From positions 248,001-312,000 of the IMG/VR virus record IMGVR_UViG_3300027759_006101: a stretch of DNA of 64,000 nucleotides; one strand, given 5' to 3'. The position numbers were made by a program, and so were the translations under genes. The notes under the pieces were generated by a model, which was given only the letters and a program-made list of their open reading frames with translations, did no database searches and was not told where the DNA came from. Positions 1 to 64,000 of the stretch are shown here, one piece after another; within the stretch, counting starts at the first letter, position 1; every line of letters begins with the position of its first letter.

Positions 1-256
1 TATCACTAGTCTCGTTTCCAACTTGTTCTATTCTTTGCGAGAATTGTTGCTTGCTTGTTTGCTTGACATATTTTGAAACTCCCGAGCCAGCAATTAAATT
101 CGTGGTGTTTGTCATAGTCCAATCTGTATATCCTCTGAATCTAAAAGGATTATTAAATGTAAATCCAGTTCCAGGGTACAAAACATTACTAGATGGGTCT
201 AAAATATTATCAAATGTTTCCCAATATGGAACATTGGGGCCGCCTTTTACTCCCAT
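1..256 (-). CDS. LamG/ConA-like family protein, N-terminal part (runs off left edge; not in ORF track)
   Basis: ATG at 256 overlaps the TAA of the upstream gene; manual translation MGVKGGPNVPYWETFDNILDPSSNVLYPGTG... is open to position 1 and matches the family N-terminus MG..xP....LD.S...YPG.G. Confidence 0.7.
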   Translation of the reverse strand, partial: MGVKGGPNVPYWETFDNILDPSSNVLYPGTGFTFNNPFRFRGYTDWTMTNTTNLIAGSGVSKYVKQTSKQQFSQRIEQVGNETSD

Positions 257-1521
257 TATGGTAATCCAAATCTATTTTTAATAGAATTATATTGTGTAGA
301 TATTTCTGTTGCCGTAAGCGCTCTGTTATATATTTGACAAAAACCAATATTGGCAGTAATTCCAGCATTGGAGCCGGAATCTGACTTTTCCATAAAAAAT
401 CTGAATCTGGAAGTAGAATCATAAGTCATATCCGATGTGTCTGTTAAATTAGCACTATTTTCAGCAGATGTTCCAACAGCAGCACCATTAAAATAAATCT
501 TAAATGCGCTTTCTACTCCTGCAATTGTTGTTGGAGGTGTGCCAGTATAAGTTATAGCGTAATGAAGCCAACGTCTATGATAAAGAGAATATCTTGTAAC
601 ACCACCGGGATTTGTTCCTTGTGAATATCCAAAATCAAGATTGTCAGACAGATTACCCTTACCAGCATTCCAATGAGTGATGCTTGATCCTGTTGCTGGA
701 AACCAAGAAGCGCTAAAATTGTATAGGTTATTTCTCCAACCATTATTTCCAATTATAATTGGGCCTGTCAAAACTGTACTGCCTGTAGAAGTTTGTAAAT
801 CTGCTTTTAACTGCGATATATAAGGAACGAATCTATAAGTAGTAGATTTTTGAAGAGGGAAAATTGTAGCTGATGATGTGAATTCAAAAATATTACTATT
901 TTGCCAAGTTAATATATATGTTTGCCCAAAACTTGATGTAGCACTTGTAGAAACAAAAGGTCCAGCTTGTCCACTAAAATATGTTTGTCCATAGTCTCCC
1001 CAAGATATAGCAGTTCCAGCATAGACCCTTCTGCCACCAAAAAATAAATCATTAGCAAGAACAAAAGTTAATTTAGTTGAAGATTCAGGATATAAAGCCC
1101 ATCCTTTATTATTGACAAATCCATTGACCATAAATCCAGATCTATATTCATTAGAATTATTCGCCCATTGCAAGACACAAATTACTGTAAACGGAGTGCT
1201 ATTATTCAATTCAAATGTAGAATCTTTAATTTCTCTTTCTGTTGTTTGTTGTGTATATGCTCCAGAAATAAATGATTTTGGAGGGTTTCTAATCAAAGGA
1301 GCAGTCCAAGCATCAGTTGCACCAGACAAATGAAATGACTGCATTAATTGATTGGGATTTATAGTGGATGAATATTTTTGCATACTAACACCTAATCCAC
1401 TTCCTAAATCAACGTATTGAAAAATTCTTTGAGAACTTGCATCAAATTCAAAGGTCAAGTTACTAGAAAAGTCTTGCCCTCTATTTTCACTTAATTTTCT
1501 TTGTCCAACTTTACTTCCCAT
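256..1521 (-). CDS. LamG/ConA-like lectin-fold virion protein, enlarged (421 aa)
   Basis: N-terminal LTFEFDAS, WLHYAITY, C-terminal QIYNRALTATEISTQYNSIKNRFGL as in the other paralogues; about 200 aa longer than them. Confidence 0.75.
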   Translation of the reverse strand: MGSKVGQRKLSENRGQDFSSNLTFEFDASSQRIFQYVDLGSGLGVSMQKYSSTINPNQLMQSFHLSGATDAWTAPLIRNPPKSFISGAYTQQTTEREIKDSTFELNNSTPFTVICVLQWANNSNEYRSGFMVNGFVNNKGWALYPESSTKLTFVLANDLFFGGRRVYAGTAISWGDYGQTYFSGQAGPFVSTSATSSFGQTYILTWQNSNIFEFTSSATIFPLQKSTTYRFVPYISQLKADLQTSTGSTVLTGPIIIGNNGWRNNLYNFSASWFPATGSSITHWNAGKGNLSDNLDFGYSQGTNPGGVTRYSLYHRRWLHYAITYTGTPPTTIAGVESAFKIYFNGAAVGTSAENSANLTDTSDMTYDSTSRFRFFMEKSDSGSNAGITANIGFCQIYNRALTATEISTQYNSIKNRFGLP

Positions 1522-2210
1522 TATGTTAGCCCAAACCTACTTTTTAAGGCATTATAATTTTTAGCGTGTTCAGCAGCAGAAAGTTGTCTATTGTATAAGA
1601 GGCACATAGCAATTCTCCCTTGAAAATCTCTTACTGCCCCACTATACCCTTCTGTCCCTAAAAAATATGTAAATGATGCCGGAAATGTTGTTTGATTAGT
1701 TCTATAAGCACCTAATATATTCCACCCATTTACTAAAGATGCACCATCAGCTACTGCTGAACCATTAACATAATAAGTAGTACCAGGATTTCCCCAGTCA
1801 TCACCATTAAGACCTGCTGACGCTCTAACAGTCCAAGGACCAGTGCCATTTGCATTATTAAATCTCATACTTTTATCTGTATTTGTAGTGTCATTTGAAG
1901 CTGCTATCAGACCTACCAATGCTGCATTACTGTTCAGTGCAAAATCAGGGTAAAATACAATAGTACAATCTAAATATTGTTGAGACAAAGTTGATGAAAT
2001 AAACTTTGTTGATGCAGCTGTGGCAAAATTCCAATAACTAGAAGAACCAGCGCCAACAAAAGGGACTGTGCCATTAATTGTTCCATTTGCTCCTTTGTCA
2101 GTGAGATCAAATATTGCTGTGCCAGAACCAGGATAAGATCTCGGATTAGAAGCATCAATAGCCATTATTAATCCATTGGTGACAACTTGCGGATTATGAT
2201 AATGTCCCAT
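1521..2210 (-). CDS. LamG/ConA-like lectin-fold virion protein
   Basis: NGLIMAIDASNPRSYPGSG ... YNRQLSAAEHAKNYNALKSRFGL. Confidence 0.8.
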   Translation of the reverse strand: MGHYHNPQVVTNGLIMAIDASNPRSYPGSGTAIFDLTDKGANGTINGTVPFVGAGSSSYWNFATAASTKFISSTLSQQYLDCTIVFYPDFALNSNAALVGLIAASNDTTNTDKSMRFNNANGTGPWTVRASAGLNGDDWGNPGTTYYVNGSAVADGASLVNGWNILGAYRTNQTTFPASFTYFLGTEGYSGAVRDFQGRIAMCLLYNRQLSAAEHAKNYNALKSRFGLT

Positions 2211-2211
2211 A

Positions 2212-3336
2212 CTAGTACTCCACAGTTAGTTTAGGTATATCTTTTCTTTCAGCCCATATAGAATAAAAACAATTTATTTTTTTAAATAAAGATGTTCCTA
2301 TGTATACTTTGTTATCTTCACATTTTAAGAAATAATGTGAATTATTTTTTCCAATAGGTGTTAAGTGAACAGTTATTGTATTGTAATCAACTAATCCCAG
2401 CCAATAATCTGGTAAATAAATAATATTAGAAGTAGATATGCCTCTGATATAAACTCCATTTTCAGGACCTTCTAAAGATCCATATCGAAGTTTCATACCA
2501 GGCTTTGTTGGGTGATTAATTACAAAAGATTTATTTGTTGCAGAAATTTCACCATTAACTTCAAGCTGAAATTGGGGATTTGATACTCCTATTCCAACTC
2601 TGACTGTTGTGGTGGTAGGAGCAGAAATAACAAAAATTGTGTTTCCAATCGCTGCTCCGCCAAATACTGAAATAGTTTGACCTTGTCCAGCAGAAGTGTA
2701 CTCAAATCCATAAGAATCTGTGACGGCACTTCCTGCAGTTGCGTAATAAGCCATCCTATTAGCAACACCAGTAGCAACACCACCACCGGATGCTGCAAGA
2801 GGCACCCAACTCATCACACCTGCTGCAGTAGAAGATAAAACTGATGATCCAATTGCTGGAGATGTAGCAGGTAATACGTAGACAGTATTTCCTGTCGCTG
2901 AACTTCTTAATCCACTAAAGTTTGCACCGTTGAATAGTAAAAGAGTTTGCCCAATTGATGCATTTGAAGATATTGCTATGCCACCATTTAGTCTAGCAGC
3001 ACCAGTAATAAGTGAAGTTGTGTTTGTAGAATCTCCAACAAGTAATACGCCAGAAAGGTTTGCATTTGTAGCAAATGTATTCCATCTTAATACCGCTGAA
3101 CCTAAGTCATAGCCAGAGGTTCCAGGGGTGAAAGCAGATGTTCCAGAGTTATCATTGAAAGTGGCAATAACAAATGTGCCAATACCACTCGAAGCAGGAG
3201 AAAAACCCGAAGAATATCCTATGATATCAATTTTATTTTGAGAATCACCACGTATAGAAATTGATTGAGGAGATCCAGCGCTGTCATTCCAATAAATCTC
3301 TCCACTGGTTGGATTAATAATGACATCAGCAGGCAT
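2212..3336 (-). CDS. tail-fibre-like protein with C-terminal KSF-x-I-x-HP/LEGPE domain
   Basis: S/T/G-rich body, VGIGxxNP motif, YVLPATSP module shared with 13782-16928, C-terminal KSFVINHP..LEGPENGVYIRG..LPDYW..ERKD. Confidence 0.75.
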   Translation of the reverse strand: MPADVIINPTSGEIYWNDSAGSPQSISIRGDSQNKIDIIGYSSGFSPASSGIGTFVIATFNDNSGTSAFTPGTSGYDLGSAVLRWNTFATNANLSGVLLVGDSTNTTSLITGAARLNGGIAISSNASIGQTLLLFNGANFSGLRSSATGNTVYVLPATSPAIGSSVLSSTAAGVMSWVPLAASGGGVATGVANRMAYYATAGSAVTDSYGFEYTSAGQGQTISVFGGAAIGNTIFVISAPTTTTVRVGIGVSNPQFQLEVNGEISATNKSFVINHPTKPGMKLRYGSLEGPENGVYIRGISTSNIIYLPDYWLGLVDYNTITVHLTPIGKNNSHYFLKCEDNKVYIGTSLFKKINCFYSIWAERKDIPKLTVEY

Positions 3337-3344
3337 TTTTTATG

Positions 3345-3599
3345 CTATTCCTTTACAATAACAGCATTGAGTGAAACTAATAATAACTCTAAAATTGCAA
3401 TTCTTGTATCTTTTCCACTGTTACCTATATTTGCAAAATCATCACCATTGATTTGATAATTTTTTCTTTCAAGAGGCTGCATATCATAATCATAAAGACA
3501 GTACATAAATCTTATGCCTGTCTCTATATTAATATTCCCTTCTTCGATTGTAAGCCAAGCAACATTTAAGTTTCCTGCTTGGAGAATCCTGAATTTCAT
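3345..3599 (-). CDS. small hypothetical protein between fibre genes (possible fibre partner)
   Basis: 84-aa co-oriented ORF with GGATAA upstream of ATG. Confidence 0.65.
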   Translation of the reverse strand: MKFRILQAGNLNVAWLTIEEGNINIETGIRFMYCLYDYDMQPLERKNYQINGDDFANIGNSGKDTRIAILELLLVSLNAVIVKE

Positions 3600-3610
3600 T
3601 GATTATCCTG

Positions 3611-3644
3611 TTTCAGAAGGCAGATTTTACTCTGCCTTCTGAAA
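3611..3644. terminator. perfect 14-bp hairpin (terminator or mRNA processing/stability element)
   Basis: tttcagaaggcaga-ttttac-tctgccttctgaaa between two minus-strand genes; no clear U-tract on the transcribed strand. Confidence 0.55.
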
Positions 3645-3650
3645 TTTAGT

Positions 3651-6600
3651 TTATATCTTTTGCTCAATTTCAAGCGGAGCGTCTTTTCTTGAACCTATTA
3701 CAGTAAAGTCAACTTTGATATGCTTAAGTTTTCTATTCAAGAAATTAGTATTTGCAGCTATTATAAAGGAATTCTTTGATTTCTCTACAATATGTACTCC
3801 ATAGTTTCCGTATGGTGTCAAACTGATTGTAAAGTCATCGTGTACTAATTCAGACCAATATTCAGGTAATTCTATAACAAGATTGCCTCTACCCTCAACG
3901 GTTCCTCTATGATAAACTCCGTGTTCTGGGCCTTCAAGAACACCGTATACAAGTCTGTAACCTTCCTTGGTTGGGTGTTCAATGTCAAAGCTTTTAGTTG
4001 TTGCTCTAAGGTTACCATTTGCATCAACAGAGAATTTTGATGTTGCAGTAGAAGTAATACCTCTAATAAAGAAGTCACTTGTAGAAGAATCATCTCCAGA
4101 GACTGTTTGCAATGTAAGGTATGAATTATTTGTCAAAGCAGCTGAAGCAGAAATCGTAAGACCAGCTCCGCTTCCAAATATGCTACTTACTGTAAGTACG
4201 TCTGTAGATGGTACGTATGAAAGAGCAGCATCAGTAGATACTGCTAATCCTGCACCAGATGTACCTGTTGTCATCAACAAGAAATGAGCACCAGAAGCTG
4301 CTGCAGCATTGACATTAACACTTGTTGAAGTAGTTGCAAATCCTGTTAGATTACCACTAATTGCTCCAGAGAATGAACCTGCAGTTAATACATTAGTAGA
4401 AGGATTATATGTCAAACTAGTATCAGTAGAATGACCCAATCCCGAACCTGATGATGCGTTTACAAATGTGAGAAAGTGAGTTTGGTTAGCATCAGTAACT
4501 GTTACATTTGTACTTGTAGCAGTTGTAGCAAATCCAGTTACATTTCCAGTTACATTACCAGTTACATTACCAGACAATGATGCTGTTACGGTTGTTGCTG
4601 ATATGTTAGTTGAGCTTAATGTATCTGTTGACGGGTTGTAAGTCAATTGAGTGTCAGCTGATACTGCTAAACCTGCTCCGCTGGTACCAGTAGTAAATGT
4701 AACAAAGTGTGCAGCATTAGTTCCCGCAGCATTGACATTTACGCTCAGAGCAGTAGATGCAAAACCAGTTACAGTACCACTAATTGCTCCAGAGAATGTT
4801 CCAGCAGTCAACACATTTGTTGAAGGATTATATGTCAGGTTTGTATCAGCAGATTGACCTAAACCAGCACCTGAAGAAGCATTTACAAATGTGATAAAGT
4901 GAGTTTGGTTAGCATCAGTTACTGTTACATTTGTACTTGTCGCAGTTGTAGCAAATCCTGTCACGTTTCCAGTCACGTTTCCAGTTACGTTTCCAGATAA
5001 AGAGGCAGTAACTGTAGTTGCTGAAATGTTTGTTGAACTTAAAGTATCTGTTGATGGATTGTAAGTCAATTGAGTATCAGCAGATACTGCTAAACCAGCG
5101 CCAGAAGAAGCTGTTACAAAGGTAATGAAGTGTGTGGCATTCAAAGCACCTAAAGCAACATTTGTGCTTGTCGAAGTTGTAGCAAATCCTGTAACATTTC
5201 CTGTTACGTTACCAGTTACATTACCAGATAACGATGCTGTAACTGTAGTAGCAGAAATATTTGTTGAACTCAAGGTATCTGTTGATGGATTGTAAGTCAA
5301 TTGAGTATCAGCAGATACTGCTAAACCTGCACCACTTGAACCTGTGCTGAATGTTACAAAATGTGTAGCATTAGCTGCACCAAGAGCTATATTCACACTA
5401 GTAGCAGTTGTAGCAAAACCAGTTACATTGCCTGTTACATTGCCAGTTAGTGGGCCTGAAAAGAGACCTGCTGTCAAAGTATTGGATGATGGGTTATATG
5501 TTAAGCTGGTATCAGCAGATTGACCTAACCCTGAACCGGATGAAGCATTTACAAATGTGACAAAGTGAGTTTGGTTAGCATCAGTTACTGTTACGTTCGT
5601 ACTATTAGCAGTTTGAGCAAATCCTGTAACATTACCAGTTACATTTCCAACAAGAGTACCAAAGAAATTGGTATAGGTTGCAGCGGTTCCTGCAGCGTTA
5701 CCAGCTAATGTCGCCTCAATAGCAAAGAATACTGCGGTTCCTGCAGTGCCTGAATATATATTTGAACCAGCAGTTGTTGTTGCGTTTGGAATGAATCTGA
5801 ACTTACCATCAGTGTCATTGAATCCAAAGAAACCAGTAGTAGCTGTACCAGCATTAGACCATCTAAACTCAATACCTCTATCTTGGTTATTGTCTAAAGT
5901 TGAGTGAGTTCCACCAACTCCAGAACCAATAACAATAACAGGGTCTACTATTGTTGAAACTGTTGAGTCAACTGTAACTGTCGTACCTTGAACTGTTAAG
6001 TTACCTGTAATAACTAAGTTGTCATTTACATTTGTTTGGCCACCTACAGAGTCCAGAGTTAAGTTTCCTGACGTTGTGTTGATTGTATTTGAAGAACTAC
6101 CGACAATTACACCATTTGCAGTTAATTGTCCAGTGCCTATAGACATTGCATTAGTTGATGGGTTTAGTGTAATTGAGACATCAGTTGATAACGCAGCGCC
6201 AGCACCTGCAGTCGAACTTTGCAAAGCAGAAAACACAAGATAATGTGTTGAATTTTCTGCAGCTGACTGCAATCCTACATTGTTTGCAGTTGAAGCAACG
6301 CCACTAATAGTACCACTAAATGCACCGCTGAAGTTTGTAGCGGAAAGTGTGTCTGTGTTTGGATTGTAGAACAGAGTTGAGTCTGTAGATACTGCAACAC
6401 CAGAGCCAGTTTGTGTTGGTGAGAATAAAACAAAATGACTTGCGGCAGCTGCTCCAGCTGCTACATTGATGCTAGTAGCAGTTGTAGCAAAACCTGTTAC
6501 ATTTCCTGTTACATTTCCTGTAAGAGGGCCAGAGAAAGAACCAGCTGTCAATACATTTGTTGATGGATTATAGGTAAAATCTGTGTCAGTAGATTGTCCT

Positions 6601-8192
6601 AATCCTGATGCTGCAGAAGCATTTACAAATGTAATAAAGTGAGTTTGGTTAGCATTTGTAGCTGAAACGCTTGTACTAGTAGCAGTTGTAGCAAAACCTG
6701 TGACATTTCCTGTTACATTGCCTGTTACATTGCCACTTAATGAAGCTGTTACAGTTGTTGCTGAAATGTTTGTTGAACTTAAAGTATCTGTTGAAGGATT
6801 ATAAGTCAATTGAGTGTCAGCTGATACTGCTAAACCAGCACCAGAAGAAGCTGTTACAAAGGTAATGAAATGTGAAGCATTCAAAGCACCTAAAGCAACG
6901 TTTGTACTGGCAGCAGTTGTAGCAAAACCAGTTACATTACCTGTTACGTTGCCAGACAATGATGCTGTAACTGTTGTTGCTGAGATATTTGTTGAGCTTA
7001 ATGTATCTGTCGATGGGTTGTAAGTCAACTGAGTATCAGCAGATACTGCTAATCCAGAGCCTGAAGTACCTGTTGTGAATGTTACAAAATGTGAAGCATT
7101 TGCAGCACCCGCTGCAACATTTACACTAGTAGCAGTTGTAGCAAAACCAGTGACATTTCCTGTTACGTTACCTACCAGCGAACCAGAGAATGAGCCAGCA
7201 GTTAAGGCATTTGAGTTGGGATTATATGTTAAGTTTGAGTCTGTTGATTGCCCAAGACCTGCGCCAGAAACTGCATTTACAAAAATAATATAATGAGGGT
7301 TGTCAGCATTAGTTGTTGTTACACTTGTACTTGTAGCAGTTGTTGCAAAACCTGTCAAGTTTCCTGTAAATGCAGAAGAAACAGCACCTACTGTTAAGGT
7401 ATTTGTCGAAGGATTGTAAGTAAGGTTTGAGTCTGTTGATGCACCTAAACCTGATCCATTAGTAGCATTTGCGAACAATGGGTAATGAGTAGCATTAGCA
7501 TCAGTAACTGATACAAAAATACTTGCAGCAGTTGTTGCGATGGCAGCAATTGTTGGAATGTCATCCGTATAAGCAATTGTTTTTGCTGTTCCACTACCAA
7601 GGCCAAATCTTAATCTTAATCCTGTAGAATCATAGTACAACGCACCATTATCATTGGTAGCACCAGTACCAACGTTGAAATACATATAATCTGTATCCAT
7701 TCTACCAAGAGTAGGATAAATCCAAATTTTTGCAGTTACACCAGTACCACCGCCATAATTAGGGAAAGGTTTGTATAAAGTTGCTCCATCGTATCCACCA
7801 AATGCTAAAACTGGCTGAGTACCTGTTGTTGCATAATTGTAGATGGTGGATCTTACATTAGTATCTACACCTGTGGAGTCTGGTGTAGTTGGAGCATTCC
7901 AATAAAAGTTTATTTGAGAGACAGAAGTAGCTGCAGCGCCACCGTAACCTGGAATGATTACAATGTCTTTATTACCACCAGCGCCAGGACCACCTCCTGA
8001 CCCAGATGGTTGACCTAAGGCTCTAAAATCTGCAGATTGAACTTTTACAACTTCAGGTTCTTGAACTTTTACAACTTCAGGTTCTTGAACTTTAACAACT
8101 TCAGGTTGTTCTGATATGTCAACTGCTCTATTAGATTTTTTTAAGGATTGTAAGACTTTTTCTGCAAAGTCTTGAGGATTTTGATCTCCCAT
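3651..8192 (-). CDS. long repetitive tail-fibre-like protein (1513 aa) with C-terminal KSF/HP/LEGPE domain
   Basis: 14 copies of a ~65-75-aa GNVTGFATTA...HFxTF...DxxLTYNPST repeat; central DRGIEF...GFFGF module; C-terminal KSFDIEHP..LEGPEHGVYHRG. Confidence 0.8.
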   Translation of the reverse strand: MGDQNPQDFAEKVLQSLKKSNRAVDISEQPEVVKVQEPEVVKVQEPEVVKVQSADFRALGQPSGSGGGPGAGGNKDIVIIPGYGGAAATSVSQINFYWNAPTTPDSTGVDTNVRSTIYNYATTGTQPVLAFGGYDGATLYKPFPNYGGGTGVTAKIWIYPTLGRMDTDYMYFNVGTGATNDNGALYYDSTGLRLRFGLGSGTAKTIAYTDDIPTIAAIATTAASIFVSVTDANATHYPLFANATNGSGLGASTDSNLTYNPSTNTLTVGAVSSAFTGNLTGFATTATSTSVTTTNADNPHYIIFVNAVSGAGLGQSTDSNLTYNPNSNALTAGSFSGSLVGNVTGNVTGFATTATSVNVAAGAANASHFVTFTTGTSGSGLAVSADTQLTYNPSTDTLSSTNISATTVTASLSGNVTGNVTGFATTAASTNVALGALNASHFITFVTASSGAGLAVSADTQLTYNPSTDTLSSTNISATTVTASLSGNVTGNVTGNVTGFATTATSTSVSATNANQTHFITFVNASAASGLGQSTDTDFTYNPSTNVLTAGSFSGPLTGNVTGNVTGFATTATSINVAAGAAAASHFVLFSPTQTGSGVAVSTDSTLFYNPNTDTLSATNFSGAFSGTISGVASTANNVGLQSAAENSTHYLVFSALQSSTAGAGAALSTDVSITLNPSTNAMSIGTGQLTANGVIVGSSSNTINTTSGNLTLDSVGGQTNVNDNLVITGNLTVQGTTVTVDSTVSTIVDPVIVIGSGVGGTHSTLDNNQDRGIEFRWSNAGTATTGFFGFNDTDGKFRFIPNATTTAGSNIYSGTAGTAVFFAIEATLAGNAAGTAATYTNFFGTLVGNVTGNVTGFAQTANSTNVTVTDANQTHFVTFVNASSGSGLGQSADTSLTYNPSSNTLTAGLFSGPLTGNVTGNVTGFATTATSVNIALGAANATHFVTFSTGSSGAGLAVSADTQLTYNPSTDTLSSTNISATTVTASLSGNVTGNVTGNVTGFATTSTSTNVALGALNATHFITFVTASSGAGLAVSADTQLTYNPSTDTLSSTNISATTVTASLSGNVTGNVTGNVTGFATTATSTNVTVTDANQTHFITFVNASSGAGLGQSADTNLTYNPSTNVLTAGTFSGAISGTVTGFASTALSVNVNAAGTNAAHFVTFTTGTSGAGLAVSADTQLTYNPSTDTLSSTNISATTVTASLSGNVTGNVTGNVTGFATTATSTNVTVTDANQTHFLTFVNASSGSGLGHSTDTSLTYNPSTNVLTAGSFSGAISGNLTGFATTSTSVNVNAAAASGAHFLLMTTGTSGAGLAVSTDAALSYVPSTDVLTVSSIFGSGAGLTISASAALTNNSYLTLQTVSGDDSSTSDFFIRGITSTATSKFSVDANGNLRATTKSFDIEHPTKEGYRLVYGVLEGPEHGVYHRGTVEGRGNLVIELPEYWSELVHDDFTISLTPYGNYGVHIVEKSKNSFIIAANTNFLNRKLKHIKVDFTVIGSRKDAPLEIEQKI
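8037..8107. repeat. 24-bp tandem repeat x3 (encodes PEVVKVQE)
   Basis: ttgaacttttacaacttcaggttc twice exactly and a third time with minor changes. Confidence 0.95.
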
Positions 8193-8207
8193 GTTTTCTA
8201 CTCCATA

Positions 8208-8951
8208 TTATTTAGGTTGCTCTACAATTAATTTGATATCCGTTCTCTCTCCGACTACAAAATAATCGAATTCAATATATTGTTTACGTAATAGGTTCCT
8301 TCTTACCCTTTGAACTTTGAATTCAGAATTGTCACTTTTAGAAACAAATAAAGAATCATTTACTCGGGAAGTTATATGAACAGTGATTTCATTTTCAGAT
8401 AATGCTTTAAAATAGTTAGGTAATGCAACAGAAACACTCTCATATCCTGATGCTCTTCCTCTTTGATATATTCCGTGTTCTGGTCCCTCTAAAGATCCGT
8501 GTTCCAGATACTTATTTGGGTCTAAGGGATGTTGGATTTTAAAGCTTTTTGTTTGAGCCTTTATACTTCCGCCAACAATAATAGTAGTTCCAAACTGCTG
8601 CATTACTGAATCTGTGAGTTGTGTTCCCCCGGCATCAAATAATGGAATATATGCTGATGTGCCCGAGCCTGTAATTGATCCTGCAGGTGTAGATGTAAGA
8701 GTAATATCGTTGGCGCCAAAGGAAAATGAAATTCCTGAGCCAGCAATGAGTGTTCTATATACTAAACCTGAAGCGCCACTATTTGAACTTAATAAAGCGT
8801 TTCCAGCAGATATACTTGTTAGGCCTGTACCGCCTGCTGTAATTGCTGTAACATTTTGTGTACGCCAAGCAGTGCCATCATAGCGCCAGGTTTTACCGCT
8901 TTCTGTGTAAACCTGATTAGTGCTTGGACCTGAGGGGAAATTTATCGCCAT
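8208..8951 (-). CDS. short fibre-like protein with C-terminal KSF/HP/LEGPE domain
   Basis: N-terminus NFPSGPSTNQVY..GKTWRYDGTAW shared with 16931-25099; KSFKIQHPLDPNKYLEHGSLEGPEHGIYQRG. Confidence 0.75.
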   Translation of the reverse strand: MAINFPSGPSTNQVYTESGKTWRYDGTAWRTQNVTAITAGGTGLTSISAGNALLSSNSGASGLVYRTLIAGSGISFSFGANDITLTSTPAGSITGSGTSAYIPLFDAGGTQLTDSVMQQFGTTIIVGGSIKAQTKSFKIQHPLDPNKYLEHGSLEGPEHGIYQRGRASGYESVSVALPNYFKALSENEITVHITSRVNDSLFVSKSDNSEFKVQRVRRNLLRKQYIEFDYFVVGERTDIKLIVEQPK

Positions 8952-8985
8952 TTAATTATTTTTGAAAGGAGAATGCTTTTTATTT

Positions 8986-9016
8986 TATTCTGCATCTTTG
9001 TTATAAAATATTTCTT
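8986..9016 (-). promoter_or_regulatory. putative promoter AAGAAATA-N15-GCAGAATA
   Basis: same two boxes with identical spacing at 25133-25163. Confidence 0.5.
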
Positions 9017-9680
9017 ATATTCCATATCTAAATCTTGTAGCATTGAAATTTTGCAATATTTCTTGTTGTGTGAGGGCTCTGTTGTAAATAAGAGCCCCAG
9101 CAATTCTTCCTGTAAAATTATTACCATTGTCATATGAACCAATATTTATGTCTTGGCTTCCGGTAAAAGCTGTGGTATTAGCACTTGTTCCATCTTGAGT
9201 ACCATTTAGATATAGTTTCCAGCCTGATGTGCTGCTGTATGTAACTGCGCAAAAATACCATCTATTCAGTGATAGTGTTGTTGAACCAACTACTGTATTC
9301 CAAACATTATTATGCCCAGCATTTAATTTATTAGATGCAAAAAGCCAAAATGCGTGTTGTGCAGTATTTCCACCACTTATAATATTGTTTGAAGTTGAAA
9401 AATTTGTTACATAAATATATGCTATCTTTGTGTATTCTGTTTTTGAAAGAGTGTTAGCACTAGAATTTACAATGACATAATCATTTGAGCCATCAAAGGA
9501 AATATATGATGAGCTACCAGAACCAACATATGAAGCTCCATTTGTTAGGGTACTAGTGTTTGAACTTCTACTTAAGTCATACCAAGTATTTCCTGATCCA
9601 GAATAACTTCTTAGATTTACTGCATCAAGATATAGCACTAATCCATCTGATACAATGCTTGGGTTATATCCTACTGCCAT
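9015..9680 (-). CDS. LamG/ConA-like protein (array member 7)
   Basis: DGLVLYLDAVNLRSYSGSG, SFDGSNDY, WYFCAVTY, IYNRALTQQEILQNFNA. Confidence 0.85.
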   Translation of the reverse strand: MAVGYNPSIVSDGLVLYLDAVNLRSYSGSGNTWYDLSRSSNTSTLTNGASYVGSGSSSYISFDGSNDYVIVNSSANTLSKTEYTKIAYIYVTNFSTSNNIISGGNTAQHAFWLFASNKLNAGHNNVWNTVVGSTTLSLNRWYFCAVTYSSTSGWKLYLNGTQDGTSANTTAFTGSQDINIGSYDNGNNFTGRIAGALIYNRALTQQEILQNFNATRFRYGI

Positions 9681-10336
9681 TACAATCCAAATCTCTTTCT
9701 TGTAGCGTTATAATTTTGGAGAATTTCTTGTTCTGTTAAAGCTCGGTTGTAGATTTGAGCCAATGCAACAGTGCTATTTGAATACGAACCATATCCTGTG
9801 CCTCCCCAACCTAAAGAAAGCATATTAGTAGTTTCATAAACTATAGGTGTATTGACTGATGAAACACCAATTCCATTTATATAAAGATTATTTGCATTTG
9901 ATATTGAAGTAATTGTAACGTGATACCATTGATTGGTATTTGCTGTATATGCCATAGCGGTAGGATAAGAGCGAATTACTCCGCCAATTGTTCCAATATA
10001 ATTTCCTTGTCTCCAATTCACTCCATCAGTCCAACCAAAACAGACTGCAACATCCCCTGAAGTCAAACTTGCAAATTTAGCCCATACAGATAAAGTTATA
10101 TTTGTACCTTGAATATCATTTCTTCTACCTAATGCTATGTGGTCATTAGTCCCATCAAATATAAAACTGCCATTATTAGAACTTGTAAAACCAACACCAT
10201 TAATGAGTGTTGCACCTGTTCCAGCATATAAATCATAGAATGTTAAACCACTACCAGAATAGCTTCTTCTATTAGCAGCATCAAGATAAAATATTAATCC
10301 ATCAGATATAATGCTTGGAGAATGTGCAAGTCCCAT
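9680..10336 (-). CDS. LamG/ConA-like protein (array member 6); start corrected to MGLAHSP
   Basis: ATG at 10336 lies 1 nt after the upstream TGA and gives the family N-terminus; FIFDGTND, WYHVTIT, IYNRALTEQEILQNYNA. Confidence 0.85.
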   Translation of the reverse strand: MGLAHSPSIISDGLIFYLDAANRRSYSGSGLTFYDLYAGTGATLINGVGFTSSNNGSFIFDGTNDHIALGRRNDIQGTNITLSVWAKFASLTSGDVAVCFGWTDGVNWRQGNYIGTIGGVIRSYPTAMAYTANTNQWYHVTITSISNANNLYINGIGVSSVNTPIVYETTNMLSLGWGGTGYGSYSNSTVALAQIYNRALTEQEILQNYNATRKRFGL

Positions 10337-10337
10337 A

Positions 10338-11000
10338 TCAAATGTTATACCGTTCACGCATAGCATTAAAGTTTTGTTGAATTTCTGTGGCTGATAATGC
10401 TCTGTTAAAAATTTGAACTTGAGATATATTTCCGTTAAAATAAAAACCGCCACCAGAAAATCCAATTAAAAGACCATTACTAGTTAATACATTACTAGAA
10501 ACTGTATTTAAAGTAAAATTTGCAATTCCATCTCTGTAAATATAATGTGTTGTACTGCTTCTTACCGAAACTAAATAATGCCATTCATTATCTGCAAATG
10601 GTAAAAAAATTCCATAGTCACCACTTGTTTCTCTTATACCTCCACCCCAATAAGAAGGAGTTGTAATGCTTCTTCCTAACCAAAACCCATTGATATAATC
10701 AAATTCTATAAGTCTTGCAACAATACCATTTGAAGATGAAGGCTTAAACCATAAAGTGACTGTAAAATCTCCTGATATTGATGTTAGTGAAGGTACATTG
10801 ATATAATCATTAGTACCATCAAAGATAAAACTCCCATTATTTGCACTACTAAATCCAACACCATTTACGAGAGTTCCACCAATTCCACCCACTAAACCAT
10901 TAGAAGTTAAGCCAGATCCAGAGTAACTTCTTAAGTTAGAAGCGTCTAATTGAAAAACTAATCCATCAGATATAGAGTTTGGTCCAGCAGAAATTCCCAT
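10338..11000 (-). CDS. LamG/ConA-like protein (array member 5)
   Basis: DGLVFQLDASNLRSYSGSG, FIFDGTNDY, WHYLVSV, IFNRALSATEIQQNFNA. Confidence 0.85.
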   Translation of the reverse strand: MGISAGPNSISDGLVFQLDASNLRSYSGSGLTSNGLVGGIGGTLVNGVGFSSANNGSFIFDGTNDYINVPSLTSISGDFTVTLWFKPSSSNGIVARLIEFDYINGFWLGRSITTPSYWGGGIRETSGDYGIFLPFADNEWHYLVSVRSSTTHYIYRDGIANFTLNTVSSNVLTSNGLLIGFSGGGFYFNGNISQVQIFNRALSATEIQQNFNAMRERYNI

Positions 11001-11695
11001 TATCTGTATCTTCCTTTTGTGGCATTATAATTTTGCTTTATTTCTTGGGCAGATAAAGCTCTATCAAATAGCTGAACTTGTGATATATTTCCATTAAAAA
11101 TAAATTCATTAGCTTCATCTCTGGCAATTCGAACATTAATAGAATTACTTATGGTTGTGATAGGAGATCCTCCGCCATTCGAAATTGAATAAGAAATTCC
11201 ATCAACAAATAAATCTGTCGCAACTTTATTTGTAATTACTACAGCAACGTGATGCCAGACATTATCATTAATTAATTTACTACAATAATATATAATCCAT
11301 CTACTTCCATCAGTTTGTAATAAAATACTTAATCCTTGTGTAGGAATATCTCCTCGAACAAACATTGCCCAACCAGCTCCACTACCATAGTTTACCAATT
11401 TTGCAACTATCATTTGTACATTAGTGATTGCAGATGTTTTTTGCCAAGCTACTACTGTAAAATTTGTGGGATTATCAAGAAAATTTCCACAATCTACATA
11501 ATCATTTGTCCCATCGAAAATAAAACTTCCATTATTTGATGAAGTAAATCCAACACCATTTACAAGAGTTCCACCTATTCCGCCAACAAGTCCATTAGCT
11601 GTTAGACCTGTTCCTGAATAGCATCTTGGATTAGCTGCATCAAGATACAATACTAATCCATCAGAAACAATTATATTATTATAATCAATGCCCAT
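11000..11695 (-). CDS. LamG/ConA-like protein (array member 4)
   Basis: DGLVLYLDAANPRCYSG, DNVWHHVAVV, FDRALSAQEIKQNYNA. Confidence 0.85.
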   Translation of the reverse strand: MGIDYNNIIVSDGLVLYLDAANPRCYSGTGLTANGLVGGIGGTLVNGVGFTSSNNGSFIFDGTNDYVDCGNFLDNPTNFTVVAWQKTSAITNVQMIVAKLVNYGSGAGWAMFVRGDIPTQGLSILLQTDGSRWIIYYCSKLINDNVWHHVAVVITNKVATDLFVDGISYSISNGGGSPITTISNSINVRIARDEANEFIFNGNISQVQLFDRALSAQEIKQNYNATKGRYR

Positions 11696-12369
11696 TAAAG
11701 TCCATATCTCCTTTTTGTAGCATTATAATTTTGTACTATTTCTGATGCAGTTAAAGCACGATTGTAAATTTTAGCAATACTTATATCACCTTGTAGATAT
11801 TCTGTGGCATAAGTTTTTGCTAGTTGAATTGTAGTTGAAGTTACGTTATGGCTTGTTGGAGTGTCAGAAGCAACAAGAACATTATTAGCATATATTTTTC
11901 TTGTAGTGCCATCAAAAGTAACTCCAGCGTAAAACCATTGATTATTTTGAATATTTCCATTATTGTTAGATGATATTAAATCGTTAGCCCACCAATAATG
12001 AGTCAAATTTCCTAGAGTAGCCGTATATGTTCTAAATGCATTGCTTTGATTGGAAACAGTAAAACCACCAATAGAAATCAAGCCTCTTCCATCTGCCCAA
12101 GAAGAAAGTCTTGCAAATAAGAACATAGAGTAATTATCATTTGCTACAGGAATAGAAGAAGTTCCAGCTCCAGTAAAATAACCTGTTGCGCCTGTTGAAA
12201 AATATCCAGAAGAATTAAAAGATGGGGAATTTGTTAAAGTTAAGTTATTTGCGTTTCTTGACAAATCGTACCAAGTATTGCCTGATCCTGAATAACTTCT
12301 TGGATTTGCTGCATCCCAATATCCCACTAATCCATCAGTGACAATTATAGGAGAATGATCAAGCCCCAT
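11695..12369 (-). CDS. LamG/ConA-like protein (array member 3)
   Basis: DGLVGYWDAANPRSYSGSG, WFYAGVTFDG, IYNRALTASEIVQNYNA. Confidence 0.85.
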   Translation of the reverse strand: MGLDHSPIIVTDGLVGYWDAANPRSYSGSGNTWYDLSRNANNLTLTNSPSFNSSGYFSTGATGYFTGAGTSSIPVANDNYSMFLFARLSSWADGRGLISIGGFTVSNQSNAFRTYTATLGNLTHYWWANDLISSNNNGNIQNNQWFYAGVTFDGTTRKIYANNVLVASDTPTSHNVTSTTIQLAKTYATEYLQGDISIAKIYNRALTASEIVQNYNATKRRYGL

Positions 12370-13025
12370 TATCTATATCTCCCTTTTGTGGCGTGGTAGT
12401 TTTGTAACACTTCTTGGGCTGTTAATGCTCGGTTGTACATATTGAATGAAGAAATTTGACAAGCAGCATATTGAGATGCATTAGCTTCTGCACCACCAAA
12501 CAAATAATCAGTTGGAAAATTGGAAATAGTTATAGTAGTAGTTAAAACTGAAACTCCATTCAAGTAAATAATTGTTCCGTCATTTACTCCTGATTGATAT
12601 GTCATAACTACATTTTTCCAAGTGTTGTCTGCAATATTAATACCAGTAGATCTTGTTTGATTTCCACCCCAATCATAGGCAACTAACACACTATCATTAT
12701 AAAAAAAACCATAAGCACCTTGTCTTGCAATAATGCCTCTAAAGCCTCCACCTGGTGCGCTTGTTTTTGTCCAAGCTGATAATGTGCCTGAAGATTGTTG
12801 CAATGTAGAACTATTACCAAAATTTATATAGTCATTAGTTCCATCAAAAATAAAACTTCCATTATTAGAAGAGGTAAATCCAACTCCATTTACAAGAGTC
12901 CCAACAATACCACCTACTAATCCATTTGCAGTAAAACCAGCTCCTGAATAACTTCTTGTATTTCCAGCATCTAATTGAACAATTAATCCATCAGTAACTT
13001 CGATAGGTCCAATATCAATGCCCAT
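12369..13025 (-). CDS. LamG/ConA-like protein (array member 2)
   Basis: DGLIVQLDAGNTRSYSG, DNTWKNVVMTY, YNRALTAQEVLQNYHA. Confidence 0.85.
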   Translation of the reverse strand: MGIDIGPIEVTDGLIVQLDAGNTRSYSGAGFTANGLVGGIVGTLVNGVGFTSSNNGSFIFDGTNDYINFGNSSTLQQSSGTLSAWTKTSAPGGGFRGIIARQGAYGFFYNDSVLVAYDWGGNQTRSTGINIADNTWKNVVMTYQSGVNDGTIIYLNGVSVLTTTITISNFPTDYLFGGAEANASQYAACQISSFNMYNRALTAQEVLQNYHATKGRYR

Positions 13026-13028
13026 TAT

Positions 13029-13775
13029 TTATAACCCATAGATAGCTTTATAAGTGTTGTAGTTAGTTGCTACTTCGTCAGCTGTCAATCCTCTGTTGTA
13101 TACTTGAAAACTACCTACTCTCATAGCACAATAACTTCCCTCACCCATATTTGTACCGTCTTCAGCACCTAAAGCATAATGTAAATTAAAGCCATTGTTA
13201 AAAGGAGCTTGTCTTGTTAAAGTTGCAGTGCCGATTGATGCCCCATTAATATATGCAGTAAGGGTAGTTCCAGAGTAAGTCCAGCCAAGGTTATACCAAG
13301 TATTGAAAGATTTTGATGAACTTGTCACTCTATTAACTAAATTACCATGCCAAACACTAAAAGATATTAGACCACCACTTGATATTTCAATGTTTGAATC
13401 GTGCCAAGCTGAGTTTACAACAGCTTGGCCTATTTCAGAAACAATAACCCCTTGCTCAGTAGGATAACACCAAATAAAAATTGATTGGGCTGTAGATTTA
13501 TTAGGAGATGTTCCACTTATCTGCGCATTTAAGGATGTTGAAGTCATAACGTATTGATTAGAACCATTTAAGGATATATATCCACCGTCACTGCTGGAAT
13601 AAGTTGGACTATTAGCTAAAGTCGCATTACTATTACCTACATCATCAGTCCATGTTGAGCCAGAAGGAGGTGCTGTTTTCAAGTGACAAATTAACCCAGA
13701 ACCAACAACTGCTACACGAGTTGAAAAGATTCTACTTAAAGGTTTATGTTGACTGGAAAATGTGTTTAATGGCAT
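13029..13775 (-). CDS. LamG/ConA-like protein (array member 1)
   Basis: SGSTWTD, LNGSNQY, NTWYNLGWTYSG, VYNRGLTADEVATNYN. Confidence 0.8.
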   Translation of the reverse strand: MPLNTFSSQHKPLSRIFSTRVAVVGSGLICHLKTAPPSGSTWTDDVGNSNATLANSPTYSSSDGGYISLNGSNQYVMTSTSLNAQISGTSPNKSTAQSIFIWCYPTEQGVIVSEIGQAVVNSAWHDSNIEISSGGLISFSVWHGNLVNRVTSSSKSFNTWYNLGWTYSGTTLTAYINGASIGTATLTRQAPFNNGFNLHYALGAEDGTNMGEGSYCAMRVGSFQVYNRGLTADEVATNYNTYKAIYGL

Positions 13776-13781
13776 TATATT

Positions 13782-16700
13782 TTATCCGTAAGTGGAATAT
13801 TGACCTAAAACTGTCCAAGCAGATCCAGTTCTAATTAAACTGAAACCGACTATATCAACCTTACTTGCCGTTCCAGTTGGGGTAATATTATTTACCCATT
13901 TTATTGTTTGCGCACTACCATCTATTTGAAGTGCTGTTGACATATAAGGAGTGACACCTTGTGCTAATACTAAAGTCACACCAATGGCTCTATCATTTGT
14001 AGTTGGAACATTTGTTATATTTGCTGTAAAGTTATTGGAAATAGAGCTGTGATAAAAAATTGAACCTGTTGACAAATCGTGTGTAACTGTTCCTGTAGCA
14101 GATGTTTTTGTAGTTAATTTTTCTGATGTATATGTAAGAGTTGTTAAGCCAGAGATACTTAAATCTGATCCAATATTTAAAGTTCCACCAATACCAACTC
14201 CACCTGTTACTACTAATGCTCCAGTAGTTGTAGATGAAGAGTTTGTAGTTGAAGTGATAACAACATTACCACTTGAACTCAAGCTAGATACTCCCATACC
14301 TCCATCAGCGCCTACTCTAAATCTAGTAACAGCATTTTTTTGTAAATTTATTAAGTCGCCATTAAAAGCTGATATTGCATTTGCAGCAATAAGTGTTCCA
14401 TCAACACTTCCGTTAAAAGAACCAATTGTTTGTTCAATCAATAATGCAGCAGAAGTAGAAGTAGGTAGTTCTTCACCTGGAAAATTACCTAATCTTAAGC
14501 CATTAGTTGTAGTATTGAAGAATAAACTTCTTGTTCCACCAAACCCACTACCAGATTTATATTGAACACTTCCGTCTAAAGCGCCACCTGAAGAACCTCC
14601 AGAAGTAATCATCGGCACCCAACTCATTACACCAGCAGAAGTGGATTGCAATACTGATGAACCAGTAGCCGGAGATGTTGCTGGTAATGTATATACTGTA
14701 TTACCTGTAGCAGATGAAACAAAAGCTGTGTAATTTGCTCCATTAAATAATTGAAGTCTTCCACCAACAGAAACTGACTGACCAATTCCTACTCCACCAT
14801 ATACCCATAAAGAGCCTGATGTAGTAGACGTAGAGGCAATATTTCCACCAATAGATATTCCAGTGCCGGTAAACTGTAAATTAGCATTTTCGCTAACGGC
14901 ATTAGATGAGGCTGGATAAAAAGCAGCATAGGTCGCAGTTCCACTATTTACTGTGCCTGAACTGGATCCCCCCATAATATTGGTTGCAACGCCATTGCCA
15001 CCAGTAGTGATATCTAAAAAGAAACCTCTTGCAGAACCACCTTGCTCAAAGAATCTAAGTCTATTTTGGAAGATATCAATTGTTACACCGTTAGTAATTG
15101 TGGAGTTGGTAGCTGGCTTGTTAAGGAAAATCTCTCCGCCTTCATCACCAAAACTCTGCATAATGCTTAATTTGGTATTTGCATTTGCAGCAACAAATAA
15201 ATCGCCTTGAACTCCCACTCCTCCGCTTACGACTAATGCGCCTGTAGAAGATGATGTTGAAGATGTCGTAGATGTTACTGCTAATCCAGAAACATGTAAT
15301 ATTTCAGTAGATGGATTAAATGATATTGTTGAATCACTTGAAACAGCAGAGCCAGCAGATAACGATGATGGTGTAAATAAAATTGGATGGAAAACATTTG
15401 CGTTTCCAGCTGTGTTTACTACAATATTTTGCGCTGTATTTCCAGAAGCTGTCATAGGCACCCAGCTCATTACACCAGCAGCGGTAGACTGTAATACTGA
15501 AGATCCTGTTGCTGGACTTGTGGCTGGCAATGTATAGACTGTGTTGCCAGTTGCAGAAGAAACAAATGCAGTGTAGTTTGAGCTATTGAATAATTGTATC
15601 CTTCCACCAACACTTACAGATTGACCAATACCAACTCCGCCTGTTACAACTAAAGAGCCTGTTGAAGCTGTATTTGATGCCGTAGTTGAGGTTATTGCAG
15701 CACCAGAAACGCTCAGTATATCTGAAGATGGATTATATACTAATGTGGTGTTAGAAGATACCGCTAAGCCAGAAGCCGAGCCAAAAGATGGTGTGAATAA
15801 TAATGGGTGATTTGCATTTGTAGATGCTGAAATTACATTTATATTTGTAGCAGTAGTGGCAATTCCTGAAGAAGTTGCATTTCCTACAAATAATGTTGAT
15901 TGAGCTACATATGTTGGAGTGGCACCAGATCCAGCTGAAGTTAAAACATAACCTGAATTTGAATTTGCAGTTAATCTTGCCCAAGTAGAAGAAGTATTTG
16001 CGTAAAGTATATCGCCTACTGTAAATGTAGTTTGGAGACCAGTGCCACCATAAAAGGCTGTAATTGAAGTTCCAGACCAAACACCAGTAGTAATTGTGCC
16101 TAAAGCTGTGAGACTAGAATTTGTTACTCCTGTTCCTAAAGATGAACTAGAAAGAATAGTGGTATTATTTATTTTATATGTATTACCTGATGCTAAATTG
16201 AGAGATTCAGAAGATGACCAACCTGTACCTGTATACCAATTTATAGATTTATCAGTAGCACCACGAAGAGTTATACCGCCACCTTCAGCAGTAACGTCGG
16301 ATGGAGTTACAACAGAACCTAATTCAATATTTTTATCATCAACGGTCAAGGTTACTGAATTTATTGTAGTTGTTGTGCCATTTATTGTCAAATCACCAGC
16401 AACATATAAACTACCGCCAATTCCCACTCCACCAACAATTGTAAGAGCGCCTGAAGATGAATTTGTGGCTGCAGTTGTGTAGCCTATATTTATAGATGTC
16501 CCAGTATTTGTAAAACTTAAAGAACCAGTTATTGCAGTTCCAGCAGTAGGATAGTATGGAATTGAATTGAGTGAACCATCGTAGACAGTTCCAGCTCCGC
16601 CTGCACTTCCCCCAGTAACAGTCATAGGCACCCAACTCAATACACCAGCAGAAGTGGATTGTAATACTGAACTTCCTGTAGCTGGACTAGTTGCTGGTAA

Positions 16701-16928
16701 AGTATAGACTGTATTGCCAGAAGCAGAAGAAACAAAAGCAGTGTAATTTGCTCCATTGAACATCTGCAACCTACCACTTATAGATGCAGACTGACCAATA
16801 CCAATTCCTCCACTTAATACAATAGAACCAGTGGTAGATGAAACTGAATTTGTATTATTGACAACAAAAAGATTATCAGCACTTACTCCAATTCCGCTTG
16901 ATAATATAAAACTTCGCTTTATTGCCAT
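13782..16928 (-). CDS. mosaic tail-fibre-like protein (~1048 aa); start corrected to MAIKRSF
   Basis: GAGGA before ATG at 16928, 2 nt after the upstream stop; repeated GALxVxGGVGIG, three YTLPATSPATGSSVLQST modules, DKNIELG module, globular C-terminal domain. Confidence 0.8.
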   Translation of the reverse strand: MAIKRSFILSSGIGVSADNLFVVNNTNSVSSTTGSIVLSGGIGIGQSASISGRLQMFNGANYTAFVSSASGNTVYTLPATSPATGSSVLQSTSAGVLSWVPMTVTGGSAGGAGTVYDGSLNSIPYYPTAGTAITGSLSFTNTGTSINIGYTTAATNSSSGALTIVGGVGIGGSLYVAGDLTINGTTTTINSVTLTVDDKNIELGSVVTPSDVTAEGGGITLRGATDKSINWYTGTGWSSSESLNLASGNTYKINNTTILSSSSLGTGVTNSSLTALGTITTGVWSGTSITAFYGGTGLQTTFTVGDILYANTSSTWARLTANSNSGYVLTSAGSGATPTYVAQSTLFVGNATSSGIATTATNINVISASTNANHPLLFTPSFGSASGLAVSSNTTLVYNPSSDILSVSGAAITSTTASNTASTGSLVVTGGVGIGQSVSVGGRIQLFNSSNYTAFVSSATGNTVYTLPATSPATGSSVLQSTAAGVMSWVPMTASGNTAQNIVVNTAGNANVFHPILFTPSSLSAGSAVSSDSTISFNPSTEILHVSGLAVTSTTSSTSSSTGALVVSGGVGVQGDLFVAANANTKLSIMQSFGDEGGEIFLNKPATNSTITNGVTIDIFQNRLRFFEQGGSARGFFLDITTGGNGVATNIMGGSSSGTVNSGTATYAAFYPASSNAVSENANLQFTGTGISIGGNIASTSTTSGSLWVYGGVGIGQSVSVGGRLQLFNGANYTAFVSSATGNTVYTLPATSPATGSSVLQSTSAGVMSWVPMITSGGSSGGALDGSVQYKSGSGFGGTRSLFFNTTTNGLRLGNFPGEELPTSTSAALLIEQTIGSFNGSVDGTLIAANAISAFNGDLINLQKNAVTRFRVGADGGMGVSSLSSSGNVVITSTTNSSSTTTGALVVTGGVGIGGTLNIGSDLSISGLTTLTYTSEKLTTKTSATGTVTHDLSTGSIFYHSSISNNFTANITNVPTTNDRAIGVTLVLAQGVTPYMSTALQIDGSAQTIKWVNNITPTGTASKVDIVGFSLIRTGSAWTVLGQYSTYG

Positions 16929-16930
16929 TA

Positions 16931-19900
16931 CTAAATCCTCATAACAGAACAAGCAATTTTATAAGTTGTTACTGCATTTGTTGGTGTTACTAAAAATCTC
17001 ATATTGCCACCAGAAATATCTCCATCAAATGTTGATCCAATTGCACCAGTATTGACCATCGCATATTCAGTCATAAATACTTGGCTATCATCGTGCACCA
17101 TCAAAATTTCTTGTGAATGATAATTTGAGCCAGATGTTACTTGCACAACCATTTTTGCTGTTCTAAATGATGATGCGTCTATTGACAATGCAACTTGATT
17201 TGCAGTGGTGGCAGATGTAACTAACGTAGATGAAATTTGGTCATAAACTCCATTGATACTAAAAGATGATGCATAAACTGTTCCTGCAACACCTACTCCC
17301 CCATCAACAATTAAAGCGCCCGTAGAAGTTGATGTAGAAGGTGTAGTGTTGGTTATATGAATTGGTTGTGATAAATCAATTCCACTACCAAGAGCAATTT
17401 CAACCCATTGAGCCGTATCGACATCATTGTAATAAACAAGCAAACCACCATCTAAAGAATTGAACCAAAGATCAGCATTTTTTGGACTGGCTGGAGGTGT
17501 ATCAGAAACAGTTAATGGAGTAACTGTAGTCCAGCCAACTCCTGAAGGCTTCGAAGAATCTGCGCCAAGTACATAACTATTAATGCCCACTGGAAGTTTT
17601 ATGAATGTACTTCCTGAACCAACTAATAAATCACCCTTTGTGTAAGAGTTATATCCCGTTCCACCATAAAGAGAAGTTATTAATGTTCCAGCCCAACTAC
17701 CAGAAGTAATTACACCATTATTTAAAACTACACCAGAAATACTATCTGCAGTTGATGTTCCAGTAAATAAACTTCCACCAATTCCAACTCCACCAGTAAC
17801 AGTAAATGCTCCGGTAGATGTCGAAGTGGAAACTGTATTTGAAGAAATTACAGTGTCGTTCGTAAAAGTTTTGACACCAGCAAAAGATTGTGCTAATGTT
17901 GAAACAAGACCAGTAGCACCAGTTCCAGCAATCGGAACATTGAAAGTATGTGTTGAACCAGATGAGGATATATTGAATCCTGATCCAGATGTTCCAGTAG
18001 CAAAATATTGAATTGATGATGTGAGAGCATTTATTGTTGTTACACCAGTAGATGCAGCAACGGACCACTTTACACCACCAGGAGCAGTATTGTCTGCTGT
18101 AAGAACAAAATTATTTGTTCCTATTGGCAATTTATATAAAGTTGATCCAGCACCAACTAGTAAATCCCCAACTGTGTATAAATTGTATCCTGTTCCACCA
18201 TAGAATGCAGTTATTGCAGTTGCTGACCAAGTGCCAGTTGTAATTGTTCCTACTGCTGTTAGGGAAGAATTTGTAACTCCAGTTCCTAAAGATGTTGAGG
18301 AAAGAACTTGAGTACCATTAATTCTATAAACATAGCCGGATGAAAGATTAGTATCTCCAGCTACGTGAAGTTTGTAAGATGGATTAGAAAGTCCTATGCC
18401 AACATTTCCAGCAAACTCACCCATTGCAACAGTGCCATCAGCATTAGCACGTAATAAGGGTAGGCCAGATATATCATTTACGGCAAATATCCAACCAGAA
18501 GATAGATTGTTGTTTATTGAGAATAATTGCCCAGAACTACCATCAAAAGAAAGTGAATTGTCAGCAAGTACAGACAATGTTATTGGAGAGTTTGTTGTTC
18601 CAATAAATGCCATAGAAGGAATGACAGTAGTGCCAGCCGAGCCCAATGTTGCTTGGCTGAAATAAAGTCTTCCAATTGCGGAATTTCCAACATTTAAGTC
18701 AGTGGCTGTATATACTGTTCCGCCGATACCTACACCGCCTGTTACAACTAAAGCTCCAGTAGTTGAGCTTGTAGATACAGTTGAACCTGTGACTGCCAAT
18801 CCAGATACAGAAAGAATATCTGTGAATGGATTGTATACAAAAGTATTTTCTGTTGAAACAGCTGCTCCAGAAGCAGTTCCTGATGCTGGAGTAAACAATA
18901 CTCGATGGTTAGTATTTGTGGTAGCTGAAACAACATTTATATTTGTAGCAGTAGTTGCAAATCCAGAAGTTATTGCATATCCAGATTGATGGGCGTATGT
19001 TGCAGTAGTGGCTAAACCAGCAGTTATACCATAACCAGACTGATGAGCGTAAGTGGCTGTTGTGGCTAACCCTGAAGTAATAGCGTACCCTGCTTGATGT
19101 GAGTACGCAGCAGTTGTAGCTAAACCTGCTGTTATTGCATAACCAGATTGATAAGAATAACTTGAAGTGGAAGCAAATCCTACAGACAAAGTAGATGGTG
19201 CTACATATGTTGGAGTAGCACCAGAACCTGCAGAAACTAATACATATCCAGAATTTGAATCTGCAGTTAGTCTTCCCCAAGTGCTTGTAGTGTTAGCGTA
19301 AAGAATATCTCCAACAGTAAATGAAGGAACTAATCCAGTTCCACCATACAATGCTGTAACTGCAGTTGCAGACCAAACTCCAGTGGTAATTGTTCCTACA
19401 GCAGTAAGTGAAGAATTTGTTACACCTGTTCCAAGAGAAGAACTTGAAATAACATTGGTGCCATTTATTTTGAAAGTGTTGCCTGATGCTAAATTAAAAC
19501 TTTCTGAAGATGACCAACCCACCCCAGAATACCAGTTTATAGATTTATCAGTAGCACCACGTAAAGTGATACCTCCACCTTGAGCAGTCAAATCAGATGG
19601 GCTTGCAACAACACCAAGTTCAATATTTTTATCAGCAACTGTTATTGTTGTCGAATTGATTGTAGTAAATGTACCTTGAACATTAAGGTCGCCTTGGACA
19701 TTAAGTGTTCCGCCTACTCCTACTCCACCAGTAACAACTAAAGCGCCAGTAGTATAAGAACCTGAACCTGTGCTATCTGTTATTGAAACAGCATTTGTGA
19801 AAGTTTTGATTCCGGCAAAACTTTGTGCTTGTGTAGACACTAAGCCTGTAGCACCTGTACCAGCAATTGGAATATTTAGTGTATGTGTTGAGCCAGAAGA

Positions 19901-22900
19901 TGAAAAGGCAGGGACAGTTCCAGAATAACCAAACGCTAGGTCTTGTTTAGATGCAGTTAAACCGTTTATGTTGGTAATTGCAAAACCAGATACATTAGCC
20001 CACTTGATACCACCTGGAACAGCACTATCTGCAACTAAAATAAAATTATTAGTACCAACAGATAGTTTAGATAATGTTGCACCAGCACCAACTAGTAAAT
20101 CACCAGTACTGTAAGTTTGGAAACCAGTGCCACCGTAGAATGAAGTGATGGTGTTTCCAGCCCAAGAACCAGTGTGAATAGGTGCGTTAAATCTACCTGT
20201 GGATGGGTTGTAATATAAACTGTTATTAGTTGATAAAGCTGTTCCACTAAAGAATGGGATGTTGTAATCAGCATTTACAATTGTATTGTTAGAAGAAACT
20301 GTAAGTGCTAATGTTGCAGTACTAGCTAAACCAGAAGTTATAGCATACCCTGATTGATAGGAGTAACTTGATGTAGCAGCAAATCCTGAGGTAATTGCAT
20401 ACCCGGATTGATAAGCATAATTTGCAGTTGTGGCAAAACCAGACGTTATTCCATATCCAGATTGATATGCATAACCAGCTGTTGTTGCAAATCCTGAAGT
20501 AATCGCATATCCAGCTTGATGTGAATATGTTGCAGTAGTAGCGAATGCAGATGAACCTGACGTTATTGCATATCCAGATTGATATGCATAGCTAGCTGTT
20601 GTAGCAAATCCTGAGGTTATTCCATAACCAGATTGATATGAATAATTAGCGGTTGTAGCAAATCCGGAAGTTATTGCATATCCTGATTGATGTGCATAAT
20701 TTGCTGTAGACGCAAAACTAGCAGTTGTAGCAGTACCTGTAAGGTCACCGATGATAGCGCTTGTAAATGTTTTCTGACCTGCAATTGTTTGAGCAAGTGT
20801 TGATATAAGACCAGTTGCACCAGAGCCTGCTATTGGTATATTGAATGTATGTGTAGATCCAGAAGAAGATATATTAAATCCAGTTCCAGAAGTTCCTGTG
20901 GCAAAATATTGTAATCCTACATTTAAGCCATTTAAGGTTGTTAATCCAGTTGCAGCAGTTGGAGACCAAGTCAAACCTGTTGAAGATAAAGAATTTACAG
21001 TTAAAACATAACTATCAGCACCTACACCTAATTTAATAAATGTATTACCGGCACCAACTAAAATGTCACCTTTAGTATATGAATTATATCCAGTACCACC
21101 GTAGAAAGCTGTTATTGCTGTAGCAGCCCAAACACCAGTAGTAATTGTTTCCACTGCTGTTAATGAAGAATTCGTAACTCCAGTACCCAAAGAAGTAGCT
21201 GAAAGAACTGAAGTCCCGTTTATTCTATAAACATAAGAAGATGATAAATTAGTATCACCTACAACGTGCAACTTGTAAGATGGATTTGAAAGACCAATAC
21301 CAACATTAGCAGCAAATTCTGCCATCGCTATCGTTCCATCAGCGTTTGCACGGATTATTGGAAGACCAGATATATCTCCAACATTGAAAATCCAACCTGA
21401 TGAAAGATTGTTGTTAATCCCAAATAGTTTTCCAGATGTGCCTTCCCAAAGTAATGAATTATCTGAGAGAACGGTAAGTGTAATTGGAGCAGCAGTAGTG
21501 CTACCAATAAACGCCATAGATGGATTTGTAGCGCCAGTATATCCTAGGGCAGCCTGATTGAATGAAAGTTGTCCAGATACACCTAAACCGCCATAAACTG
21601 TCAAAGCCCCAGTATTGAATGCAGTTGACCCAGTCGTTGATGAAATAATTACATCATTAGTGAAAGTCTTAACGCCAGCAAATGATTGAGCTAAAGTTGA
21701 TACTAAACCAGTGGCTCCAGTGCCAGCAATCGGAATATTAAAAGTATGTGTACTTCCAGAAGAAGCAATATTGAATCCAGTTCCAGAAGTTCCAGTTGAG
21801 AAGAATTGAGCAGAAGCAGTAAGGCCATTTACCGAAGTAATTGAAAGGCCTGCGATATTATTCCACTTAACTCCACTTGCTGTTGTAGCATCAGCGACTA
21901 GTACAAAATTATCTGCACCTACATTTACCTTAATGAATGTAGATCCAGCTCCAACTAAAATATCACCCTTAGTGTAAGAATTATAACCAGTACCACCATA
22001 TAATCCGGTTATTAATGTACCAGCCCAAACACCAGTACTTATTGTTCCTACTGCTGTTAATGAAGAGTTAGTAACCCCTGTGCCTAAGGATGTTGCTGAT
22101 AATACACTGTTTCCACCAATGCTGTATGCTTGACCTGACAGTATATTGACGGATGTTGCACCAAAAGCTCCTGAAGTAGCATTGAAAGTAAAGAAGTTGT
22201 TTACAGATGCGCCAATACCTGAAGCTGAAGACGCAGTATTGGAAAGTACTGGATAGAATAGTCCAGAAACAGCACTTGAAATGTTAAAGTTTGCTGCAGT
22301 TGTTGCAAATGCTGAGGTGTTAGAACTTCCAGAAGTAATTGCATATCCGGACTGATGCGAATAGTTTGCTGTTGTTGCTAATCCAGAAGTTAACCCATAT
22401 CCAGATTGGTATGAATATGTTGCTGTAGATGCAAAACCAGATGTAATAGCATATCCAGATTGATGAGAATATGTAGCAGTTGTAGCTAATGCAGCAGAAC
22501 CAGAGGTAATTGCGTATCCAGATTGATGAGAATAAGCAGAAGTTGTCGCAAGCCCTGAAGTGATGGCGTATCCTGACTGATACGCATATGTGGCAGTTGA
22601 AGCAAATCCAACTGATAAAGTATTAGGATTTACATAAGTTGGAGTTGCCCCTGAACCAGCAGAGACTAGTACAAATCCTGAGTTTGAACTTGCAGCTAAT
22701 CTTCCCCAAGTTGTTGAGGTATTAGCATAAAGAATATCACCAACAGTAAATGCAGGTACTAAACCAGTTCCGCCATATAACGCAGTAATGGCAGTAGCTG
22801 ACCAAGTTCCTGAAGTAATAATTCCAGCAGTTTGTATTGAAGAAAATATTACTCCAGTTCCTAATGCGTTGCTTGAAAGAACATTAGTTCCATTTATCTT

Positions 22901-25099
22901 AAAAGTATTGCCAGATGCTAAATTCAAAGATTCAGAGGATGACCAACCTACGCCCGAGTACCAGTTTATGGATTTGTTAGTAGCTCCACGTAAAGTTATT
23001 CCGCCACCTTCGGCAGTTAAATCTGTCGGAGTTGCTACAACGCCTAACTCAATATTTTTATCTGCAACAGTGATAGTTGTAGAATTTATAGTAGTGAATG
23101 TACCTTGGATATTAAGGTCGCCTTGGACGTTAAGTGTTCCTCCAATACCAACTCCACCAGTTACAGTTAAGGCTCCAGAGGTATATGACCCAGAACCAGT
23201 ACTATCTGTTATTGAAACAGCATTTGTGAAAGTTTTTATTCCAGCAAAAGATTGTGCTTGAGTTGAAACTAAACCAGTAGATCCTGTCCCTGCTATTGGT
23301 ATGTTTAATGTGTGAGTGGACCCAGAAGATGAAAAGGCTGGTACAGTTCCGGTATATCCAAATGCTAAATATTGGATTCCTGTATTTAAACCGTTAAGCG
23401 TAGTTAATCCAGTTGCAGCAGTGGGTGACCAAGTTATTCCTGTAGATGATACTGATGATGCTGTTAAGACGTAATTGTCAGTACCGACATTTAACTTGAT
23501 AAATGTATTGCCAGCTCCGACTAAAATATCGCCTTTAGTGTATGTATTGTATCCAGTGCCACCGTAAAAAGCTGTGATAGTGCTGCCTGACCAAGATGCA
23601 CTAGTTATTACACCATTATTAACTACAACACCAGACAGACTTGACGGAAGTGAAGAGGATAAGAATAAACTTCCACCAATTCCAACACCACCAGAGACTA
23701 TCAACGCACCTGTAGAAGAAGATGTTGAATCTGTAGCGGCTGTTATTGCTAATCCAGATGTAGATAAAATGAATGTAGAGGGATTAAAAGAAATAGTTGT
23801 ATTGGAAGATACAGCTACTCCAGAGCCACTAGCCGTTGATCCGAATATTAATGGATGAGCTAAATTACTAGTAGCATTTACAACATTTATATTAGCTGAT
23901 GTGGTAGCAAATCCAGCTGTAAGTCCATACCCAGATTGATGAGAATAGGAAGCGGTAGTTGCAAAACCTGCAGTAATCCCATAACCTGATTGATGGGCAT
24001 AACCGGCAGTAGTTGCAAATCCTGAAGTTATTCCGTATCCTGATTCATAAGAATATGAAGCTGTTGTTGCAAATCCAGCTGTAATACCATAACCAGACTG
24101 ATGAGCATAAGAAGCAGTAGTTGCAAAACCTGAAGTATTAGAACTTCCAGAAGTAATTGCATATCCTGCTTGATGTGAATAACCTGATGTAGTTGCAAAA
24201 CCTGAGGTAATCCCATAACCAGATTGATAAGCATAATTAGCAGTATTAGCAAATCCTGAAGTTATTCCATATCCTGATTCATAAGAATATGAAGCTGTTG
24301 TTGCAAATCCTGATGTTATTCCGTAGCCAGATTGATATGCATAATTAGCTGTGGTTGCAAATCCTGAAGTAATTGCATACCCTGCTTGATAAGCATAACC
24401 AGCAGTAGTAGCAAATCCTGAAGTGTTGGAACTTCCTGAAGTAATTGCATATCCTGCTTGATGAGAATATGCTGCTGTAGTAGCAAATCCAGCTGTGATA
24501 CCATAACCGGACTGATGAGCATAAGAAGCAGTTGTTGCGAATCCAGAAGTGATTGCATACCCAGACTGATGGGCATATGAAGCTGTTAAAGCAAATCCAG
24601 CGGTTGTTGCCGTCCCTGTAAGATCTCCAATTATTGCAGATGTAAAGGTTTTTTGTCCAGCAAATGTTTGGTTTGATGTAGAAACTAAACCAGTTGCTCC
24701 AGCTCCTGCAATTGGAATATTGAATGTATGTGTTTCACCAAAAGAAGAAATATTTGGAAAATCGCCAGAGTAACCAAATGAAAAATATTGGCTTGTAGCA
24801 GTTAATGAATTAAGAGTCGTTATTCCAGTTGCTGCAGTTGATCTCCAGGTTATTCCAAAAGCTGCTGTACTATCAGCTGTAAGAACTAAACTATTAGAGC
24901 CAACAGGAAGGGGATATAATGAAGTTCCAGCACCAACTAAAATATCACCAAGATTATAAGAAGTATTACCAGTTCCTCCACCTTGAACATTTAAGATATA
25001 AAATGTTTTCCAGCTAGTGCCGTCAAATCTCCAAGATTTTCCATTTGCTGAATAAATCTGATTTGTTGATGGTGATGGGGGGAAATTAAGTGCTGCCAT
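16931..25099 (-). CDS. giant mosaic fibre protein (2722 aa)
   Basis: six THT[FL]N[IV]PIAG modules, four blocks of SGFATT/ASYAHQ/SGYAIT repeats, two DKNIELG modules; C-terminal FRTAK..Q..EILMVHD..TEY domain of the kind seen in myovirus structural proteins. Confidence 0.8.
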   Translation of the reverse strand: MAALNFPPSPSTNQIYSANGKSWRFDGTSWKTFYILNVQGGGTGNTSYNLGDILVGAGTSLYPLPVGSNSLVLTADSTAAFGITWRSTAATGITTLNSLTATSQYFSFGYSGDFPNISSFGETHTFNIPIAGAGATGLVSTSNQTFAGQKTFTSAIIGDLTGTATTAGFALTASYAHQSGYAITSGFATTASYAHQSGYGITAGFATTAAYSHQAGYAITSGSSNTSGFATTAGYAYQAGYAITSGFATTANYAYQSGYGITSGFATTASYSYESGYGITSGFANTANYAYQSGYGITSGFATTSGYSHQAGYAITSGSSNTSGFATTASYAHQSGYGITAGFATTASYSYESGYGITSGFATTAGYAHQSGYGITAGFATTASYSHQSGYGLTAGFATTSANINVVNATSNLAHPLIFGSTASGSGVAVSSNTTISFNPSTFILSTSGLAITAATDSTSSSTGALIVSGGVGIGGSLFLSSSLPSSLSGVVVNNGVITSASWSGSTITAFYGGTGYNTYTKGDILVGAGNTFIKLNVGTDNYVLTASSVSSTGITWSPTAATGLTTLNGLNTGIQYLAFGYTGTVPAFSSSGSTHTLNIPIAGTGSTGLVSTQAQSFAGIKTFTNAVSITDSTGSGSYTSGALTVTGGVGIGGTLNVQGDLNIQGTFTTINSTTITVADKNIELGVVATPTDLTAEGGGITLRGATNKSINWYSGVGWSSSESLNLASGNTFKINGTNVLSSNALGTGVIFSSIQTAGIITSGTWSATAITALYGGTGLVPAFTVGDILYANTSTTWGRLAASSNSGFVLVSAGSGATPTYVNPNTLSVGFASTATYAYQSGYAITSGLATTSAYSHQSGYAITSGSAALATTATYSHQSGYAITSGFASTATYSYQSGYGLTSGLATTANYSHQSGYAITSGSSNTSAFATTAANFNISSAVSGLFYPVLSNTASSASGIGASVNNFFTFNATSGAFGATSVNILSGQAYSIGGNSVLSATSLGTGVTNSSLTAVGTISTGVWAGTLITGLYGGTGYNSYTKGDILVGAGSTFIKVNVGADNFVLVADATTASGVKWNNIAGLSITSVNGLTASAQFFSTGTSGTGFNIASSGSTHTFNIPIAGTGATGLVSTLAQSFAGVKTFTNDVIISSTTGSTAFNTGALTVYGGLGVSGQLSFNQAALGYTGATNPSMAFIGSTTAAPITLTVLSDNSLLWEGTSGKLFGINNNLSSGWIFNVGDISGLPIIRANADGTIAMAEFAANVGIGLSNPSYKLHVVGDTNLSSSYVYRINGTSVLSATSLGTGVTNSSLTAVETITTGVWAATAITAFYGGTGYNSYTKGDILVGAGNTFIKLGVGADSYVLTVNSLSSTGLTWSPTAATGLTTLNGLNVGLQYFATGTSGTGFNISSSGSTHTFNIPIAGSGATGLISTLAQTIAGQKTFTSAIIGDLTGTATTASFASTANYAHQSGYAITSGFATTANYSYQSGYGITSGFATTASYAYQSGYAITSGSSAFATTATYSHQAGYAITSGFATTAGYAYQSGYGITSGFATTANYAYQSGYAITSGFAATSSYSYQSGYAITSGLASTATLALTVSSNNTIVNADYNIPFFSGTALSTNNSLYYNPSTGRFNAPIHTGSWAGNTITSFYGGTGFQTYSTGDLLVGAGATLSKLSVGTNNFILVADSAVPGGIKWANVSGFAITNINGLTASKQDLAFGYSGTVPAFSSSGSTHTLNIPIAGTGATGLVSTQAQSFAGIKTFTNAVSITDSTGSGSYTTGALVVTGGVGVGGTLNVQGDLNVQGTFTTINSTTITVADKNIELGVVASPSDLTAQGGGITLRGATDKSINWYSGVGWSSSESFNLASGNTFKINGTNVISSSSLGTGVTNSSLTAVGTITTGVWSATAVTALYGGTGLVPSFTVGDILYANTTSTWGRLTADSNSGYVLVSAGSGATPTYVAPSTLSVGFASTSSYSYQSGYAITAGLATTAAYSHQAGYAITSGLATTATYAHQSGYGITAGLATTATYAHQSGYAITSGFATTATNINVVSATTNTNHRVLFTPASGTASGAAVSTENTFVYNPFTDILSVSGLAVTGSTVSTSSTTGALVVTGGVGIGGTVYTATDLNVGNSAIGRLYFSQATLGSAGTTVIPSMAFIGTTNSPITLSVLADNSLSFDGSSGQLFSINNNLSSGWIFAVNDISGLPLLRANADGTVAMGEFAGNVGIGLSNPSYKLHVAGDTNLSSGYVYRINGTQVLSSTSLGTGVTNSSLTAVGTITTGTWSATAITAFYGGTGYNLYTVGDLLVGAGSTLYKLPIGTNNFVLTADNTAPGGVKWSVAASTGVTTINALTSSIQYFATGTSGSGFNISSSGSTHTFNVPIAGTGATGLVSTLAQSFAGVKTFTNDTVISSNTVSTSTSTGAFTVTGGVGIGGSLFTGTSTADSISGVVLNNGVITSGSWAGTLITSLYGGTGYNSYTKGDLLVGSGSTFIKLPVGINSYVLGADSSKPSGVGWTTVTPLTVSDTPPASPKNADLWFNSLDGGLLVYYNDVDTAQWVEIALGSGIDLSQPIHITNTTPSTSTSTGALIVDGGVGVAGTVYASSFSINGVYDQISSTLVTSATTANQVALSIDASSFRTAKMVVQVTSGSNYHSQEILMVHDDSQVFMTEYAMVNTGAIGSTFDGDISGGNMRFLVTPTNAVTTYKIACSVMRI
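23900..24610 (-). repeat. coding 54-bp (18-aa) tandem repeat block; related blocks near 22290-22610, 20310-20735 and 18945-19180
   Basis: SGFATTASYAHQSGYAIT-type units with occasional 6-aa SGSSNT inserts. Confidence 0.9.
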
Positions 25100-25132
25100 T
25101 AGTTATCCGAATTTTTGGAGGTGCTTATTAAA

Positions 25133-25163
25133 TATTCTGCGTAGTTCATATATTTTATTTCTT
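25133..25163 (-). promoter_or_regulatory. putative promoter AAGAAATA-N15-GCAGAATA
   Basis: matches 8986-9016 in both boxes and spacing. Confidence 0.5.
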
Positions 25164-27562
25164 CAAGAGTAAGCTAAATCTAAATCGCAAAGGTAATTTG
25201 TTCCATCATAATAAATTTTTATCATATCTATGGCATTTGAAGATGTAGATAAAGTTTTATTACCACCTTTGAATTTTAGAGATGCATTTGGTGTTAAAGT
25301 GTGATTTCCGGAAGCATTTTGTCTAACAATTAATTTTAGGGAAGAGCCAGATTGCATATTTATTGGTACATTCAAAGAAAGCCCACCATTTAAAATTATT
25401 TTTTGTATACTTCCATCATTCCAATTAGGTGTAATAGAACCAGAAGATGTACCATAATCATATACAGTTTCTAGATATCCATAACTTGCTAAAAAGTAAG
25501 AAGCTGATATTACTGTAGTTGAACCAGCAGACCCCTGTGAAGGTCCATTGCCAATTTCAACCCATTGTGAAGTACTGTCAACATCTACAAAATAAACACT
25601 TAAAGAACCATCTATAGAGTTCCACCAAAGGTCACCAGTTATAGCAGGTAATGGAGCAGTTTCAGAAACATTGACATTAGAAACATAAGTCCAGCCCAAT
25701 CCACTTGCAAAAGCAGAATTGGCTTGCAAAATATAGCCATTTGATCCTGATGGCAAATTAATTATTGATGTTCCAGCACCTACTAGCAAATCACCAAGGC
25801 TATAAGAAGTTTTTCCAGTACCACCATAAATACTTAGTAATGGTTCATTTGGTAAAGAAAGGCTTCCATAAATTGTAACGCCATTTCCTGAAATTAAACC
25901 ATTTTGAAATGTTTTTACACCACCAAAGGTTTGAGCAAATCCTGAAACTAGACCTGTAATTCCAACTCCAGCAACTGGAATATTGAATGTATGTCCATTA
26001 CCAGCTGAAGAGATATTGAATGTATTTCCATTAAATCCAGCATACAAAAATTGAGAAGAAGCGCCAAGACCATTTATTTGAGTGATTCCAATTCCAATAT
26101 TGTTGGGAGGATCCACGCCACCAAATGCACTGTTGATTTCAACCCATTGTGAGGTATCTACATCAACATAATAAATATTTAATGCGCCGTTTTCAGAATT
26201 GTACCAAAGGTCTCCAGCACTTGAAGAATATGGGGGCGGATACTCACTTATATAAACCGAGGTACCAACACCAGTGCCACCACCGCCAGAGTTAGCTATC
26301 CATCTTAAACCAGAAGGAGTACTATTATCTGCAGCTAGTATAAAGTTGTCTGACCCAACTGAAAGCTTTACAAATGTGTTGCCAGAACCAACTAAAATAT
26401 CACCTTTAGTATATGAATTGTATCCTGTACCACCATAAAAACCTGTAATTAAACTACCAGCCCAGGATCCAGATGTTATTACTCCGTTATTTGCAACGAT
26501 ACCAGAAATACTAGATGGAAGTGAGCTGGTAACAAATAAACTTCCACCTATGCCTACTCCACCTAAAACAACTAAAGCGCCAGTAGAGGTTGAAGTGGAA
26601 ACTGTGCTTGAGGAAAATATGGTATCGCTAGTAAAAGTTTTTGAACCATCAATAGTTTGTGCTATTCCGGTAATTAAACCAGTAATGCCAATACCAGCAA
26701 TAGGTATATTAAATGTATGAGTTGAGCCAGAAGAAGATATGTTAAATCCAACGCCAGAAATTCCTGTTGCAAAATATTGCTGACTGGAAGTTAAGTTATT
26801 GAGCGAAGAAATTCCCGAACCGCCACCGCCTGTATTAGGGATCCAACTCAATCCAGAAGAAGTGGATGAATCAACAGAAAGAATATAACTATTGGTGCCT
26901 ACAGGAAATGGAATAATTGTGGAACCAGCACCAACAATTAAGTCTCCTAAATTATAAGAAGTAAAGCCTAAACCACCACTTGATGCTGGAATAATGCCTT
27001 TTGGACCAATATATCTCCATCCGACAATCTTGAATGGGCCGCTTGTTGAAATTAGTGTGCTGATACTTGTAGTATCATTATTGAAAACTAAAATTCCAGT
27101 TTGATAATCAAAAAGCCAGTTTGAGTTATCAGATTTTGTAATTAGATTATTATTTCTGTCAAAAACTTTGATTTCATAACCAGCGCCAGGAACTGTACCA
27201 AAAGCATCATACTTATCAGAAACCCAATCGCCTAATCTTTGAGCTTCTGAAGCTTGTGTCCCATCATTAGCTGCAGTTGTATTTGCCCACCCTGATGTCG
27301 CAAACCAAGTTAGATTTCCAGGAACAGATGTATCAACAGCAAGAGTTTGCCCAAATGCCGCTGTAGGTCCGTAATAAAATAAATTTTCAGAAACTCCATA
27401 ACCAGCATATCCAGTGCCGGGTATTAGTCCCGTTTTGATGTCTGGTAAATAAAGCTCAAGTGTTGATGCGCCTTTTTCTTCTGGCAGGCCTTTACCAACG
27501 CTAGTGGTAACTCTTTTATTACTTAGCTTCTTAAAACTTGTATCTGTTTGTGTCCAGGGCAT
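25163..27562 (-). CDS. mosaic virion fibre/structural protein (799 aa)
   Basis: N-terminal WLFDYQTGIL domain, two THTFNIP-type modules, two GDLWxNSxxGxL..QWVEI modules, globular C-terminus related to that of 13782-16928. Confidence 0.75.
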   Translation of the reverse strand: MPWTQTDTSFKKLSNKRVTTSVGKGLPEEKGASTLELYLPDIKTGLIPGTGYAGYGVSENLFYYGPTAAFGQTLAVDTSVPGNLTWFATSGWANTTAANDGTQASEAQRLGDWVSDKYDAFGTVPGAGYEIKVFDRNNNLITKSDNSNWLFDYQTGILVFNNDTTSISTLISTSGPFKIVGWRYIGPKGIIPASSGGLGFTSYNLGDLIVGAGSTIIPFPVGTNSYILSVDSSTSSGLSWIPNTGGGGSGISSLNNLTSSQQYFATGISGVGFNISSSGSTHTFNIPIAGIGITGLITGIAQTIDGSKTFTSDTIFSSSTVSTSTSTGALVVLGGVGIGGSLFVTSSLPSSISGIVANNGVITSGSWAGSLITGFYGGTGYNSYTKGDILVGSGNTFVKLSVGSDNFILAADNSTPSGLRWIANSGGGGTGVGTSVYISEYPPPYSSSAGDLWYNSENGALNIYYVDVDTSQWVEINSAFGGVDPPNNIGIGITQINGLGASSQFLYAGFNGNTFNISSAGNGHTFNIPVAGVGITGLVSGFAQTFGGVKTFQNGLISGNGVTIYGSLSLPNEPLLSIYGGTGKTSYSLGDLLVGAGTSIINLPSGSNGYILQANSAFASGLGWTYVSNVNVSETAPLPAITGDLWWNSIDGSLSVYFVDVDSTSQWVEIGNGPSQGSAGSTTVISASYFLASYGYLETVYDYGTSSGSITPNWNDGSIQKIILNGGLSLNVPINMQSGSSLKLIVRQNASGNHTLTPNASLKFKGGNKTLSTSSNAIDMIKIYYDGTNYLCDLDLAYS

Positions 27563-27563
27563 A

Positions 27564-30557
27564 TTATGAACTCGTTATACTTGTCATACTGTAAGTATTG
27601 TTTCTAAAAATAACTACAGCTCTATATCTAGCGGAATTACCAGCGCCTGCTACACCTGTAGTCTTAACTCCTATTGACCAACCTAATGCGCCGCCTGAAG
27701 CAGATGTTTTTGCTGAAATTGCAGCAGATCTAGTAGATCCATTGTTAGAATTTGAGCCTTGTAATACTCCTAAATCAAACCACAAAGCGTCTCCATCTAA
27801 ATAAAGTAAAACATTTATGTTTCCTGTCCCATAAGGTGCTATATTTGAAGCTGTAAAACCTCCGAATGTCAAAGTTCCAGTACTTGCTGATGTTTTGTAG
27901 AAATATCTTTGATATTCTTGATCACCAGAGAAAGTGTGCGTACCGCCCCATTGAGTATCATAATCAGATGCTAATGGGTATTGCAATGTGCCAGATCTAA
28001 CTTGAGCATTACCATTAGCCATATCAATAGTAGAAGTAAAAGCTATACCTGAACCTATAACCAATCTTCTTGCCTCATCTTGAAAACCATCAAATGTGTC
28101 TGTAGAAATTGTTCCATAAGTATTAATTGCTTTAGTTATAGTTGCATTGGAAGCTGCAGTTGTTCCGTGGGCTTTGTAAATTGTTACAGTCAAATACTTA
28201 TTGAATGAAGACTGACTTGCAACAGATAAAGAGACTCTGACGTGATTAGAGCCTGATTTATCTAATTCGTCAGTATATAAAGGAGGACTTGCTGGCAAGC
28301 CTGTTGCAGTATTTAAACCAGTAGCTGAAATTGCATAAACTTGCGTAACATTATAAGCACAACTGTAAATACCAGCTGCACCTTTGAAATAAACACTAAA
28401 ACCTGTGCCTGAAGCGTAATATGAAATTCCAGAAAGCCATTTGTCAGACTGACTATATGTTGATGCAGTGGCCGCCTGTGAAAAAACTGGACTGCCATTA
28501 GACGCTGACCAAGGGTCTTTCCACATTTCATATGTATTTGTCAATTGACTGTTTTCAGTGTGAGAAATAAATACTCCCTCGTATCCAGGATTGGGCTGTG
28601 TGTACGCTGAAATTTGAGCATTTGCTTTAGTCCATATGCTGTTATATGTCCCTAATGCAGAAAGCCTTAAATTATTATTTGTAAATCCAACAGTGTAGTT
28701 TGTTGTCAGATCGATAGTACCAACACCACCACCTGTTGAAGTTAAGAAATTATATCTCTTAAAGAATATTGTTCCATAAGTGGATGTTGTCAAACTACCA
28801 GCAGAGAATGTAGTGCTAGTGTTTGCTGTATTTAATGTATGAGCCCCAGATAAGTAATATTTACTAGTTATCAGGCTGCCAGTACCATAGCCAGCTTGAT
28901 ACCATTCTGTACCTAAGCCAGCTGATATCCTAACTGTATAGTAAGTAGGAACACTGCTTGCGACTAATGATGTTCCAGTTAAGTAGCTAGGTCTGGCAGG
29001 AGCTAAAAGGGCCAGTAATTCATTCACATCATCAAAAGCGTTGGAAATTGTAGTATTGTTAGTCCAAGTTGAAAAGAAACCATCAGTATAAACTCCATCA
29101 GTTGGAGTACCAATAGTAGTTGTTCCAGATCCTCCGCTAGTAGCAGTCATTGGAACCCAAGATAGATTTCCAACAGTGTCTGAACTTAATACTGAAGTGC
29201 CAGTTGCTGGACTACTTTGTGGCAAAATATATGTTGTAGAGGCTGTAGAACTTGATTTAAATCCAGTGTAGTAACTACCATTCCAGAAATTCAGACTTCC
29301 ATCTAAATTTATTGTTTGTCCTACACCAACGCCACCTGTGACGGTTAAAGATCCAGTAGAAGTAGTTGTCGATGCTACTGAACTTGAAACAATTAAGTTA
29401 TTTGTGAAAGTTTTATTTCCAGCAAATGATTGATCCAATGTTGAAATAAGACCAGTGGCAGCAATTCCAGCTATAGGTATGTTGAATGTGTGTGTTGAGC
29501 CTGAAGAGACAATATTGAAACCAGACCCACTTGTACCAGTTGCAAAATATTGAGTTGCACTTGTTAAATTATTTAAATAAGCAATACCGCTAATTCCAGT
29601 AGCGCTTAAACTGGAAAATACTAAACTTCCAGCGTCATAGGTGATTGCAATTCCAGGACCAGCAACCAAGCTGTGCCATTCAACATCTGCTCCGCAATTA
29701 GATACAGAAAGGACTTGATTGGGTGTTCCTAATGGTAATCTTGCCCAGCTTGCACCATCAAAATGTAATATGTCACCTTGAACTTCGTATGGTATTGTTA
29801 GCTTGCTGGCATCAAATGTTTGGCTTGTTGAAAAAGTAATTGGCTGGGAGTAAGTTTGAGTTCCAGTCCAATTGAAATTATAAGCTTCATTGATTGAAAC
29901 ACTACCATATGATGTAATTGGATTTGAGGATAACGATATACCGCTTCCAGCAGTAATACTTGTAATCCCAGAACCTACAGCAACCCAAGAACTTCCATTG
30001 TATAGGTCTAACTTGTTAGTATCTGTGTTGTAATAAACTTGTCCAGCAGTTCCAGAAGCAACTCTAGTAGTTAAGTTGGCAAATCTTAGGAACTGGCTTC
30101 CCATTGAGATAGCGCCAGTAGGAGTATTGCCACCATCTAGTCTTAAATATCTATTGTCTGCAAAAGACTGAGTAATTCCAGAAGTACCAGTCGAAGCAAT
30201 TTCATTCCAAGTAGACCCGTCGTAAACCTTAAGAACACTGTAAGTTGTATTAAAATATAAAGCTCCACTTACACCAGTGCCAGGATCGCTTGGACCAGAA
30301 CCTACAGCAAGACCATATTTTCCTGGGTCTGGCTGAAATATAATATTAGACGGAACAATGTCTCCTGATTTTTTGATATAAAAATCAGGTGCTATCGAAA
30401 AAGTAAAAACCCCACTATTTATGTTTAAGGTTAAACCGCTATCTGGGTTGACCTTAAATGACAAATCTCCACGTAAAGTATTGAGAGATGTTACTACGTT
30501 GGATCTTTGCAGAGAACCAACAATTAGTCTAGGGGGTACTATATAAAAATCAGACAT
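27564..30557 (-). CDS. mosaic virion fibre/structural protein (997 aa)
   Basis: GxxYxNT..LxxYxGSxW motifs, THTFNIPIAG and YILPQSSPATG modules, large C-terminal beta-rich domain. Confidence 0.75.
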   Translation of the reverse strand: MSDFYIVPPRLIVGSLQRSNVVTSLNTLRGDLSFKVNPDSGLTLNINSGVFTFSIAPDFYIKKSGDIVPSNIIFQPDPGKYGLAVGSGPSDPGTGVSGALYFNTTYSVLKVYDGSTWNEIASTGTSGITQSFADNRYLRLDGGNTPTGAISMGSQFLRFANLTTRVASGTAGQVYYNTDTNKLDLYNGSSWVAVGSGITSITAGSGISLSSNPITSYGSVSINEAYNFNWTGTQTYSQPITFSTSQTFDASKLTIPYEVQGDILHFDGASWARLPLGTPNQVLSVSNCGADVEWHSLVAGPGIAITYDAGSLVFSSLSATGISGIAYLNNLTSATQYFATGTSGSGFNIVSSGSTHTFNIPIAGIAATGLISTLDQSFAGNKTFTNNLIVSSSVASTTTSTGSLTVTGGVGVGQTINLDGSLNFWNGSYYTGFKSSSTASTTYILPQSSPATGTSVLSSDTVGNLSWVPMTATSGGSGTTTIGTPTDGVYTDGFFSTWTNNTTISNAFDDVNELLALLAPARPSYLTGTSLVASSVPTYYTVRISAGLGTEWYQAGYGTGSLITSKYYLSGAHTLNTANTSTTFSAGSLTTSTYGTIFFKRYNFLTSTGGGVGTIDLTTNYTVGFTNNNLRLSALGTYNSIWTKANAQISAYTQPNPGYEGVFISHTENSQLTNTYEMWKDPWSASNGSPVFSQAATASTYSQSDKWLSGISYYASGTGFSVYFKGAAGIYSCAYNVTQVYAISATGLNTATGLPASPPLYTDELDKSGSNHVRVSLSVASQSSFNKYLTVTIYKAHGTTAASNATITKAINTYGTISTDTFDGFQDEARRLVIGSGIAFTSTIDMANGNAQVRSGTLQYPLASDYDTQWGGTHTFSGDQEYQRYFYKTSASTGTLTFGGFTASNIAPYGTGNINVLLYLDGDALWFDLGVLQGSNSNNGSTRSAAISAKTSASGGALGWSIGVKTTGVAGAGNSARYRAVVIFRNNTYSMTSITSS

Positions 30558-30672
30558 TTGTTATTTTTGACAAATCAAACGAAATAAGGCCATAGACATT
30601 TTTTACAGTTATTGATTGATATAAATTATATTCATTGCAGATAGAGTATAAACTTTTATGAATAATCGATAA

Positions 30673-30698
30673 AGGTAGTGATCTGGATTATATTGAAA
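30673..30698 (+). promoter_or_regulatory. putative late promoter AGGT-N18-GAAA
   Basis: in the divergent intergenic region; same motif and spacing recur before other virion-type genes. Confidence 0.5.
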
Positions 30699-30758
30699 GA
30701 AAAATCTATAAATCGGTTTGGTTTCTAAGATGATGAAATCATTTAAGGAGTTTGAATA

Positions 30759-31631
30759 ATGCCAACTTATCCATCTTCGCTTTTATTGGGAGTTGCACCA
30801 GGAATAAGATCTGTTAACAATTATAATAACAGATTTGAATTTAGATTTGACAATGAGCCAACTGCAATGTCACTCGCTGGTTTTGCAATTTCAGCAGGTA
30901 CAGGCGCAACATTACAAAGTTCACCTACATATTCAGGTAATGTTCTAACAGGTTCTGGTTCAACAACTTTATTTATAGATGGTGTTTTATATACTGATAC
31001 TGCAACAACAGTTTTAGTAAAAGACCAATCTAATGCAATTCAGAATGGTGTCTATACTCTTTCTAAAGCTGGTTCTGCATCTACATACTGGCAATTAACA
31101 AGAGACACCAGATTTGATGAAGATGCTGAGCTTAAGAGAAATACAATTTTCTCTGTCACAAACGGAACTGTAAACGCATCCCAGAAGTTCTTCTTATCTT
31201 CTGACGAGCCTATTATTCCAGGTACTAGTAGCATAACATTCGGCGCTCTTGGCACTACTGTTGTTTATCCAAGTGCTGCAAAATATCCTACTGACGTAAA
31301 TGTAGGTACAGCAGAAAGAACAAGCGCAACAATGTTTATTGAAGACTTTAGGTCTATGCTTAATACAATTCAATATGACTTGACAGCTTTGGAAACTTCT
31401 TTTTCAAGCGTTTCAACTGAAGGTTTAAAGTGGATGGCTTCTTCAAACATCAACACAATCCAAAACCTTTATAGAAAATTCAGAAAAATAAGCTATGAAA
31501 TTACAAAATTAAGAGGCGATATCGACAGAATGAACACTGTTGGATTTGCTGCTTCATTCCCTGGAATTGGTCTTACTTCTACATATCCATCTGGCAAAAA
31601 TAGATTAACTAATATTGCTGGTGGATATTAG
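30759..31631 (+). CDS. probable virion protein, paralogue of 31736-32245, with inserted VLVKDQ..QNGVY domain
   Basis: AAGGAG SD; shares MPTYPSS, SAAKYPTDV and YPSGxNRxTN with the next gene. Confidence 0.75.
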   Translation: MPTYPSSLLLGVAPGIRSVNNYNNRFEFRFDNEPTAMSLAGFAISAGTGATLQSSPTYSGNVLTGSGSTTLFIDGVLYTDTATTVLVKDQSNAIQNGVYTLSKAGSASTYWQLTRDTRFDEDAELKRNTIFSVTNGTVNASQKFFLSSDEPIIPGTSSITFGALGTTVVYPSAAKYPTDVNVGTAERTSATMFIEDFRSMLNTIQYDLTALETSFSSVSTEGLKWMASSNINTIQNLYRKFRKISYEITKLRGDIDRMNTVGFAASFPGIGLTSTYPSGKNRLTNIAGGY

Positions 31632-31735
31632 AAGGAATAAGCGTCGGAGAAACAAAATTAATCTATTGAAAACAAAAAATATGTTTATTAGTTTTGTTTC
31701 TTCGAAGAAAATGATACGGTATAAGGAGTACTAAT

Positions 31736-32245
31736 ATGCCAACATATCCATCAAGTTTATACAAAGGTACAGCAAGATCAGCCAACGGTACTACTAACGA
31801 TCCAGGCTCATACCTTTGGAACAACTTAACCACCTATCAAGAGTTAAAAGATACTACAATTGGTAATGGCTCTGGCCCTAACGACACAACAACTGTAACT
31901 TTTAATTCTGCAGCAAAATACCCAACTGACGTGACATTTGGTGGCACTGCAATTGGTTCATCAACATATGAAGATTTTGATTTAATTCAATCTACTTTAT
32001 CTACTTTGATTACAAATTATGGTACTGCGGTTTCAGGTATTACAGCAACTGAAAAAGAGATTGCTGCAAACTTCTCTGGAATTTCTTACAACAATCTTCA
32101 ATCAAAAATGGAGAAGATTGCTTTTGAACTCAACAGATTAATTGCTGATATTACATTAGTTAATGCTGGTACTGCAGTAACAACTGCATTAGGTAGATAT
32201 CCATCTGGATGGAATAGATTTACCAACACTTCTGGCGGTATCTAA
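31736..32245 (+). CDS. probable virion protein with helical C-terminal half
   Basis: AAGGAG SD; paralogue of the preceding gene; followed by a strong terminator. Confidence 0.75.
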   Translation: MPTYPSSLYKGTARSANGTTNDPGSYLWNNLTTYQELKDTTIGNGSGPNDTTTVTFNSAAKYPTDVTFGGTAIGSSTYEDFDLIQSTLSTLITNYGTAVSGITATEKEIAANFSGISYNNLQSKMEKIAFELNRLIADITLVNAGTAVTTALGRYPSGWNRFTNTSGGI

Positions 32246-32263
32246 TCTTTTTTATCACCTACT

Positions 32264-32297
32264 AAAAAAGAGGGGAGAGAAATCTCCCCTCTTTTTT
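32264..32297. terminator. bidirectional intrinsic terminator
   Basis: aaaaaagaggggaga-GAAA-tctcccctctttttt between convergent genes, with A and T tracts on either side. Confidence 0.9.
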
Positions 32298-32917
32298 TAT
32301 TTCCAAATTGGCCCTTTCCCAAGTTTAGATTTTAATGCATCTATTGAAAGATGTTCCAATCTCGTTTGAACTAGCATTGTTTTTACAGAGTACCTATTTT
32401 TCATATAAGATCCATTGTAAGATCTGTACATATTTCTATAAGCTGTTCTGCTAGGCAATCCTTTTCTGGAGTGTTTTCGCAAATGAACAGATAACTCTTT
32501 AGTCCCAATTGCTATATTCCCCTCAATTGTGCGTGGATTATAGACTCTTTTAGGGTCGTAATACCTAATTGATGGTCTGACTAGCTGCATCATACCAATA
32601 CAGGGTCTACTAGTCATCTTGAATTCACTTTCAACATATGCGGTAGAAGCTATCACATATGGGTCTACTTTGAAAACTGCAGCATACTTTATTATAGCAG
32701 CTGTAATTTTCTTTATGTATGATTGCGAATATCTCGGTTGAACAAGTTTGATAAATTTAGAAATTTTTTCTTTTTTATCAAGTTTATCCTTTGATGTTGA
32801 TACGGAAACTTTCGCATCTTGATGGTATGGTTTCGGTGGTAATTTTACTACTCTCATACTTGTGAGTAAAAGAATAATAGAGATTACTACCTGACTGATT
32901 ACCTCAATCATTGTCAT
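32297..32917 (-). CDS. lytic transglycosylase (SLT domain) with N-terminal hydrophobic anchor
   Basis: VDPYVIASTAYVESEF (catalytic ES), GMMQL, NIAIGT, SYNG; hydrophobic residues ~3-19; AAGGAG SD. Confidence 0.85.
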   Translation of the reverse strand: MTMIEVISQVVISIILLLTSMRVVKLPPKPYHQDAKVSVSTSKDKLDKKEKISKFIKLVQPRYSQSYIKKITAAIIKYAAVFKVDPYVIASTAYVESEFKMTSRPCIGMMQLVRPSIRYYDPKRVYNPRTIEGNIAIGTKELSVHLRKHSRKGLPSRTAYRNMYRSYNGSYMKNRYSVKTMLVQTRLEHLSIDALKSKLGKGPIWK

Positions 32918-32997
32918 CTCCTTTTCATTTCAAGCAGGAAATCACTTGAAATCTTTTATATTATAAAATGTAAGTGTTTTAATCTGAGAAAAATCAT

Positions 32998-33303
32998 ATG
33001 AGTTTACTAGACAATCTTAATAAATACCACAAGAATCCCGAAAATGCAAAACCTAAAGGTAAAATAAATTTATCAAGGTCTTGCGAATCTTGTGGAAACG
33101 TTTTACCATTAAATACTGGCTTATTTAGATTCTTGCCAGTATATGCTGAAACTGCGCCTTGGTATAAAGATCGTATTGGTAAAAATGTATGTTTTTCTTG
33201 TTTGCCTCCTGAAGTTCAAAATCAGTTATCGAACAATATCACAACTGCATCTAAAAAATCTTATGTTGATGATTTGTTCGTAGAAATTTTTAAGAGTAAA
33301 TAA
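32998..33303 (+). CDS. small zinc-finger protein
   Basis: CESC ... CFSC. Confidence 0.7.
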   Translation: MSLLDNLNKYHKNPENAKPKGKINLSRSCESCGNVLPLNTGLFRFLPVYAETAPWYKDRIGKNVCFSCLPPEVQNQLSNNITTASKKSYVDDLFVEIFKSK

Positions 33304-33579
33304 ATGAATATTTCCAAATTAGCTCAATTGATAAAAGATTTGGAAGAGTCTGGCTTAGAGAATGAAGCGACAGAATTGGCTGATGCTATTACTGAAGAAA
33401 CAGACCCAAATCAAATCTTAAACAGAGCTGATATCAATAATTTGATAGATAGTATTGCTGGAGGTGTTTTATATCACTTAAAGCTTGATAATAACATTTC
33501 TTTTGAAGGAAATAAAGTTTCAGATCAAACTTTATTGGACATTAGAAACAGCTTAGATCAAATTATTAAAACTTCTTAG
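33304..33579 (+). CDS. small acidic protein with SKLAQ/LEESGLENEATEL motif
   Basis: 91-aa ORF abutting the previous stop; motif related to those in 35379-36131 and 50703-51284. Confidence 0.7.
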   Translation: MNISKLAQLIKDLEESGLENEATELADAITEETDPNQILNRADINNLIDSIAGGVLYHLKLDNNISFEGNKVSDQTLLDIRNSLDQIIKTS

Positions 33580-33803
33580 CTATATTTTAGTTTTTTATAA
33601 TCTTCCATACAGCTTTCTGGAATTTCTTTTTCTCTGCATTCTTCGCAGTGAGTAGACATATGAGCCACCCAATCATCCCAAGTCTTAAGTTGTTTTCTAT
33701 TCATCGCAAAAACTGTACGATATTTAAGACCTGGAAGATATAATTCTTCTTTAGAATAAAAATTTTTTCCGCAATTTTGACAATAGCAAGTAATTGTAGG
33801 CAT
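33576..33803 (-). CDS. small zinc-ribbon protein; start corrected to MPTITC
   Basis: CQNC ... CEEC; ATG at 33803 overlaps the upstream TAA. Confidence 0.65.
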   Translation of the reverse strand: MPTITCYCQNCGKNFYSKEELYLPGLKYRTVFAMNRKQLKTWDDWVAHMSTHCEECREKEIPESCMEDYKKLKYS

Positions 33804-34258
33804 TATTTTACGAAGTCCACTAATCCTTTGCCTGTAACTAATTGCAAGATAGTTAAAAAGGCTATAATTCCACCAATAGTCCACGCAACTTTATTCAATG
33901 TATTTTTGACATCCCAGTACATTTTTTTGATAAACTTTACGTCTTCTTTCATTTCTTCAACAGTTCCGCCAAAATCAGAAATTTGTGCTGTATATTCTAA
34001 TGTTGCTTCTTCTAACTCAGCATCTCTCCTAATTTGAGCGCTTTGAAAATTCTCAAACAACTTTTCAAGAATTGCGTAGTCTTTAGAAAGTTTTTTAAAC
34101 TCATCATCTGAAAGTATTTTTAATGATTCAACCTTTCCTAGCAATTCTTTTTGATTAGTTAAAATATTAATAAGAGCCATATTAAAATCTAAATATGCCT
34201 CTGTCTGTGCTTTGTAGACGTTCTTAAGCTGTTCTAAACCGACTTCGTTTTCTTGCAT
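33803..34258 (-). CDS. coiled-coil protein with single C-terminal transmembrane helix
   Basis: GGAGGAG SD; heptad-like body; VAWTIGGIIAFLTILQLV. Confidence 0.75.
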   Translation of the reverse strand: MQENEVGLEQLKNVYKAQTEAYLDFNMALINILTNQKELLGKVESLKILSDDEFKKLSKDYAILEKLFENFQSAQIRRDAELEEATLEYTAQISDFGGTVEEMKEDVKFIKKMYWDVKNTLNKVAWTIGGIIAFLTILQLVTGKGLVDFVK

Positions 34259-34269
34259 TTCTCCTCCGA

Positions 34270-34590
34270 TTATAAGGCAGAGAGAACTTGTCGTAATTTT
34301 TTGGAAGATTCTGTGAGTTTAGTAATTGTTTCATCAACTACTTCAAAAATGATTAATTTACTTTTGGTTCCGCTATTGAGATCTTGTTTTTTAATTTGAT
34401 ATTTCAGGCCTTGATACGAAAGGATGGAAGCATTGACATACTTCTTTACATCCAATCCATTTTCAAATAATTCTCTAGCGTGTATATTCATTATGATGTT
34501 TTTATTTTCATCAACAATACAAGCTGGAAATTCAAATGTATTTAATAAGCCACATAGTAGATTAGACGGGTTCTCACAAGTTACTTCCAT
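34270..34590 (-). CDS. small PAS-like protein
   Basis: LLNTFEFPACIVDENKNIIMNIHARELF resembles a PAS N-terminus; GAGGT SD. Confidence 0.55.
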   Translation of the reverse strand: MEVTCENPSNLLCGLLNTFEFPACIVDENKNIIMNIHARELFENGLDVKKYVNASILSYQGLKYQIKKQDLNSGTKSKLIIFEVVDETITKLTESSKKLRQVLSAL

Positions 34591-34601
34591 TCAACACTAC
34601 C

Positions 34602-35360
34602 TCAAGTAAATATTCTATTGTAATATTCCTCGTATGTATTGTAACTGTCCTCGTCTTCCATAACTACAAAAATATTTTTAATTTTGCAATTTTTCTCTGA
34701 GTTCAAGAATGTTTTTATAGCTGATAATTGAACTCGGGCAGAATCATTGATATCTAAAGTTCCACAATCACTAGGCAACATTACAATATTTCTAGCTTCT
34801 TCTTGGTTTGCTAAAATAAGAGCTTTTTTGATTGCTGACTTTGTATCAGCTTCATTTACAAGCCTGCTCTCTCCTGCTACTACTGCATGATAAACTTTCT
34901 GAGGTTTAACTTTAGAATCACCAAAACCATTTGAAGTAATATATACGGTGCCCATTTTGATTGGTTTTGAGAATTTATCACATTCAAATTGAATTCTGCC
35001 TCTTGACATACGATTGAGCAGAGGATCGTCTATAGTAAGGCCAATATTCGTTGGGTAAACCAAAACATCTGACTTGACAAGATAAGGGTTTTCAACTTTG
35101 TGGATACTTACTTTAGTACTTTCGACAAATTCTTCAGTGATTTGTTTTACAGCTGGTTCGTCAATAACTTCTTGAGATTTAGATTCTTTTGTTTCTTCTT
35201 TGTACGAACACTTAAGAATAGAACCTTCGCAATCAGAAATCCATTTTTCTTGAATTACTGAAAATTCTTTTTTCAATAAAAAAGCTACTAATCTTGGGTT
35301 TGAAATTAACTTGAGAGCACATTCTGATGTTTGAGTGTAAAGTGGGCAAATTTGATCCAT
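34602..35360 (-). CDS. macrodomain-containing protein, degenerate active site
   Basis: SDVLVYPTN, GTVYITS, VYHAV, NIVMLP follow macro-fold order; Gly-rich loops missing. Confidence 0.75.
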   Translation of the reverse strand: MDQICPLYTQTSECALKLISNPRLVAFLLKKEFSVIQEKWISDCEGSILKCSYKEETKESKSQEVIDEPAVKQITEEFVESTKVSIHKVENPYLVKSDVLVYPTNIGLTIDDPLLNRMSRGRIQFECDKFSKPIKMGTVYITSNGFGDSKVKPQKVYHAVVAGESRLVNEADTKSAIKKALILANQEEARNIVMLPSDCGTLDINDSARVQLSAIKTFLNSEKNCKIKNIFVVMEDEDSYNTYEEYYNRIFT

Positions 35361-35378
35361 ACTTTAGTTATACAGATG

Positions 35379-36131
35379 CTATTTTAAAGGCTGAACTCCA
35401 TATTGCTGGAAGATAGAATTACCTTCGCCTTTCATAAAATCATCACGTAATTTTGGGTTATTTGTACTTCGTGCTTCTCTTGAAATATCTTTGAATATAT
35501 TTTGCAATATATTTGGCACATATTGTCCCAATCCAGGATATTTAGATGCCTTCTGTGTAAAATCATTAATAATTCTACGCCATTGGGAACTAGGCTGAGC
35601 TCTCAATTGGTCTGAATATAATTTTGTTAATGTAGGTATTGATGCTTGCAATATTTGTTGTTTTGCAGCTTCATTTCCACCAGATTTTGCAAGGTTTGAC
35701 ATATAGAATTCAATTGCTTTAAATGGTTCGCCAGTACTTGCCATAAATTGTTGAGCTTTTTCAAGATTCCTTATTTTCAAATCGTACAATTGTTGAGGAG
35801 TCATCCTAGCTTCTTGTTCAGGAGAAGGAGTATCTAAGATTAACGGACCTTCATTGCCACCAGGCCTATCTTCTTTGTAGGCTGAATCAGGTCCCATCAT
35901 ACCTTCTCCAAAATACTCTCCCATAGCAGTACCACGGGTATCAAACATATTACCTACATATTTATTAGTTTGATAACCTACGCCTTGAGGTGCATCTTTG
36001 TCTTCTTGAAAAAATGAAAAAGGGCTGTCCATCAACTGAGAAACTTTGATGAATTTTTCAAGTTTATCTGCAGTTTTATATAATTTAGAATTATCTAAAC
36101 TTTCTAATATTTCAAATAAATAATTTTTCAT
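35379..36131 (-). CDS. hypothetical protein, candidate internal head protein
   Basis: N-terminal LDNSKLYKTADKLEKFIKVSQ motif. Confidence 0.6.
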   Translation of the reverse strand: MKNYLFEILESLDNSKLYKTADKLEKFIKVSQLMDSPFSFFQEDKDAPQGVGYQTNKYVGNMFDTRGTAMGEYFGEGMMGPDSAYKEDRPGGNEGPLILDTPSPEQEARMTPQQLYDLKIRNLEKAQQFMASTGEPFKAIEFYMSNLAKSGGNEAAKQQILQASIPTLTKLYSDQLRAQPSSQWRRIINDFTQKASKYPGLGQYVPNILQNIFKDISREARSTNNPKLRDDFMKGEGNSIFQQYGVQPLK

Positions 36132-36133
36132 TT

Positions 36134-37288
36134 CTATGCCACATCAGGGAGATTGTAATTTTGTTTTAAGAAATTGTATAGAGCTGTTGCAGAACTTGAA
36201 TACTTATTGACAATTGTAACAACTGCTCTTTGCTTCTCTGCAACAGACATTTTTGGATCGTCAGCAATTGGCTTGATTTGATTTAATATGTCTGTTACTG
36301 ACCACTTAGGCATCAAGTTTTGCAACTGTTCTATAGATTTTTTGCTTTCTTCAGTAGGCTCCGGCTTAGCTGCTGAAACTGGTTCGCTAGTTGCTTGAGA
36401 AATTTTGACAAATTTGGTATTTTTATTTTTTGAAGAAGTATTTTGTCTTAAGGCATTTTGGATATCTGGATCTTTATATCTTGATGTTCCAACTGAATCT
36501 GGAATGAATTTTTTAAAATCTGACTTAAGTTCTGCAGAAGGCATATCGTAAGCGCCTTGAGAAGCTTGTTGTCCTCCATAACCTCTAGCGCCTTTTGTTT
36601 CTAATATATGTTCATAAGCGCTTGGTGCGTACATTTCAGACTCCATAGAATCCTGAATTCTTCTGTAAGCATTATAATCTAAAATAACTTCACGCAAAAA
36701 GGATGGTTCTGTTACTTGATCGACAATTTCGTTCCAGTTATTTTTAAACCAACCAACAATAGAATCAAAAATCCCCTTAATAACTGGCCACAAAGTCATA
36801 GCCATCCAGCCGTGCCTACTGAAAAACTTTTTCGATGATTGACTGATAGAATTAAAAATATTTTTCTTAGCTCTTGCTGATGCACCAGGAGAGGGAGTTA
36901 CAGGTGATGTTCCACTTGGCGCAGCAGGTGTCCCAGGACGTCTTGCAGGAACTGTGGGGCCTAAACCTGGTGTTCTTCGAGGTCTCACTCTAATAGGTCT
37001 TATTCTAGGCGCAGCTAAAACTTCTTTGTCAGAATTTGGCTCACTACCAGCTAACAATTCACTGCGAGAAAAACCTGCTTGCACAAGTTCATCCAAATCA
37101 AAAGTTGTACTTTCGGACTGAGCTAAAGAATCAATTTCTTCGAGCCCTTGAGTGATAATATCTAAAAAAGATTGTTCATTAACAAAAGGGCTTGTGACCG
37201 TTTCATTTTCAACAAAATCAATCAACAATTCTGATAACTTTGACTTAAAATAATCTTTATTTGAATTATTTAATGTAACTTGCGCCAT
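36134..37288 (-). CDS. hypothetical protein, candidate internal head/ejection protein
   Basis: acidic N-terminus, Arg/Pro-rich segment, amphipathic hydrophobic helix, KFVKISQ motif; AAGGA SD. Confidence 0.6.
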   Translation of the reverse strand: MAQVTLNNSNKDYFKSKLSELLIDFVENETVTSPFVNEQSFLDIITQGLEEIDSLAQSESTTFDLDELVQAGFSRSELLAGSEPNSDKEVLAAPRIRPIRVRPRRTPGLGPTVPARRPGTPAAPSGTSPVTPSPGASARAKKNIFNSISQSSKKFFSRHGWMAMTLWPVIKGIFDSIVGWFKNNWNEIVDQVTEPSFLREVILDYNAYRRIQDSMESEMYAPSAYEHILETKGARGYGGQQASQGAYDMPSAELKSDFKKFIPDSVGTSRYKDPDIQNALRQNTSSKNKNTKFVKISQATSEPVSAAKPEPTEESKKSIEQLQNLMPKWSVTDILNQIKPIADDPKMSVAEKQRAVVTIVNKYSSSATALYNFLKQNYNLPDVA

Positions 37289-37297
37289 TTATATTCC

Positions 37298-38248
37298 TTA
37301 AAACTTCTTCTTCGGAGACAATTCTCTATCATCTCTAAGCCAGTAATCTAGCAAGCCCCTATATTTTATATGATCAATAGCATTTTTCATTTCATCTGAC
37401 TTCAAAGGCAAAACAGGTTGAGCTAATGATAAACCTTTCAATGCGTTTAGTCCGATGTTTCCTAGGCCACGTAATCTGCTTTTTATTCTATTCAAATACA
37501 AGCCCTCTAATCCTTCGAGAGCTTTGATAAATTTTCTTTGTGATAAATTATTTGTAAGAAGTTCTTTTTCTAAGCCTGCTAGATTATTTTGAAATTCGTC
37601 TCTTTGGCTTTTCATATCCTCTGTTCTATCTAAACTTTTTTTCTCAATTTTTAAATAATATAAAAGTTTATTTTGAGCATCATTGTAATTTTTTCTGTGT
37701 TGATAGATTTTTTCTTTCTCTTTTTCTGAGCAATTAGAAGGCAATGAGTCAATACTCTTCCTTAATTGTGACGGTTCTAATATCTCATCTAAAGAGGCTT
37801 TTTTATTTATTTCACTAGTGTAACAATTATAACTATCTTCATCTTCTTGCACAGGAATATCAAAACTTTCATCTGGCAATTCATCAACGGGACTAGTAGT
37901 TGTGGTTGTCAGAGTAGTTACAGGTGTAGATGTTTCAGTTTTTTCCGAATACATAGATACATCGCCAATGTCAGTATACTTTGGCTCATCTTCTATTCTT
38001 GGTGTTTCTTCAGATACAATGATTGGCTCAGGATAATTTTTCAAGCTGAATATACGCTTTACATCATCAACATTATATTTTTCAGCTTCAGGTACATCTT
38101 CTTGTTTGACCTTTGCTACAGATGCACCCGGCGCATTCCAATTGACAGTAAAAAAGTAAGTTTTTCTAGCTGCATAGACATATTTAGCATTTTTATTATG
38201 CTCTTCTAAATATGATTGAGCTAACTTAATTATTTTTTCTTGGTCCAT
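37298..38248 (-). CDS. hypothetical protein, candidate head-associated protein
   Basis: KIIKLAQ, KYVYAA, INKKAS motifs; preceded by late-type promoter. Confidence 0.6.
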   Translation of the reverse strand: MDQEKIIKLAQSYLEEHNKNAKYVYAARKTYFFTVNWNAPGASVAKVKQEDVPEAEKYNVDDVKRIFSLKNYPEPIIVSEETPRIEDEPKYTDIGDVSMYSEKTETSTPVTTLTTTTTSPVDELPDESFDIPVQEDEDSYNCYTSEINKKASLDEILEPSQLRKSIDSLPSNCSEKEKEKIYQHRKNYNDAQNKLLYYLKIEKKSLDRTEDMKSQRDEFQNNLAGLEKELLTNNLSQRKFIKALEGLEGLYLNRIKSRLRGLGNIGLNALKGLSLAQPVLPLKSDEMKNAIDHIKYRGLLDYWLRDDRELSPKKKF

Positions 38249-38257
38249 AAAAATATA

Positions 38258-38283
38258 TTTCAGAAATCTAGGTCTTTCATCCT
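38258..38283 (-). promoter_or_regulatory. putative late promoter AGGA-N18-GAAA, 9 nt before ATG
   Basis: aagga-tgaaagacctagatttct-gaaatata on the minus strand; no SD. Confidence 0.55.
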
Positions 38284-39632
38284 TCTAAAATATATTTGCT
38301 GGGTTCAAGGACTGTTTCTTTAGTTACTTTGATTTTTATTTTTTCTTGATTATTTACGCCCAAATATTCGAATGCTGCTGAAGATAAAGACATCTTCACA
38401 ATAGAATTAAGTGCTCTTGTTCCAGTACCTGCTTTGATAGCTTTATTAATTACTTCTTCTAAAAAATCTTCTTCAAAATCTAAGATAACATTAGATTCAG
38501 CAAATAATAATTGATGCTTCTTCACAGGGCTATCTTCTAATTGCGTAAGACAATAAAGCATTTGTTCTCTGTCTAATGGAATCAAAGGAACAATTGATTG
38601 AATTCTGCCTACAAATTCAGTTGACATACCAAATTCAATTAAACTTTCGGCCAAAACCTCGTGAGATGCCTTATTGTAGATTTCATAATTTTTAACTTGA
38701 GCATCGTACTCATTGGTTTTTGTATTTCTGAAGCCTATTGTTCCTTCAGTAAGACCTAGTTTTTTAGCAACGATTTTTTCCAAACCATTAAATGCTCCGC
38801 CAAAACAAAATAAAATATTAGAAGTATCCACTACTACAGGTGGCGTACCTTGCTCTCCTAAGGCAGCAGAGCTAACTTTAACTTTTTTCCCTTCAATAAG
38901 TTTGAGTAATGTACTTTGAGTTGAATAGTGAAAACTCTCAAGTCTTGTTGCAGCACTCATATTTGATGCTAATTTGTCAATCTCATCAATAAATACAACA
39001 CCTTTTTCAGCTAATCCAGGTTCACCATTTGCTTTTAATAATAAATCAGTTATGACAGAATCAGCATCAGATCCTTGAAATCCTGTGGGTGAAAATGATG
39101 TAGCATCGCCCGAAACGAAAGGAACGTCTAAATACTTTGAAATTGTATTTACGATCAATGTTTTACCAGAGCCTGAAGGGCCTAAAAACAAGATATTTTG
39201 CTTATCATTACTGACTGAATTATGGATGTTTCGCATATGTTCAAAAACAGCTAAACTAATTCTTTTTTTTGCTATATCTTGACCAACGACTTTTTTGTTG
39301 AGGTTTTCATATAAATCTTTAGGATTGACATATTTGAATTTCTTAATGTCACTCGTGAATAAAAACTTTTTTGATAATGGTGCTATTTCTGCAAGCTTCA
39401 TTTTCAGATCAAGTACTGGACTCTCATTGTCACAACTTGAAATAAGAGAAATAACATTTTGATGAACTTGAAGTTGTCCAAATTTATTTCCTGTCAAATA
39501 CGATTTGTAACAAGCATCACACAAATGCATTTTTACTAACCTGTTTGCGAAAATTTCAATTTCTCCAAGAACGTCTTTAGTTGCAGGCCTACTACAAAAG
39601 TTACATTCAATTCCTTTAAGTTGTTTCAACAT
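38277..39632 (-). CDS. clpX: ClpX-like AAA+ unfoldase
   Basis: N-terminal CNFC..CDAC zinc finger, VVGQDIAK, Walker A GPSGSGKT, Walker B FIDEIDK, IGF loop, EFVGR; AGGAGG SD. Confidence 0.9.
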   Translation of the reverse strand: MLKQLKGIECNFCSRPATKDVLGEIEIFANRLVKMHLCDACYKSYLTGNKFGQLQVHQNVISLISSCDNESPVLDLKMKLAEIAPLSKKFLFTSDIKKFKYVNPKDLYENLNKKVVGQDIAKKRISLAVFEHMRNIHNSVSNDKQNILFLGPSGSGKTLIVNTISKYLDVPFVSGDATSFSPTGFQGSDADSVITDLLLKANGEPGLAEKGVVFIDEIDKLASNMSAATRLESFHYSTQSTLLKLIEGKKVKVSSAALGEQGTPPVVVDTSNILFCFGGAFNGLEKIVAKKLGLTEGTIGFRNTKTNEYDAQVKNYEIYNKASHEVLAESLIEFGMSTEFVGRIQSIVPLIPLDREQMLYCLTQLEDSPVKKHQLLFAESNVILDFEEDFLEEVINKAIKAGTGTRALNSIVKMSLSSAAFEYLGVNNQEKIKIKVTKETVLEPSKYILEG

Positions 39633-39648
39633 ATGTTCTCCTCCTAAT

Positions 39649-39656
39649 ATTATACA
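39649..39656 (-). promoter_or_regulatory. sigma70-like -10 box TGTATAAT for clpX
   Basis: same octamer before dnaK; close variants before the macrodomain gene and at 62731. Confidence 0.55.
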
Positions 39657-39715
39657 TTATAGGCAGGATTTGTTTTAGATTTATAATAAATATTTAATGT
39701 AATGGAGGGAAACAT

Positions 39716-39949
39716 ATGGCAGTAGTTGACAATAATTCACAGAATAGAGGCTTTGGGAAATGGAAAGTTCAAACTTACAATCCAACAGCTCTTATTGGAC
39801 CTATTGACGGTGTATTGATTGTAAGCAAAGATTTTTACACAATTTTCAAAGATGAGAAGTTGATCAATTGTCTTTTCAATGTACCAAGTCAAAATGTTGC
39901 TTTTGCATATAACGAAATTCACGTACAAGATTTAATGATTCAAAAATGA
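39716..39949 (+). CDS. hypothetical protein
   Basis: GGAGGG SD; preceded by AGGA-N18-TAAAT. Confidence 0.7.
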   Translation: MAVVDNNSQNRGFGKWKVQTYNPTALIGPIDGVLIVSKDFYTIFKDEKLINCLFNVPSQNVAFAYNEIHVQDLMIQK

Positions 39950-40230
39950 ACAGCAAAGAACTAAAACAAGAAGATAAGGTGGACAAGCAAAGACCAACTT
40001 ATGAAATGAAGATTATAATTTTAGATGGAGAAAATGCAATTAGAAATTTGCTTAGACTTCAAAAAAACTATAATCCTGAAACTGTTTTAGTCGATAGAAT
40101 GTTAAAAAGACTTGTTAATTATTTAGAAGAAAGTTATGGTTCAATTGCTAATGTAAGATTGTTCAGTAAAGGAATGTCTTTACAACCAATTGTTACTGAA
40201 GCTGTGCAACACTTGTTCGGAAAAAAATAG
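39946..40230 (+). CDS. hypothetical protein
   Basis: ATGA overlap with the previous gene. Confidence 0.7.
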   Translation: MNSKELKQEDKVDKQRPTYEMKIIILDGENAIRNLLRLQKNYNPETVLVDRMLKRLVNYLEESYGSIANVRLFSKGMSLQPIVTEAVQHLFGKK

Positions 40231-40236
40231 TGAAAA

Positions 40237-40833
40237 TTGGAAAGTCTTCAAGAAATTTCCAATAAACTCATCAAATGCTCTCACAATGATAAGTTGGAAA
40301 TACTTATGAGTGTGAGAGCATTTTTATTTGACAATCCTGAAATTGGTGGACTAATTTTTTCGCCTTATTCAGATTATAATCAGGTAATTGGGACATTTGT
40401 ATCTAAGTCTAACAAGTCGATAAGATTACTAAATGAAAAAAATCTTAAGAAACTTCACATAAAATCTCAAGAATTATTTCTTCTCCCCAAAAATAAAAAA
40501 CTTGTTCTGATAAATTTAGTTGACAGCCTAATTCAAGAATTTGATGCTGTTGTTGTATTTGATCAAGTAAGAGCAGATCCATTTGCTAAAGATGAATTAT
40601 TTGATTTCATAAAAGATAACAAAAATAGTTTTTCTAAAAACTACATAAATATACTTGCAAAAAGATCTAGTGAGTTATATAAAATTATTGATTATGCTAA
40701 AATTGAAAATCAAATTAATGAAACTTGTTTTACCATTTCAAGAAAAAACAAAATTATAAATTATTGGATTAATACTTGGGGACTATCAGAAACATATTTA
40801 GATTCTGGAATTATAGAAAATTTAATATTATGA
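40237..40833 (+). CDS. hypothetical protein
   Basis: 198-aa ORF in a co-oriented run, TTG start. Confidence 0.65.
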   Translation: MESLQEISNKLIKCSHNDKLEILMSVRAFLFDNPEIGGLIFSPYSDYNQVIGTFVSKSNKSIRLLNEKNLKKLHIKSQELFLLPKNKKLVLINLVDSLIQEFDAVVVFDQVRADPFAKDELFDFIKDNKNSFSKNYINILAKRSSELYKIIDYAKIENQINETCFTISRKNKIINYWINTWGLSETYLDSGIIENLIL

Positions 40834-41417
40834 AACAAGCTTTTTTAACTTTTATCAGAAAAAAGGAAAATGATATAAAATTTCTGGCAGTTAAAAATCC
40901 TACTAACATTAACGACATAAACTATAATGAACTAAGATCTGGCTTACCCGTAATTGTTGTAATATCTGATGAAATCTTAGAAGCTCTTTACATAATTGGC
41001 ACAGATGGAGTGTTGTTTCAAGTTTTTGGTGACAATGATAGTCTTTTTTTTATGAAAAAAATAAATGACATATCCTTGATAAATATCCAAAAATACAATC
41101 TAATTAAATTCATTTTACTAGACGCTTTTGACGAGCTTACAATTCAAGAATCAAAAATTTATAAAAATATTTTTGAAAGTTTTGAAGAAAAAATTTATTA
41201 CAATACTTTGCATACAGAATTAGAATTTTTGGGAATAAAAAATTTTGCAATCAAAGAACTAATGAAGATAGAACTGGACGCAAAACTTAAGGCTAGATTA
41301 TTAGATAAAATTAAAAATGTAAAGCCAATGCCAGATCGTTTTTTGAAAAAGAAAATTGATGTTGATTTAACTGGGTATGGCATTTATATCAATGCCTTTA
41401 TTGGTCAATCTTTGTAA
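40830..41417 (+). CDS. hypothetical protein; start corrected to MKQAF
   Basis: ATGA overlap at 40830-40833. Confidence 0.65.
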   Translation: MKQAFLTFIRKKENDIKFLAVKNPTNINDINYNELRSGLPVIVVISDEILEALYIIGTDGVLFQVFGDNDSLFFMKKINDISLINIQKYNLIKFILLDAFDELTIQESKIYKNIFESFEEKIYYNTLHTELEFLGIKNFAIKELMKIELDAKLKARLLDKIKNVKPMPDRFLKKKIDVDLTGYGIYINAFIGQSL

Positions 41418-41849
41418 TTCTGCTCTGTTGAACTCAATTGCACTTGCTTCACATTTTTCACAGCAATTTTCAGACCTTTTCCAAACTCTTCTTCCATCTC
41501 TAACACCAGGGGCAGAAAGCACAGGAAGTGTAATGACTTCACAATGGCAATTATCATGCAACGGAGGAAGTTGCATCATTACTGTGGGATCATTCTCAAT
41601 TTTTTGAACATTCTTTTCTAAATCTTCTGGTGTAAACTCATCTGTAGGAGTTTCGTCTTCTACATCAACGTCAATTGGATTGATAATTTCATCAACAGAT
41701 TCAGGTTCTTCAGTAACTTCTTCTTGCTCTAATGGAGTTTCTTGAATATCTGTATCTTCCGAATCTTCTTCTGCAAAAAATTTAAACTTTTTATCTCCAG
41801 AGATTGGCAATCCAAATATATTGTATTTCTTAGCTTGTCGATACCACAT
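41367..41849 (-). CDS. protein with Mu gpF/SPP1 gp7-like minor head protein motif
   Basis: PPLHDNCHC resembles PPxHxNCRC; MWYRQAK N-terminus, acidic linker, second Cys cluster. Confidence 0.6.
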   Translation of the reverse strand: MWYRQAKKYNIFGLPISGDKKFKFFAEEDSEDTDIQETPLEQEEVTEEPESVDEIINPIDVDVEDETPTDEFTPEDLEKNVQKIENDPTVMMQLPPLHDNCHCEVITLPVLSAPGVRDGRRVWKRSENCCEKCEASAIEFNRAELQRLTNKGIDINAIPS

Positions 41850-41857
41850 AGGTTTTT

Positions 41858-41883
41858 ATTCTCTTTTTACTTTATAAAAGCCT
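41858..41883 (-). promoter_or_regulatory. putative late promoter AGGC-N18-GAAT, 8 nt before ATG
   Basis: aaggc-ttttataaagtaaaaaga-gaataaaaacctATG on the minus strand. Confidence 0.55.
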
Positions 41884-41884
41884 T

Positions 41885-42877
41885 ATGTCAAATGAGTTTG
41901 ATCCCAAAAAAATTATTGATTTTGAAAAGGATTATTATAATATATTATCCATAGATAAAGAATCTTTTCCAAAAGGTAATACCAGAAATGATGTTATTGC
42001 AAGAACAAAAATACTAGAATCTGCTTTCAGAAAAGGAGCAAGAAAAGCTCATCCTGATTTTGGCGGATCTGATGAACAATTCTTAGACTTGGTGAGAGCC
42101 AGAAGAATACTTGAAGACTCTATTTTGCGTAAGATATATGATAATGGAGAGTTTTTGGATTTTGATATTAACATTTCTGAAGACACTAGCTTCAAAGTTG
42201 ATTGGACAAAAGTTGGCAATTATAGAAAAGGCACTCCTGAAGACACAGTAGGATTTAGCTTATTCTTAAGATTATGCGAGAAAAAAGAAGAGCTTGGACT
42301 TGTGCCTGCATTTTTTCCAACAACTAATGAACACAATTATCAATGGGATTTTGTAATTAAAGATTCCAATAAAAATAAATTAGTTATTTCTATTGTCAAT
42401 GACGAAAATGAAGTGTTAAGACTTACAACTTCTGACAAAATACAAGATTCTTTACCATTTAAGATTTATATTTGTGTTCCAGAAAGTTCGCTGGTATTTT
42501 CACGAGACAATAACTTAACTATTGACCCTTATGGCAAAACCCTTATAAATGGAACAATCTTAAACGCAAACTACAATGATTTAGATTTGTTGGAGTCTAC
42601 AAACATAAACTCTACAAATAATTATATAGAAAAAGCTTTAGCTCAAGATTTAATTGCTTTTAAAAATGGAGAACTCAAGTCAAAATCATATAAAAACCAG
42701 AAAAAATGGATTTCTAGTGAAGAACTAAAAAAAATTGATAAAGAAAAATTACAAGAAATTGTAAACTTCAGAAGTTTTGAGGTTGCCAATTTAGAAAATG
42801 CAGACACTTGGTTAGATTCAATTGACAAAAAACCTATTAAAAGATTGTTTGAAAGCAAACCTGATTTGCCTTTATAA
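41885..42877 (+). CDS. J-domain (class C DnaJ-like) protein
   Basis: DYYNILSI, AFRKGARKAHPDFGG (HPD motif), ARRILEDSILRKIYD; unrecognised C-terminal domain. Confidence 0.85.
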   Translation: MSNEFDPKKIIDFEKDYYNILSIDKESFPKGNTRNDVIARTKILESAFRKGARKAHPDFGGSDEQFLDLVRARRILEDSILRKIYDNGEFLDFDINISEDTSFKVDWTKVGNYRKGTPEDTVGFSLFLRLCEKKEELGLVPAFFPTTNEHNYQWDFVIKDSNKNKLVISIVNDENEVLRLTTSDKIQDSLPFKIYICVPESSLVFSRDNNLTIDPYGKTLINGTILNANYNDLDLLESTNINSTNNYIEKALAQDLIAFKNGELKSKSYKNQKKWISSEELKKIDKEKLQEIVNFRSFEVANLENADTWLDSIDKKPIKRLFESKPDLPL

Positions 42878-42951
42878 CAGGGCTCTATTATCAAAAATTG
42901 GAAAAAATAAGAGTGGTTATATTTTAGCACTAATGCGAGGAGACCAATAAT

Positions 42952-44319
42952 TTGGCAAAGCATATATACATCATCGACACTTGTGTCCTACTCCACGATC
43001 CCCTTGCTCTCTATAAATTCGGTGATAATGATATTTACATACCATTAGCAGTCATCGATGATTTGGATGATATCAAGACAAGAAAAGAAAATGTTGGTTG
43101 GTCAGCTAGACAAGTATTTAGAAACTTAGAACATTACTCACTTCAAGATCTTCTCAAGGGCGTTAAAATCAATGAGTTGGGAGGAAGATTGTTTGTTTAC
43201 AACACTGAGTCTCCTTTACAAAAAAATGAAAGACCAAATATCGTTAAAGTTCATTCTGATAACGCAATTATAGAATGCTGCTTAGCCCTAAAATCAGCAA
43301 ATCCTAGAAAGAAAGTAGCGATTATCACAAAAGATACTGGATTAAGAATTCGTGCTATCACTTGGGGTTGTGCAGCTGAAAATTACAGAGCAGATCAACT
43401 TTCTGATGAAATTTACACAGGTATCAGAAAATTTGAACTTACTAATGAAACAGATTGGGCGTTACTTTGGTCAGATTATGAAATTGAAGCTAAAAAACTC
43501 TCTGAAGAAACAATTACTCAGCTTGGCGACATATTTCCAAACGAATTTATTTTATTTCACTACGGAGATAAAATTTGCCCTACACTATATAAGAGAGGCA
43601 TTTTTAGAATTCTCAAAGAAAAATCCAATGCTAAAGAATCAAAGGGATTCTCTGGAATTCAAGGTAAAAACTTAGAGCAAAAGTGTGCTTTAGAAATTTT
43701 ATCTGATTTGACTGTAGCTTTAGTAACTCTATCTGGACCAGCTGGTACAGGTAAATCTTTCTTAGCTCTTGCAGCTGCTTTGCAAATGATTAACGAAGGT
43801 ATCTACGACAAGATTGTTGTAATGAAGCCACTGATTGCGGTTGGCGGAAAAGACATTGGTGCTCTTCCTGGTGATAAGTTTGACAAGATTTCTGCTTGGC
43901 TAGGACCTATCAAAGACAACATTGACCAAATCTTGGGCTCTAAATCTCTTTCTGCTAATAATATGTTTGAAGAAATGTGTCGAGATGGAATTATTGAAGT
44001 AGAAGCTATGGCTTTTATTCAAGGTCGTTCTATTCCAAGATCTATCATTATTCTTGATGAAGCTGAGAACATTAGCCCTAGAGAAGCAAGGATGGTAGTA
44101 GAAAGATGCGGAAAAGACAGTAAAGTAATCCTTCTTGGCGATCTGTCACAAGTCGAAAATCCTTATCTTGATGCTAGATCAAACGGCCTTTCTCACGCTA
44201 TATCAGGTGGAAAGAAAAGTGAACTAGTAGCTTCTGTTACCCTAAGTAAAGTTGAAAGATCTGAATTAGCTGCTGTTGCTAGTGAGATTTTCAATAGACC
44301 TGAAGCTAGAAGAAATTAA
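42952..44319 (+). CDS. phoH: PIN domain-PhoH family ATPase (YlaK/PhoH2 type)
   Basis: IIDTCVLLHDP and DNAI (PIN), GPAGTGKS, IGALPG, FIQGRS, ILDEAEN, GDLSQ; GAGGAG SD, TTG start. Confidence 0.9.
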   Translation: MAKHIYIIDTCVLLHDPLALYKFGDNDIYIPLAVIDDLDDIKTRKENVGWSARQVFRNLEHYSLQDLLKGVKINELGGRLFVYNTESPLQKNERPNIVKVHSDNAIIECCLALKSANPRKKVAIITKDTGLRIRAITWGCAAENYRADQLSDEIYTGIRKFELTNETDWALLWSDYEIEAKKLSEETITQLGDIFPNEFILFHYGDKICPTLYKRGIFRILKEKSNAKESKGFSGIQGKNLEQKCALEILSDLTVALVTLSGPAGTGKSFLALAAALQMINEGIYDKIVVMKPLIAVGGKDIGALPGDKFDKISAWLGPIKDNIDQILGSKSLSANNMFEEMCRDGIIEVEAMAFIQGRSIPRSIIILDEAENISPREARMVVERCGKDSKVILLGDLSQVENPYLDARSNGLSHAISGGKKSELVASVTLSKVERSELAAVASEIFNRPEARRN

Positions 44320-44332
44320 AAACGGATAACTA

Positions 44333-47300
44333 ATGGCTCACGCATTTTTATGGACTGAATTAAACTCATCCAACAACACGGAAGTTTCAAGAGAAATTTC
44401 TAGTGCAGGTTTTGGCACTAACACGTCAACCACTTGGACAAAAAAACTTTTTAAACTTAAGTGGATAAACTCAGATGTTGAAAATATTAGACTATGGATT
44501 GATAACGAATATGCTAATATATATAATACATCTCATTATCCAACAATCAAGAATACATCAAACCTCAAAATTATAGAGGACTTGGGTTTTGAATTTAAGT
44601 TTACTGTTTTTGATACATTCATCGTAAACCAAACAAATGCTGACCTTGCCACATCTTCTAATCTTGGATCGACGACAATTGTTAGTAGTAATTTTTTAAT
44701 TGCTCCTAGCTACATTGATGGAATAGCACTTGACACAAATAAAAAAATTCTTGTCAAGTCTCAATCTGATGCAAAAACTAACGGATTGTATAAAGTTTCG
44801 TCTACTTCAGGTCAAGGAACATATGGTGGTATAGTTGCAGAAGATATTTTGACTGCAGCAAAAATAGTTACCCTGAATAATGCAAGTTATTTTTTATATA
44901 GTGTGGGACTATCACCATTTCAAAGTGCAGCTGCTGGATCAACAAGTTTTAAATGGGTAAATAGATCTACACTATATCAACTTGCAAACGTTGACTGTGC
45001 TACTGAAAACAATTTGCAGCAGTCAGCAGTAGGTCTTTCTACGCCATCTTTAGTTTTAGACAATCATACCTTGAGCACAAACGACAGAGTGCTAGTAAAG
45101 GACCAATCTGCAAAATCTGAAAATGGTATTTATTTCGTATCAAGCTTATATCAACCAAACGCTAATACTTACTATAATCCATACAATAGTTCGTTAGCGG
45201 CTGATGATTTTTGGGATTCGGCGCTTGATTTTATCCGTTCAAATAACTCCCTAAGTGTTCAATTTGTCAACAGTGCTGTAGGCAATAGCGGAGGATATTT
45301 TAGATATTATTCTGGATCTGGATTAACCGGAGGCACTGCCTCTACTTCTGATTTAAAATGGGCAAACGCTGCATACAACTACAAGCATTTTGGCGTTAAT
45401 TGGTACTATGAAATCTCATCAGGAAGTGCAATTGGTTTTAGTTTTGATTTAAGTTCCAACTCTGGAACATTGACTAGCACACCTCGGCAAATTGTAAATT
45501 CTTCAGGCATAGCTACAACCCTTGCCACAAATGAGCGTGTGCTGGTAAAGCATTATTTACCTAGTTTTAGTGGTATTTACACTGTCAGTAATGTGGGATC
45601 AGGTTCTACTGGATTGTGGGTGAGAAACACTGCGTTTGACAGTTCGAGTGAAATTACACAAACAGTAGTAAGTGTTGCTAATAACACAAACAGCCTTGGT
45701 GGAAATATTTGGTACTTGGGCAAAACAGAAACATATAATTCTTTATTCTTGCTCAATATTGACCCTATAACAATTCAAGAAAGATATTATCCTTACACAT
45801 ACGAGCCAGTAAACAATTTAGTTAATGCAAACCAAACAGACTTGACTACAGTTAATGAAGTTTATTTTTCTAATTCAGGTATTGCAATTTCACAAAGAGT
45901 TTTGGTTTCTGGCCAAACTTCTTTTCCAGCACAAAACGGTATATACAGTGTAAGTTCTATTTGTGATGTAGTTTATGGACTTAAGCTCAATGATAATTAC
46001 TCTGTGTTACGTGGATCTGTTGCAAGAATTGTAAATGGTAATACTGGAGCTGGCACTACATATATGCTTTATGCGCCAGGAACAAACACTTCTCCAGGAG
46101 CAATTGGTGTAACTTGGGTTGATATAACTAATATTACAAACATCAGATGTAATGCAGAAACAACTGTAAACAAGTTTTCTTCACAATACATCACTCCTAA
46201 TGATTTTGATGTAGCAGTTGCAGTAGGTACCACTGTTTTAGTAAGAATTGACGATGAAACTAGAAATGGTATCTATACTGTTTCTGCAATAGGAAATTCT
46301 CAAAAACAAATTTTTAATTACGAAAATGCTTTGTCTAGCTGGACATTTGATATCTTTGAATCTGTTCTTTCTGAAGGACCTGCGGGAAGTCACAATGTAT
46401 CACCAAACTTTAAGAAACAAATCAAAGGTATCTATCAAATAGCATCAATTGCATCAACTGAAACTGGTCAAATATTTGTACCTGAAATTTCATTCCCATC
46501 TTTTCAAAATTATGAAAATTTCTTTGGGTCAGAGGGTAAAGGCAGTTCTTTATTACAAGATCTAGATATTGATTGGTATAAACAAGATTTTCAAAAATAC
46601 TCTGTCAAAGCAGTTTTAAATGTTGCTGATGTATCATTAATACCTACTACATCAGGCACAGCTATATCGAGTTTGGTACGCTCTCATTCTGGATTAGGCA
46701 ATACTATCTTACAATCAAATGATAGTGTTCTGATTTTTGTAGGCTCAGGCTCAAGTTCGTCATCAGCCTTAAATGGTATCTACAGACCTTCATTTACAGG
46801 CATAGGTAGTGTCTATTTTACCCAACACGAAGATTTTTATTTTGATACTAAATTTGAATCAACAACCGACAAAAAATCTCTTGCTTCACCTTATGAAAGG
46901 CCATCAGTCGTATCAGTAGAGCAAGGTTATATGGGCGTTGGTACAACATTCCAGAGCAAATATGTCTATATGCAAGGTGAAGTAGCAATTCGAGCTAATA
47001 CATTTAGCTCTGATTACTCTACAGAGGACCTTGAAAAATATTTACACACAGGAACTGAAACTTTTAAGATTGGTTCTGAAATAAGATTAAATACAAATAC
47101 ACAAGATTTAGATAAATTTCCAAGATTAGCTCCAATTCAACATACTCTTTTAGCAGACTTAGCTCTAGACACTGTATCTAATGACATCTTGATAGTCAAA
47201 AGAAATGGCAATCAATTATATAGCTTAGTAAGTGGAGATCCGTCACTATTTTACTTCCAAATAAATGATAGAGTGTTCTATTACGCTACTGATGAGGATA

Positions 47301-50161
47301 TTTATAATTCAAGCATTAGAAAATCGACTAGCGGCATTTATCAAATAATTTATATTGACACTAATTTTAATTACTACTTAAGAAAAGTCAAAAATAATTC
47401 AGTAAATGGGCATCTTGATTATTCAAAAAGATTAGTTGCTCAATCTTCAATTGGTGGAACAATTTTTTATCTTGCACGTCCAGAAACTTCTACGACAGTG
47501 TTCACTTGGACTAATTCAAATTATCCAGTTTCTTTATCTGACGTTTATTTAGTTTCAACTGGTAACACAGTTATTCCAAAAACTTACTCAACTGATTACA
47601 CAATAAACCCAAGTAATGGTCAAATCAGTGTTGTAGGTTCTGGCTGGACTGGGACATTGTATGTACATCTTTATGCAGATAATACAGTCCCTTCTTATGA
47701 CGCAGAACCGAAACAAATACTAAATAGATATTATTACATCCCACGAGTAACCAAAGACAGATTTATTTTTACTTCCGGAGTTGCTTTAGGTTCATCTACT
47801 TGGCAAATTGATTCTGAGCATTTTCAAGTAGTAAACAGCATTGGAACTGCTACTACTACTGAAATTAAATTTAATAGAGATAGAAGTTCTTGGCTTGCAG
47901 ATTATGACACAAGCAAGAATTATAGCTCAGTAGCTCAACACATTTTAAGTAGCGACTCAGTATCAAATTATTTCTTCACAGACAGATTGTCATCAGATGG
48001 GTATTATTTTAAAACTGGATTAGGGAATTCGAGTGTTTTCAACGACACAAATCTTATTGATCCAATTACTCTTAATAAAATTGGCTTATTCACTGGTGAT
48101 TTCTATTTAGAAAAGTTAATAAATTCAGGAATTGGAGCTACTCTTACAGACTGGTACGCTGGTTTGGGATTGACTGTTGATGCTAATGTACTAATTTTAA
48201 CTAATAAAACCACACCAGATTATAGCGACAAAATAATAGATTCTTCATATCAATCTTCTTATTATGATGATTTGAATAGATTAATTCTGCAAGATAAAAC
48301 TGGTAAACGATACCAGAAAGTTTACACATTCAAAAGAAATGAATATCAAACTGTCAACTTAGATTATCATTCAGCTTTCGGAGTTACATTATCACCGATT
48401 CAAGCAATTTTGACTAATTCTGCCGGAAGTGGAACATTTGTTTTATATTACGATCCCGCTAATACAAACAGAAACACAAGCAATCGTTCTTGGATTGATG
48501 TTGCTACAAGATCTAGCTTCTTGTGTGCAACAGGTAACACAGGTAGTGTTCCAGATTTCAATGATATAACTTATGTTCCTGTGATAGGGCCTTTGAGTTC
48601 ACCATCTGGGTCAGGTAACACAGCGCAGTTCGATGGTTACGTAGTTGGCACTGGCGATACTATTATGATTAGAAATCAATCAGATAGTACTAAAAATGGC
48701 ATCTATACTTCAGTTGTTAGAAACAAATACACTTTAGTGAGAGCTACTGATTTAAATGCAACTTCAGAATTATATGAGTTAGGTAGAGTTTCATTTGGTA
48801 ATAGAATTTTTGAATTAAATCTGCCAGATGATAATTCTTCATATAACTTAGGAGCGTCAGCGTTAAATACTCCGCTTATATGGAAAAATTTGGGTTCTGA
48901 GTATGTCATCGATGTTGTCGGTTTAGGACATACTAATTTTTCAAATCTAAACGCACTTCCTGATTATATCAATGGAAGAGAAATTAGTGAAGGAAATAAA
49001 GTTTTCTTTTTTGGACAAACTACAAATTCTGAAAAAATAGTTGCAAGATTTAGAAAAAAAGTAATGCCTAATCTAACAAGAGTAGGTAATGGATCAAGTA
49101 CAACTCAATTCCAAATTTCAAGTTTGTACGTAAATGATGCAAATAGAAATATAAACTATGAATTGTATTATGATCCCTCATTGACTTCAGTTGGAACACA
49201 TCCCGTACAATGGTTTAGACAAAATTTTATATCAAATTTTTCACCAGTTTCTTTTGGAAGCACTATCCCGTTAAGTGTCAATAATTTTATTATATTAAAT
49301 GCACAAAAAGGAGATAGAATTTTACTTTTCAATCAAACAAATGAAACTGAAAATGGCATCTATTATTACGACATTGTGAGAAACTTCTATCTGTCAAGAG
49401 ATGAATTTTTAGATTCTGATGATGAAATTTCTGTTGACAAAAAAGTATATGTTTCATCTGGTTTTGCAAACACAGGATATTACGGCTTAAGCTTTGATGA
49501 AGACGTAGTAAGTCCAGGAATTGGTATTACTCCAATATATTGGACAAAAATTAGAGAAAACACAACATTGACTGACGCTAGAGTTGCATCAATTGCAAAT
49601 ATAAATCTAACAAATCCTCCATCGAAAGTTGATGAAATTACTTTAAGAAAATTTGATAGAATTTTACTTAAAAATCAAACATCACAAACTGAAAATGGAG
49701 TCTATATAGTTTCAAGCATAGGTAATTCAAATGTTTGGACCAGAGCCACAGATTTAGATTCAAGTTCAGAACTAATACCTCAACTTTCTGTCAATGTTGG
49801 ATACGGCACTACTAATTCTAATAAAAACTTTAGAATTAAATTGCCAGTTCCAAGAACAATCACTAATACACAAACAACTGCTTACATATTAAACACCGAT
49901 AACATTAATTGGATTGACACATCTTCATCTGAGTTATATGAATCAAGCCCTGAATTATGGCAAAACTTAAAAGCAGGGTATGAAAATGCTGTTTTTCTTG
50001 GGACAGCAAAAATGGGTGTAGAGTCAACAGCTTCTAGTCGTAGTTTTGGAATTGCAGTAAGAACACCAAATTCTACTATTTTATCAGGTTTTGGAATCAC
50101 ACAAAATGGTAAAGTAAGAGGATTAAATTTCAAAGTAGAATATAAAATTACAAAGGACTAA
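44333..50161 (+). CDS. large virion structural protein (1942 aa) with ~11-12 DRVLVKxQ..NGIY domains
   Basis: repeats such as DRVLVKDQSAKSENGIY and DRILLKNQTSQTENGVY; same domain in 30759-31631. Confidence 0.75.
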   Translation: MAHAFLWTELNSSNNTEVSREISSAGFGTNTSTTWTKKLFKLKWINSDVENIRLWIDNEYANIYNTSHYPTIKNTSNLKIIEDLGFEFKFTVFDTFIVNQTNADLATSSNLGSTTIVSSNFLIAPSYIDGIALDTNKKILVKSQSDAKTNGLYKVSSTSGQGTYGGIVAEDILTAAKIVTLNNASYFLYSVGLSPFQSAAAGSTSFKWVNRSTLYQLANVDCATENNLQQSAVGLSTPSLVLDNHTLSTNDRVLVKDQSAKSENGIYFVSSLYQPNANTYYNPYNSSLAADDFWDSALDFIRSNNSLSVQFVNSAVGNSGGYFRYYSGSGLTGGTASTSDLKWANAAYNYKHFGVNWYYEISSGSAIGFSFDLSSNSGTLTSTPRQIVNSSGIATTLATNERVLVKHYLPSFSGIYTVSNVGSGSTGLWVRNTAFDSSSEITQTVVSVANNTNSLGGNIWYLGKTETYNSLFLLNIDPITIQERYYPYTYEPVNNLVNANQTDLTTVNEVYFSNSGIAISQRVLVSGQTSFPAQNGIYSVSSICDVVYGLKLNDNYSVLRGSVARIVNGNTGAGTTYMLYAPGTNTSPGAIGVTWVDITNITNIRCNAETTVNKFSSQYITPNDFDVAVAVGTTVLVRIDDETRNGIYTVSAIGNSQKQIFNYENALSSWTFDIFESVLSEGPAGSHNVSPNFKKQIKGIYQIASIASTETGQIFVPEISFPSFQNYENFFGSEGKGSSLLQDLDIDWYKQDFQKYSVKAVLNVADVSLIPTTSGTAISSLVRSHSGLGNTILQSNDSVLIFVGSGSSSSSALNGIYRPSFTGIGSVYFTQHEDFYFDTKFESTTDKKSLASPYERPSVVSVEQGYMGVGTTFQSKYVYMQGEVAIRANTFSSDYSTEDLEKYLHTGTETFKIGSEIRLNTNTQDLDKFPRLAPIQHTLLADLALDTVSNDILIVKRNGNQLYSLVSGDPSLFYFQINDRVFYYATDEDIYNSSIRKSTSGIYQIIYIDTNFNYYLRKVKNNSVNGHLDYSKRLVAQSSIGGTIFYLARPETSTTVFTWTNSNYPVSLSDVYLVSTGNTVIPKTYSTDYTINPSNGQISVVGSGWTGTLYVHLYADNTVPSYDAEPKQILNRYYYIPRVTKDRFIFTSGVALGSSTWQIDSEHFQVVNSIGTATTTEIKFNRDRSSWLADYDTSKNYSSVAQHILSSDSVSNYFFTDRLSSDGYYFKTGLGNSSVFNDTNLIDPITLNKIGLFTGDFYLEKLINSGIGATLTDWYAGLGLTVDANVLILTNKTTPDYSDKIIDSSYQSSYYDDLNRLILQDKTGKRYQKVYTFKRNEYQTVNLDYHSAFGVTLSPIQAILTNSAGSGTFVLYYDPANTNRNTSNRSWIDVATRSSFLCATGNTGSVPDFNDITYVPVIGPLSSPSGSGNTAQFDGYVVGTGDTIMIRNQSDSTKNGIYTSVVRNKYTLVRATDLNATSELYELGRVSFGNRIFELNLPDDNSSYNLGASALNTPLIWKNLGSEYVIDVVGLGHTNFSNLNALPDYINGREISEGNKVFFFGQTTNSEKIVARFRKKVMPNLTRVGNGSSTTQFQISSLYVNDANRNINYELYYDPSLTSVGTHPVQWFRQNFISNFSPVSFGSTIPLSVNNFIILNAQKGDRILLFNQTNETENGIYYYDIVRNFYLSRDEFLDSDDEISVDKKVYVSSGFANTGYYGLSFDEDVVSPGIGITPIYWTKIRENTTLTDARVASIANINLTNPPSKVDEITLRKFDRILLKNQTSQTENGVYIVSSIGNSNVWTRATDLDSSSELIPQLSVNVGYGTTNSNKNFRIKLPVPRTITNTQTTAYILNTDNINWIDTSSSELYESSPELWQNLKAGYENAVFLGTAKMGVESTASSRSFGIAVRTPNSTILSGFGITQNGKVRGLNFKVEYKITKD

Positions 50162-50221
50162 AGGTATTGTTACTCCCCATAAAAAAATATAGTAATAACA
50201 ATTTATCAAGAGAGATAAAAT

Positions 50222-50701
50222 ATGCATAATTTAGAATCAGGCCTTCACATTATTTTAGATGATATAGCTCCCAATATTCACTCCTTAGAAGAGCAAGCTA
50301 AAATTATCGCTTTAGCTTCGTCAATCATAAATAAAAAATTCAATTCTGTAAGATTATCTAAAACAGATTCTAAAACTGTAGAAGCTAAAATGACCGAAGC
50401 CATTCTGATTTCTATGAGTTCACTCAGCAATTGGGATGATGAAGATGATGAAAATGATTACATTGACGGACGTGGATTGTCTGCTAATCAATTAGTCAGA
50501 AAAGTAGCTAATACTAAACCTTCCTGGGGCAAGATGGACATTATTGATCCTGATGTTTTAGATGATGTATTTTCTTTTGAAGAAGAAGACGTAAAAGATG
50601 AAGAAAATTTCTTTGAAAATGGACAACAGACTACAGAAGTCTTTGACACCAAAGGCAGAGGAAGACATCGTTCAGATTTTAATTTTATGCCAGTAAAATA
50701 A
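50222..50701 (+). CDS. acidic hypothetical protein
   Basis: 159-aa ORF after a late-like motif at 50162; KIIALAS, VRLSK, RKVAN motifs. Confidence 0.7.
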   Translation: MHNLESGLHIILDDIAPNIHSLEEQAKIIALASSIINKKFNSVRLSKTDSKTVEAKMTEAILISMSSLSNWDDEDDENDYIDGRGLSANQLVRKVANTKPSWGKMDIIDPDVLDDVFSFEEEDVKDEENFFENGQQTTEVFDTKGRGRHRSDFNFMPVK

Positions 50702-50702
50702 T

Positions 50703-51284
50703 ATGAAAAAAACAATTTTATCTCAAATGATGCCACCAATGGGAGATCCAATGGCTGCTATGGGTATGCCACCACCAGTAGCTCCTGCAGCTGGTCCGGG
50801 TATGGCTGGGGGTAATGCTGAAAAAATTATCAGAATTCCACTTTCAAATTTAGGTTTAATTTTAGCAGATGTTGAAGTTGAAAAAAAATTGATGGAAGAT
50901 TTTGAAGACAACGAACTTGAACTTGCCAATGAAATTTGGATTATGTATGGTGGCACAGAAGATGGTGGAGTTGTTCAGTCAAGAGTTGGCAAAAGAATGG
51001 AAAATCAAGATGTTAGTGATGAAGAAATTGAAAATACTAACAAATCTCGTTGGGAAAGACTTCCTGATGGAGAAAATTTGGATGATTTAGAAATTGAACT
51101 TTCTGATTTTGCTAATGCTATAAAATATCTTTCATTCGGCTTTTCTAAGAATAAAGCAAAAGAACAGCCAGCTCCTGGCGGAGGAATGCCAGGTATGGCA
51201 TCAAGAAAGCTTGAAAATATGGTAAAATTAGCACGAAATTTGGATAAATTTGGCCTTTATCGTATAGCTGATCGATTAATGTAA
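50703..51284 (+). CDS. hypothetical protein, candidate head-associated protein
   Basis: MKKTILSQ start, Met/Pro/Gly linkers, C-terminal VKLARNLDKFGLYRIADRL. Confidence 0.7.
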   Translation: MKKTILSQMMPPMGDPMAAMGMPPPVAPAAGPGMAGGNAEKIIRIPLSNLGLILADVEVEKKLMEDFEDNELELANEIWIMYGGTEDGGVVQSRVGKRMENQDVSDEEIENTNKSRWERLPDGENLDDLEIELSDFANAIKYLSFGFSKNKAKEQPAPGGGMPGMASRKLENMVKLARNLDKFGLYRIADRLM

Positions 51285-51311
51285 TTATTTCAAATTTGGC
51301 TTGTTTTTCGT

Positions 51312-51349
51312 ATAATGCTATGGTATAAAAATCATAGCATTATTTTTTT
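51312..51349 (+). terminator. hairpin plus T-tract overlapping candidate gyrB -10 boxes
   Basis: ataatgctatg...catagcattat-tttttt. Confidence 0.65.
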
Positions 51350-51364
51350 GCTCAAGGAAAACAA

Positions 51365-53491
51365 ATGGCAAGTCAATACAATGAAAATTCCATACAGATC
51401 TTGGAAAGCCAAGAAGCTGTAAGGACACGACCAGCAATGTACATCGGTGACACTGGTAAGAGAGGTCTTCATCATTTAGTCTGGGAAATTTTGGATAACT
51501 CAGTTGACGAGCATATGGCTGGTCACTGTACTAAAATTGATGTCATTGTTTCTAAAGACAACCGTTCAGTTACAGTTATTGATAATGGAAGAGGCATTCC
51601 TGTAGCCGTAAAGCAAGAAGATCCAAAGAAACGATCTACTCTTGAGATTGTACTTACTGAACTTCACGCTGGTGGTAAGTTCGGCGATGATGGCTCTGGC
51701 TATGAAGCATCAGGTGGACTTCACGGTGTAGGAGCTTCTTGTGTAAACTTTCTTTCATTAAGGTTAGATGTAGAAGTTTGCAGAGACAAGAAGAAGTATC
51801 AACTTAGCTTTGATCGTGGAATTCCTGCGTCTCAAGTGACCGAAATTGGAAATTCATCCTCTACTGGTACAAAAATTACTTTCTCTCCTGACTATAATAT
51901 TTTTGGTCAATTTGCAGTAGAAGATGCTTTTCGTGAAGTTCTCTTGGATGATTTTGACATTGATGAGAAATTTGCAGAATGTTCTGGCAAATGGCGCAAA
52001 GCACTAATCAATGGCCCTGTTAATCTTGAAGTATTCAACCAATGTTTTGGATATATGAACTATGCAGAGGAAATATTAACAAAAGCCTTTGATTCTTGGT
52101 TCAACCATTCTTGGAAAAATATTCATTTTGATGAGTCAGTTATAATCCGCAGATTGCGTGAAACTGCTTATCTTAACGGCGGACTGAAGATTGTTTACAA
52201 AAATGAGCACACTGGTACCAAAGAAGAATTTTTCTTTGAAGGCGGAATTGCTGATTACGTAAGTTATCTTGCGTTTTCTCGGACAGGGGTGTATCCACTC
52301 AAGCCATTCTTCTTTGATAACAAAAGTGGCAAAGTCAATGTTCAAGTTGCATTTCAATACAGTGAAGATGATGAAGAAACAATTTATACCTATGCAAATA
52401 ATATTTTTACCACTGACGGTGGCACTCATCTTAGTGGCTTCAAAACATCTATCACAAGAGTAGTAAATCAATTTGCACGTTCTTCAGGTGTTCTTAAGGA
52501 AAAAGAGCCAAACCTTTCCGGAGAAGATATCCGAGAAGGCATTATTGCCATAGTTTCTGTCCGCCTACCACAACCTCAATTTGAAGGACAAACTAAAGGC
52601 AAACTTGGTTCTCAAGAAGTTGAAGGTGTTGTAAATAGGCTCTTTTCAGAGGCAATCACAGAATATTTTGAAAAAAATCCTTCTGTAGTCAAGAATATTG
52701 CAGAAAAAGCTTTGAGAGCAGCAAAGGCACGAGCAGCAGCAAAGAGAGCATCTGAAAATATCAAGAGGCAAGGTTTTCTTGGTCGTTCAGGTTCTCTTCC
52801 TGGAAAGTTATCTGATTGTAATTCGGAAGATGCAATGTCTACTGAACTTTACATTGTTGAAGGTGACTCTGCAGCTGGAAGTTGCAAGGGTGGTCGTGAC
52901 CCAGAATATCAAGCAGTTATGCCTATTCGTGGAAAGATTATCAATCCAGAGAAGAACGATTATGCCAAACTTATGCAAAATGAAGAAGTTGGTGCAATCA
53001 TTTCAGCTGTTGGTACTGGAATAAAAGATGATTTCAATATTAAGGATCTTCGATATGGCAAGATTGTAATTATGACTGACGCTGATGATGATGGTGCTCA
53101 TATTGCAACTCTTTTGATGACATTCTTTTATAGATTTATGCGCCCTCTCATAACAGAAGGTCATTTATTTATTGCTAAGCCACCACTTTATCGAGTCAAT
53201 TACAAGAATGATAAATTTTACATTCATACTGAAGCTGAACTTGATGGGTACAGAAAGAAGTATGGTGATAAAATAGAAGTCACAAGATTCAAAGGTTTGG
53301 GTGAAATGGATGCTGATGAACTTGGCACAACTACTATGGAAATTGGCAAACGTCAAATTATCAAAGTAAATGTCGAAGATGTTGAAGAAGCATCAAGAAT
53401 CCTAAATGTTCTGATGGGCAGTAATGTTGCTCCTCGCAAAGAACATATCATCGAAAAGTCTGCTGCAAGGATATTAGAAAACAATGGCTAG
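51365..53491 (+). CDS. gyrB: DNA gyrase subunit B
   Basis: RPAMYIG, EILDNSVDE, DNGRGIP, GGLHGVGAS, PQFEGQTK, VEGDSA, PIRGK, TDADDDG, RFKGLGEM. Confidence 0.97.
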   Translation: MASQYNENSIQILESQEAVRTRPAMYIGDTGKRGLHHLVWEILDNSVDEHMAGHCTKIDVIVSKDNRSVTVIDNGRGIPVAVKQEDPKKRSTLEIVLTELHAGGKFGDDGSGYEASGGLHGVGASCVNFLSLRLDVEVCRDKKKYQLSFDRGIPASQVTEIGNSSSTGTKITFSPDYNIFGQFAVEDAFREVLLDDFDIDEKFAECSGKWRKALINGPVNLEVFNQCFGYMNYAEEILTKAFDSWFNHSWKNIHFDESVIIRRLRETAYLNGGLKIVYKNEHTGTKEEFFFEGGIADYVSYLAFSRTGVYPLKPFFFDNKSGKVNVQVAFQYSEDDEETIYTYANNIFTTDGGTHLSGFKTSITRVVNQFARSSGVLKEKEPNLSGEDIREGIIAIVSVRLPQPQFEGQTKGKLGSQEVEGVVNRLFSEAITEYFEKNPSVVKNIAEKALRAAKARAAAKRASENIKRQGFLGRSGSLPGKLSDCNSEDAMSTELYIVEGDSAAGSCKGGRDPEYQAVMPIRGKIINPEKNDYAKLMQNEEVGAIISAVGTGIKDDFNIKDLRYGKIVIMTDADDDGAHIATLLMTFFYRFMRPLITEGHLFIAKPPLYRVNYKNDKFYIHTEAELDGYRKKYGDKIEVTRFKGLGEMDADELGTTTMEIGKRQIIKVNVEDVEEASRILNVLMGSNVAPRKEHIIEKSAARILENNG

Positions 53492-56003
53492 AAGACCAAA
53501 GGTTGAAGATACAACAACAATTATTGATAAAGAAGACCACATTATCAACAAAGAGTTCATCGAACTCTTAGATGATCGGTTTACCAATTACGCTTTTGCA
53601 GTAATGGAAGATCGTGCTCTGCCTGATGCAAGGGATGGTTTAAAGCCATCCCAACGCAGAACTCTTGTCGCAATGAATGACTTGAATTTGCGTTCATCTG
53701 GTAAGACTAAAAAATGTGCAAAGATCTGTGGTGATGTTTCAGGTAACTACCATCCTCACGGAGAAGCGGTTGTCTATCCAACACTTGTTCGTATGGCACA
53801 AGTTTGGTCTTTGCGCTACCCATTGATTTCCCCTCAAGGAAACTTTGGCTCACCAGCACCAGAAGACAAGCCTGCTGCTATGCGTTACACCGAAGCGAAA
53901 TTTTCTGCTTTTGGTGATCAAATGGTTGCTGAGCTTTCAAATCAAGTTGTAGATTATGTATCTAACTACAATGATGAGTTGATGGAACCAACTGTTATGC
54001 CTTCCCTGATTCCAAACCTATTAATCAATGGGTGTTCTGGAATTGCTGTTGGCTGGGCGACAAATATGGCACCTCATAACTTGCGTGAAGTGGCTAATTT
54101 GATTGACGCTTATATCAAAAATCCTGAAATTACAGTAGATGAAATTTTAGAGATTGTTCCAGGCCCAGATTTCCCTCTACCTTGTAAGATTCTCGGAACT
54201 AATGGAGTGAAGAGTTACTTTACAACTGGAAGGGGCTCTATTCAATTGGAAGGCTACCATACAATTGAATCTGAGAAGAACGGTCAGCTTTACATTAAGG
54301 TCACTGCACTTCCATACGGTGGTTCTGCTGAAGGCTTTTGTCGTGAAATCAAAGAACTTGTTGAATCTAAGAAAATTGAAGGCATCACAAACCTCAAGAA
54401 TCTTACAAACAAGAAGGGTATGGATGTCAGGATTTGGATCCATAAATCAGCAAATTCAAATGTTGTTTTAAATCTAATTCTCAAGCATACTTCTTTGCGA
54501 ACAAATTTCTCTGTTAACTCAACAGTACTTATGGGTGGCAAGAAAGTTGTTGAAAATGTTCCTATTATCAAACTTGTAGAAACATTTGTAGAACACCGCA
54601 AAGATGTTTTAACTAGAAAATTTAATGCAGAACTTGATAAAAATAATCGAAGACTCCATATCCTTGATGGTCTCATTGGCATTACCGCTAAAATTGATTC
54701 GGTTATTAAGCTCATCCGTCAAGCTGATGATAGGAATGTGGCACAACAAGAACTCATTGCCCAAGGATTTGTAAAGTCTCCTGAGCAGGCTGATGCAGTT
54801 TTGAAGATTACTTTGGGAAATCTTACTAAACTTGATGTCAACTCTATGACTGATGAGTTCTCAAAGCTCACACACCGAAATGAGTGGCTTGTTGAACAGC
54901 TTTCTTCAGAAAAGAAAATGCTCAGGCTAATTTCTAAAGAGCAACTTGATCTTGCTGCAAAGATTGGCGATGATAGACGGTCAGAAATTGTACCTTCCAT
55001 AGAAGATTTCAATTATGAAGACTTGATTAAAGAAGAGCAAATCATCGTATCTCTTACAAAAGATGGCTACATCAAGCGTGTTCCATTGGATACTTTCAAG
55101 ACACAAAATCGTGGTGGAAAAGGTGTCATTGGCGTAAAGTCTCGTGAAGAAGATGAGGCTTCAGACTTCTTTTCAGGCACGACTCACGATTTGTTCTTGT
55201 TCTTTACAAATCAAGGTAATTTGCTGAAGAAAAAGGGCTATGAAATTCCATTAGCAACAAGAACTTCCAAGGGTGTTCATCTTAACAATCTTTTGAACTT
55301 GACTGAAGCAGAATCAGTATCATCAACAATTACACTCAAAAGTTTAGATGTTGATGGCAACTTTGTTATGGTCACTAAGAAAGGTCTCATCAAGAGGTCT
55401 GAGATTAGAGACTACAACACCAGTCTTCGTAAAAGAGGACTAAAGGCCATCTCATTAACTGAAAATGATGAGTTAGCATTTGTAATGCAAACAGATGGTA
55501 CTCAAGATGTTATGATTGTCACAGCAATGGGAATGGCTGTAAGGTATTCAGAAAATCTTGTACGGTGTATTGGCAAAAATGGGCAAGGTAGTCGCTCAAT
55601 GCTTCTAAAAGCAGAAGATACAATTGCTGCAGTTCTAGCAATTGATGCTGATGCTGATCCTTCAATTCTGGTAATTACTGAATTTGGTAAGGGTAAGAAG
55701 ACTTTTGCTTCTGAATACCGTTCTACTGCTGGTAGAGCAGTCAAAGGCCAAAGAACAATCAACACTCTTAAGAGAGAAGCTTCTGGAAAAATTGTAAGTG
55801 CAGTGGCATTATCAGATAATGATGAAATATTAGTGCTTACAAACAAGGGCAAAATGATGAGATGTAATCTTGACTCTCTTCGAAATAAATCCAAAGTCAC
55901 ACAAGCAAATAACATTGTGTCCCTTGATGACGGAGACACTGTGCAAACTGTTAGTGTAGTTCCAACTTCAAATAAGGACTTTGAAGAGGAGTTTACAGAA
56001 TAA
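53484..56003 (+). CDS. gyrA: DNA gyrase subunit A
   Basis: RALPDARDGLKP, YHPHG, AAMRYTE (catalytic Tyr), GPDFP, GyrA box QNRGGKG, C-terminal pinwheel repeats. Confidence 0.97.
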   Translation: MARRPKVEDTTTIIDKEDHIINKEFIELLDDRFTNYAFAVMEDRALPDARDGLKPSQRRTLVAMNDLNLRSSGKTKKCAKICGDVSGNYHPHGEAVVYPTLVRMAQVWSLRYPLISPQGNFGSPAPEDKPAAMRYTEAKFSAFGDQMVAELSNQVVDYVSNYNDELMEPTVMPSLIPNLLINGCSGIAVGWATNMAPHNLREVANLIDAYIKNPEITVDEILEIVPGPDFPLPCKILGTNGVKSYFTTGRGSIQLEGYHTIESEKNGQLYIKVTALPYGGSAEGFCREIKELVESKKIEGITNLKNLTNKKGMDVRIWIHKSANSNVVLNLILKHTSLRTNFSVNSTVLMGGKKVVENVPIIKLVETFVEHRKDVLTRKFNAELDKNNRRLHILDGLIGITAKIDSVIKLIRQADDRNVAQQELIAQGFVKSPEQADAVLKITLGNLTKLDVNSMTDEFSKLTHRNEWLVEQLSSEKKMLRLISKEQLDLAAKIGDDRRSEIVPSIEDFNYEDLIKEEQIIVSLTKDGYIKRVPLDTFKTQNRGGKGVIGVKSREEDEASDFFSGTTHDLFLFFTNQGNLLKKKGYEIPLATRTSKGVHLNNLLNLTEAESVSSTITLKSLDVDGNFVMVTKKGLIKRSEIRDYNTSLRKRGLKAISLTENDELAFVMQTDGTQDVMIVTAMGMAVRYSENLVRCIGKNGQGSRSMLLKAEDTIAAVLAIDADADPSILVITEFGKGKKTFASEYRSTAGRAVKGQRTINTLKREASGKIVSAVALSDNDEILVLTNKGKMMRCNLDSLRNKSKVTQANNIVSLDDGDTVQTVSVVPTSNKDFEEEFTE
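55975..56001 (+). promoter_or_regulatory. putative late promoter AGGA-N19-GAAT inside the gyrA 3' end
   Basis: 9 nt before the ATG at 56011. Confidence 0.5.
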
Positions 56004-56010
56004 AATAATT

Positions 56011-56397
56011 ATGGCTAATTCGTTGTATGACAGTGGTAGAGATGGATTCCTCAAGGGTGAATTCAACTGGAGTTCTGATACTTTCAAAGTAATTTTACTT
56101 TCGTCAGCATATTCAGTAAATCTATCAAGTCATACAACGACAGCAAATATTGGTGGAACAGTTGCTATCTCAGGTGGTTTATCAACATTAGTCCCTGGTG
56201 CTGGTGTAGCAGATGCTAATGACATTACATTATCAAGCGTAGCTGGAACAACTGTAACGCAATTTGTAATTTTCCATGATTCTTCAAAAAAACTTGTAGC
56301 TCACATTAATGACTCAACAAACTTACCTTTTACGCCTAGTGGAGGAAATGTAACTTTGCAATGGGATAATGGAGTAAATAAAATTTTCAAGCTGTAG
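56011..56397 (+). CDS. phage virion structural protein; start corrected to MANSLYD
   Basis: MANSLYD..FL.G..NW..DTFKV, GVADAND, LPFTPSGG.V.LQWDNG.NKIFKL pattern recognised from phage structural regions. Confidence 0.7.
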   Translation: MANSLYDSGRDGFLKGEFNWSSDTFKVILLSSAYSVNLSSHTTTANIGGTVAISGGLSTLVPGAGVADANDITLSSVAGTTVTQFVIFHDSSKKLVAHINDSTNLPFTPSGGNVTLQWDNGVNKIFKL

Positions 56398-56419
56398 AAC
56401 TCAATCTACAGCTTTTTTT
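56389..56419 (+). terminator. intrinsic terminator
   Basis: aagctgtaga-actcaa-tctacagctt-ttttt. Confidence 0.8.
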
Positions 56420-56465
56420 ATAGGTATTGCAGGTGTTTATTGGAAAAATATAATTAGGACTTGCA

Positions 56466-57296
56466 ATGGAAAACTATACAATAGAATCTTGGATACATAA
56501 AAAGTATTATTTTGACTCTTCAAAAAATGGAGTTGTCATCCCACCAGCTTATGATTCTGGGGGGACTGGTGGCACAGATGGCGGTGGTGGAGGCGGTGGT
56601 GGTGAGTCTGGTTCAGGTTCAACCACTTTCTTAAGCACCACCGACTTGATACTTAATTTAAGAGCTTCAGATACTGATTCATATCCTGGCACTGGATTAT
56701 ACTGGTACGACTTAACATCGTATGGAAATAACGGTATTTTTTACAATGGGGCGGCTGTAACAGGCACAGGTAATTCAAAAGCATTTATATTTGATGGTAC
56801 TGACACATACTTTGGAATTGGAAGAAATATTACTCAAAACACAACTAATGTAAGTATGTCTGCCTGGGTTAAGACTTCTAACAACCTAATAGCTGGTCAG
56901 ATGATTGTATACAACGGTAGTGAAGCTAGACTAAATGGTTATGGCTTTTCCATAAATAGAGATGGTATTACATCTGGAAATATTTACGTAAGATATGGAG
57001 ATAGCCAATGGTTTAACACAGGAATTGCCATTACAAGCAATCATTGGCATTATATTACTTTGAACATTTTATCAGACAGAAGACCTCAAGTATTTGTTAA
57101 TGGTGCTATAGGATACACAGGTTCAGCTGCAAGAATCAACACTCCAACAAACTACACTGAAGTTGGACGAAGTGATTATCCTGTTTCAAGATACTTCTAC
57201 GGATACATTGCTCAAGTTCACGCTTATAAAAAGGCACTTACATCTACTGAAATTCAAGGAAATTTCAACAGCACTAAAACACCTTATGGGTATTGA
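56466..57296 (+). CDS. LamG/ConA-like protein with N-terminal peptide and poly-Gly linker
   Basis: SYPGTGLYWYDL, FIFDGTD, NHWHYITL, YKKALTSTEIQGNFN. Confidence 0.85.
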   Translation: MENYTIESWIHKKYYFDSSKNGVVIPPAYDSGGTGGTDGGGGGGGGESGSGSTTFLSTTDLILNLRASDTDSYPGTGLYWYDLTSYGNNGIFYNGAAVTGTGNSKAFIFDGTDTYFGIGRNITQNTTNVSMSAWVKTSNNLIAGQMIVYNGSEARLNGYGFSINRDGITSGNIYVRYGDSQWFNTGIAITSNHWHYITLNILSDRRPQVFVNGAIGYTGSAARINTPTNYTEVGRSDYPVSRYFYGYIAQVHAYKKALTSTEIQGNFNSTKTPYGY

Positions 57297-57310
57297 TAAG
57301 GAATTAAAAT

Positions 57311-57628
57311 ATGCTTAATAACGAATTCTTAACAGGTACAACTCTTAATATTTATGCTGAATTAAAAGATGAAAGTGGATATGGAGTTACAACTACTGGT
57401 TTAACCTTTTATATGACTGAACCAGGGGGAATTGGCTATACTTATTATTTTGGGTCAGGTTCAGGTAGCGGAAACTCAGAGCCTGTTCAAGCTGGTATTG
57501 CGACTGGCATATATTATAAACAATGGACTCCAAGCAGAACAGGTGTACATAAATATTCCTGGAAGGCATCAGGAAGTATTCAAGCTACATTCAAGAGCTT
57601 TTTTGATGTCAAGAGTGGTGAGTGGTAA
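57311..57628 (+). CDS. small beta-sandwich virion protein
   Basis: AAGGA SD; GIYYKQWTP..GVHKYSW. Confidence 0.65.
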   Translation: MLNNEFLTGTTLNIYAELKDESGYGVTTTGLTFYMTEPGGIGYTYYFGSGSGSGNSEPVQAGIATGIYYKQWTPSRTGVHKYSWKASGSIQATFKSFFDVKSGEW

Positions 57629-58584
57629 TGGCTTTTCCTGGAATTCTTTCAAGAGCTGAGCTTTCTTCTGGTCTTAACACAAAAAGTATATGTGTTAATG
57701 GAAATTACCTTATTGTCGAGCAATGCAACATCAATCAAGAACAAGAGCATAATGTAAATAATTACATTCAAGGTGGTCCTGCCTATGCTATCTACAATCT
57801 AGGTGCTAGAAAGCATGTGGGTAATTTTTCATTTCCTTTACGTGTAGATCAAAATGGTAATTTAGAAGAAGCAGCAAAAGTAATTTTACGTCACGCAGCA
57901 AAGCCTATGACTTCCTTGAGAATAGACACTCACAACGTTCTTTCTTCATTTTCAACCACTGTAGTTAATCCAGGCACAGATGATAACAAAAATTTATCTC
58001 TAGATTCTTGTGTTATAAGTAATCTTAAAATTACTGTCAGTGAAGGTGGAGACGTTAATGCAAGTGTTGATTTTATAGGAATGCTTGACATAGAAACGGA
58101 ATCTACATTTGATTTTTCGTCTGATTATCTTATGGGAAGAAGGCTAAATTTTGCTGATTGTAATGCATTTAGAAAAGAATCATCAATGAGAGGCACATCT
58201 TCAATAACAATCAATATTGAAAATGAAGTGGTAACACCAGTATTTCTTATGCCTTATTATTCAAATAAATTTGTTGGTTCTGGAGTTACTGAACAAAAAG
58301 ATCAGATTGAGCTTCTAGCAGTTCAATCTACTAAGTGGTCTGGAGAATTTACAGAAGTTATCAGAAACGGTCTTGATTTATATACTTTCATCCACGGTGG
58401 TTTGATGCATGATGAAAACTTAACTTTAGACATTGGAAACTTAAGAACCACTTTTTATAACCCAGTTTTCAAAATTGCTCAATCTCCATTAACAACACAA
58501 GTAATAAGGAGAACTACAGAGTGGGTTGGAATTAATAAACCAGATGATTCTATGTTGGATGATCGACTGTTTACTTTTTTATAA
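57628..58584 (+). CDS. tail-tube-like protein; start corrected to MAFPG
   Basis: TAATG overlap; beta-strand pattern; distant paralogue of the next gene. Confidence 0.5.
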   Translation: MAFPGILSRAELSSGLNTKSICVNGNYLIVEQCNINQEQEHNVNNYIQGGPAYAIYNLGARKHVGNFSFPLRVDQNGNLEEAAKVILRHAAKPMTSLRIDTHNVLSSFSTTVVNPGTDDNKNLSLDSCVISNLKITVSEGGDVNASVDFIGMLDIETESTFDFSSDYLMGRRLNFADCNAFRKESSMRGTSSITINIENEVVTPVFLMPYYSNKFVGSGVTEQKDQIELLAVQSTKWSGEFTEVIRNGLDLYTFIHGGLMHDENLTLDIGNLRTTFYNPVFKIAQSPLTTQVIRRTTEWVGINKPDDSMLDDRLFTFL

Positions 58585-58610
58585 AGGTAAACCAAATTAA
58601 TTATAAGAAT
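58585..58610 (+). promoter_or_regulatory. putative late promoter AGGT-N18-GAAT
   Basis: aaaggt-aaaccaaattaattataa-gaataaa. Confidence 0.55.
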
Positions 58611-58672
58611 AAATTGAATAGCCTAAAAAAACAAAAGAATTAAAGAAATCTTTTGAAAGTGAGTTGAAAAAA

Positions 58673-59692
58673 ATGCCTATTAATAACGACATTCTTGGTA
58701 TTTATAAGCAAGTATACGTATTAACATCTGGTACAGCAATTTCATACATTGTTGAAAGTGCTAACAGAAATGTTTCAATCGATGCGCAGCCAAAAGTTCT
58801 GATTGCTGGTAGCCCTAAGACAAGAATTATGGATATCGGTGGTGTAACAGAAACTATTTCTATTACTGCGCCTATGCTTATTGGTGGTGGTGCGGCCTAT
58901 GACGGTAGAGCTCTTGTTGGTAATAAAATTACTGAAATTTTGAATCCAGCTACAGCAACTCTACCAATTTTAAAATCAGCATCATATTCGATTAGTGAAG
59001 GTGGTGGATCTGTTTCTGTCACATTAGAGTCAGATGGTAACGCAGCTTCAGGTAACTCTGGTTTCTATCTTGTAAACTCAACAACACCTCACCCATCATT
59101 AAATCCAGTTGGTACTGGTGGTTCTGGTACTACAGCTTTTGGCCCTACAAGAGTTGCAAGATTCTATGACTTCCGTGCTAAAATCGGCGGAAGACAATAT
59201 TTCATTCAAGAAGCTAATGTAGACGTAAACGTCGAAACTTCAAAAGCTTACTTTATCAACCCATACGACTTTACTAATCCTAACGATGGTTACAGATATT
59301 CTGGTGGCGGTGGTACTGTAATCCCATCAGTTCTTGGTGGATTTGGTATTTCTTGGGCATATGGTAGCCAGTTCCCACATATCGGTGTTAATGGAATTAC
59401 CATTTCTGGTAAGGGCAAAGGCGCTGTTGTTGTAGGTTCAACCTATGCTTCTGAAACTACTGCTGGAATTACTACTCAAACAGCTGGTAAGACAATCTTA
59501 GCATCTACAGAAGATGTTACTTTTGCTCTTGAGATTGCTGGTGGCACTGGAGGAAATCCTGGTGTAGTAGCAACATGGCAAGATCTTATTGCTGGTATTG
59601 GTCTTTCAAAATCAATTATCAATGCAACAGCGTTCTCAGTCAGCACAGGTATCTTGACAGTTGAATTTGACTTTATGTGTTATGTCGTCTAA
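58673..59692 (+). CDS. tail-tube-like (possibly major tail) protein
   Basis: paralogue of 57628-58584 (YxIVE..N, IxGxP, IG/LG, SEGG.V, FxD); own promoter; start at 58673 or TTG at 58664. Confidence 0.5.
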   Translation: MPINNDILGIYKQVYVLTSGTAISYIVESANRNVSIDAQPKVLIAGSPKTRIMDIGGVTETISITAPMLIGGGAAYDGRALVGNKITEILNPATATLPILKSASYSISEGGGSVSVTLESDGNAASGNSGFYLVNSTTPHPSLNPVGTGGSGTTAFGPTRVARFYDFRAKIGGRQYFIQEANVDVNVETSKAYFINPYDFTNPNDGYRYSGGGGTVIPSVLGGFGISWAYGSQFPHIGVNGITISGKGKGAVVVGSTYASETTAGITTQTAGKTILASTEDVTFALEIAGGTGGNPGVVATWQDLIAGIGLSKSIINATAFSVSTGILTVEFDFMCYVV

Positions 59693-60184
59693 TCAGTCGG
59701 TATCGTCAGACATATAAGTTTCAAAATCCCAGTCTTCATCCAACTCATCCATATTGTCCCATACATTTCGTAAAACAAATAAATTTGTATGGGATAATAT
59801 GGATAAAATTAAACTATCAACAAGAGAACAAACAGAAAAATAATTATTTTTCTTATAATCAGTGAATTTTACAGATGCATATATGACATCTCCTACTCTG
59901 TTCTCTATACAAATACTTTCAACACTTGAATTATAATGATTCAGTAAACGCAAAAACATTTGATGTATGATCATAACGTGAGCGTTTAAGTGATAATCCT
60001 TAATAACAAAATTCAACAAACTAGCTTCGTACGGAGCAATCTCACAGGCCACTTTTTTCAACCCATCACTCAGTAATATAAAAACTCTGGTTTCAGAGTC
60101 TACTATTACTTTTTCTAAAAGGATAGGAATAGTTTCATAACGATCATCATTGTGAATATTATTTCTATCTATTTTTTTTGGCAT
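59693..60184 (-). CDS. bifunctional nuclease (DUF151/BFN) family protein
   Basis: IAPYEASLL, HQMF, ICIENRVGDVIYAS, VDSLILSI. Confidence 0.75.
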   Translation of the reverse strand: MPKKIDRNNIHNDDRYETIPILLEKVIVDSETRVFILLSDGLKKVACEIAPYEASLLNFVIKDYHLNAHVMIIHQMFLRLLNHYNSSVESICIENRVGDVIYASVKFTDYKKNNYFSVCSLVDSLILSILSHTNLFVLRNVWDNMDELDEDWDFETYMSDDTD

Positions 60185-60570
60185 TTTGAATTTCCTGTAT
60201 TACACACTCTGCAAAGTTTGCAAATTTTATTGTTTAATATATTTGAAAATATAAGCATCAATGAACCAATAATCATTAAGTAATTTATTTCTTTATGATC
60301 GGAATGCTTGTGTTCATTTAAAAAATAACCTGCAAATGTTATGATAATTCCTAAAGAGAAAAACCATAATATATTGTAATTTTTGTGAGTTTTGATTCCA
60401 AAGCAAACATTATAAATATTTATTGCGCAAGATATAAATAATAAAATAAATTCTATTTTTGAATCAAGCATCAAGTAAAGAGCTGAAGTAGGCAAAAATA
60501 TCATAAATAAAGGTAATATCGTGCAGTGCAAAACACAAACAATACTAGCTATATTTGCGAATTTTATCAT
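60169..60570 (-). CDS. MerC-domain membrane protein
   Basis: ASIVCVLHCTILP, four hydrophobic segments, His-rich loop EHKHSDH, C-terminal CKLCRVC. Confidence 0.8.
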   Translation of the reverse strand: MIKFANIASIVCVLHCTILPLFMIFLPTSALYLMLDSKIEFILLFISCAINIYNVCFGIKTHKNYNILWFFSLGIIITFAGYFLNEHKHSDHKEINYLMIIGSLMLIFSNILNNKICKLCRVCNTGNSKCQKK

Positions 60571-62261
60571 AGATTGACTTTCTTTTTTGCTATGTCATGA
60601 ACTTTTAGAGAGATTTCTTTAATAGTTTCTTTTGCACTTTCTAAGAGACTTGAAAGTAACTCAATATTGTGACTTTTGCCATCTTGTTCTATTGATTTCT
60701 TGAGATCTAGTAATTCATTAACATCAAGTTTATCTAAAACATTAGTTCTAAGTAATTCTTCAATTTGAATTTCACAATCATAAAGAAGATCGTGCATATT
60801 TGTAATCTTTCTAAAGTGCTCATCTTCGTCTTTGTGTTGTTGTGCTTCATCAATAATTTTTGATATTTCTTGACTTGATAACGACGATCTGCCTGTAATC
60901 TCAATGTCTTTTTCTATTCCATTATCCAAACTTGTGGCTTTGACTGAAAGAATTCCATTTGGATCAATTTGAAACGTGACTTCAAGTTTTGGCAATCCTC
61001 TTGGTTTTTCTTCTACCCCATCAAGTTTAAATTCCCCAAGCAACAAATTATCTACTGTTTTGGGTCTCTCTCCTTGATAAATCTTTACATCAACTTCTGT
61101 TTGATTATCATATGCAGTTGTAAAGATTTCCTTAACAACTGAGGGTACTTGAGTATTTCTGGGAATTAAGATACTCATAATCCCACCTTGTGTCTCTATA
61201 CCTAAAGAAAGTGGTGTAACATCAAGCAAATAAACTTCTCTGCTTGATTTTCCTGTCAAAACTGATGCTTGAATAGCTGCACCGACAGAAACAGCTTCGT
61301 CAGGATTAATTGACTTATTGGGCTTTTTTCCGAACTTTTCTTCTATTACTCTTTCTATTAGTGGAATTCTTGTACTGCCACCAACAAAAACAATTTCATC
61401 AATTTTGTCAGTTTTTAAATTAGCGTCTCGTAATGCATCATTGACACAGAGCATTGTTTTATCAATGTATGTCTTGATAGATTCTTCAAATTCTTCACGA
61501 TTAATCTTGAGTGGCTCTTTTCCAACCATTACATTAGCCACAGTCATATGAGAAAGCATCTTTTTAGTCTTCTCAGAGATATTTCTTAAATCAATCTGAT
61601 CTAAAGTAACATTAGTTTTGCTAAGAATTACTTTTCCAAGTGCTTCATCAAAATCAACACCACCAAGAGATGTATTACCAGATGTAGATTGAACGTGGAA
61701 GTCAACACCGTCCATAAGCTTAAGCAAGGTGACATCAAATGTTCCTCCGCCTAAGTCATATACTAAAATCGTTGCATCATTTTTCTTATCTAGACCATAT
61801 GCCAAAGATGCTGCAGTAGGTTCATTGATGATACGTAATACTTTAAGACCAGCTAATTCTCCAGCTGTTTTAGTAGATTGCCTTTGGTCGTTGTTGAAAT
61901 ATGCAGGGACAGTAATTACAGCTTCAGTTACTTCTTTGCCCAAATGCCTCTCTGCGCAATTTTTAAGATACTTTAGGATGTATGATGAAACTTCTTCTGG
62001 GCTGTAGGATTTGCTATTTATTTCAAATCTCTTATTAGTCCCCATTTGCCTCTTTACAACACGTATAGTATGAGAAAAGGGCAAATGCTGCTCCATATCA
62101 ACAGCATATTGCCCTACATAAATCTCATCACCAAAACTGACTACGCTGGGAGTAATTCTTTCACCTAAATCATTTGGGATAACTTCTGGCTGATCTTTGT
62201 CATTTACATAAGAAACTACACTAAAAGTACTTCCTAAATCAATTCCAATTGCGTAACTCAT
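60567..62261 (-). CDS. dnaK: Hsp70/DnaK chaperone, compact
   Basis: GIDLGST, TVPAYF, INEPTAA, DLGGGTFD, VGGSTRIP, NPDEAV, LLDVTPLSLGIET, QGER. Confidence 0.95.
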   Translation of the reverse strand: MSYAIGIDLGSTFSVVSYVNDKDQPEVIPNDLGERITPSVVSFGDEIYVGQYAVDMEQHLPFSHTIRVVKRQMGTNKRFEINSKSYSPEEVSSYILKYLKNCAERHLGKEVTEAVITVPAYFNNDQRQSTKTAGELAGLKVLRIINEPTAASLAYGLDKKNDATILVYDLGGGTFDVTLLKLMDGVDFHVQSTSGNTSLGGVDFDEALGKVILSKTNVTLDQIDLRNISEKTKKMLSHMTVANVMVGKEPLKINREEFEESIKTYIDKTMLCVNDALRDANLKTDKIDEIVFVGGSTRIPLIERVIEEKFGKKPNKSINPDEAVSVGAAIQASVLTGKSSREVYLLDVTPLSLGIETQGGIMSILIPRNTQVPSVVKEIFTTAYDNQTEVDVKIYQGERPKTVDNLLLGEFKLDGVEEKPRGLPKLEVTFQIDPNGILSVKATSLDNGIEKDIEITGRSSLSSQEISKIIDEAQQHKDEDEHFRKITNMHDLLYDCEIQIEELLRTNVLDKLDVNELLDLKKSIEQDGKSHNIELLSSLLESAKETIKEISLKVHDIAKKKVNL

Positions 62262-62269
62262 AATAAAGG

Positions 62270-62277
62270 ATTATACA
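62270..62277 (-). promoter_or_regulatory. sigma70-like -10 box TGTATAAT, 8 nt before the dnaK ATG
   Basis: TTACCA-N17-TATAAT-cctttatt-ATG, no SD. Confidence 0.55.
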
Positions 62278-62631
62278 TTATTCAGGTTCTTCTGGTAATA
62301 CAGTTCCTCCAGGCACATATCCTTCCATCAATTCTTTGAGAGCATCTTTATTTTCAAGCTTTTTTCTAAACTCAAGACTTTCATTTTTTGTTATTGGCCC
62401 TATCGCTATATTTTTATCTTTGTCTTTTGGTAAATTGTCTTTATACTCGTGAGCCATTGACATTAATTGTATTATTGCAAAAGTATCTTTACATTTTGAA
62501 CAACGCATAATAGCGTAAACTTCTACTTCTGACTTAGGCAACCAACCCAAGTGAGATAATTTTGTAAATTGAGTTTTACAATTTCTATTAAGACAACACT
62601 TCGGTTTGCCGATGATAGTTTGATGGAACAT
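62278..62631 (-). CDS. zinc-finger protein; start corrected to MFHQ
   Basis: GGAGGT SD before ATG at 62631; CLNRNC and CSKC. Confidence 0.7.
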   Translation of the reverse strand: MFHQTIIGKPKCCLNRNCKTQFTKLSHLGWLPKSEVEVYAIMRCSKCKDTFAIIQLMSMAHEYKDNLPKDKDKNIAIGPITKNESLEFRKKLENKDALKELMEGYVPGGTVLPEEPE

Positions 62632-62796
62632 AGCACACCTCCAATGCACAAATGAGCAATTTAATATTCCTGTTAGAACAAAGCTTGACTTTTATTAAGA
62701 ACCATTAATAGGACAAAATAAACTTGATATTGTATACTATTATAGTCCACTGGCGGATAAATTGAGGCCAGTGGATATTTTTATGTAAGGAGGAAA

Positions 62797-62874
62797 ATGA
62801 TTATGAAGATTTTTGAACAACTTGAAGAAATGATGAATCAAGTAATTTCAGCATTATTCAACGTAGAATTGTAA
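62797..62874 (+). CDS. 25-aa small protein MIMKIFEQLEEMMNQVISALFNVEL (not in ORF track)
   Basis: TAAGGAGG SD, upstream TGTATACT and 9-bp hairpin, downstream hairpin with T-run. Confidence 0.6.
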   Translation: MIMKIFEQLEEMMNQVISALFNVEL

Positions 62875-62882
62875 GGTAACTT

Positions 62883-62909
62883 ATAATCTACAGCGTCGTA
62901 GATTATTTT
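62883..62909 (+). terminator. hairpin terminator between the small ORF and the convergent helicase
   Basis: ataatctac-agcgtc-gtagattat-ttt. Confidence 0.6.
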
Positions 62910-64000
62910 AATTCAAACATTTTCCAAGCTCGTTCATTCTTATAAACTTTCTTTCTCATATTTACGTGAGATCTCAAATTCTTATGACTTGAGGCAAAAT
63001 CAATAATAATAGCTTCAGGTTTTCCATTCTTTATAGAATCTTCAACATCTTTGCCTACACATCTTAAGACTCTTCCAACTTGCTGATAAGTTGTGACTGG
63101 TGATGAACTAGTCCCAGCAAGAATTAGACAAGAGATTTTAGGAGCATCAACACCAACATTTGCCCACTGTGTTGCAATCAAGACTATTTCATTATTCTCA
63201 ACTGCATTAAGCATTCTTCGACGATAATTCTTTTCCTCATCGCTTGGGTCTATTTCGCCTTTATCGCCACCAGGTACAAATACTGCGTCCTCTATCATTC
63301 CTTCAAGAATATTGCCGTGTTCCATCCTTTCAACAAGAATAAGAGTAGGAGTACCCTTTTTTTTCATAGCTTCGGCAAATTGTTTTATTCTAAAATTTCT
63401 TTCCCAGCAATTAACAATATTTAAATTGTAAACTTCATGATAAGTTTGGCCAGGTTCTACAGTATCTATATTTACTACAAAGATTTTGGGTGGAACTAAG
63501 TACCCTCTCTCCACGAGATCACTGGCACTTACTTCGCATACTTTACCGCCCAAAGTACCTTCTATCCTGATTTCTTGATTATCGGTACGAAAGGGAGTTG
63601 CAGATAAACCCAATCTGTAATATGCATTCTTTGCTTGATTACCAATTTCTTCAGTAACAACAGCTGCTAAATGTGCTTCGTCTATAATCAAAGCATTACA
63701 GTTCTTGATTACATCTCTGACTTGAGATTTTTGAAATAATATATTCTGCCTATTGTCCCAAGCTGATTGAGCTTTCTTATAATCTGACAATTCTTTTTTT
63801 ACTAAGATTGACAATTCACGATCATACTGTTTTCGTAATTGAATTAAGTTTTTTGCAGAACTTTCTTCAGCTTTTTCAACTTTCTCATACAAGTCTGAAA
63901 GTTTTCCTGAAGCCACATGAGTTGCTTTTTTGTAGTTTGATAGAGCTACTTCTAATTCTTTTTGAAGAAAAGCAGTTGGTTTACTTCCTTCCCCATTATC
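62903..64000 (-). CDS. superfamily 2 DEAH helicase (UvsW/XPB-like), 5' end beyond window
   Basis: IIDEAH, SATPFR, VGVDAP, QQVGRVLR; frame open to the window edge. Confidence 0.9.
   Translation of the reverse strand, partial: DNGEGSKPTAFLQKELEVALSNYKKATHVASGKLSDLYEKVEKAEESSAKNLIQLRKQYDRELSILVKKELSDYKKAQSAWDNRQNILFQKSQVRDVIKNCNALIIDEAHLAAVVTEEIGNQAKNAYYRLGLSATPFRTDNQEIRIEGTLGGKVCEVSASDLVERGYLVPPKIFVVNIDTVEPGQTYHEVYNLNIVNCWERNFRIKQFAEAMKKKGTPTLILVERMEHGNILEGMIEDAVFVPGGDKGEIDPSDEEKNYRRRMLNAVENNEIVLIATQWANVGVDAPKISCLILAGTSSSPVTTYQQVGRVLRCVGKDVEDSIKNGKPEAIIIDFASSHKNLRSHVNMRKKVYKNERAWKMFELK

What the first reader, a model, noticed from the sequence alone, without database searches (positions are those of the whole stretch)
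33304..51284. Shared peptide tags on unrelated proteins: candidate capsid-targeting and protease-processing code
Seen: three otherwise dissimilar proteins carry the same ~20-25-aa helix, N-terminal in two (SKLAQLIKDLEESGLENEATEL at 33304; LESLDNSKLYKTADKLEKFIKVSQ at 36131) and C-terminal in one (VKLARNLDKFGLYRIADRL at ~51220). A shorter basic/hydrophobic-x-[AS] motif recurs at segment boundaries: KIIKLAQ, KYVYAA, NKKAS (37298-38248), KEVLAA, KFVKISQ (36134-37288), MWYRQAK, KFFAE (41367-41849), KKTILSQ (50703), KIIALAS, RKVAN (50222). Most of these genes lie downstream of the late-type promoter. Established: T4 internal proteins use an N-terminal capsid-targeting sequence removed by gp21, and the phiKZ prohead protease trims many head proteins at a short motif. 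Inference: a portable, position-independent tag loads cargo into the head, with cleavage after Ala/Ser.
Basis: partly seen in the sequence, partly recalled or inferred. Interest (0 to 1): 0.8.

Follow-up and report, generated by a model that had tools for sequence, protein, structure and literature searches.

The report
Portable address tags on jumbo-phage proteins
Several unrelated small proteins of an uncultured 358-kb freshwater phage share two conserved, transferable end-tags (a 32-residue helical hairpin and a 6-8-residue peptide), which most likely send varied cargo to one common site, possibly the inside of the phage head.

Summary
The core observation is real. The window is part of a 358-kb uncultured jumbo phage. 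Three unrelated proteins (91, 250 and 193 aa) share a helix-Gly-helix hairpin, hAxxL[DE]xxGxxxxA[DT]xh. Profiles built only from orthologues in other phages pick out the other two window copies as the best non-self matches among about 19,800 positions.

The hairpin belongs to a large undescribed family: 162 cluster representatives at E<=1e-3 among 1.84 billion proteins. It has no Pfam, PHROG or PDB match. Copies sit at N-termini, C-termini and internally, often several per protein.

A stricter form is real: [FWY/h]-h-[KR]-h-[AS]-[QA]. It is about 25-fold enriched in the first 12 residues of clade proteins and absent from outgroup phages. It marks module boundaries in fused proteins. It is invariant (KTSQ) at the N-terminus of a phage HtrA-like protease.

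Tags are gained and lost between orthologues and are followed by disordered linkers. They sit on fast-evolving cargo, including a GH108 lysozyme in relatives.

What the tags do is unproven. A T4-like capsid-targeting and processing signal is my best reading (about 0.4). Rivals are a retained docking module for a chaperone/protease hub and ClpX degrons. No head genes were reachable, so no cleavage test was possible.

The parts
33304..33579 (+). Family E gene (91 aa). N-terminal acidic hairpin tag at 33307-33402.
   Evidence: The tag is conserved in 5 orthologues. The E-orthologue profile ranks the D and A tags 2nd and 3rd in the window.
35379..36131 (-). Family A gene (250 aa). Residues 1-32 (nt 36036-36131) are the hairpin ending in KFIKVSQ. 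A disordered linker and a helical C-domain follow.
   Evidence: The tag is the best-conserved part: A9, D13, D22, K29 and Q32 are >=90% conserved in 20 sequences of about 18% identity. AF2 gives helices 2-14 and 18-34 at pLDDT 82-92, and residues 35-94 below 50.
36134..37288 (-). Family B gene (384 aa), a fusion of modules. KEVLAA at 37010-27 precedes a Pro/Arg-rich segment. KFVKISQ at 36395-36415 precedes the last ~86-aa module.
   Evidence: Orthologues start MSKF[IVR]K[IV][SA][QA]. In L016/L019 the last module is a separate 89-aa gene starting MSKFIKVSQ.
37298..38248 (-). Family C gene (316 aa). N-terminal mini-hairpin at residues 1-27 (nt 38168-38248), containing KIIKLAQ and KYVYAA.
   Evidence: Only the N-terminal ~30 aa are conserved among orthologues. 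The second motif corresponds to RLVRLAA, CKIAA and TKISQ in orthologues.
38277..39632 (-). ClpX homologue, first gene of the operon holding C, B and A. Candidate partner in the rival readings.
   Evidence: E 2e-56 to solved ClpX, IGF loop kept, pore loop GFQG. Gene order is conserved in L010-L020.
41367..41849 (-). 160-aa Zn-binding protein. N-terminal MWYRQAK at 41829-41849. Conserved boundary KFKFFAE at 41769-41789, followed by an acidic linker.
   Evidence: MWY[KR]xA starts every orthologue and at least 3 other families in the clade.
41885..42877 (+). Non-canonical J-domain protein. Transcribed divergently, 35 bp from the variable tagged-cargo locus.
   Evidence: J-protein genes also lie beside hairpin-tagged genes in another lineage.
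50703..51284 (+). Family D gene (193 aa). Short tag MKKTILSQ at 50703-50726, Met/Pro-rich segment, conserved core, C-terminal hairpin at 51207-51281.
   Evidence: Most of the 120 listed homologues start MKY[VI]K[LI][AS]Q. The C-terminal hairpin is near invariant.
50222..50701 (+). Not shown to be tagged.
   Evidence: single close orthologue. No hairpin or strict short-motif hit.

Best explanation
The window encodes proteins carrying two kinds of portable address tag.

Tag 1 is a ~32-residue helix-Gly-helix hairpin with clade consensus hAxxLDxxGxYxxADxh[ED]xxhKx[SA]Q. It sits on a flexible linker at either end of a protein, or between modules.

Tag 2 is a 6-8-residue amphipathic peptide, aromatic/hydrophobic-hydrophobic-[KR]-hydrophobic-[AS]-[QA]. 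It is usually the very N-terminus (MSKFVKVAA, MKYVKLAQ, MWYKLAA types). It is also the last turn of the hairpin.

Shown:
- The tags are conserved while the cargo diverges.
- They are gained and lost between orthologues.
- They mark the junctions of fused modules.
- They are clade-specific and position-specific.

Inferred, as my preferred mechanism: the tags bind a common receptor in the assembling prohead core, as the T4 capsid-targeting sequence does. In this way they load a variable arsenal (small acidic or basic proteins, a Zn-binding protein, and in relatives a GH108 lysozyme) into the head for ejection. The h-K-x-[SA]-[QA] end would be a processing site that frees the cargo. The candidate enzymes are a prohead protease not yet located, or the phage HtrA-like serine protease, which itself begins with an invariant ...L[VI]KTSQ.
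For: Tags real and portable.

Tag more conserved than cargo.

Hairpin on a disordered tether.

N-terminal enrichment: 22 of 258 clade proteins against 0.87 expected; outgroup 2 of 1,466 against 3.5.

Fusion versus separate genes, with the motif at every junction.

Variable locus beside the J-protein gene holds 1-3 genes that share only the tag. This resembles T-even internal-protein loci with CTS-like starts (PMC9026906).

A cell-wall hydrolase carries the tag in relatives. Capsid-internal ejected wall hydrolases are known (T7 gp16; from my own knowledge).

Propeptides at either end are precedented (T4 Alt). Short 20-24-aa propeptides are known in SPN3US.

Protease with invariant KTSQ at residues 15-18 in 8 orthologues of 54-88% identity. 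HtrA enzymes prefer small aliphatic P1 residues (my own knowledge).

The tagged genes are flanked by virion-structure genes.
Against: - There is no virion or cleavage evidence of any kind.
- No capsid, portal, scaffold or gp21-like gene lies in the ~112 kb of this genome that I read, so the motif could not be checked at a capsid propeptide.
- There is no sequence similarity to the T4 CTS.
- The residue after [AS] is not conserved in MWY-type tags, so many tags may not be cleavage sites.
- In the wide family the hairpin is often internal and multi-copy, and tandem pairs look like a folded domain.
- A J-domain protein carries the hairpin in another lineage, which is unexpected for capsid cargo.
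- Family D is highly conserved and abundant. That is unlike variable cargo and more like a core component.
Confidence: 0.4

Rival explanations
1. Retained docking module. The hairpins and half-hairpin peptides are not removed. They bind each other or one hub protein. This gathers a set of phage proteins into a cytoplasmic assembly or proteostasis complex (clients, J-protein/Hsp70, HtrA-like protease, ClpX) that is unrelated to the capsid interior.
For: - The hairpin looks like a single TPR-like unit (GxYxEA). True TPR proteins appear as weak hits.
- 66 of 151 proteins have 2 or more copies. N-terminal, C-terminal and internal positions all occur.
- In L101, six tagged proteins lie within ~12 kb, including a J-domain protein with an N-terminal hairpin, and an (untagged) trypsin-like protease gene sits among them.
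- J-protein genes lie beside tagged genes in two lineages.
- This genome's HtrA-like protease is tagged.
- The short tag equals the consensus of hairpin helix 1 (hhKhA).
Against: - It does not explain why Q32 and K29 at the hairpin end are >=90% conserved in family A.
- It does not explain why the motif sits exactly at module junctions.
- No receptor has been identified.
Confidence: 0.3
2. ClpX recognition signals. The N-terminal hh[KR]h peptides are degrons or N-domain-binding tags for the phage's own ClpX homologue working with ClpP. They would give timed removal or remodelling of the tagged phage proteins.
For: - A ClpX homologue with the IGF loop is the first gene of the operon encoding families C, B and A.
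- E. coli N-motif-1 degrons (TAKL, TAKI, TIKV, TLKV; PMC9775585 Table 2) resemble FVKV, YIKI and WYKL.
- The tags are at the extreme N-terminus and are followed by disordered segments.
- The tags and this ClpX N-domain are both clade-specific.
Against: - Fully conserved internal copies exist in family B and at the end of the hairpin in family A.
- C-terminal and multi-copy hairpins occur.
- The hairpin occurs in lineages where no ClpX was seen within 10 kb.
- The degron resemblance is only a 4-residue pattern.
Confidence: 0.15
3. Chance resemblance of ordinary amphipathic helices and low-complexity N-termini in an AT-rich genome.
For: - The literal short motif is ubiquitous.
- The patterns were defined after seeing the data.
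- The 91-aa member is not linked to the others by HMMER.
Against: - Profiles built without any window sequence recover the window tags.
- E-values reach 2.7e-17 against 1.84 billion proteins.
- There is clade-specific N-terminal enrichment and none in the outgroup.
- The tag-coding DNA is only ~50% identical between copies, so the likeness is kept at protein level.
Confidence: 0.03

Closest known systems
T4 capsid-targeting sequence (CTS) of internal proteins IPI-III, removed by prohead protease gp21
   Same: - A short N-terminal peptide is shared by otherwise unrelated, fast-evolving small proteins.
- The loci are variable, and their genes share only the N-terminus.
- The tag ends in a hydrophobic-small-X triplet, comparable to I-A-E.
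- The protease may itself carry the motif.
   Different: - No sequence similarity to MKTYQEFIAE.
- The last residue is Q/A rather than E.
- A second, much larger tag (the 32-aa hairpin) works at the C-terminus and internally, and in several copies.
- No evidence of packaging or cleavage.
- No gp21-like gene was seen in the part of the genome read.
phiKZ/SPN3US head-protein propeptides cut at (S/A/G)-x-E
   Same: - A jumbo phage with many processed, ejected head proteins.
- Short 20-24-aa N-terminal propeptides exist there too.
- Multiple cuts occur within one precursor.
   Different: - Those propeptides share only the 3-residue cut site, not a conserved folded tag.
- This is a different phage lineage.
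- The motif is different.
ClpX N-motif-1 degrons (lambda O, Dps, sigma-S)
   Same: - N-terminal position.
- A polar/hydrophobic-hydrophobic-basic-hydrophobic pattern.
- A ClpX homologue is encoded next to the tagged genes.
   Different: - Internal and C-terminal copies exist.
- The hairpin has no counterpart among degrons.
- Nothing here was tested biochemically.
Single TPR/Sel1-like helical hairpin; scaffolding-protein C-terminal helix-turn-helix (P22 gp8)
   Same: - A ~30-residue antiparallel helix pair with a G-x-Y-x-E-A turn signature.
- A terminal helix-turn-helix used for docking.
   Different: - No Pfam TPR or other family match.
- Solitary or paired copies rather than arrays.
- No detectable similarity to any solved chain.

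Membership tests
T4-type capsid-targeting sequence / prohead propeptide | Short N-terminal peptide shared by otherwise unrelated proteins of one phage | tested here: met
   At least 6 families. 22 of 258 proteins against 0.87 expected.
T4-type capsid-targeting sequence / prohead propeptide | Sequence similarity to the T4 CTS or to its [LI]-x-E cut site | tested here: not met
   The tags end in [AS]-[QA]. The T4 CTS is as described in PMC9026906.
T4-type capsid-targeting sequence / prohead propeptide | Tag removed by the prohead protease; cargo present in proheads/virions; tag sufficient to package a foreign protein | not testable with these tools
   Uncultured phage. No cultured relative in 50,697 phage records.
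T4-type capsid-targeting sequence / prohead propeptide | Genome encodes an assemblin-fold (gp21-like) prohead protease, and head proteins carry the same motif | tested here: inconclusive
   No head genes in contig positions ~238-352 kb. A gp21-like protease is a core gene of the possibly related moraphages (PMC12619734).
ClpX N-motif-1 degron | Pattern polar-T/hydrophobic-hydrophobic-basic-hydrophobic at a free N-terminus | tested here: inconclusive
   N-terminal tags fit loosely. Internal and C-terminal copies do not.
ClpX N-motif-1 degron | ClpXP-dependent degradation | not testable with these tools
   Only the presence of a ClpX homologue with an IGF loop is shown.
TPR / Sel1-like repeat | Match to a curated TPR-clan model; arrays of 3 or more units | tested here: not met
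   No Pfam hit for the window proteins. Only 2 of the 150 best hits match any single TPR model, and these look like true TPR proteins caught weakly. Copy number is 1-3.
SPP1 gp7 / Mu F minor head protein (for the 160-aa MWY protein) | Profile similarity over the MuF domain | tested here: not met
   Only 13-14 columns around H-x-N-C-[HR]-C align, with P 0.04-0.08. No Pfam hit.
HtrA/DegP serine protease (for the tagged protease just right of the window) | Trypsin_2 domain with His and GxSGG catalytic motifs; PDZ domain | tested here: met
   Pfam Trypsin_2 E 1.8e-17. HtrA chains E ~4e-20. H67 and S177 are invariant. The PDZ domain is absent (223 aa), so this is a protease-domain-only member.

The most novel reading that the evidence does not exclude
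The hairpin and the hh[KR]h[AS] peptide form an address code read by a phage-encoded proteostasis machine: a ClpX-like unfoldase, J-protein/Hsp70 and a tagged HtrA-like protease. This machine unfolds, holds, trims and loads a fast-evolving arsenal of effector proteins into jumbo-phage heads. That would be chaperone-assisted, tag-directed protein packaging. The same code would be shared by many uncultured large-phage lineages and could be used to predict their injected effectors.
Probability: 0.12. Interest if true: 0.9.

Novelty: new variant of a known kind. Interest (0 to 1): 0.68.

Why it matters
If the tags are sorting signals, a simple profile search would list the cargo of many uncultured large phages. 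That cargo would probably include injected host-takeover and anti-defence proteins, which cannot otherwise be recognised because they have no homologues.

The hairpin is a widespread domain family with no entry in Pfam, PHROGs or the PDB.

A position-independent tag that may also be self-cleaving would be a practical handle for loading foreign proteins into phage heads, as the T4 CTS is.

The tags co-occur with a phage ClpX, two J-proteins, DnaK and a tagged HtrA-like protease. This raises a testable link between phage-encoded chaperones and protein sorting. Why large phages carry such chaperones is an open question.

Tried and rejected
- Megablast and tblastn against cultured phages found no relative of the tagged proteins or of a two-hairpin protein.
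- Pfam and PHROGs on all tagged proteins found nothing.
- The PDB profile search with the tag found nothing meaningful.
- ESM Atlas returned only unnamed viral clusters at lead-level scores.
- The AF2 model of family D is poor (pLDDT 56).
- The AF2 model of family A has no fold match.
- The MuF/SPP1 gp7 idea for the 160-aa protein is rejected as unsupported.
- The tag alignment was too variable for a DNA-pattern scan of viral contigs.
- T4 late promoter or any shared upstream motif: not found.
- I walked along the genome looking for capsid, portal and protease genes, about 10 kb to the left and 38 kb to the right. I found only fibre-like giant proteins, proteases and chaperones.
- Recent DNA duplication as the source of the shared helix is rejected, because the coding DNA is only ~50% identical.
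- Read mapping and run searches were not used. They would not bear on the question.
Full report
**What the window is.** The 64-kb window is positions ~248,001-312,000 of IMGVR_UViG_3300027759_006101. This is a 358,269-bp uncultured phage contig from freshwater metagenomes. It has no close relative among 50,697 deposited phage records.

The window holds the following:
- Fibre-like structural genes at 1-31 kb.
- A minus-strand operon led by a ClpX homologue at 38277-39632.
- A J-domain protein, a PIN-PhoH fusion, GyrB and GyrA.
- DnaK.

It may belong to, or be near, the 'moraphages' of Bacteroidota. Their reported core genes include a ClpA/X-like ATPase, PhoH and a T4-like prohead protease (PMC12619734). 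I did not test that membership.

**The shared helix is real.** The second one is the N-terminus of gene 35379-36131(-), which I call family A. The other two are family E (33304-33579, 91 aa) and family D (50703-51284, 193 aa, C-terminal copy).

Using the ClpX gene I fetched eleven related loci with 47-77% ClpX identity and the same gene order. In every orthologue the tag is kept:
- Family A begins hAxxLDxxGxYxxADxh[ED]xxhKx[SA]Q, followed by a Pro/Gly/Ser/Thr-rich stretch.
- Family E begins KLAQhhxxLxExG[LF]ExEA[DT].
- Family D ends KLENMVKLAxNxDxxGxYxxADRh.

The tests used profiles that contain no window sequence:
- The family-A HMM finds the D C-terminus as the best of 251 window ORFs (E 0.0026). 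This is ahead of the window's own A copy.
- The family-E profile ranks D second and A third of 19,810 positions.
- Profile-profile scores are 5.7-8.5 SD above column shuffles, in the expected register.
- By HMMER alone, E is not linked to A or D. E is the weakest member.
- The coding DNA of the three copies is only ~50% identical. The likeness is therefore kept at protein level and is not a recent copy.

**The hairpin is a large, undescribed family.** A 32-column profile of the tags (alignment A2) was searched against 1.84 billion representatives. It gave 162 proteins at E<=1e-3, with a best E of 2.7e-17.

The wide consensus is M-[LI]-x-x-L-[IV]-K-L-A-[ND]-x-L-D-x-K-G-[LF]-Y-K-E-A-D-x-[IL]-D-x-[IL]-I-K-x-A. 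I rescanned the 152 proteins then held (the 150 best hits plus two cluster members) and found 228 copies in 151 of them:
- 121 are N-terminal, 23 C-terminal and 84 internal.
- 66 proteins have two or more copies.

None of the proteins looked up carries a functional name; the only name found is 'hypothetical protein'. No Pfam or PHROG family covers the module. No solved structure matches it. A two-hairpin protein has no tblastn match in cultured phages.

Attached domains are sporadic: ferritin/Dps-like (3), AP2, a DnaJ-type zinc finger, an HMG-like segment, and in close relatives of this phage a GH108 lysozyme. A few true TPR proteins appear as weak hits. The G-x-Y-x-E-A turn resembles one TPR unit, but no TPR model matches the window proteins.

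AlphaFold2 on family A gives helix 2-14, a turn, and helix 18-34 at pLDDT 82-92. A disordered stretch follows at 35-94, then a helical C-domain with no fold match.

**The short motif.** A stricter form is real.
- K[FYI][IV]K[IVL][SA][QA] occurs three times in the window against 0.005 in shuffles. All three are in adjacent genes A, B and C.
- A slightly wider form gives 25 hits in 332 distinct clade proteins against 1.6 in shuffles. In outgroup phages it gives 4 against 2.6. The clade counts include orthologues, so they are not independent.
- Family B orthologues begin MSKF[IVR]K[IV][SA][QA]. Two of them carry a second internal SKFVKTSQ.
- In two more distant relatives the last module is a separate 89-aa gene beginning MSKFIKVSQ.
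- The window's 384-aa protein is a fusion. KEVLAA sits where relatives have the N-terminal MSKFRKIAA, and KFVKISQ sits before the last module.
- Most of the 120 listed family D homologues begin MKY[VI]K[LI][AS]Q.

A related N-terminus, MWY[KR]x[AS], starts several things:
- The 160-aa Zn-binding protein (41367-41849) and all its orthologues.
- Orthologues of the 94-aa protein, but not the window's own copy.
- Three consecutive genes in one relative.
- One family C orthologue.

Overall, [FWY][IVLY][KR]x[AS] lies within the first 12 residues in 22 of 258 distinct clade proteins against 0.87 expected from the internal rate. In 1,466 outgroup proteins it is 2 against 3.5.

The same pattern (hhKhA) is the consensus of hairpin helix 1 and of the end of helix 2. 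The short tags therefore look like half-hairpins.

NKKAS is not. KIIALAS and RKVAN cannot be judged.

**Modularity.**
- Tags are more conserved than cargo. In family A, at ~18% overall identity, A9, D13, D22, K29 and Q32 are at least 90% conserved. In family C only the first ~30 residues align.
- Tags come and go. The 94-aa family has MWY in some relatives only.
- The locus beside the J-protein gene holds one gene in the window, two in some relatives (a hairpin-tagged GH108 lysozyme plus the MWY protein) and three MWY genes in another.
- In unrelated lineages, neighbouring genes also share the hairpin. Two adjacent genes do so in L088 and three or four in L089.
- Six proteins within ~12 kb carry the hairpin in L101. 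One is a J-domain protein with an N-terminal hairpin, and an untagged trypsin-like protease gene lies among them.

**A tagged protease.** Just right of the window the same genome encodes an S8 subtilisin, an S24/S26 peptidase, a 223-aa HtrA-like protease, a canonical DnaJ and UvsW. DnaK, at the window's own right end, follows.

The HtrA-like protease matches Pfam Trypsin_2 at E 1.8e-17 and solved HtrA chains at E ~4e-20. It has no PDZ domain. It begins MNFKIDCNLLESLVKTSQ. In eight orthologues of 54-88% identity, K15, T16, S17 and Q18 are invariant. The nine residues before the Q closely match the end of the family-A hairpin in relatives (VENLIKTSQ).

So a protease carries the motif in its own N-terminal extension. 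That fits self-processing, and it also fits co-targeting.

**How it most likely works.**

Shown: there are conserved, transferable, position-tolerant tags on flexible tethers, attached to diverse and fast-evolving proteins. A short form marks module junctions.

Inferred: the tags bind one common partner.

It is a T4-CTS-like system that loads cargo into the prohead core, with the h-K-x-[SA]-[QA] end as a processing site. The grounds are:
- The analogy with T-even internal-protein loci and CTS-like starts (PMC9026906).
- Propeptides at both ends of T4 Alt, and short propeptides in SPN3US.
- The lysozyme cargo.
- The fusion/separate-gene pattern.
- The tagged protease.

Against it:
- There is no virion or cleavage evidence.
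- No head genes lie in the ~112 kb I could read.
- The residue after [AS] varies in MWY tags.
- Hairpins are multi-copy and internal in the wide family.
- A J-protein is tagged in another lineage.
- Family D is strongly conserved.

The rivals are:
- A retained docking module that assembles a chaperone/protease hub with its clients (0.3).
- ClpX degrons or N-domain-binding tags (0.15). The pattern resembles E. coli N-motif-1 (PMC9775585). The ClpX homologue keeps the IGF loop that docks on ClpP.
- Chance (0.03), which holds only for the three unsupported instances.

**What failed.**
- The MuF/gp7 idea for the 160-aa protein rests on a 13-14-residue H-x-N-C-[HR]-C match and is not significant.
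- The model of family D is poor.
- No promoter motif could be confirmed.
- Walking ~10 kb left and ~38 kb right met only giant fibre-like proteins, proteases and chaperones.

**Verdict.** The tag family appears undescribed.

I rate it a new variant of a known kind (phage protein-sorting tags). Interest is 0.68.

Noticed in passing
window 38277-39632 (-): True ClpX homologue (E 2e-56 to solved ClpX). The IGF loop is kept. The pore-1 loop GYVG is replaced by GFQG. Its own CxxC...CxxC N-domain does not align to ClpX N-domains.
   Followed up: partly
L102:5211-5882, i.e. ~5 kb right of the window end (same genome): A PDZ-less HtrA-like serine protease whose N-terminal extension ends in an invariant KTSQ. 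It sits in a cluster with an S8 subtilisin, an S24/S26 peptidase and a canonical DnaJ.
   Followed up: partly
window 41885-42877 (+) and 60567-62261 (-): The genome encodes DnaK and two J-proteins. One is non-canonical (J domain only plus a unique C-domain), inside the window. The other is a canonical DnaJ outside it.
   Followed up: no
window 42952-44319 (+): PIN domain fused to PhoH.
   Followed up: no
window 8208-13775 (-): Tandem array of six ~220-260-aa paralogues with Laminin_G_3 / fibre-tip-like ends. This looks like a diversified receptor-binding set.
   Followed up: no
L117, L123, L125 (contig ~318-352 kb): The right end of the genome is a run of giant proteins of 974-3479 aa. One has many PKD repeats and one has a weak PA14 hit.
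   Followed up: no
L004:191-1147, L011:6795-7751, L014:6787-7680 (absent from the window): A hairpin-tagged GH108 lysozyme gene lies between the J-protein gene and the MWY gene in relatives but not in this phage. This is a presence/absence polymorphism of tagged cargo.
   Followed up: partly
window 39946-40230 (+): The 94-aa protein lacks the MWY N-terminus that its orthologues in five more distant relatives carry.
   Followed up: partly
window 41367-41849 (-): The C-terminal PP[LV]HxxCHC...CxxC Zn-type motif of the 160-aa protein resembles the HPNCRC motif of MuF/SPP1 gp7 minor head proteins. The match is only 13-14 residues and is not significant.
   Followed up: yes
window 34602-35360 (-): Conserved operon member with only a weak macro-domain hit (E 0.009). 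It is followed by a 106-aa protein, a 151-aa protein with a hydrophobic (possibly membrane-anchoring) C-terminal stretch, and a small Zn-ribbon protein, all syntenic across the clade.
   Followed up: no

What the first reader, a model, noticed from the sequence alone, without database searches (positions are those of the whole stretch)
62731..62909. Hidden self-contained transcription unit for a 25-aa peptide, opposite to its neighbours
Seen: TGTATACT (62731-62738), then a 9-bp GC-rich hairpin starting where transcription should begin (62746-62775), a perfect TAAGGAGG SD, ORF MIMKIFEQLEEMMNQVISALFNVEL (62797-62874) and a terminator-like hairpin overlapping the helicase stop. All flanking genes are on the minus strand. 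The peptide has amphipathic acidic-helix periodicity. Inference: a stable, strongly translated early mRNA of about 165 nt for a host-takeover or anti-defence micro-protein, or a dual-function sRNA antisense to helicase read-through.
Basis: partly seen in the sequence, partly recalled or inferred. Interest (0 to 1): 0.7.

Follow-up and report, generated by a model that had tools for sequence, protein, structure and literature searches.

The report
Conserved 23-residue phage microprotein gene
A tiny unannotated gene for a 23-amino-acid acidic helical peptide sits backwards between two larger genes of an uncultured freshwater jumbo phage. It has its own promoter-like and terminator-like signals and recurs across more than a hundred related phage DNA fragments, so it is almost certainly real, but its job is unknown.

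Summary
Comparison with relatives shows the features are not chance. The window is part of a 358-kb freshwater jumbo-phage record.

- **ORF conservation:** about 110 related loci, nearly all with helicase at least 60% identical, carry the same plus-strand small ORF. That gives 61 distinct nucleotide versions and 51 distinct peptides, always 22-24 codons.
- **Coding signature:** codon-position entropy is 0.93/0.46/1.20 and median pairwise dN/dS is 0.32. The other five frames are mostly closed.
- **Translation signals:** all 65 unique units have a strong Shine-Dalgarno 5-9 nt before the start. The conserved start is the second ATG (62803), so the product is 23 aa, not 25.
- **Promoter and hairpins:** a TATAAT-type -10 box and both hairpins are conserved. 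The hairpins show compensatory changes, and their wobble pairs fit the plus-strand RNA.
- **5' hairpin:** it begins at the predicted +1. It is also a textbook intrinsic terminator (about -18 kcal/mol, at least 6 U in the next 9 nt in all 50 relatives). It could therefore be a stabiliser, an attenuator, or the body of a roughly 40-nt RNA.
- **Peptide:** an acidic amphipathic helix with no Pfam, PHROG or Rfam match.

Transcription, timing and target remain untested. This is a new family of a known kind, the phage microprotein gene.

The parts
62710..62715 (+). -35-position box AGGACA, 17 nt upstream of the -10
   Evidence: Found by the promoter scan. An AGG-containing box (wAGGw) sits at the same 17-18 nt distance from the -10 in nearly all relatives of every architecture. 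It is not TTGACA, and this box class is not enriched genome-wide.
62733..62738 (+). -10 box TATACT (TATAAT in most relatives), preceded by a conserved G
   Evidence: In alignment A4 of 50 units, the A at hexamer position 2 is invariant. T1, T3, A4, T6 and the preceding G are at least 90% conserved, while the spacer varies.
62745..62776 (+). Hairpin 1: 10-bp GC-rich stem with a 12-nt loop, starting at the predicted +1
   Evidence: Supported by the fold and the RNAalifold consensus. Five of 10 pairs show compensatory changes, and 98.4% of cells are paired. Median dG is -18.5 kcal/mol. The core CCRCUG/CAGYGG and the first two loop bases (GG) are invariant. The motif is unique in the genome.
62778..62782 (+). 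U tract after hairpin 1
   Evidence: All 50 aligned relatives have at least 6 U in the 9 nt after the stem. Together with hairpin 1 this gives the signature of an intrinsic terminator on the plus strand.
62786..62793 (+). Shine-Dalgarno TAAGGAGG
   Evidence: An SD is present in 65 of 65 unique units: AAGGAGG 34, AGGAGG 12, AAGGAG 10, others 9. It lies 5-9 nt before the conserved start. It is the strongest SD class in this genome.
62803..62874 (+). Microprotein ORF, 23 codons plus stop: MKIFEQLEEMMNQVISALFNVEL
   Evidence: There are 61 unique nucleotide versions and 51 unique peptides, all 22-24 codons. Codon-position entropy is 0.93/0.46/1.20 and median dN/dS is 0.32. Other frames are mostly closed. 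An HMM of the family hits 107 loci at E<1e-3, plus a TTG-start variant in 4 more.
62883..62906 (+). Hairpin 2 (9 bp, 6-nt loop) plus a short U tract to 62909. It is the terminator-like 3' end and overlaps the helicase stop codon.
   Evidence: Part of the RNAalifold consensus. Three of 7 pairs show compensatory changes and 99.7% of cells are paired. dG is about -8.5 kcal/mol, with 4-6 U in the next 9 nt.
62903..64000 (-). Convergent neighbour: 3' part of a 483-aa SF2 helicase (ResIII + Helicase_C)
62278..62631 (-). Divergent neighbour: 117-aa Cys-rich protein of unknown function, followed by Hsp70 (60567-62261)
   Evidence: The start at 62631 is preceded by GGAGGTG.

Best explanation
The locus is a real, independently expressed gene for a 23-residue microprotein, missed by annotation because it is shorter than gene-caller limits.

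**Proposed expression path**
- Host-type RNA polymerase starts about 62744-62746 from a conserved TATAAT-like -10 box that has a non-consensus -35 box.
- The first 32 nt fold into a very stable stem-loop followed by a U tract.
- Transcripts that continue carry the strongest Shine-Dalgarno in the genome. They are translated from ATG 62803.
- They end at a weaker hairpin that overlaps the stop codon of the convergent helicase gene, giving an RNA of about 165 nt.

**Proposed mode of action**
- The product is an acidic amphipathic alpha-helix with one continuous hydrophobic stripe at positions 3/4, 7, 10/11, 14/15, 18/19 and 23. Glu8 and Phe19 are nearly invariant.
- It is too short to fold alone. 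It most likely works stoichiometrically, by laying that stripe onto a partner protein or by bundling with itself.

**Shown versus inferred**
- Shown: conservation of the ORF, SD, -10 box and both RNA hairpins.
- Inferred: the transcription start, the balance between termination and read-through at hairpin 1, the helical binder mechanism, and the partner.
For: - **Breadth:** the ORF is kept at 22-24 codons in 61 distinct nucleotide versions, in relatives whose helicase is mostly 60-100% identical.
- **Coding signature:** codon-position entropy 0.93/0.46/1.20 and median dN/dS 0.32. Alternative frames are open in 0, 1, 7, 23 and 0 of 61 versions.
- **Translation signals:** an SD in 65/65 units at 5-9 nt from the conserved start.
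- **Promoter:** the -10 box is conserved while the spacer varies.
- **RNA structure:** both hairpins covary. Cells paired are 98.9% against 88.5% in shuffles. Double-change cells number 89 against 23. Slid controls give 21-53%.
- **Strand:** about 15 G.U cells fit the plus strand against 1 A.C cell.
- **Helix signature:** hydrophobic moment 0.45 against 0.19 for shuffles. There is no Pro, Cys or Trp in 51 variants. Net charge is -4 to 0.
- **Persistence across contexts:** the peptide gene survives with its own terminator (window type, L157 type). It survives translationally coupled to a cargo gene 2 nt downstream (L015/L016 type). It also survives directly divergent from Hsp70 (L018 type).
Against: - There is no direct RNA or protein evidence. 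RNA-library contigs over the unit are unstranded, of read length, and no deeper than the flanks.
- The -35 box is not consensus, and a single-sequence promoter scan is at chance level.
- Hairpin 1 looks like an efficient terminator. It might stop most transcripts before the ORF.
- The peptide search used a pattern and then an HMM built from the hits, which favours finding family-like ORFs. Presence in nearly every locus with enough flank argues this is not circular.
- One lineage (L057/L162) lacks the gene.
- No function can be assigned by homology.
Confidence: 0.75

Rival explanations
1. Two-output locus or attenuator. Hairpin 1 with its U tract is a working promoter-proximal intrinsic terminator. 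Most transcripts end about 35-40 nt from the start, as a small hairpin RNA that may itself be regulatory or protein-bound. The microprotein is made only when termination is bypassed, by a phage antiterminator or by physiological conditions. The logic would resemble lambda PR'-tR' with Q.
For: - Hairpin 1 is the 8th most stable of 86 terminator-like hairpins in the genome.
- All 50 relatives keep at least 6 U in the next 9 nt.
- The stem core and the first two loop bases are invariant while outer pairs covary. That suggests sequence-specific recognition.
- The 12-nt loop is unusually large. One search lists the loop sizes of the 86 terminator-like hairpins, and most are 3-5 nt.
- The real 3' terminator is much weaker.
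Against: - No room exists for an alternative antiterminator fold upstream, because the hairpin starts at +1.
- No antiterminator gene has been identified.
- The motif is unique in the genome, so it is not a regulon signal.
- Relatives with other leader types (L015, L018, L149) lack the hairpin yet keep the peptide.
- A 5'-terminal stem-loop that protects the mRNA would look the same, apart from the U tract.
Confidence: 0.35
2. Mainly an antisense or insulator RNA. The helicase, 117-aa, Hsp70, MerC-like and nuclease-like genes form one minus-strand operon with no minus-strand terminator in the 271-nt spacer. The plus-strand transcript would pair with read-through RNA, or collide with the polymerase making it. 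That would uncouple helicase from the chaperone genes. The ORF would be secondary.
For: - No minus-strand terminator-like site lies between 62632 and 62902.
- Both hairpins have U tracts only in the plus orientation.
- The unit is always placed between the helicase and the 117-aa/Hsp70 genes.
Against: - Amino-acid-level conservation and fixed ORF length are not explained by an antisense role. Nor is the universally strong SD at correct spacing.
- A separate minus-strand promoter for the 117-aa/Hsp70 genes may exist in the same spacer but could not be assigned.
- The two roles are not mutually exclusive.
Confidence: 0.2
3. A ribosome-loading upstream ORF. The small ORF exists to deliver ribosomes by termination-reinitiation to a downstream cargo gene, as in relatives where a 241-247-aa gene starts 2 nt after its stop. 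In the window it would be a remnant after the cargo was lost.
For: In the L015/L016/L127 type, the peptide stop is followed 2 nt later by the ATG of gene X, which has no good SD of its own.
Against: - Most lineages have no downstream same-strand gene and instead have a covarying terminator hairpin.
- The peptide sequence is under purifying selection in those lineages too.
- L157/L159 place a terminator between the peptide gene and the next gene.
Confidence: 0.1

Closest known systems
Small-gene families of phages and microbiomes found by comparative genomics (catalogues of smORFs under 100 codons, e.g. PMC11364881; large phage small-gene surveys recalled from my own knowledge)
   Same: It is an unannotated ORF far below gene-caller length limits. 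It is recognised by conservation, codon-position pattern and an SD. Function is unknown.
   Different: This one has a fully delimited transcription unit with covarying RNA hairpins, a fixed syntenic slot in one jumbo-phage clade, and no match in Pfam or PHROGs. Whether it is already listed in such catalogues could not be checked, because searches refuse queries under 30-40 aa.
Phage T4 Stp, a 26-residue host-interaction peptide (own knowledge, not tested here)
   Same: It is a phage-encoded peptide of about 25 residues that acts by binding a host protein complex. This is a precedent for function at this size.
   Different: No sequence comparison was made. Stp is not reported as an acidic amphipathic helix with this heptad-like stripe. 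The target and timing of the present peptide are unknown.
5'-terminal stabilising stem-loops of bacterial and phage mRNAs, ompA type (own knowledge)
   Same: It is a stable stem-loop beginning within 0-2 nt of the predicted 5' end, upstream of the SD and not occluding it.
   Different: A conserved U tract follows the stem, giving terminator anatomy that a stabiliser does not need. The stem core and two loop bases are invariant.
Promoter-proximal terminators read through by antitermination (lambda PR'-tR'/Q, 6S RNA; own knowledge)
   Same: A promoter is followed closely by a strong intrinsic terminator, with the gene beyond it.
   Different: The terminator starts at +1 rather than about +190. 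No Q-like factor or binding element has been identified. Only one very small gene lies downstream.
Type I toxin-antitoxin toxins and other small membrane peptides
   Same: It is a small ORF with a structured 5' UTR, a strong SD and its own terminator, placed antisense to neighbours.
   Different: The peptide has charged or polar residues every 3-4 positions, net charge -4 to 0, and no transmembrane stretch. No cognate antisense RNA gene has been identified.

Membership tests
Translated small protein gene (sORF) | ORF presence and length conserved across diverged relatives | tested here: met
   61 unique nucleotide versions, all 22-24 codons. The family HMM hits 107 loci, plus 4 TTG-start variants. 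It is absent only in L057/L162 and replaced by a 34-aa ORF in L053.
Translated small protein gene (sORF) | Substitution pattern of a coding sequence (third position most variable, second least; dN/dS below 1) | tested here: met
   Entropy is 0.93/0.46/1.20 and median pairwise dN/dS is 0.32 over 1106 pairs. The +1 and +2 frames are closed in 60-61 of 61 versions. The test was pairwise, not tree-aware.
Translated small protein gene (sORF) | Ribosome-binding site at functional spacing | tested here: met
   An SD is present in 65/65 unique units, 5-9 nt before the conserved start. SD-like motifs are about 5-fold enriched before long ORFs of this genome.
Translated small protein gene (sORF) | Direct evidence of translation (Ribo-seq, mass spectrometry, tagged fusion) | not testable with these tools
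   No such data are available for this uncultured phage.
Autonomous sigma-70-type transcription unit | -10 hexamer with conserved A at position 2 and T at position 6 | tested here: met
   A is invariant and T is at least 90% conserved in 50 aligned units, while the spacer varies. The same holds across other architectures.
Autonomous sigma-70-type transcription unit | -35 hexamer close to TTGACA at 16-18 nt | tested here: not met
   The box is AGGACA or wAGGw. TTGACA-N16-18-TATAAT sites do exist elsewhere in the genome, 20 against 8 expected.
Autonomous sigma-70-type transcription unit | Plus-strand transcript with mapped 5' and 3' ends | tested here: inconclusive
   Contigs from RNA-labelled libraries cover the unit but are unstranded, of read length, and similar in depth to the flanks. 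DNA carry-over cannot be excluded.
Intrinsic (Rho-independent) terminator | GC-rich stem directly followed by a U tract on the transcribed strand | tested here: met
   Hairpin 1 has median dG -18.5 and at least 6 U of 9 in 50/50 relatives. Hairpin 2 has dG -8.5 and 4-6 U of 9. Both covary. Termination activity itself is not testable here.
5'-terminal mRNA stabiliser stem-loop | Stem begins within a few nt of the 5' end and raises mRNA half-life | tested here: inconclusive
   Geometry fits: the stem starts 7 nt after the -10 box in the window and 7-11 nt after it in relatives. The 5' end and the half-life are unmeasured.
Leader-peptide attenuator (trp type) | Leader ORF followed by alternative terminator/antiterminator folds and same-strand structural genes | tested here: not met
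   The terminator-like hairpin 1 lies upstream of the ORF. No same-strand gene follows in the window. RNAalifold finds only the two independent hairpins.
Type I toxin-antitoxin toxin | Hydrophobic, membrane-spanning small peptide | tested here: not met
   Mean GRAVY is 0.35, with charged or polar residues at regular 3-4 residue intervals and net charge -4 to 0.
Known RNA or protein families (Rfam, Pfam, PHROGs) | Significant match to a curated model | tested here: not met
   Rfam gathering threshold and E<=5: no match. Pfam: none. PHROGs: best E 0.07-0.09, not significant.

The most novel reading that the evidence does not exclude
The locus is a compact two-output switch kept across a whole clade of uncultured freshwater jumbo phages. 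A promoter fires straight into a sequence-specific terminator hairpin with an invariant CCRCUG/CAGYGG core and a GG loop start. This yields a roughly 40-nt hairpin RNA by default. Only regulated read-through produces a very highly translated 23-residue acidic helix that acts as a stoichiometric modulator of a host or phage protein. The target could be, for example, the neighbouring chaperone or replication machinery.
Probability: 0.2. Interest if true: 0.65.

Novelty: new member of a known kind. Interest (0 to 1): 0.45.

Why it matters
Jumbo-phage genomes are annotated with gene callers that cannot see 23-codon genes. This case shows that a complete, strongly expressed-looking gene can hide in a 271-nt 'intergenic' spacer and be among the most persistently conserved features of its neighbourhood.

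The family is a clean test case for three reasons:
- It has a defined promoter, leader, SD, ORF and terminator within 200 nt.
- It offers dozens of natural sequence variants.
- The peptide is small enough to synthesise chemically.

Identifying its partner would add a new microprotein mechanism to phage biology. Resolving the 5' hairpin would show whether promoter-adjacent terminators are used as switches in these phages.

Tried and rejected
- **Near-identity search of 4 kb against deposited phages:** no match. The closest cultured phage helicases are below 30% identical, so no annotated relative exists.
- **Rfam, whole window and local permissive search:** nothing.
- **Pfam and PHROGs for the peptide, the 117-aa neighbour and cargo gene X:** nothing significant.
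- **Large protein database and genome-contig searches:** The family's presence outside this clade is therefore untested. A viral-contig scan with the peptide alignment returned only the same clade.
- **Public RNA libraries, both allowed read-laying runs:** only unstranded Logan contigs of about read length, partly from relatives. They give no strand, no ends and no excess depth. This is no evidence either way.
- **Complex prediction of the peptide with the phage Hsp70 and the 117-aa protein:** no verdict (score 0.01, partner pLDDT below 50, and the peptide is shorter than anything in the calibration set). It is not evidence for or against binding.
- **Paralogue search in the genome by peptide pattern:** none.
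- **Hairpin-1 motif search in the genome:** unique.
- **Long-range 5'-3' pairing that sequesters the start codon in the single-sequence fold:** not part of the alignment consensus, so dropped.
- **Idea that the conserved AGG box is the -35 of a divergent minus-strand promoter:** the TTG part is not conserved in close relatives, and the box keeps a fixed distance to the plus-strand -10 instead. Left open.
- **Link to the published 'moraphage' lineage of aquatic jumbo phages with DnaK (PMC12619734):** could not be established from the text. SD usage and TTGACA/TATAAT promoters here do not suggest a Bacteroidota host.

Full report
**Context.** The window is bases 248001-312000 of a 358-kb virus record from freshwater metagenomes, with 33.7% G+C. 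The finding lies in a 271-nt spacer between two minus-strand genes. One is the stop of a 483-aa SF2 helicase (ResIII + Helicase_C, stop at 62903-62905). The other is the start of a 117-aa Cys-rich protein (ATG at 62631, preceded by GGAGGTG). That gene is followed by Hsp70, a MerC-like protein and a nuclease-like protein. No deposited phage is close.

**The observation.**
- The -10 box is TATACT at 62733-62738. Its TG abuts the hexamer and so is not a correctly spaced extended -10.
- Hairpin 1 spans 62745-62776 (10 bp, 12-nt loop) and is followed by five T.
- TAAGGAGG lies at 62786-62793.
- An open frame runs 62797-62874.
- Hairpin 2 spans 62883-62906 and overlaps the helicase stop.

Taken alone these are weak. 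The promoter scan finds as many sites as in shuffled sequence. AAGGAGG occurs 13 times in the genome, roughly as composition predicts by my own estimate. The 176-nt RNA does fold better than shuffles, with z = -4.5.

**Comparative evidence for a coding gene.** I searched viral and metagenome contigs with the helicase. In the loci found, I examined the DNA just beyond the helicase stop.
- An HMM of the small ORF hits 107 loci at E<1e-3. Four more carry a TTG-start version.
- Nearly all of these loci have helicase at least 60% identical to the window's.
- After removing duplicates there are 65 unique units, 61 unique ORF sequences and 51 unique peptides. All are 22-24 codons.
- Variability by codon position is 0.93/0.46/1.20 bits. 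Median pairwise dN/dS is 0.32. The +1, +2 and one antisense frame are closed in essentially all versions.
- All 65 units have a Shine-Dalgarno (AAGGAGG in 34), 5-9 nt before the conserved start.
The product is therefore MKIFEQLEEMMNQVISALFNVEL, 23 residues, from 62803.
- SD motifs are genuinely used by this phage, with about 5-fold enrichment before long ORFs. Among 301 long ORFs, none has the full AAGGAGG, one has AGGAGG and five have GGAGG.

**Comparative evidence for the RNA signals.** In a 50-sequence alignment of the window-type units, the -10 hexamer is conserved. The A at position 2 is invariant. T1, T3, A4, T6 and the preceding G are at least 90% conserved. The spacer upstream varies.

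An AGG-containing box lies 17-18 nt upstream in nearly all architectures. It is not TTGACA. TTGACA-N16-18-TATAAT sites are enriched elsewhere in the genome, whereas the AGG-box class is not.

RNAalifold returns exactly the two hairpins. Pair counting gives:

| Measure | Observed | Control |
|---|---|---|
| Cells paired | 98.9% | 88.5% in column shuffles |
| Double-change cells | 89 | 23 in column shuffles |
| Cells paired when the 3' partner is slid | - | 21-53% |
| Pairs with compensatory changes | 8 of 17 | - |

About 15 G.U cells fit the plus-strand RNA, against 1 A.C cell that would fit the minus strand. These are few independent events, so the strand support is modest. The U tracts are on the plus strand only.

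**What hairpin 1 is.** Its stem starts 7 nt after the -10 box, at the expected first transcribed base. However, several features go beyond what a stabiliser needs:
- Median stability is -18.5 kcal/mol.
- All 50 relatives keep at least 6 U in the next 9 nt.
- It ranks 8th of 86 terminator-like hairpins in this genome, well above the unit's own 3' hairpin at -8.5.
- Its core (CCRCUG/CAGYGG) and the first two loop bases (GG) never vary while outer pairs covary.
- Its loop is unusually long.
- The motif occurs once in the genome.

I therefore keep two readings open. It may be a stabiliser. Or it may be a promoter-proximal terminator or attenuator that would release a roughly 40-nt hairpin RNA and gate expression of the peptide. 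Relatives with other leader types lack this hairpin but keep the peptide. The peptide, not the hairpin, is thus the universally conserved element.

**Other architectures.** Four variants were found:
- In one clade (L015/L016/L127 type), the peptide stop is followed 2 nt later by a 241-247-aa gene with no Pfam match, which then converges on the helicase.
- In L157/L159, the peptide has its own terminator and a methyltransferase gene follows.
- In L018/L019, the 117-aa gene is missing and the unit is divergent from Hsp70.
- L053 (helicase 51% identical) has a 34-aa ORF with a similar N-terminus in the same slot, and L057/L162 has none.

The slot between the peptide gene and the helicase stop thus accepts cargo, while the peptide gene persists.

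**The peptide.** Across 51 variants:
- Net charge is -4 to 0.
- There is no Pro, Cys or Trp.
- The helical hydrophobic moment is 0.45 against 0.19 for shuffles. Fewer than 1% of shuffles reach it.
- Hydrophobic residues occupy positions 3/4, 7, 10/11, 14/15, 18/19 and 23.
- Glu8, Phe19, a basic or Asn residue at 20 and an acidic residue at 22 are nearly fixed.

This is the signature of a single amphipathic helix with one wide hydrophobic face. It is not a membrane-spanning peptide, so a type I toxin is unlikely. The conserved sequence and the absence of a downstream gene in most lineages argue against a mere leader or coupling ORF. I infer a stoichiometric helical binder or a self-bundling peptide, which would also suit the very strong SD. 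The partner is unknown. A structure-prediction test against the neighbouring Hsp70 and 117-aa protein gave no verdict and is not evidence either way.

**Expression evidence.** Public RNA-labelled libraries that contain the sequence are held only as unstranded contigs of about read length, some from relatives, at depths like the flanks. They neither show nor exclude a plus-strand transcript. One such contig, from a relative, lacks the first ATG, consistent with the start assignment.

**Verdict.** The core interpretation, a hidden and self-contained unit for a translated amphipathic micro-peptide, is well supported by comparative genomics, with the length corrected to 23 aa. Timing, target and any antisense or sRNA role are untested. 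The terminator-like nature of the 5' hairpin is the one feature that goes beyond an ordinary small gene. I file it as a new family of a known kind (phage microprotein genes) with moderate interest.

Noticed in passing
window 62693-62710: An inverted repeat, TATTAA ... TTAATA, lies just upstream of and abutting the AGG box. In close relatives it is a 7-bp perfect palindrome (TATTAAG-N4-CTTAATA). It could be an operator shared by the divergent promoters.
   Followed up: partly
window 62747-62759: The hairpin-1 arm and loop start, CCACTGGCGG followed by ATA, resembles the core of the lambda OL1 operator as I recall it from memory. Probably coincidence. It was not checked against a sequence.
   Followed up: no
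window 62783-62788: A minimal start-stop ORF (ATG TAA) overlaps the first bases of the SD. Many relatives have GTG TAA there, others do not. T and G at these positions are nearly invariant after the U tract.
   Followed up: partly
window 62278-62631 (minus) and relatives L015:6471-6827, L149:2189-2545: A conserved 117-118-aa Cys-rich protein (CxxxxC ... CxxC) with no Pfam or PHROG match always precedes the phage Hsp70 gene by 15-17 nt. It is absent in L018/L019. It may be a chaperone accessory.
   Followed up: partly
window 59693-62261 (minus): Phage-encoded Hsp70 (564 aa, E 1e-159) is followed by a MerC-like membrane protein and a weak bifunctional-nuclease-domain protein. This is an unusual gene set for a phage replication-region operon.
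   Followed up: no
L015:5481-6224, L016:5481-6206, L157:1913-2617: Variable cargo genes sit between the peptide gene and the helicase stop in some relatives. One is a 241-247-aa protein without any Pfam match, translationally coupled to the peptide ORF. Another is a Methyltransf_24-type methyltransferase.
   Followed up: partly
L053:4488-4589 (minus strand of locus): A more distant relative (helicase 51% identical) has a 34-aa ORF, MKKFLKEF..., with its own SD, TATAAT box and leader hairpin in the same slot. It may be a diverged, extended homologue.
   Followed up: partly
genome G000:C1 about 157000-185000 (outside the window): A dense series of strong terminator hairpins is directly followed by TTGACA-type promoters (T run fused to TTGACA), many with related stems (ATCCCAAGA / TATCCCTTGAC). 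It looks like an early region of many short transcription units.
   Followed up: no
L151 and L156, about 100-170 nt beyond the helicase stop: In this sub-clade the peptide gene starts with TTG, and the leader carries a conserved UUCAAUGUCGA motif instead of hairpin 1. A related motif (UUCAUUGUCGA) occurs in the L015 and L149 leader types.
   Followed up: partly
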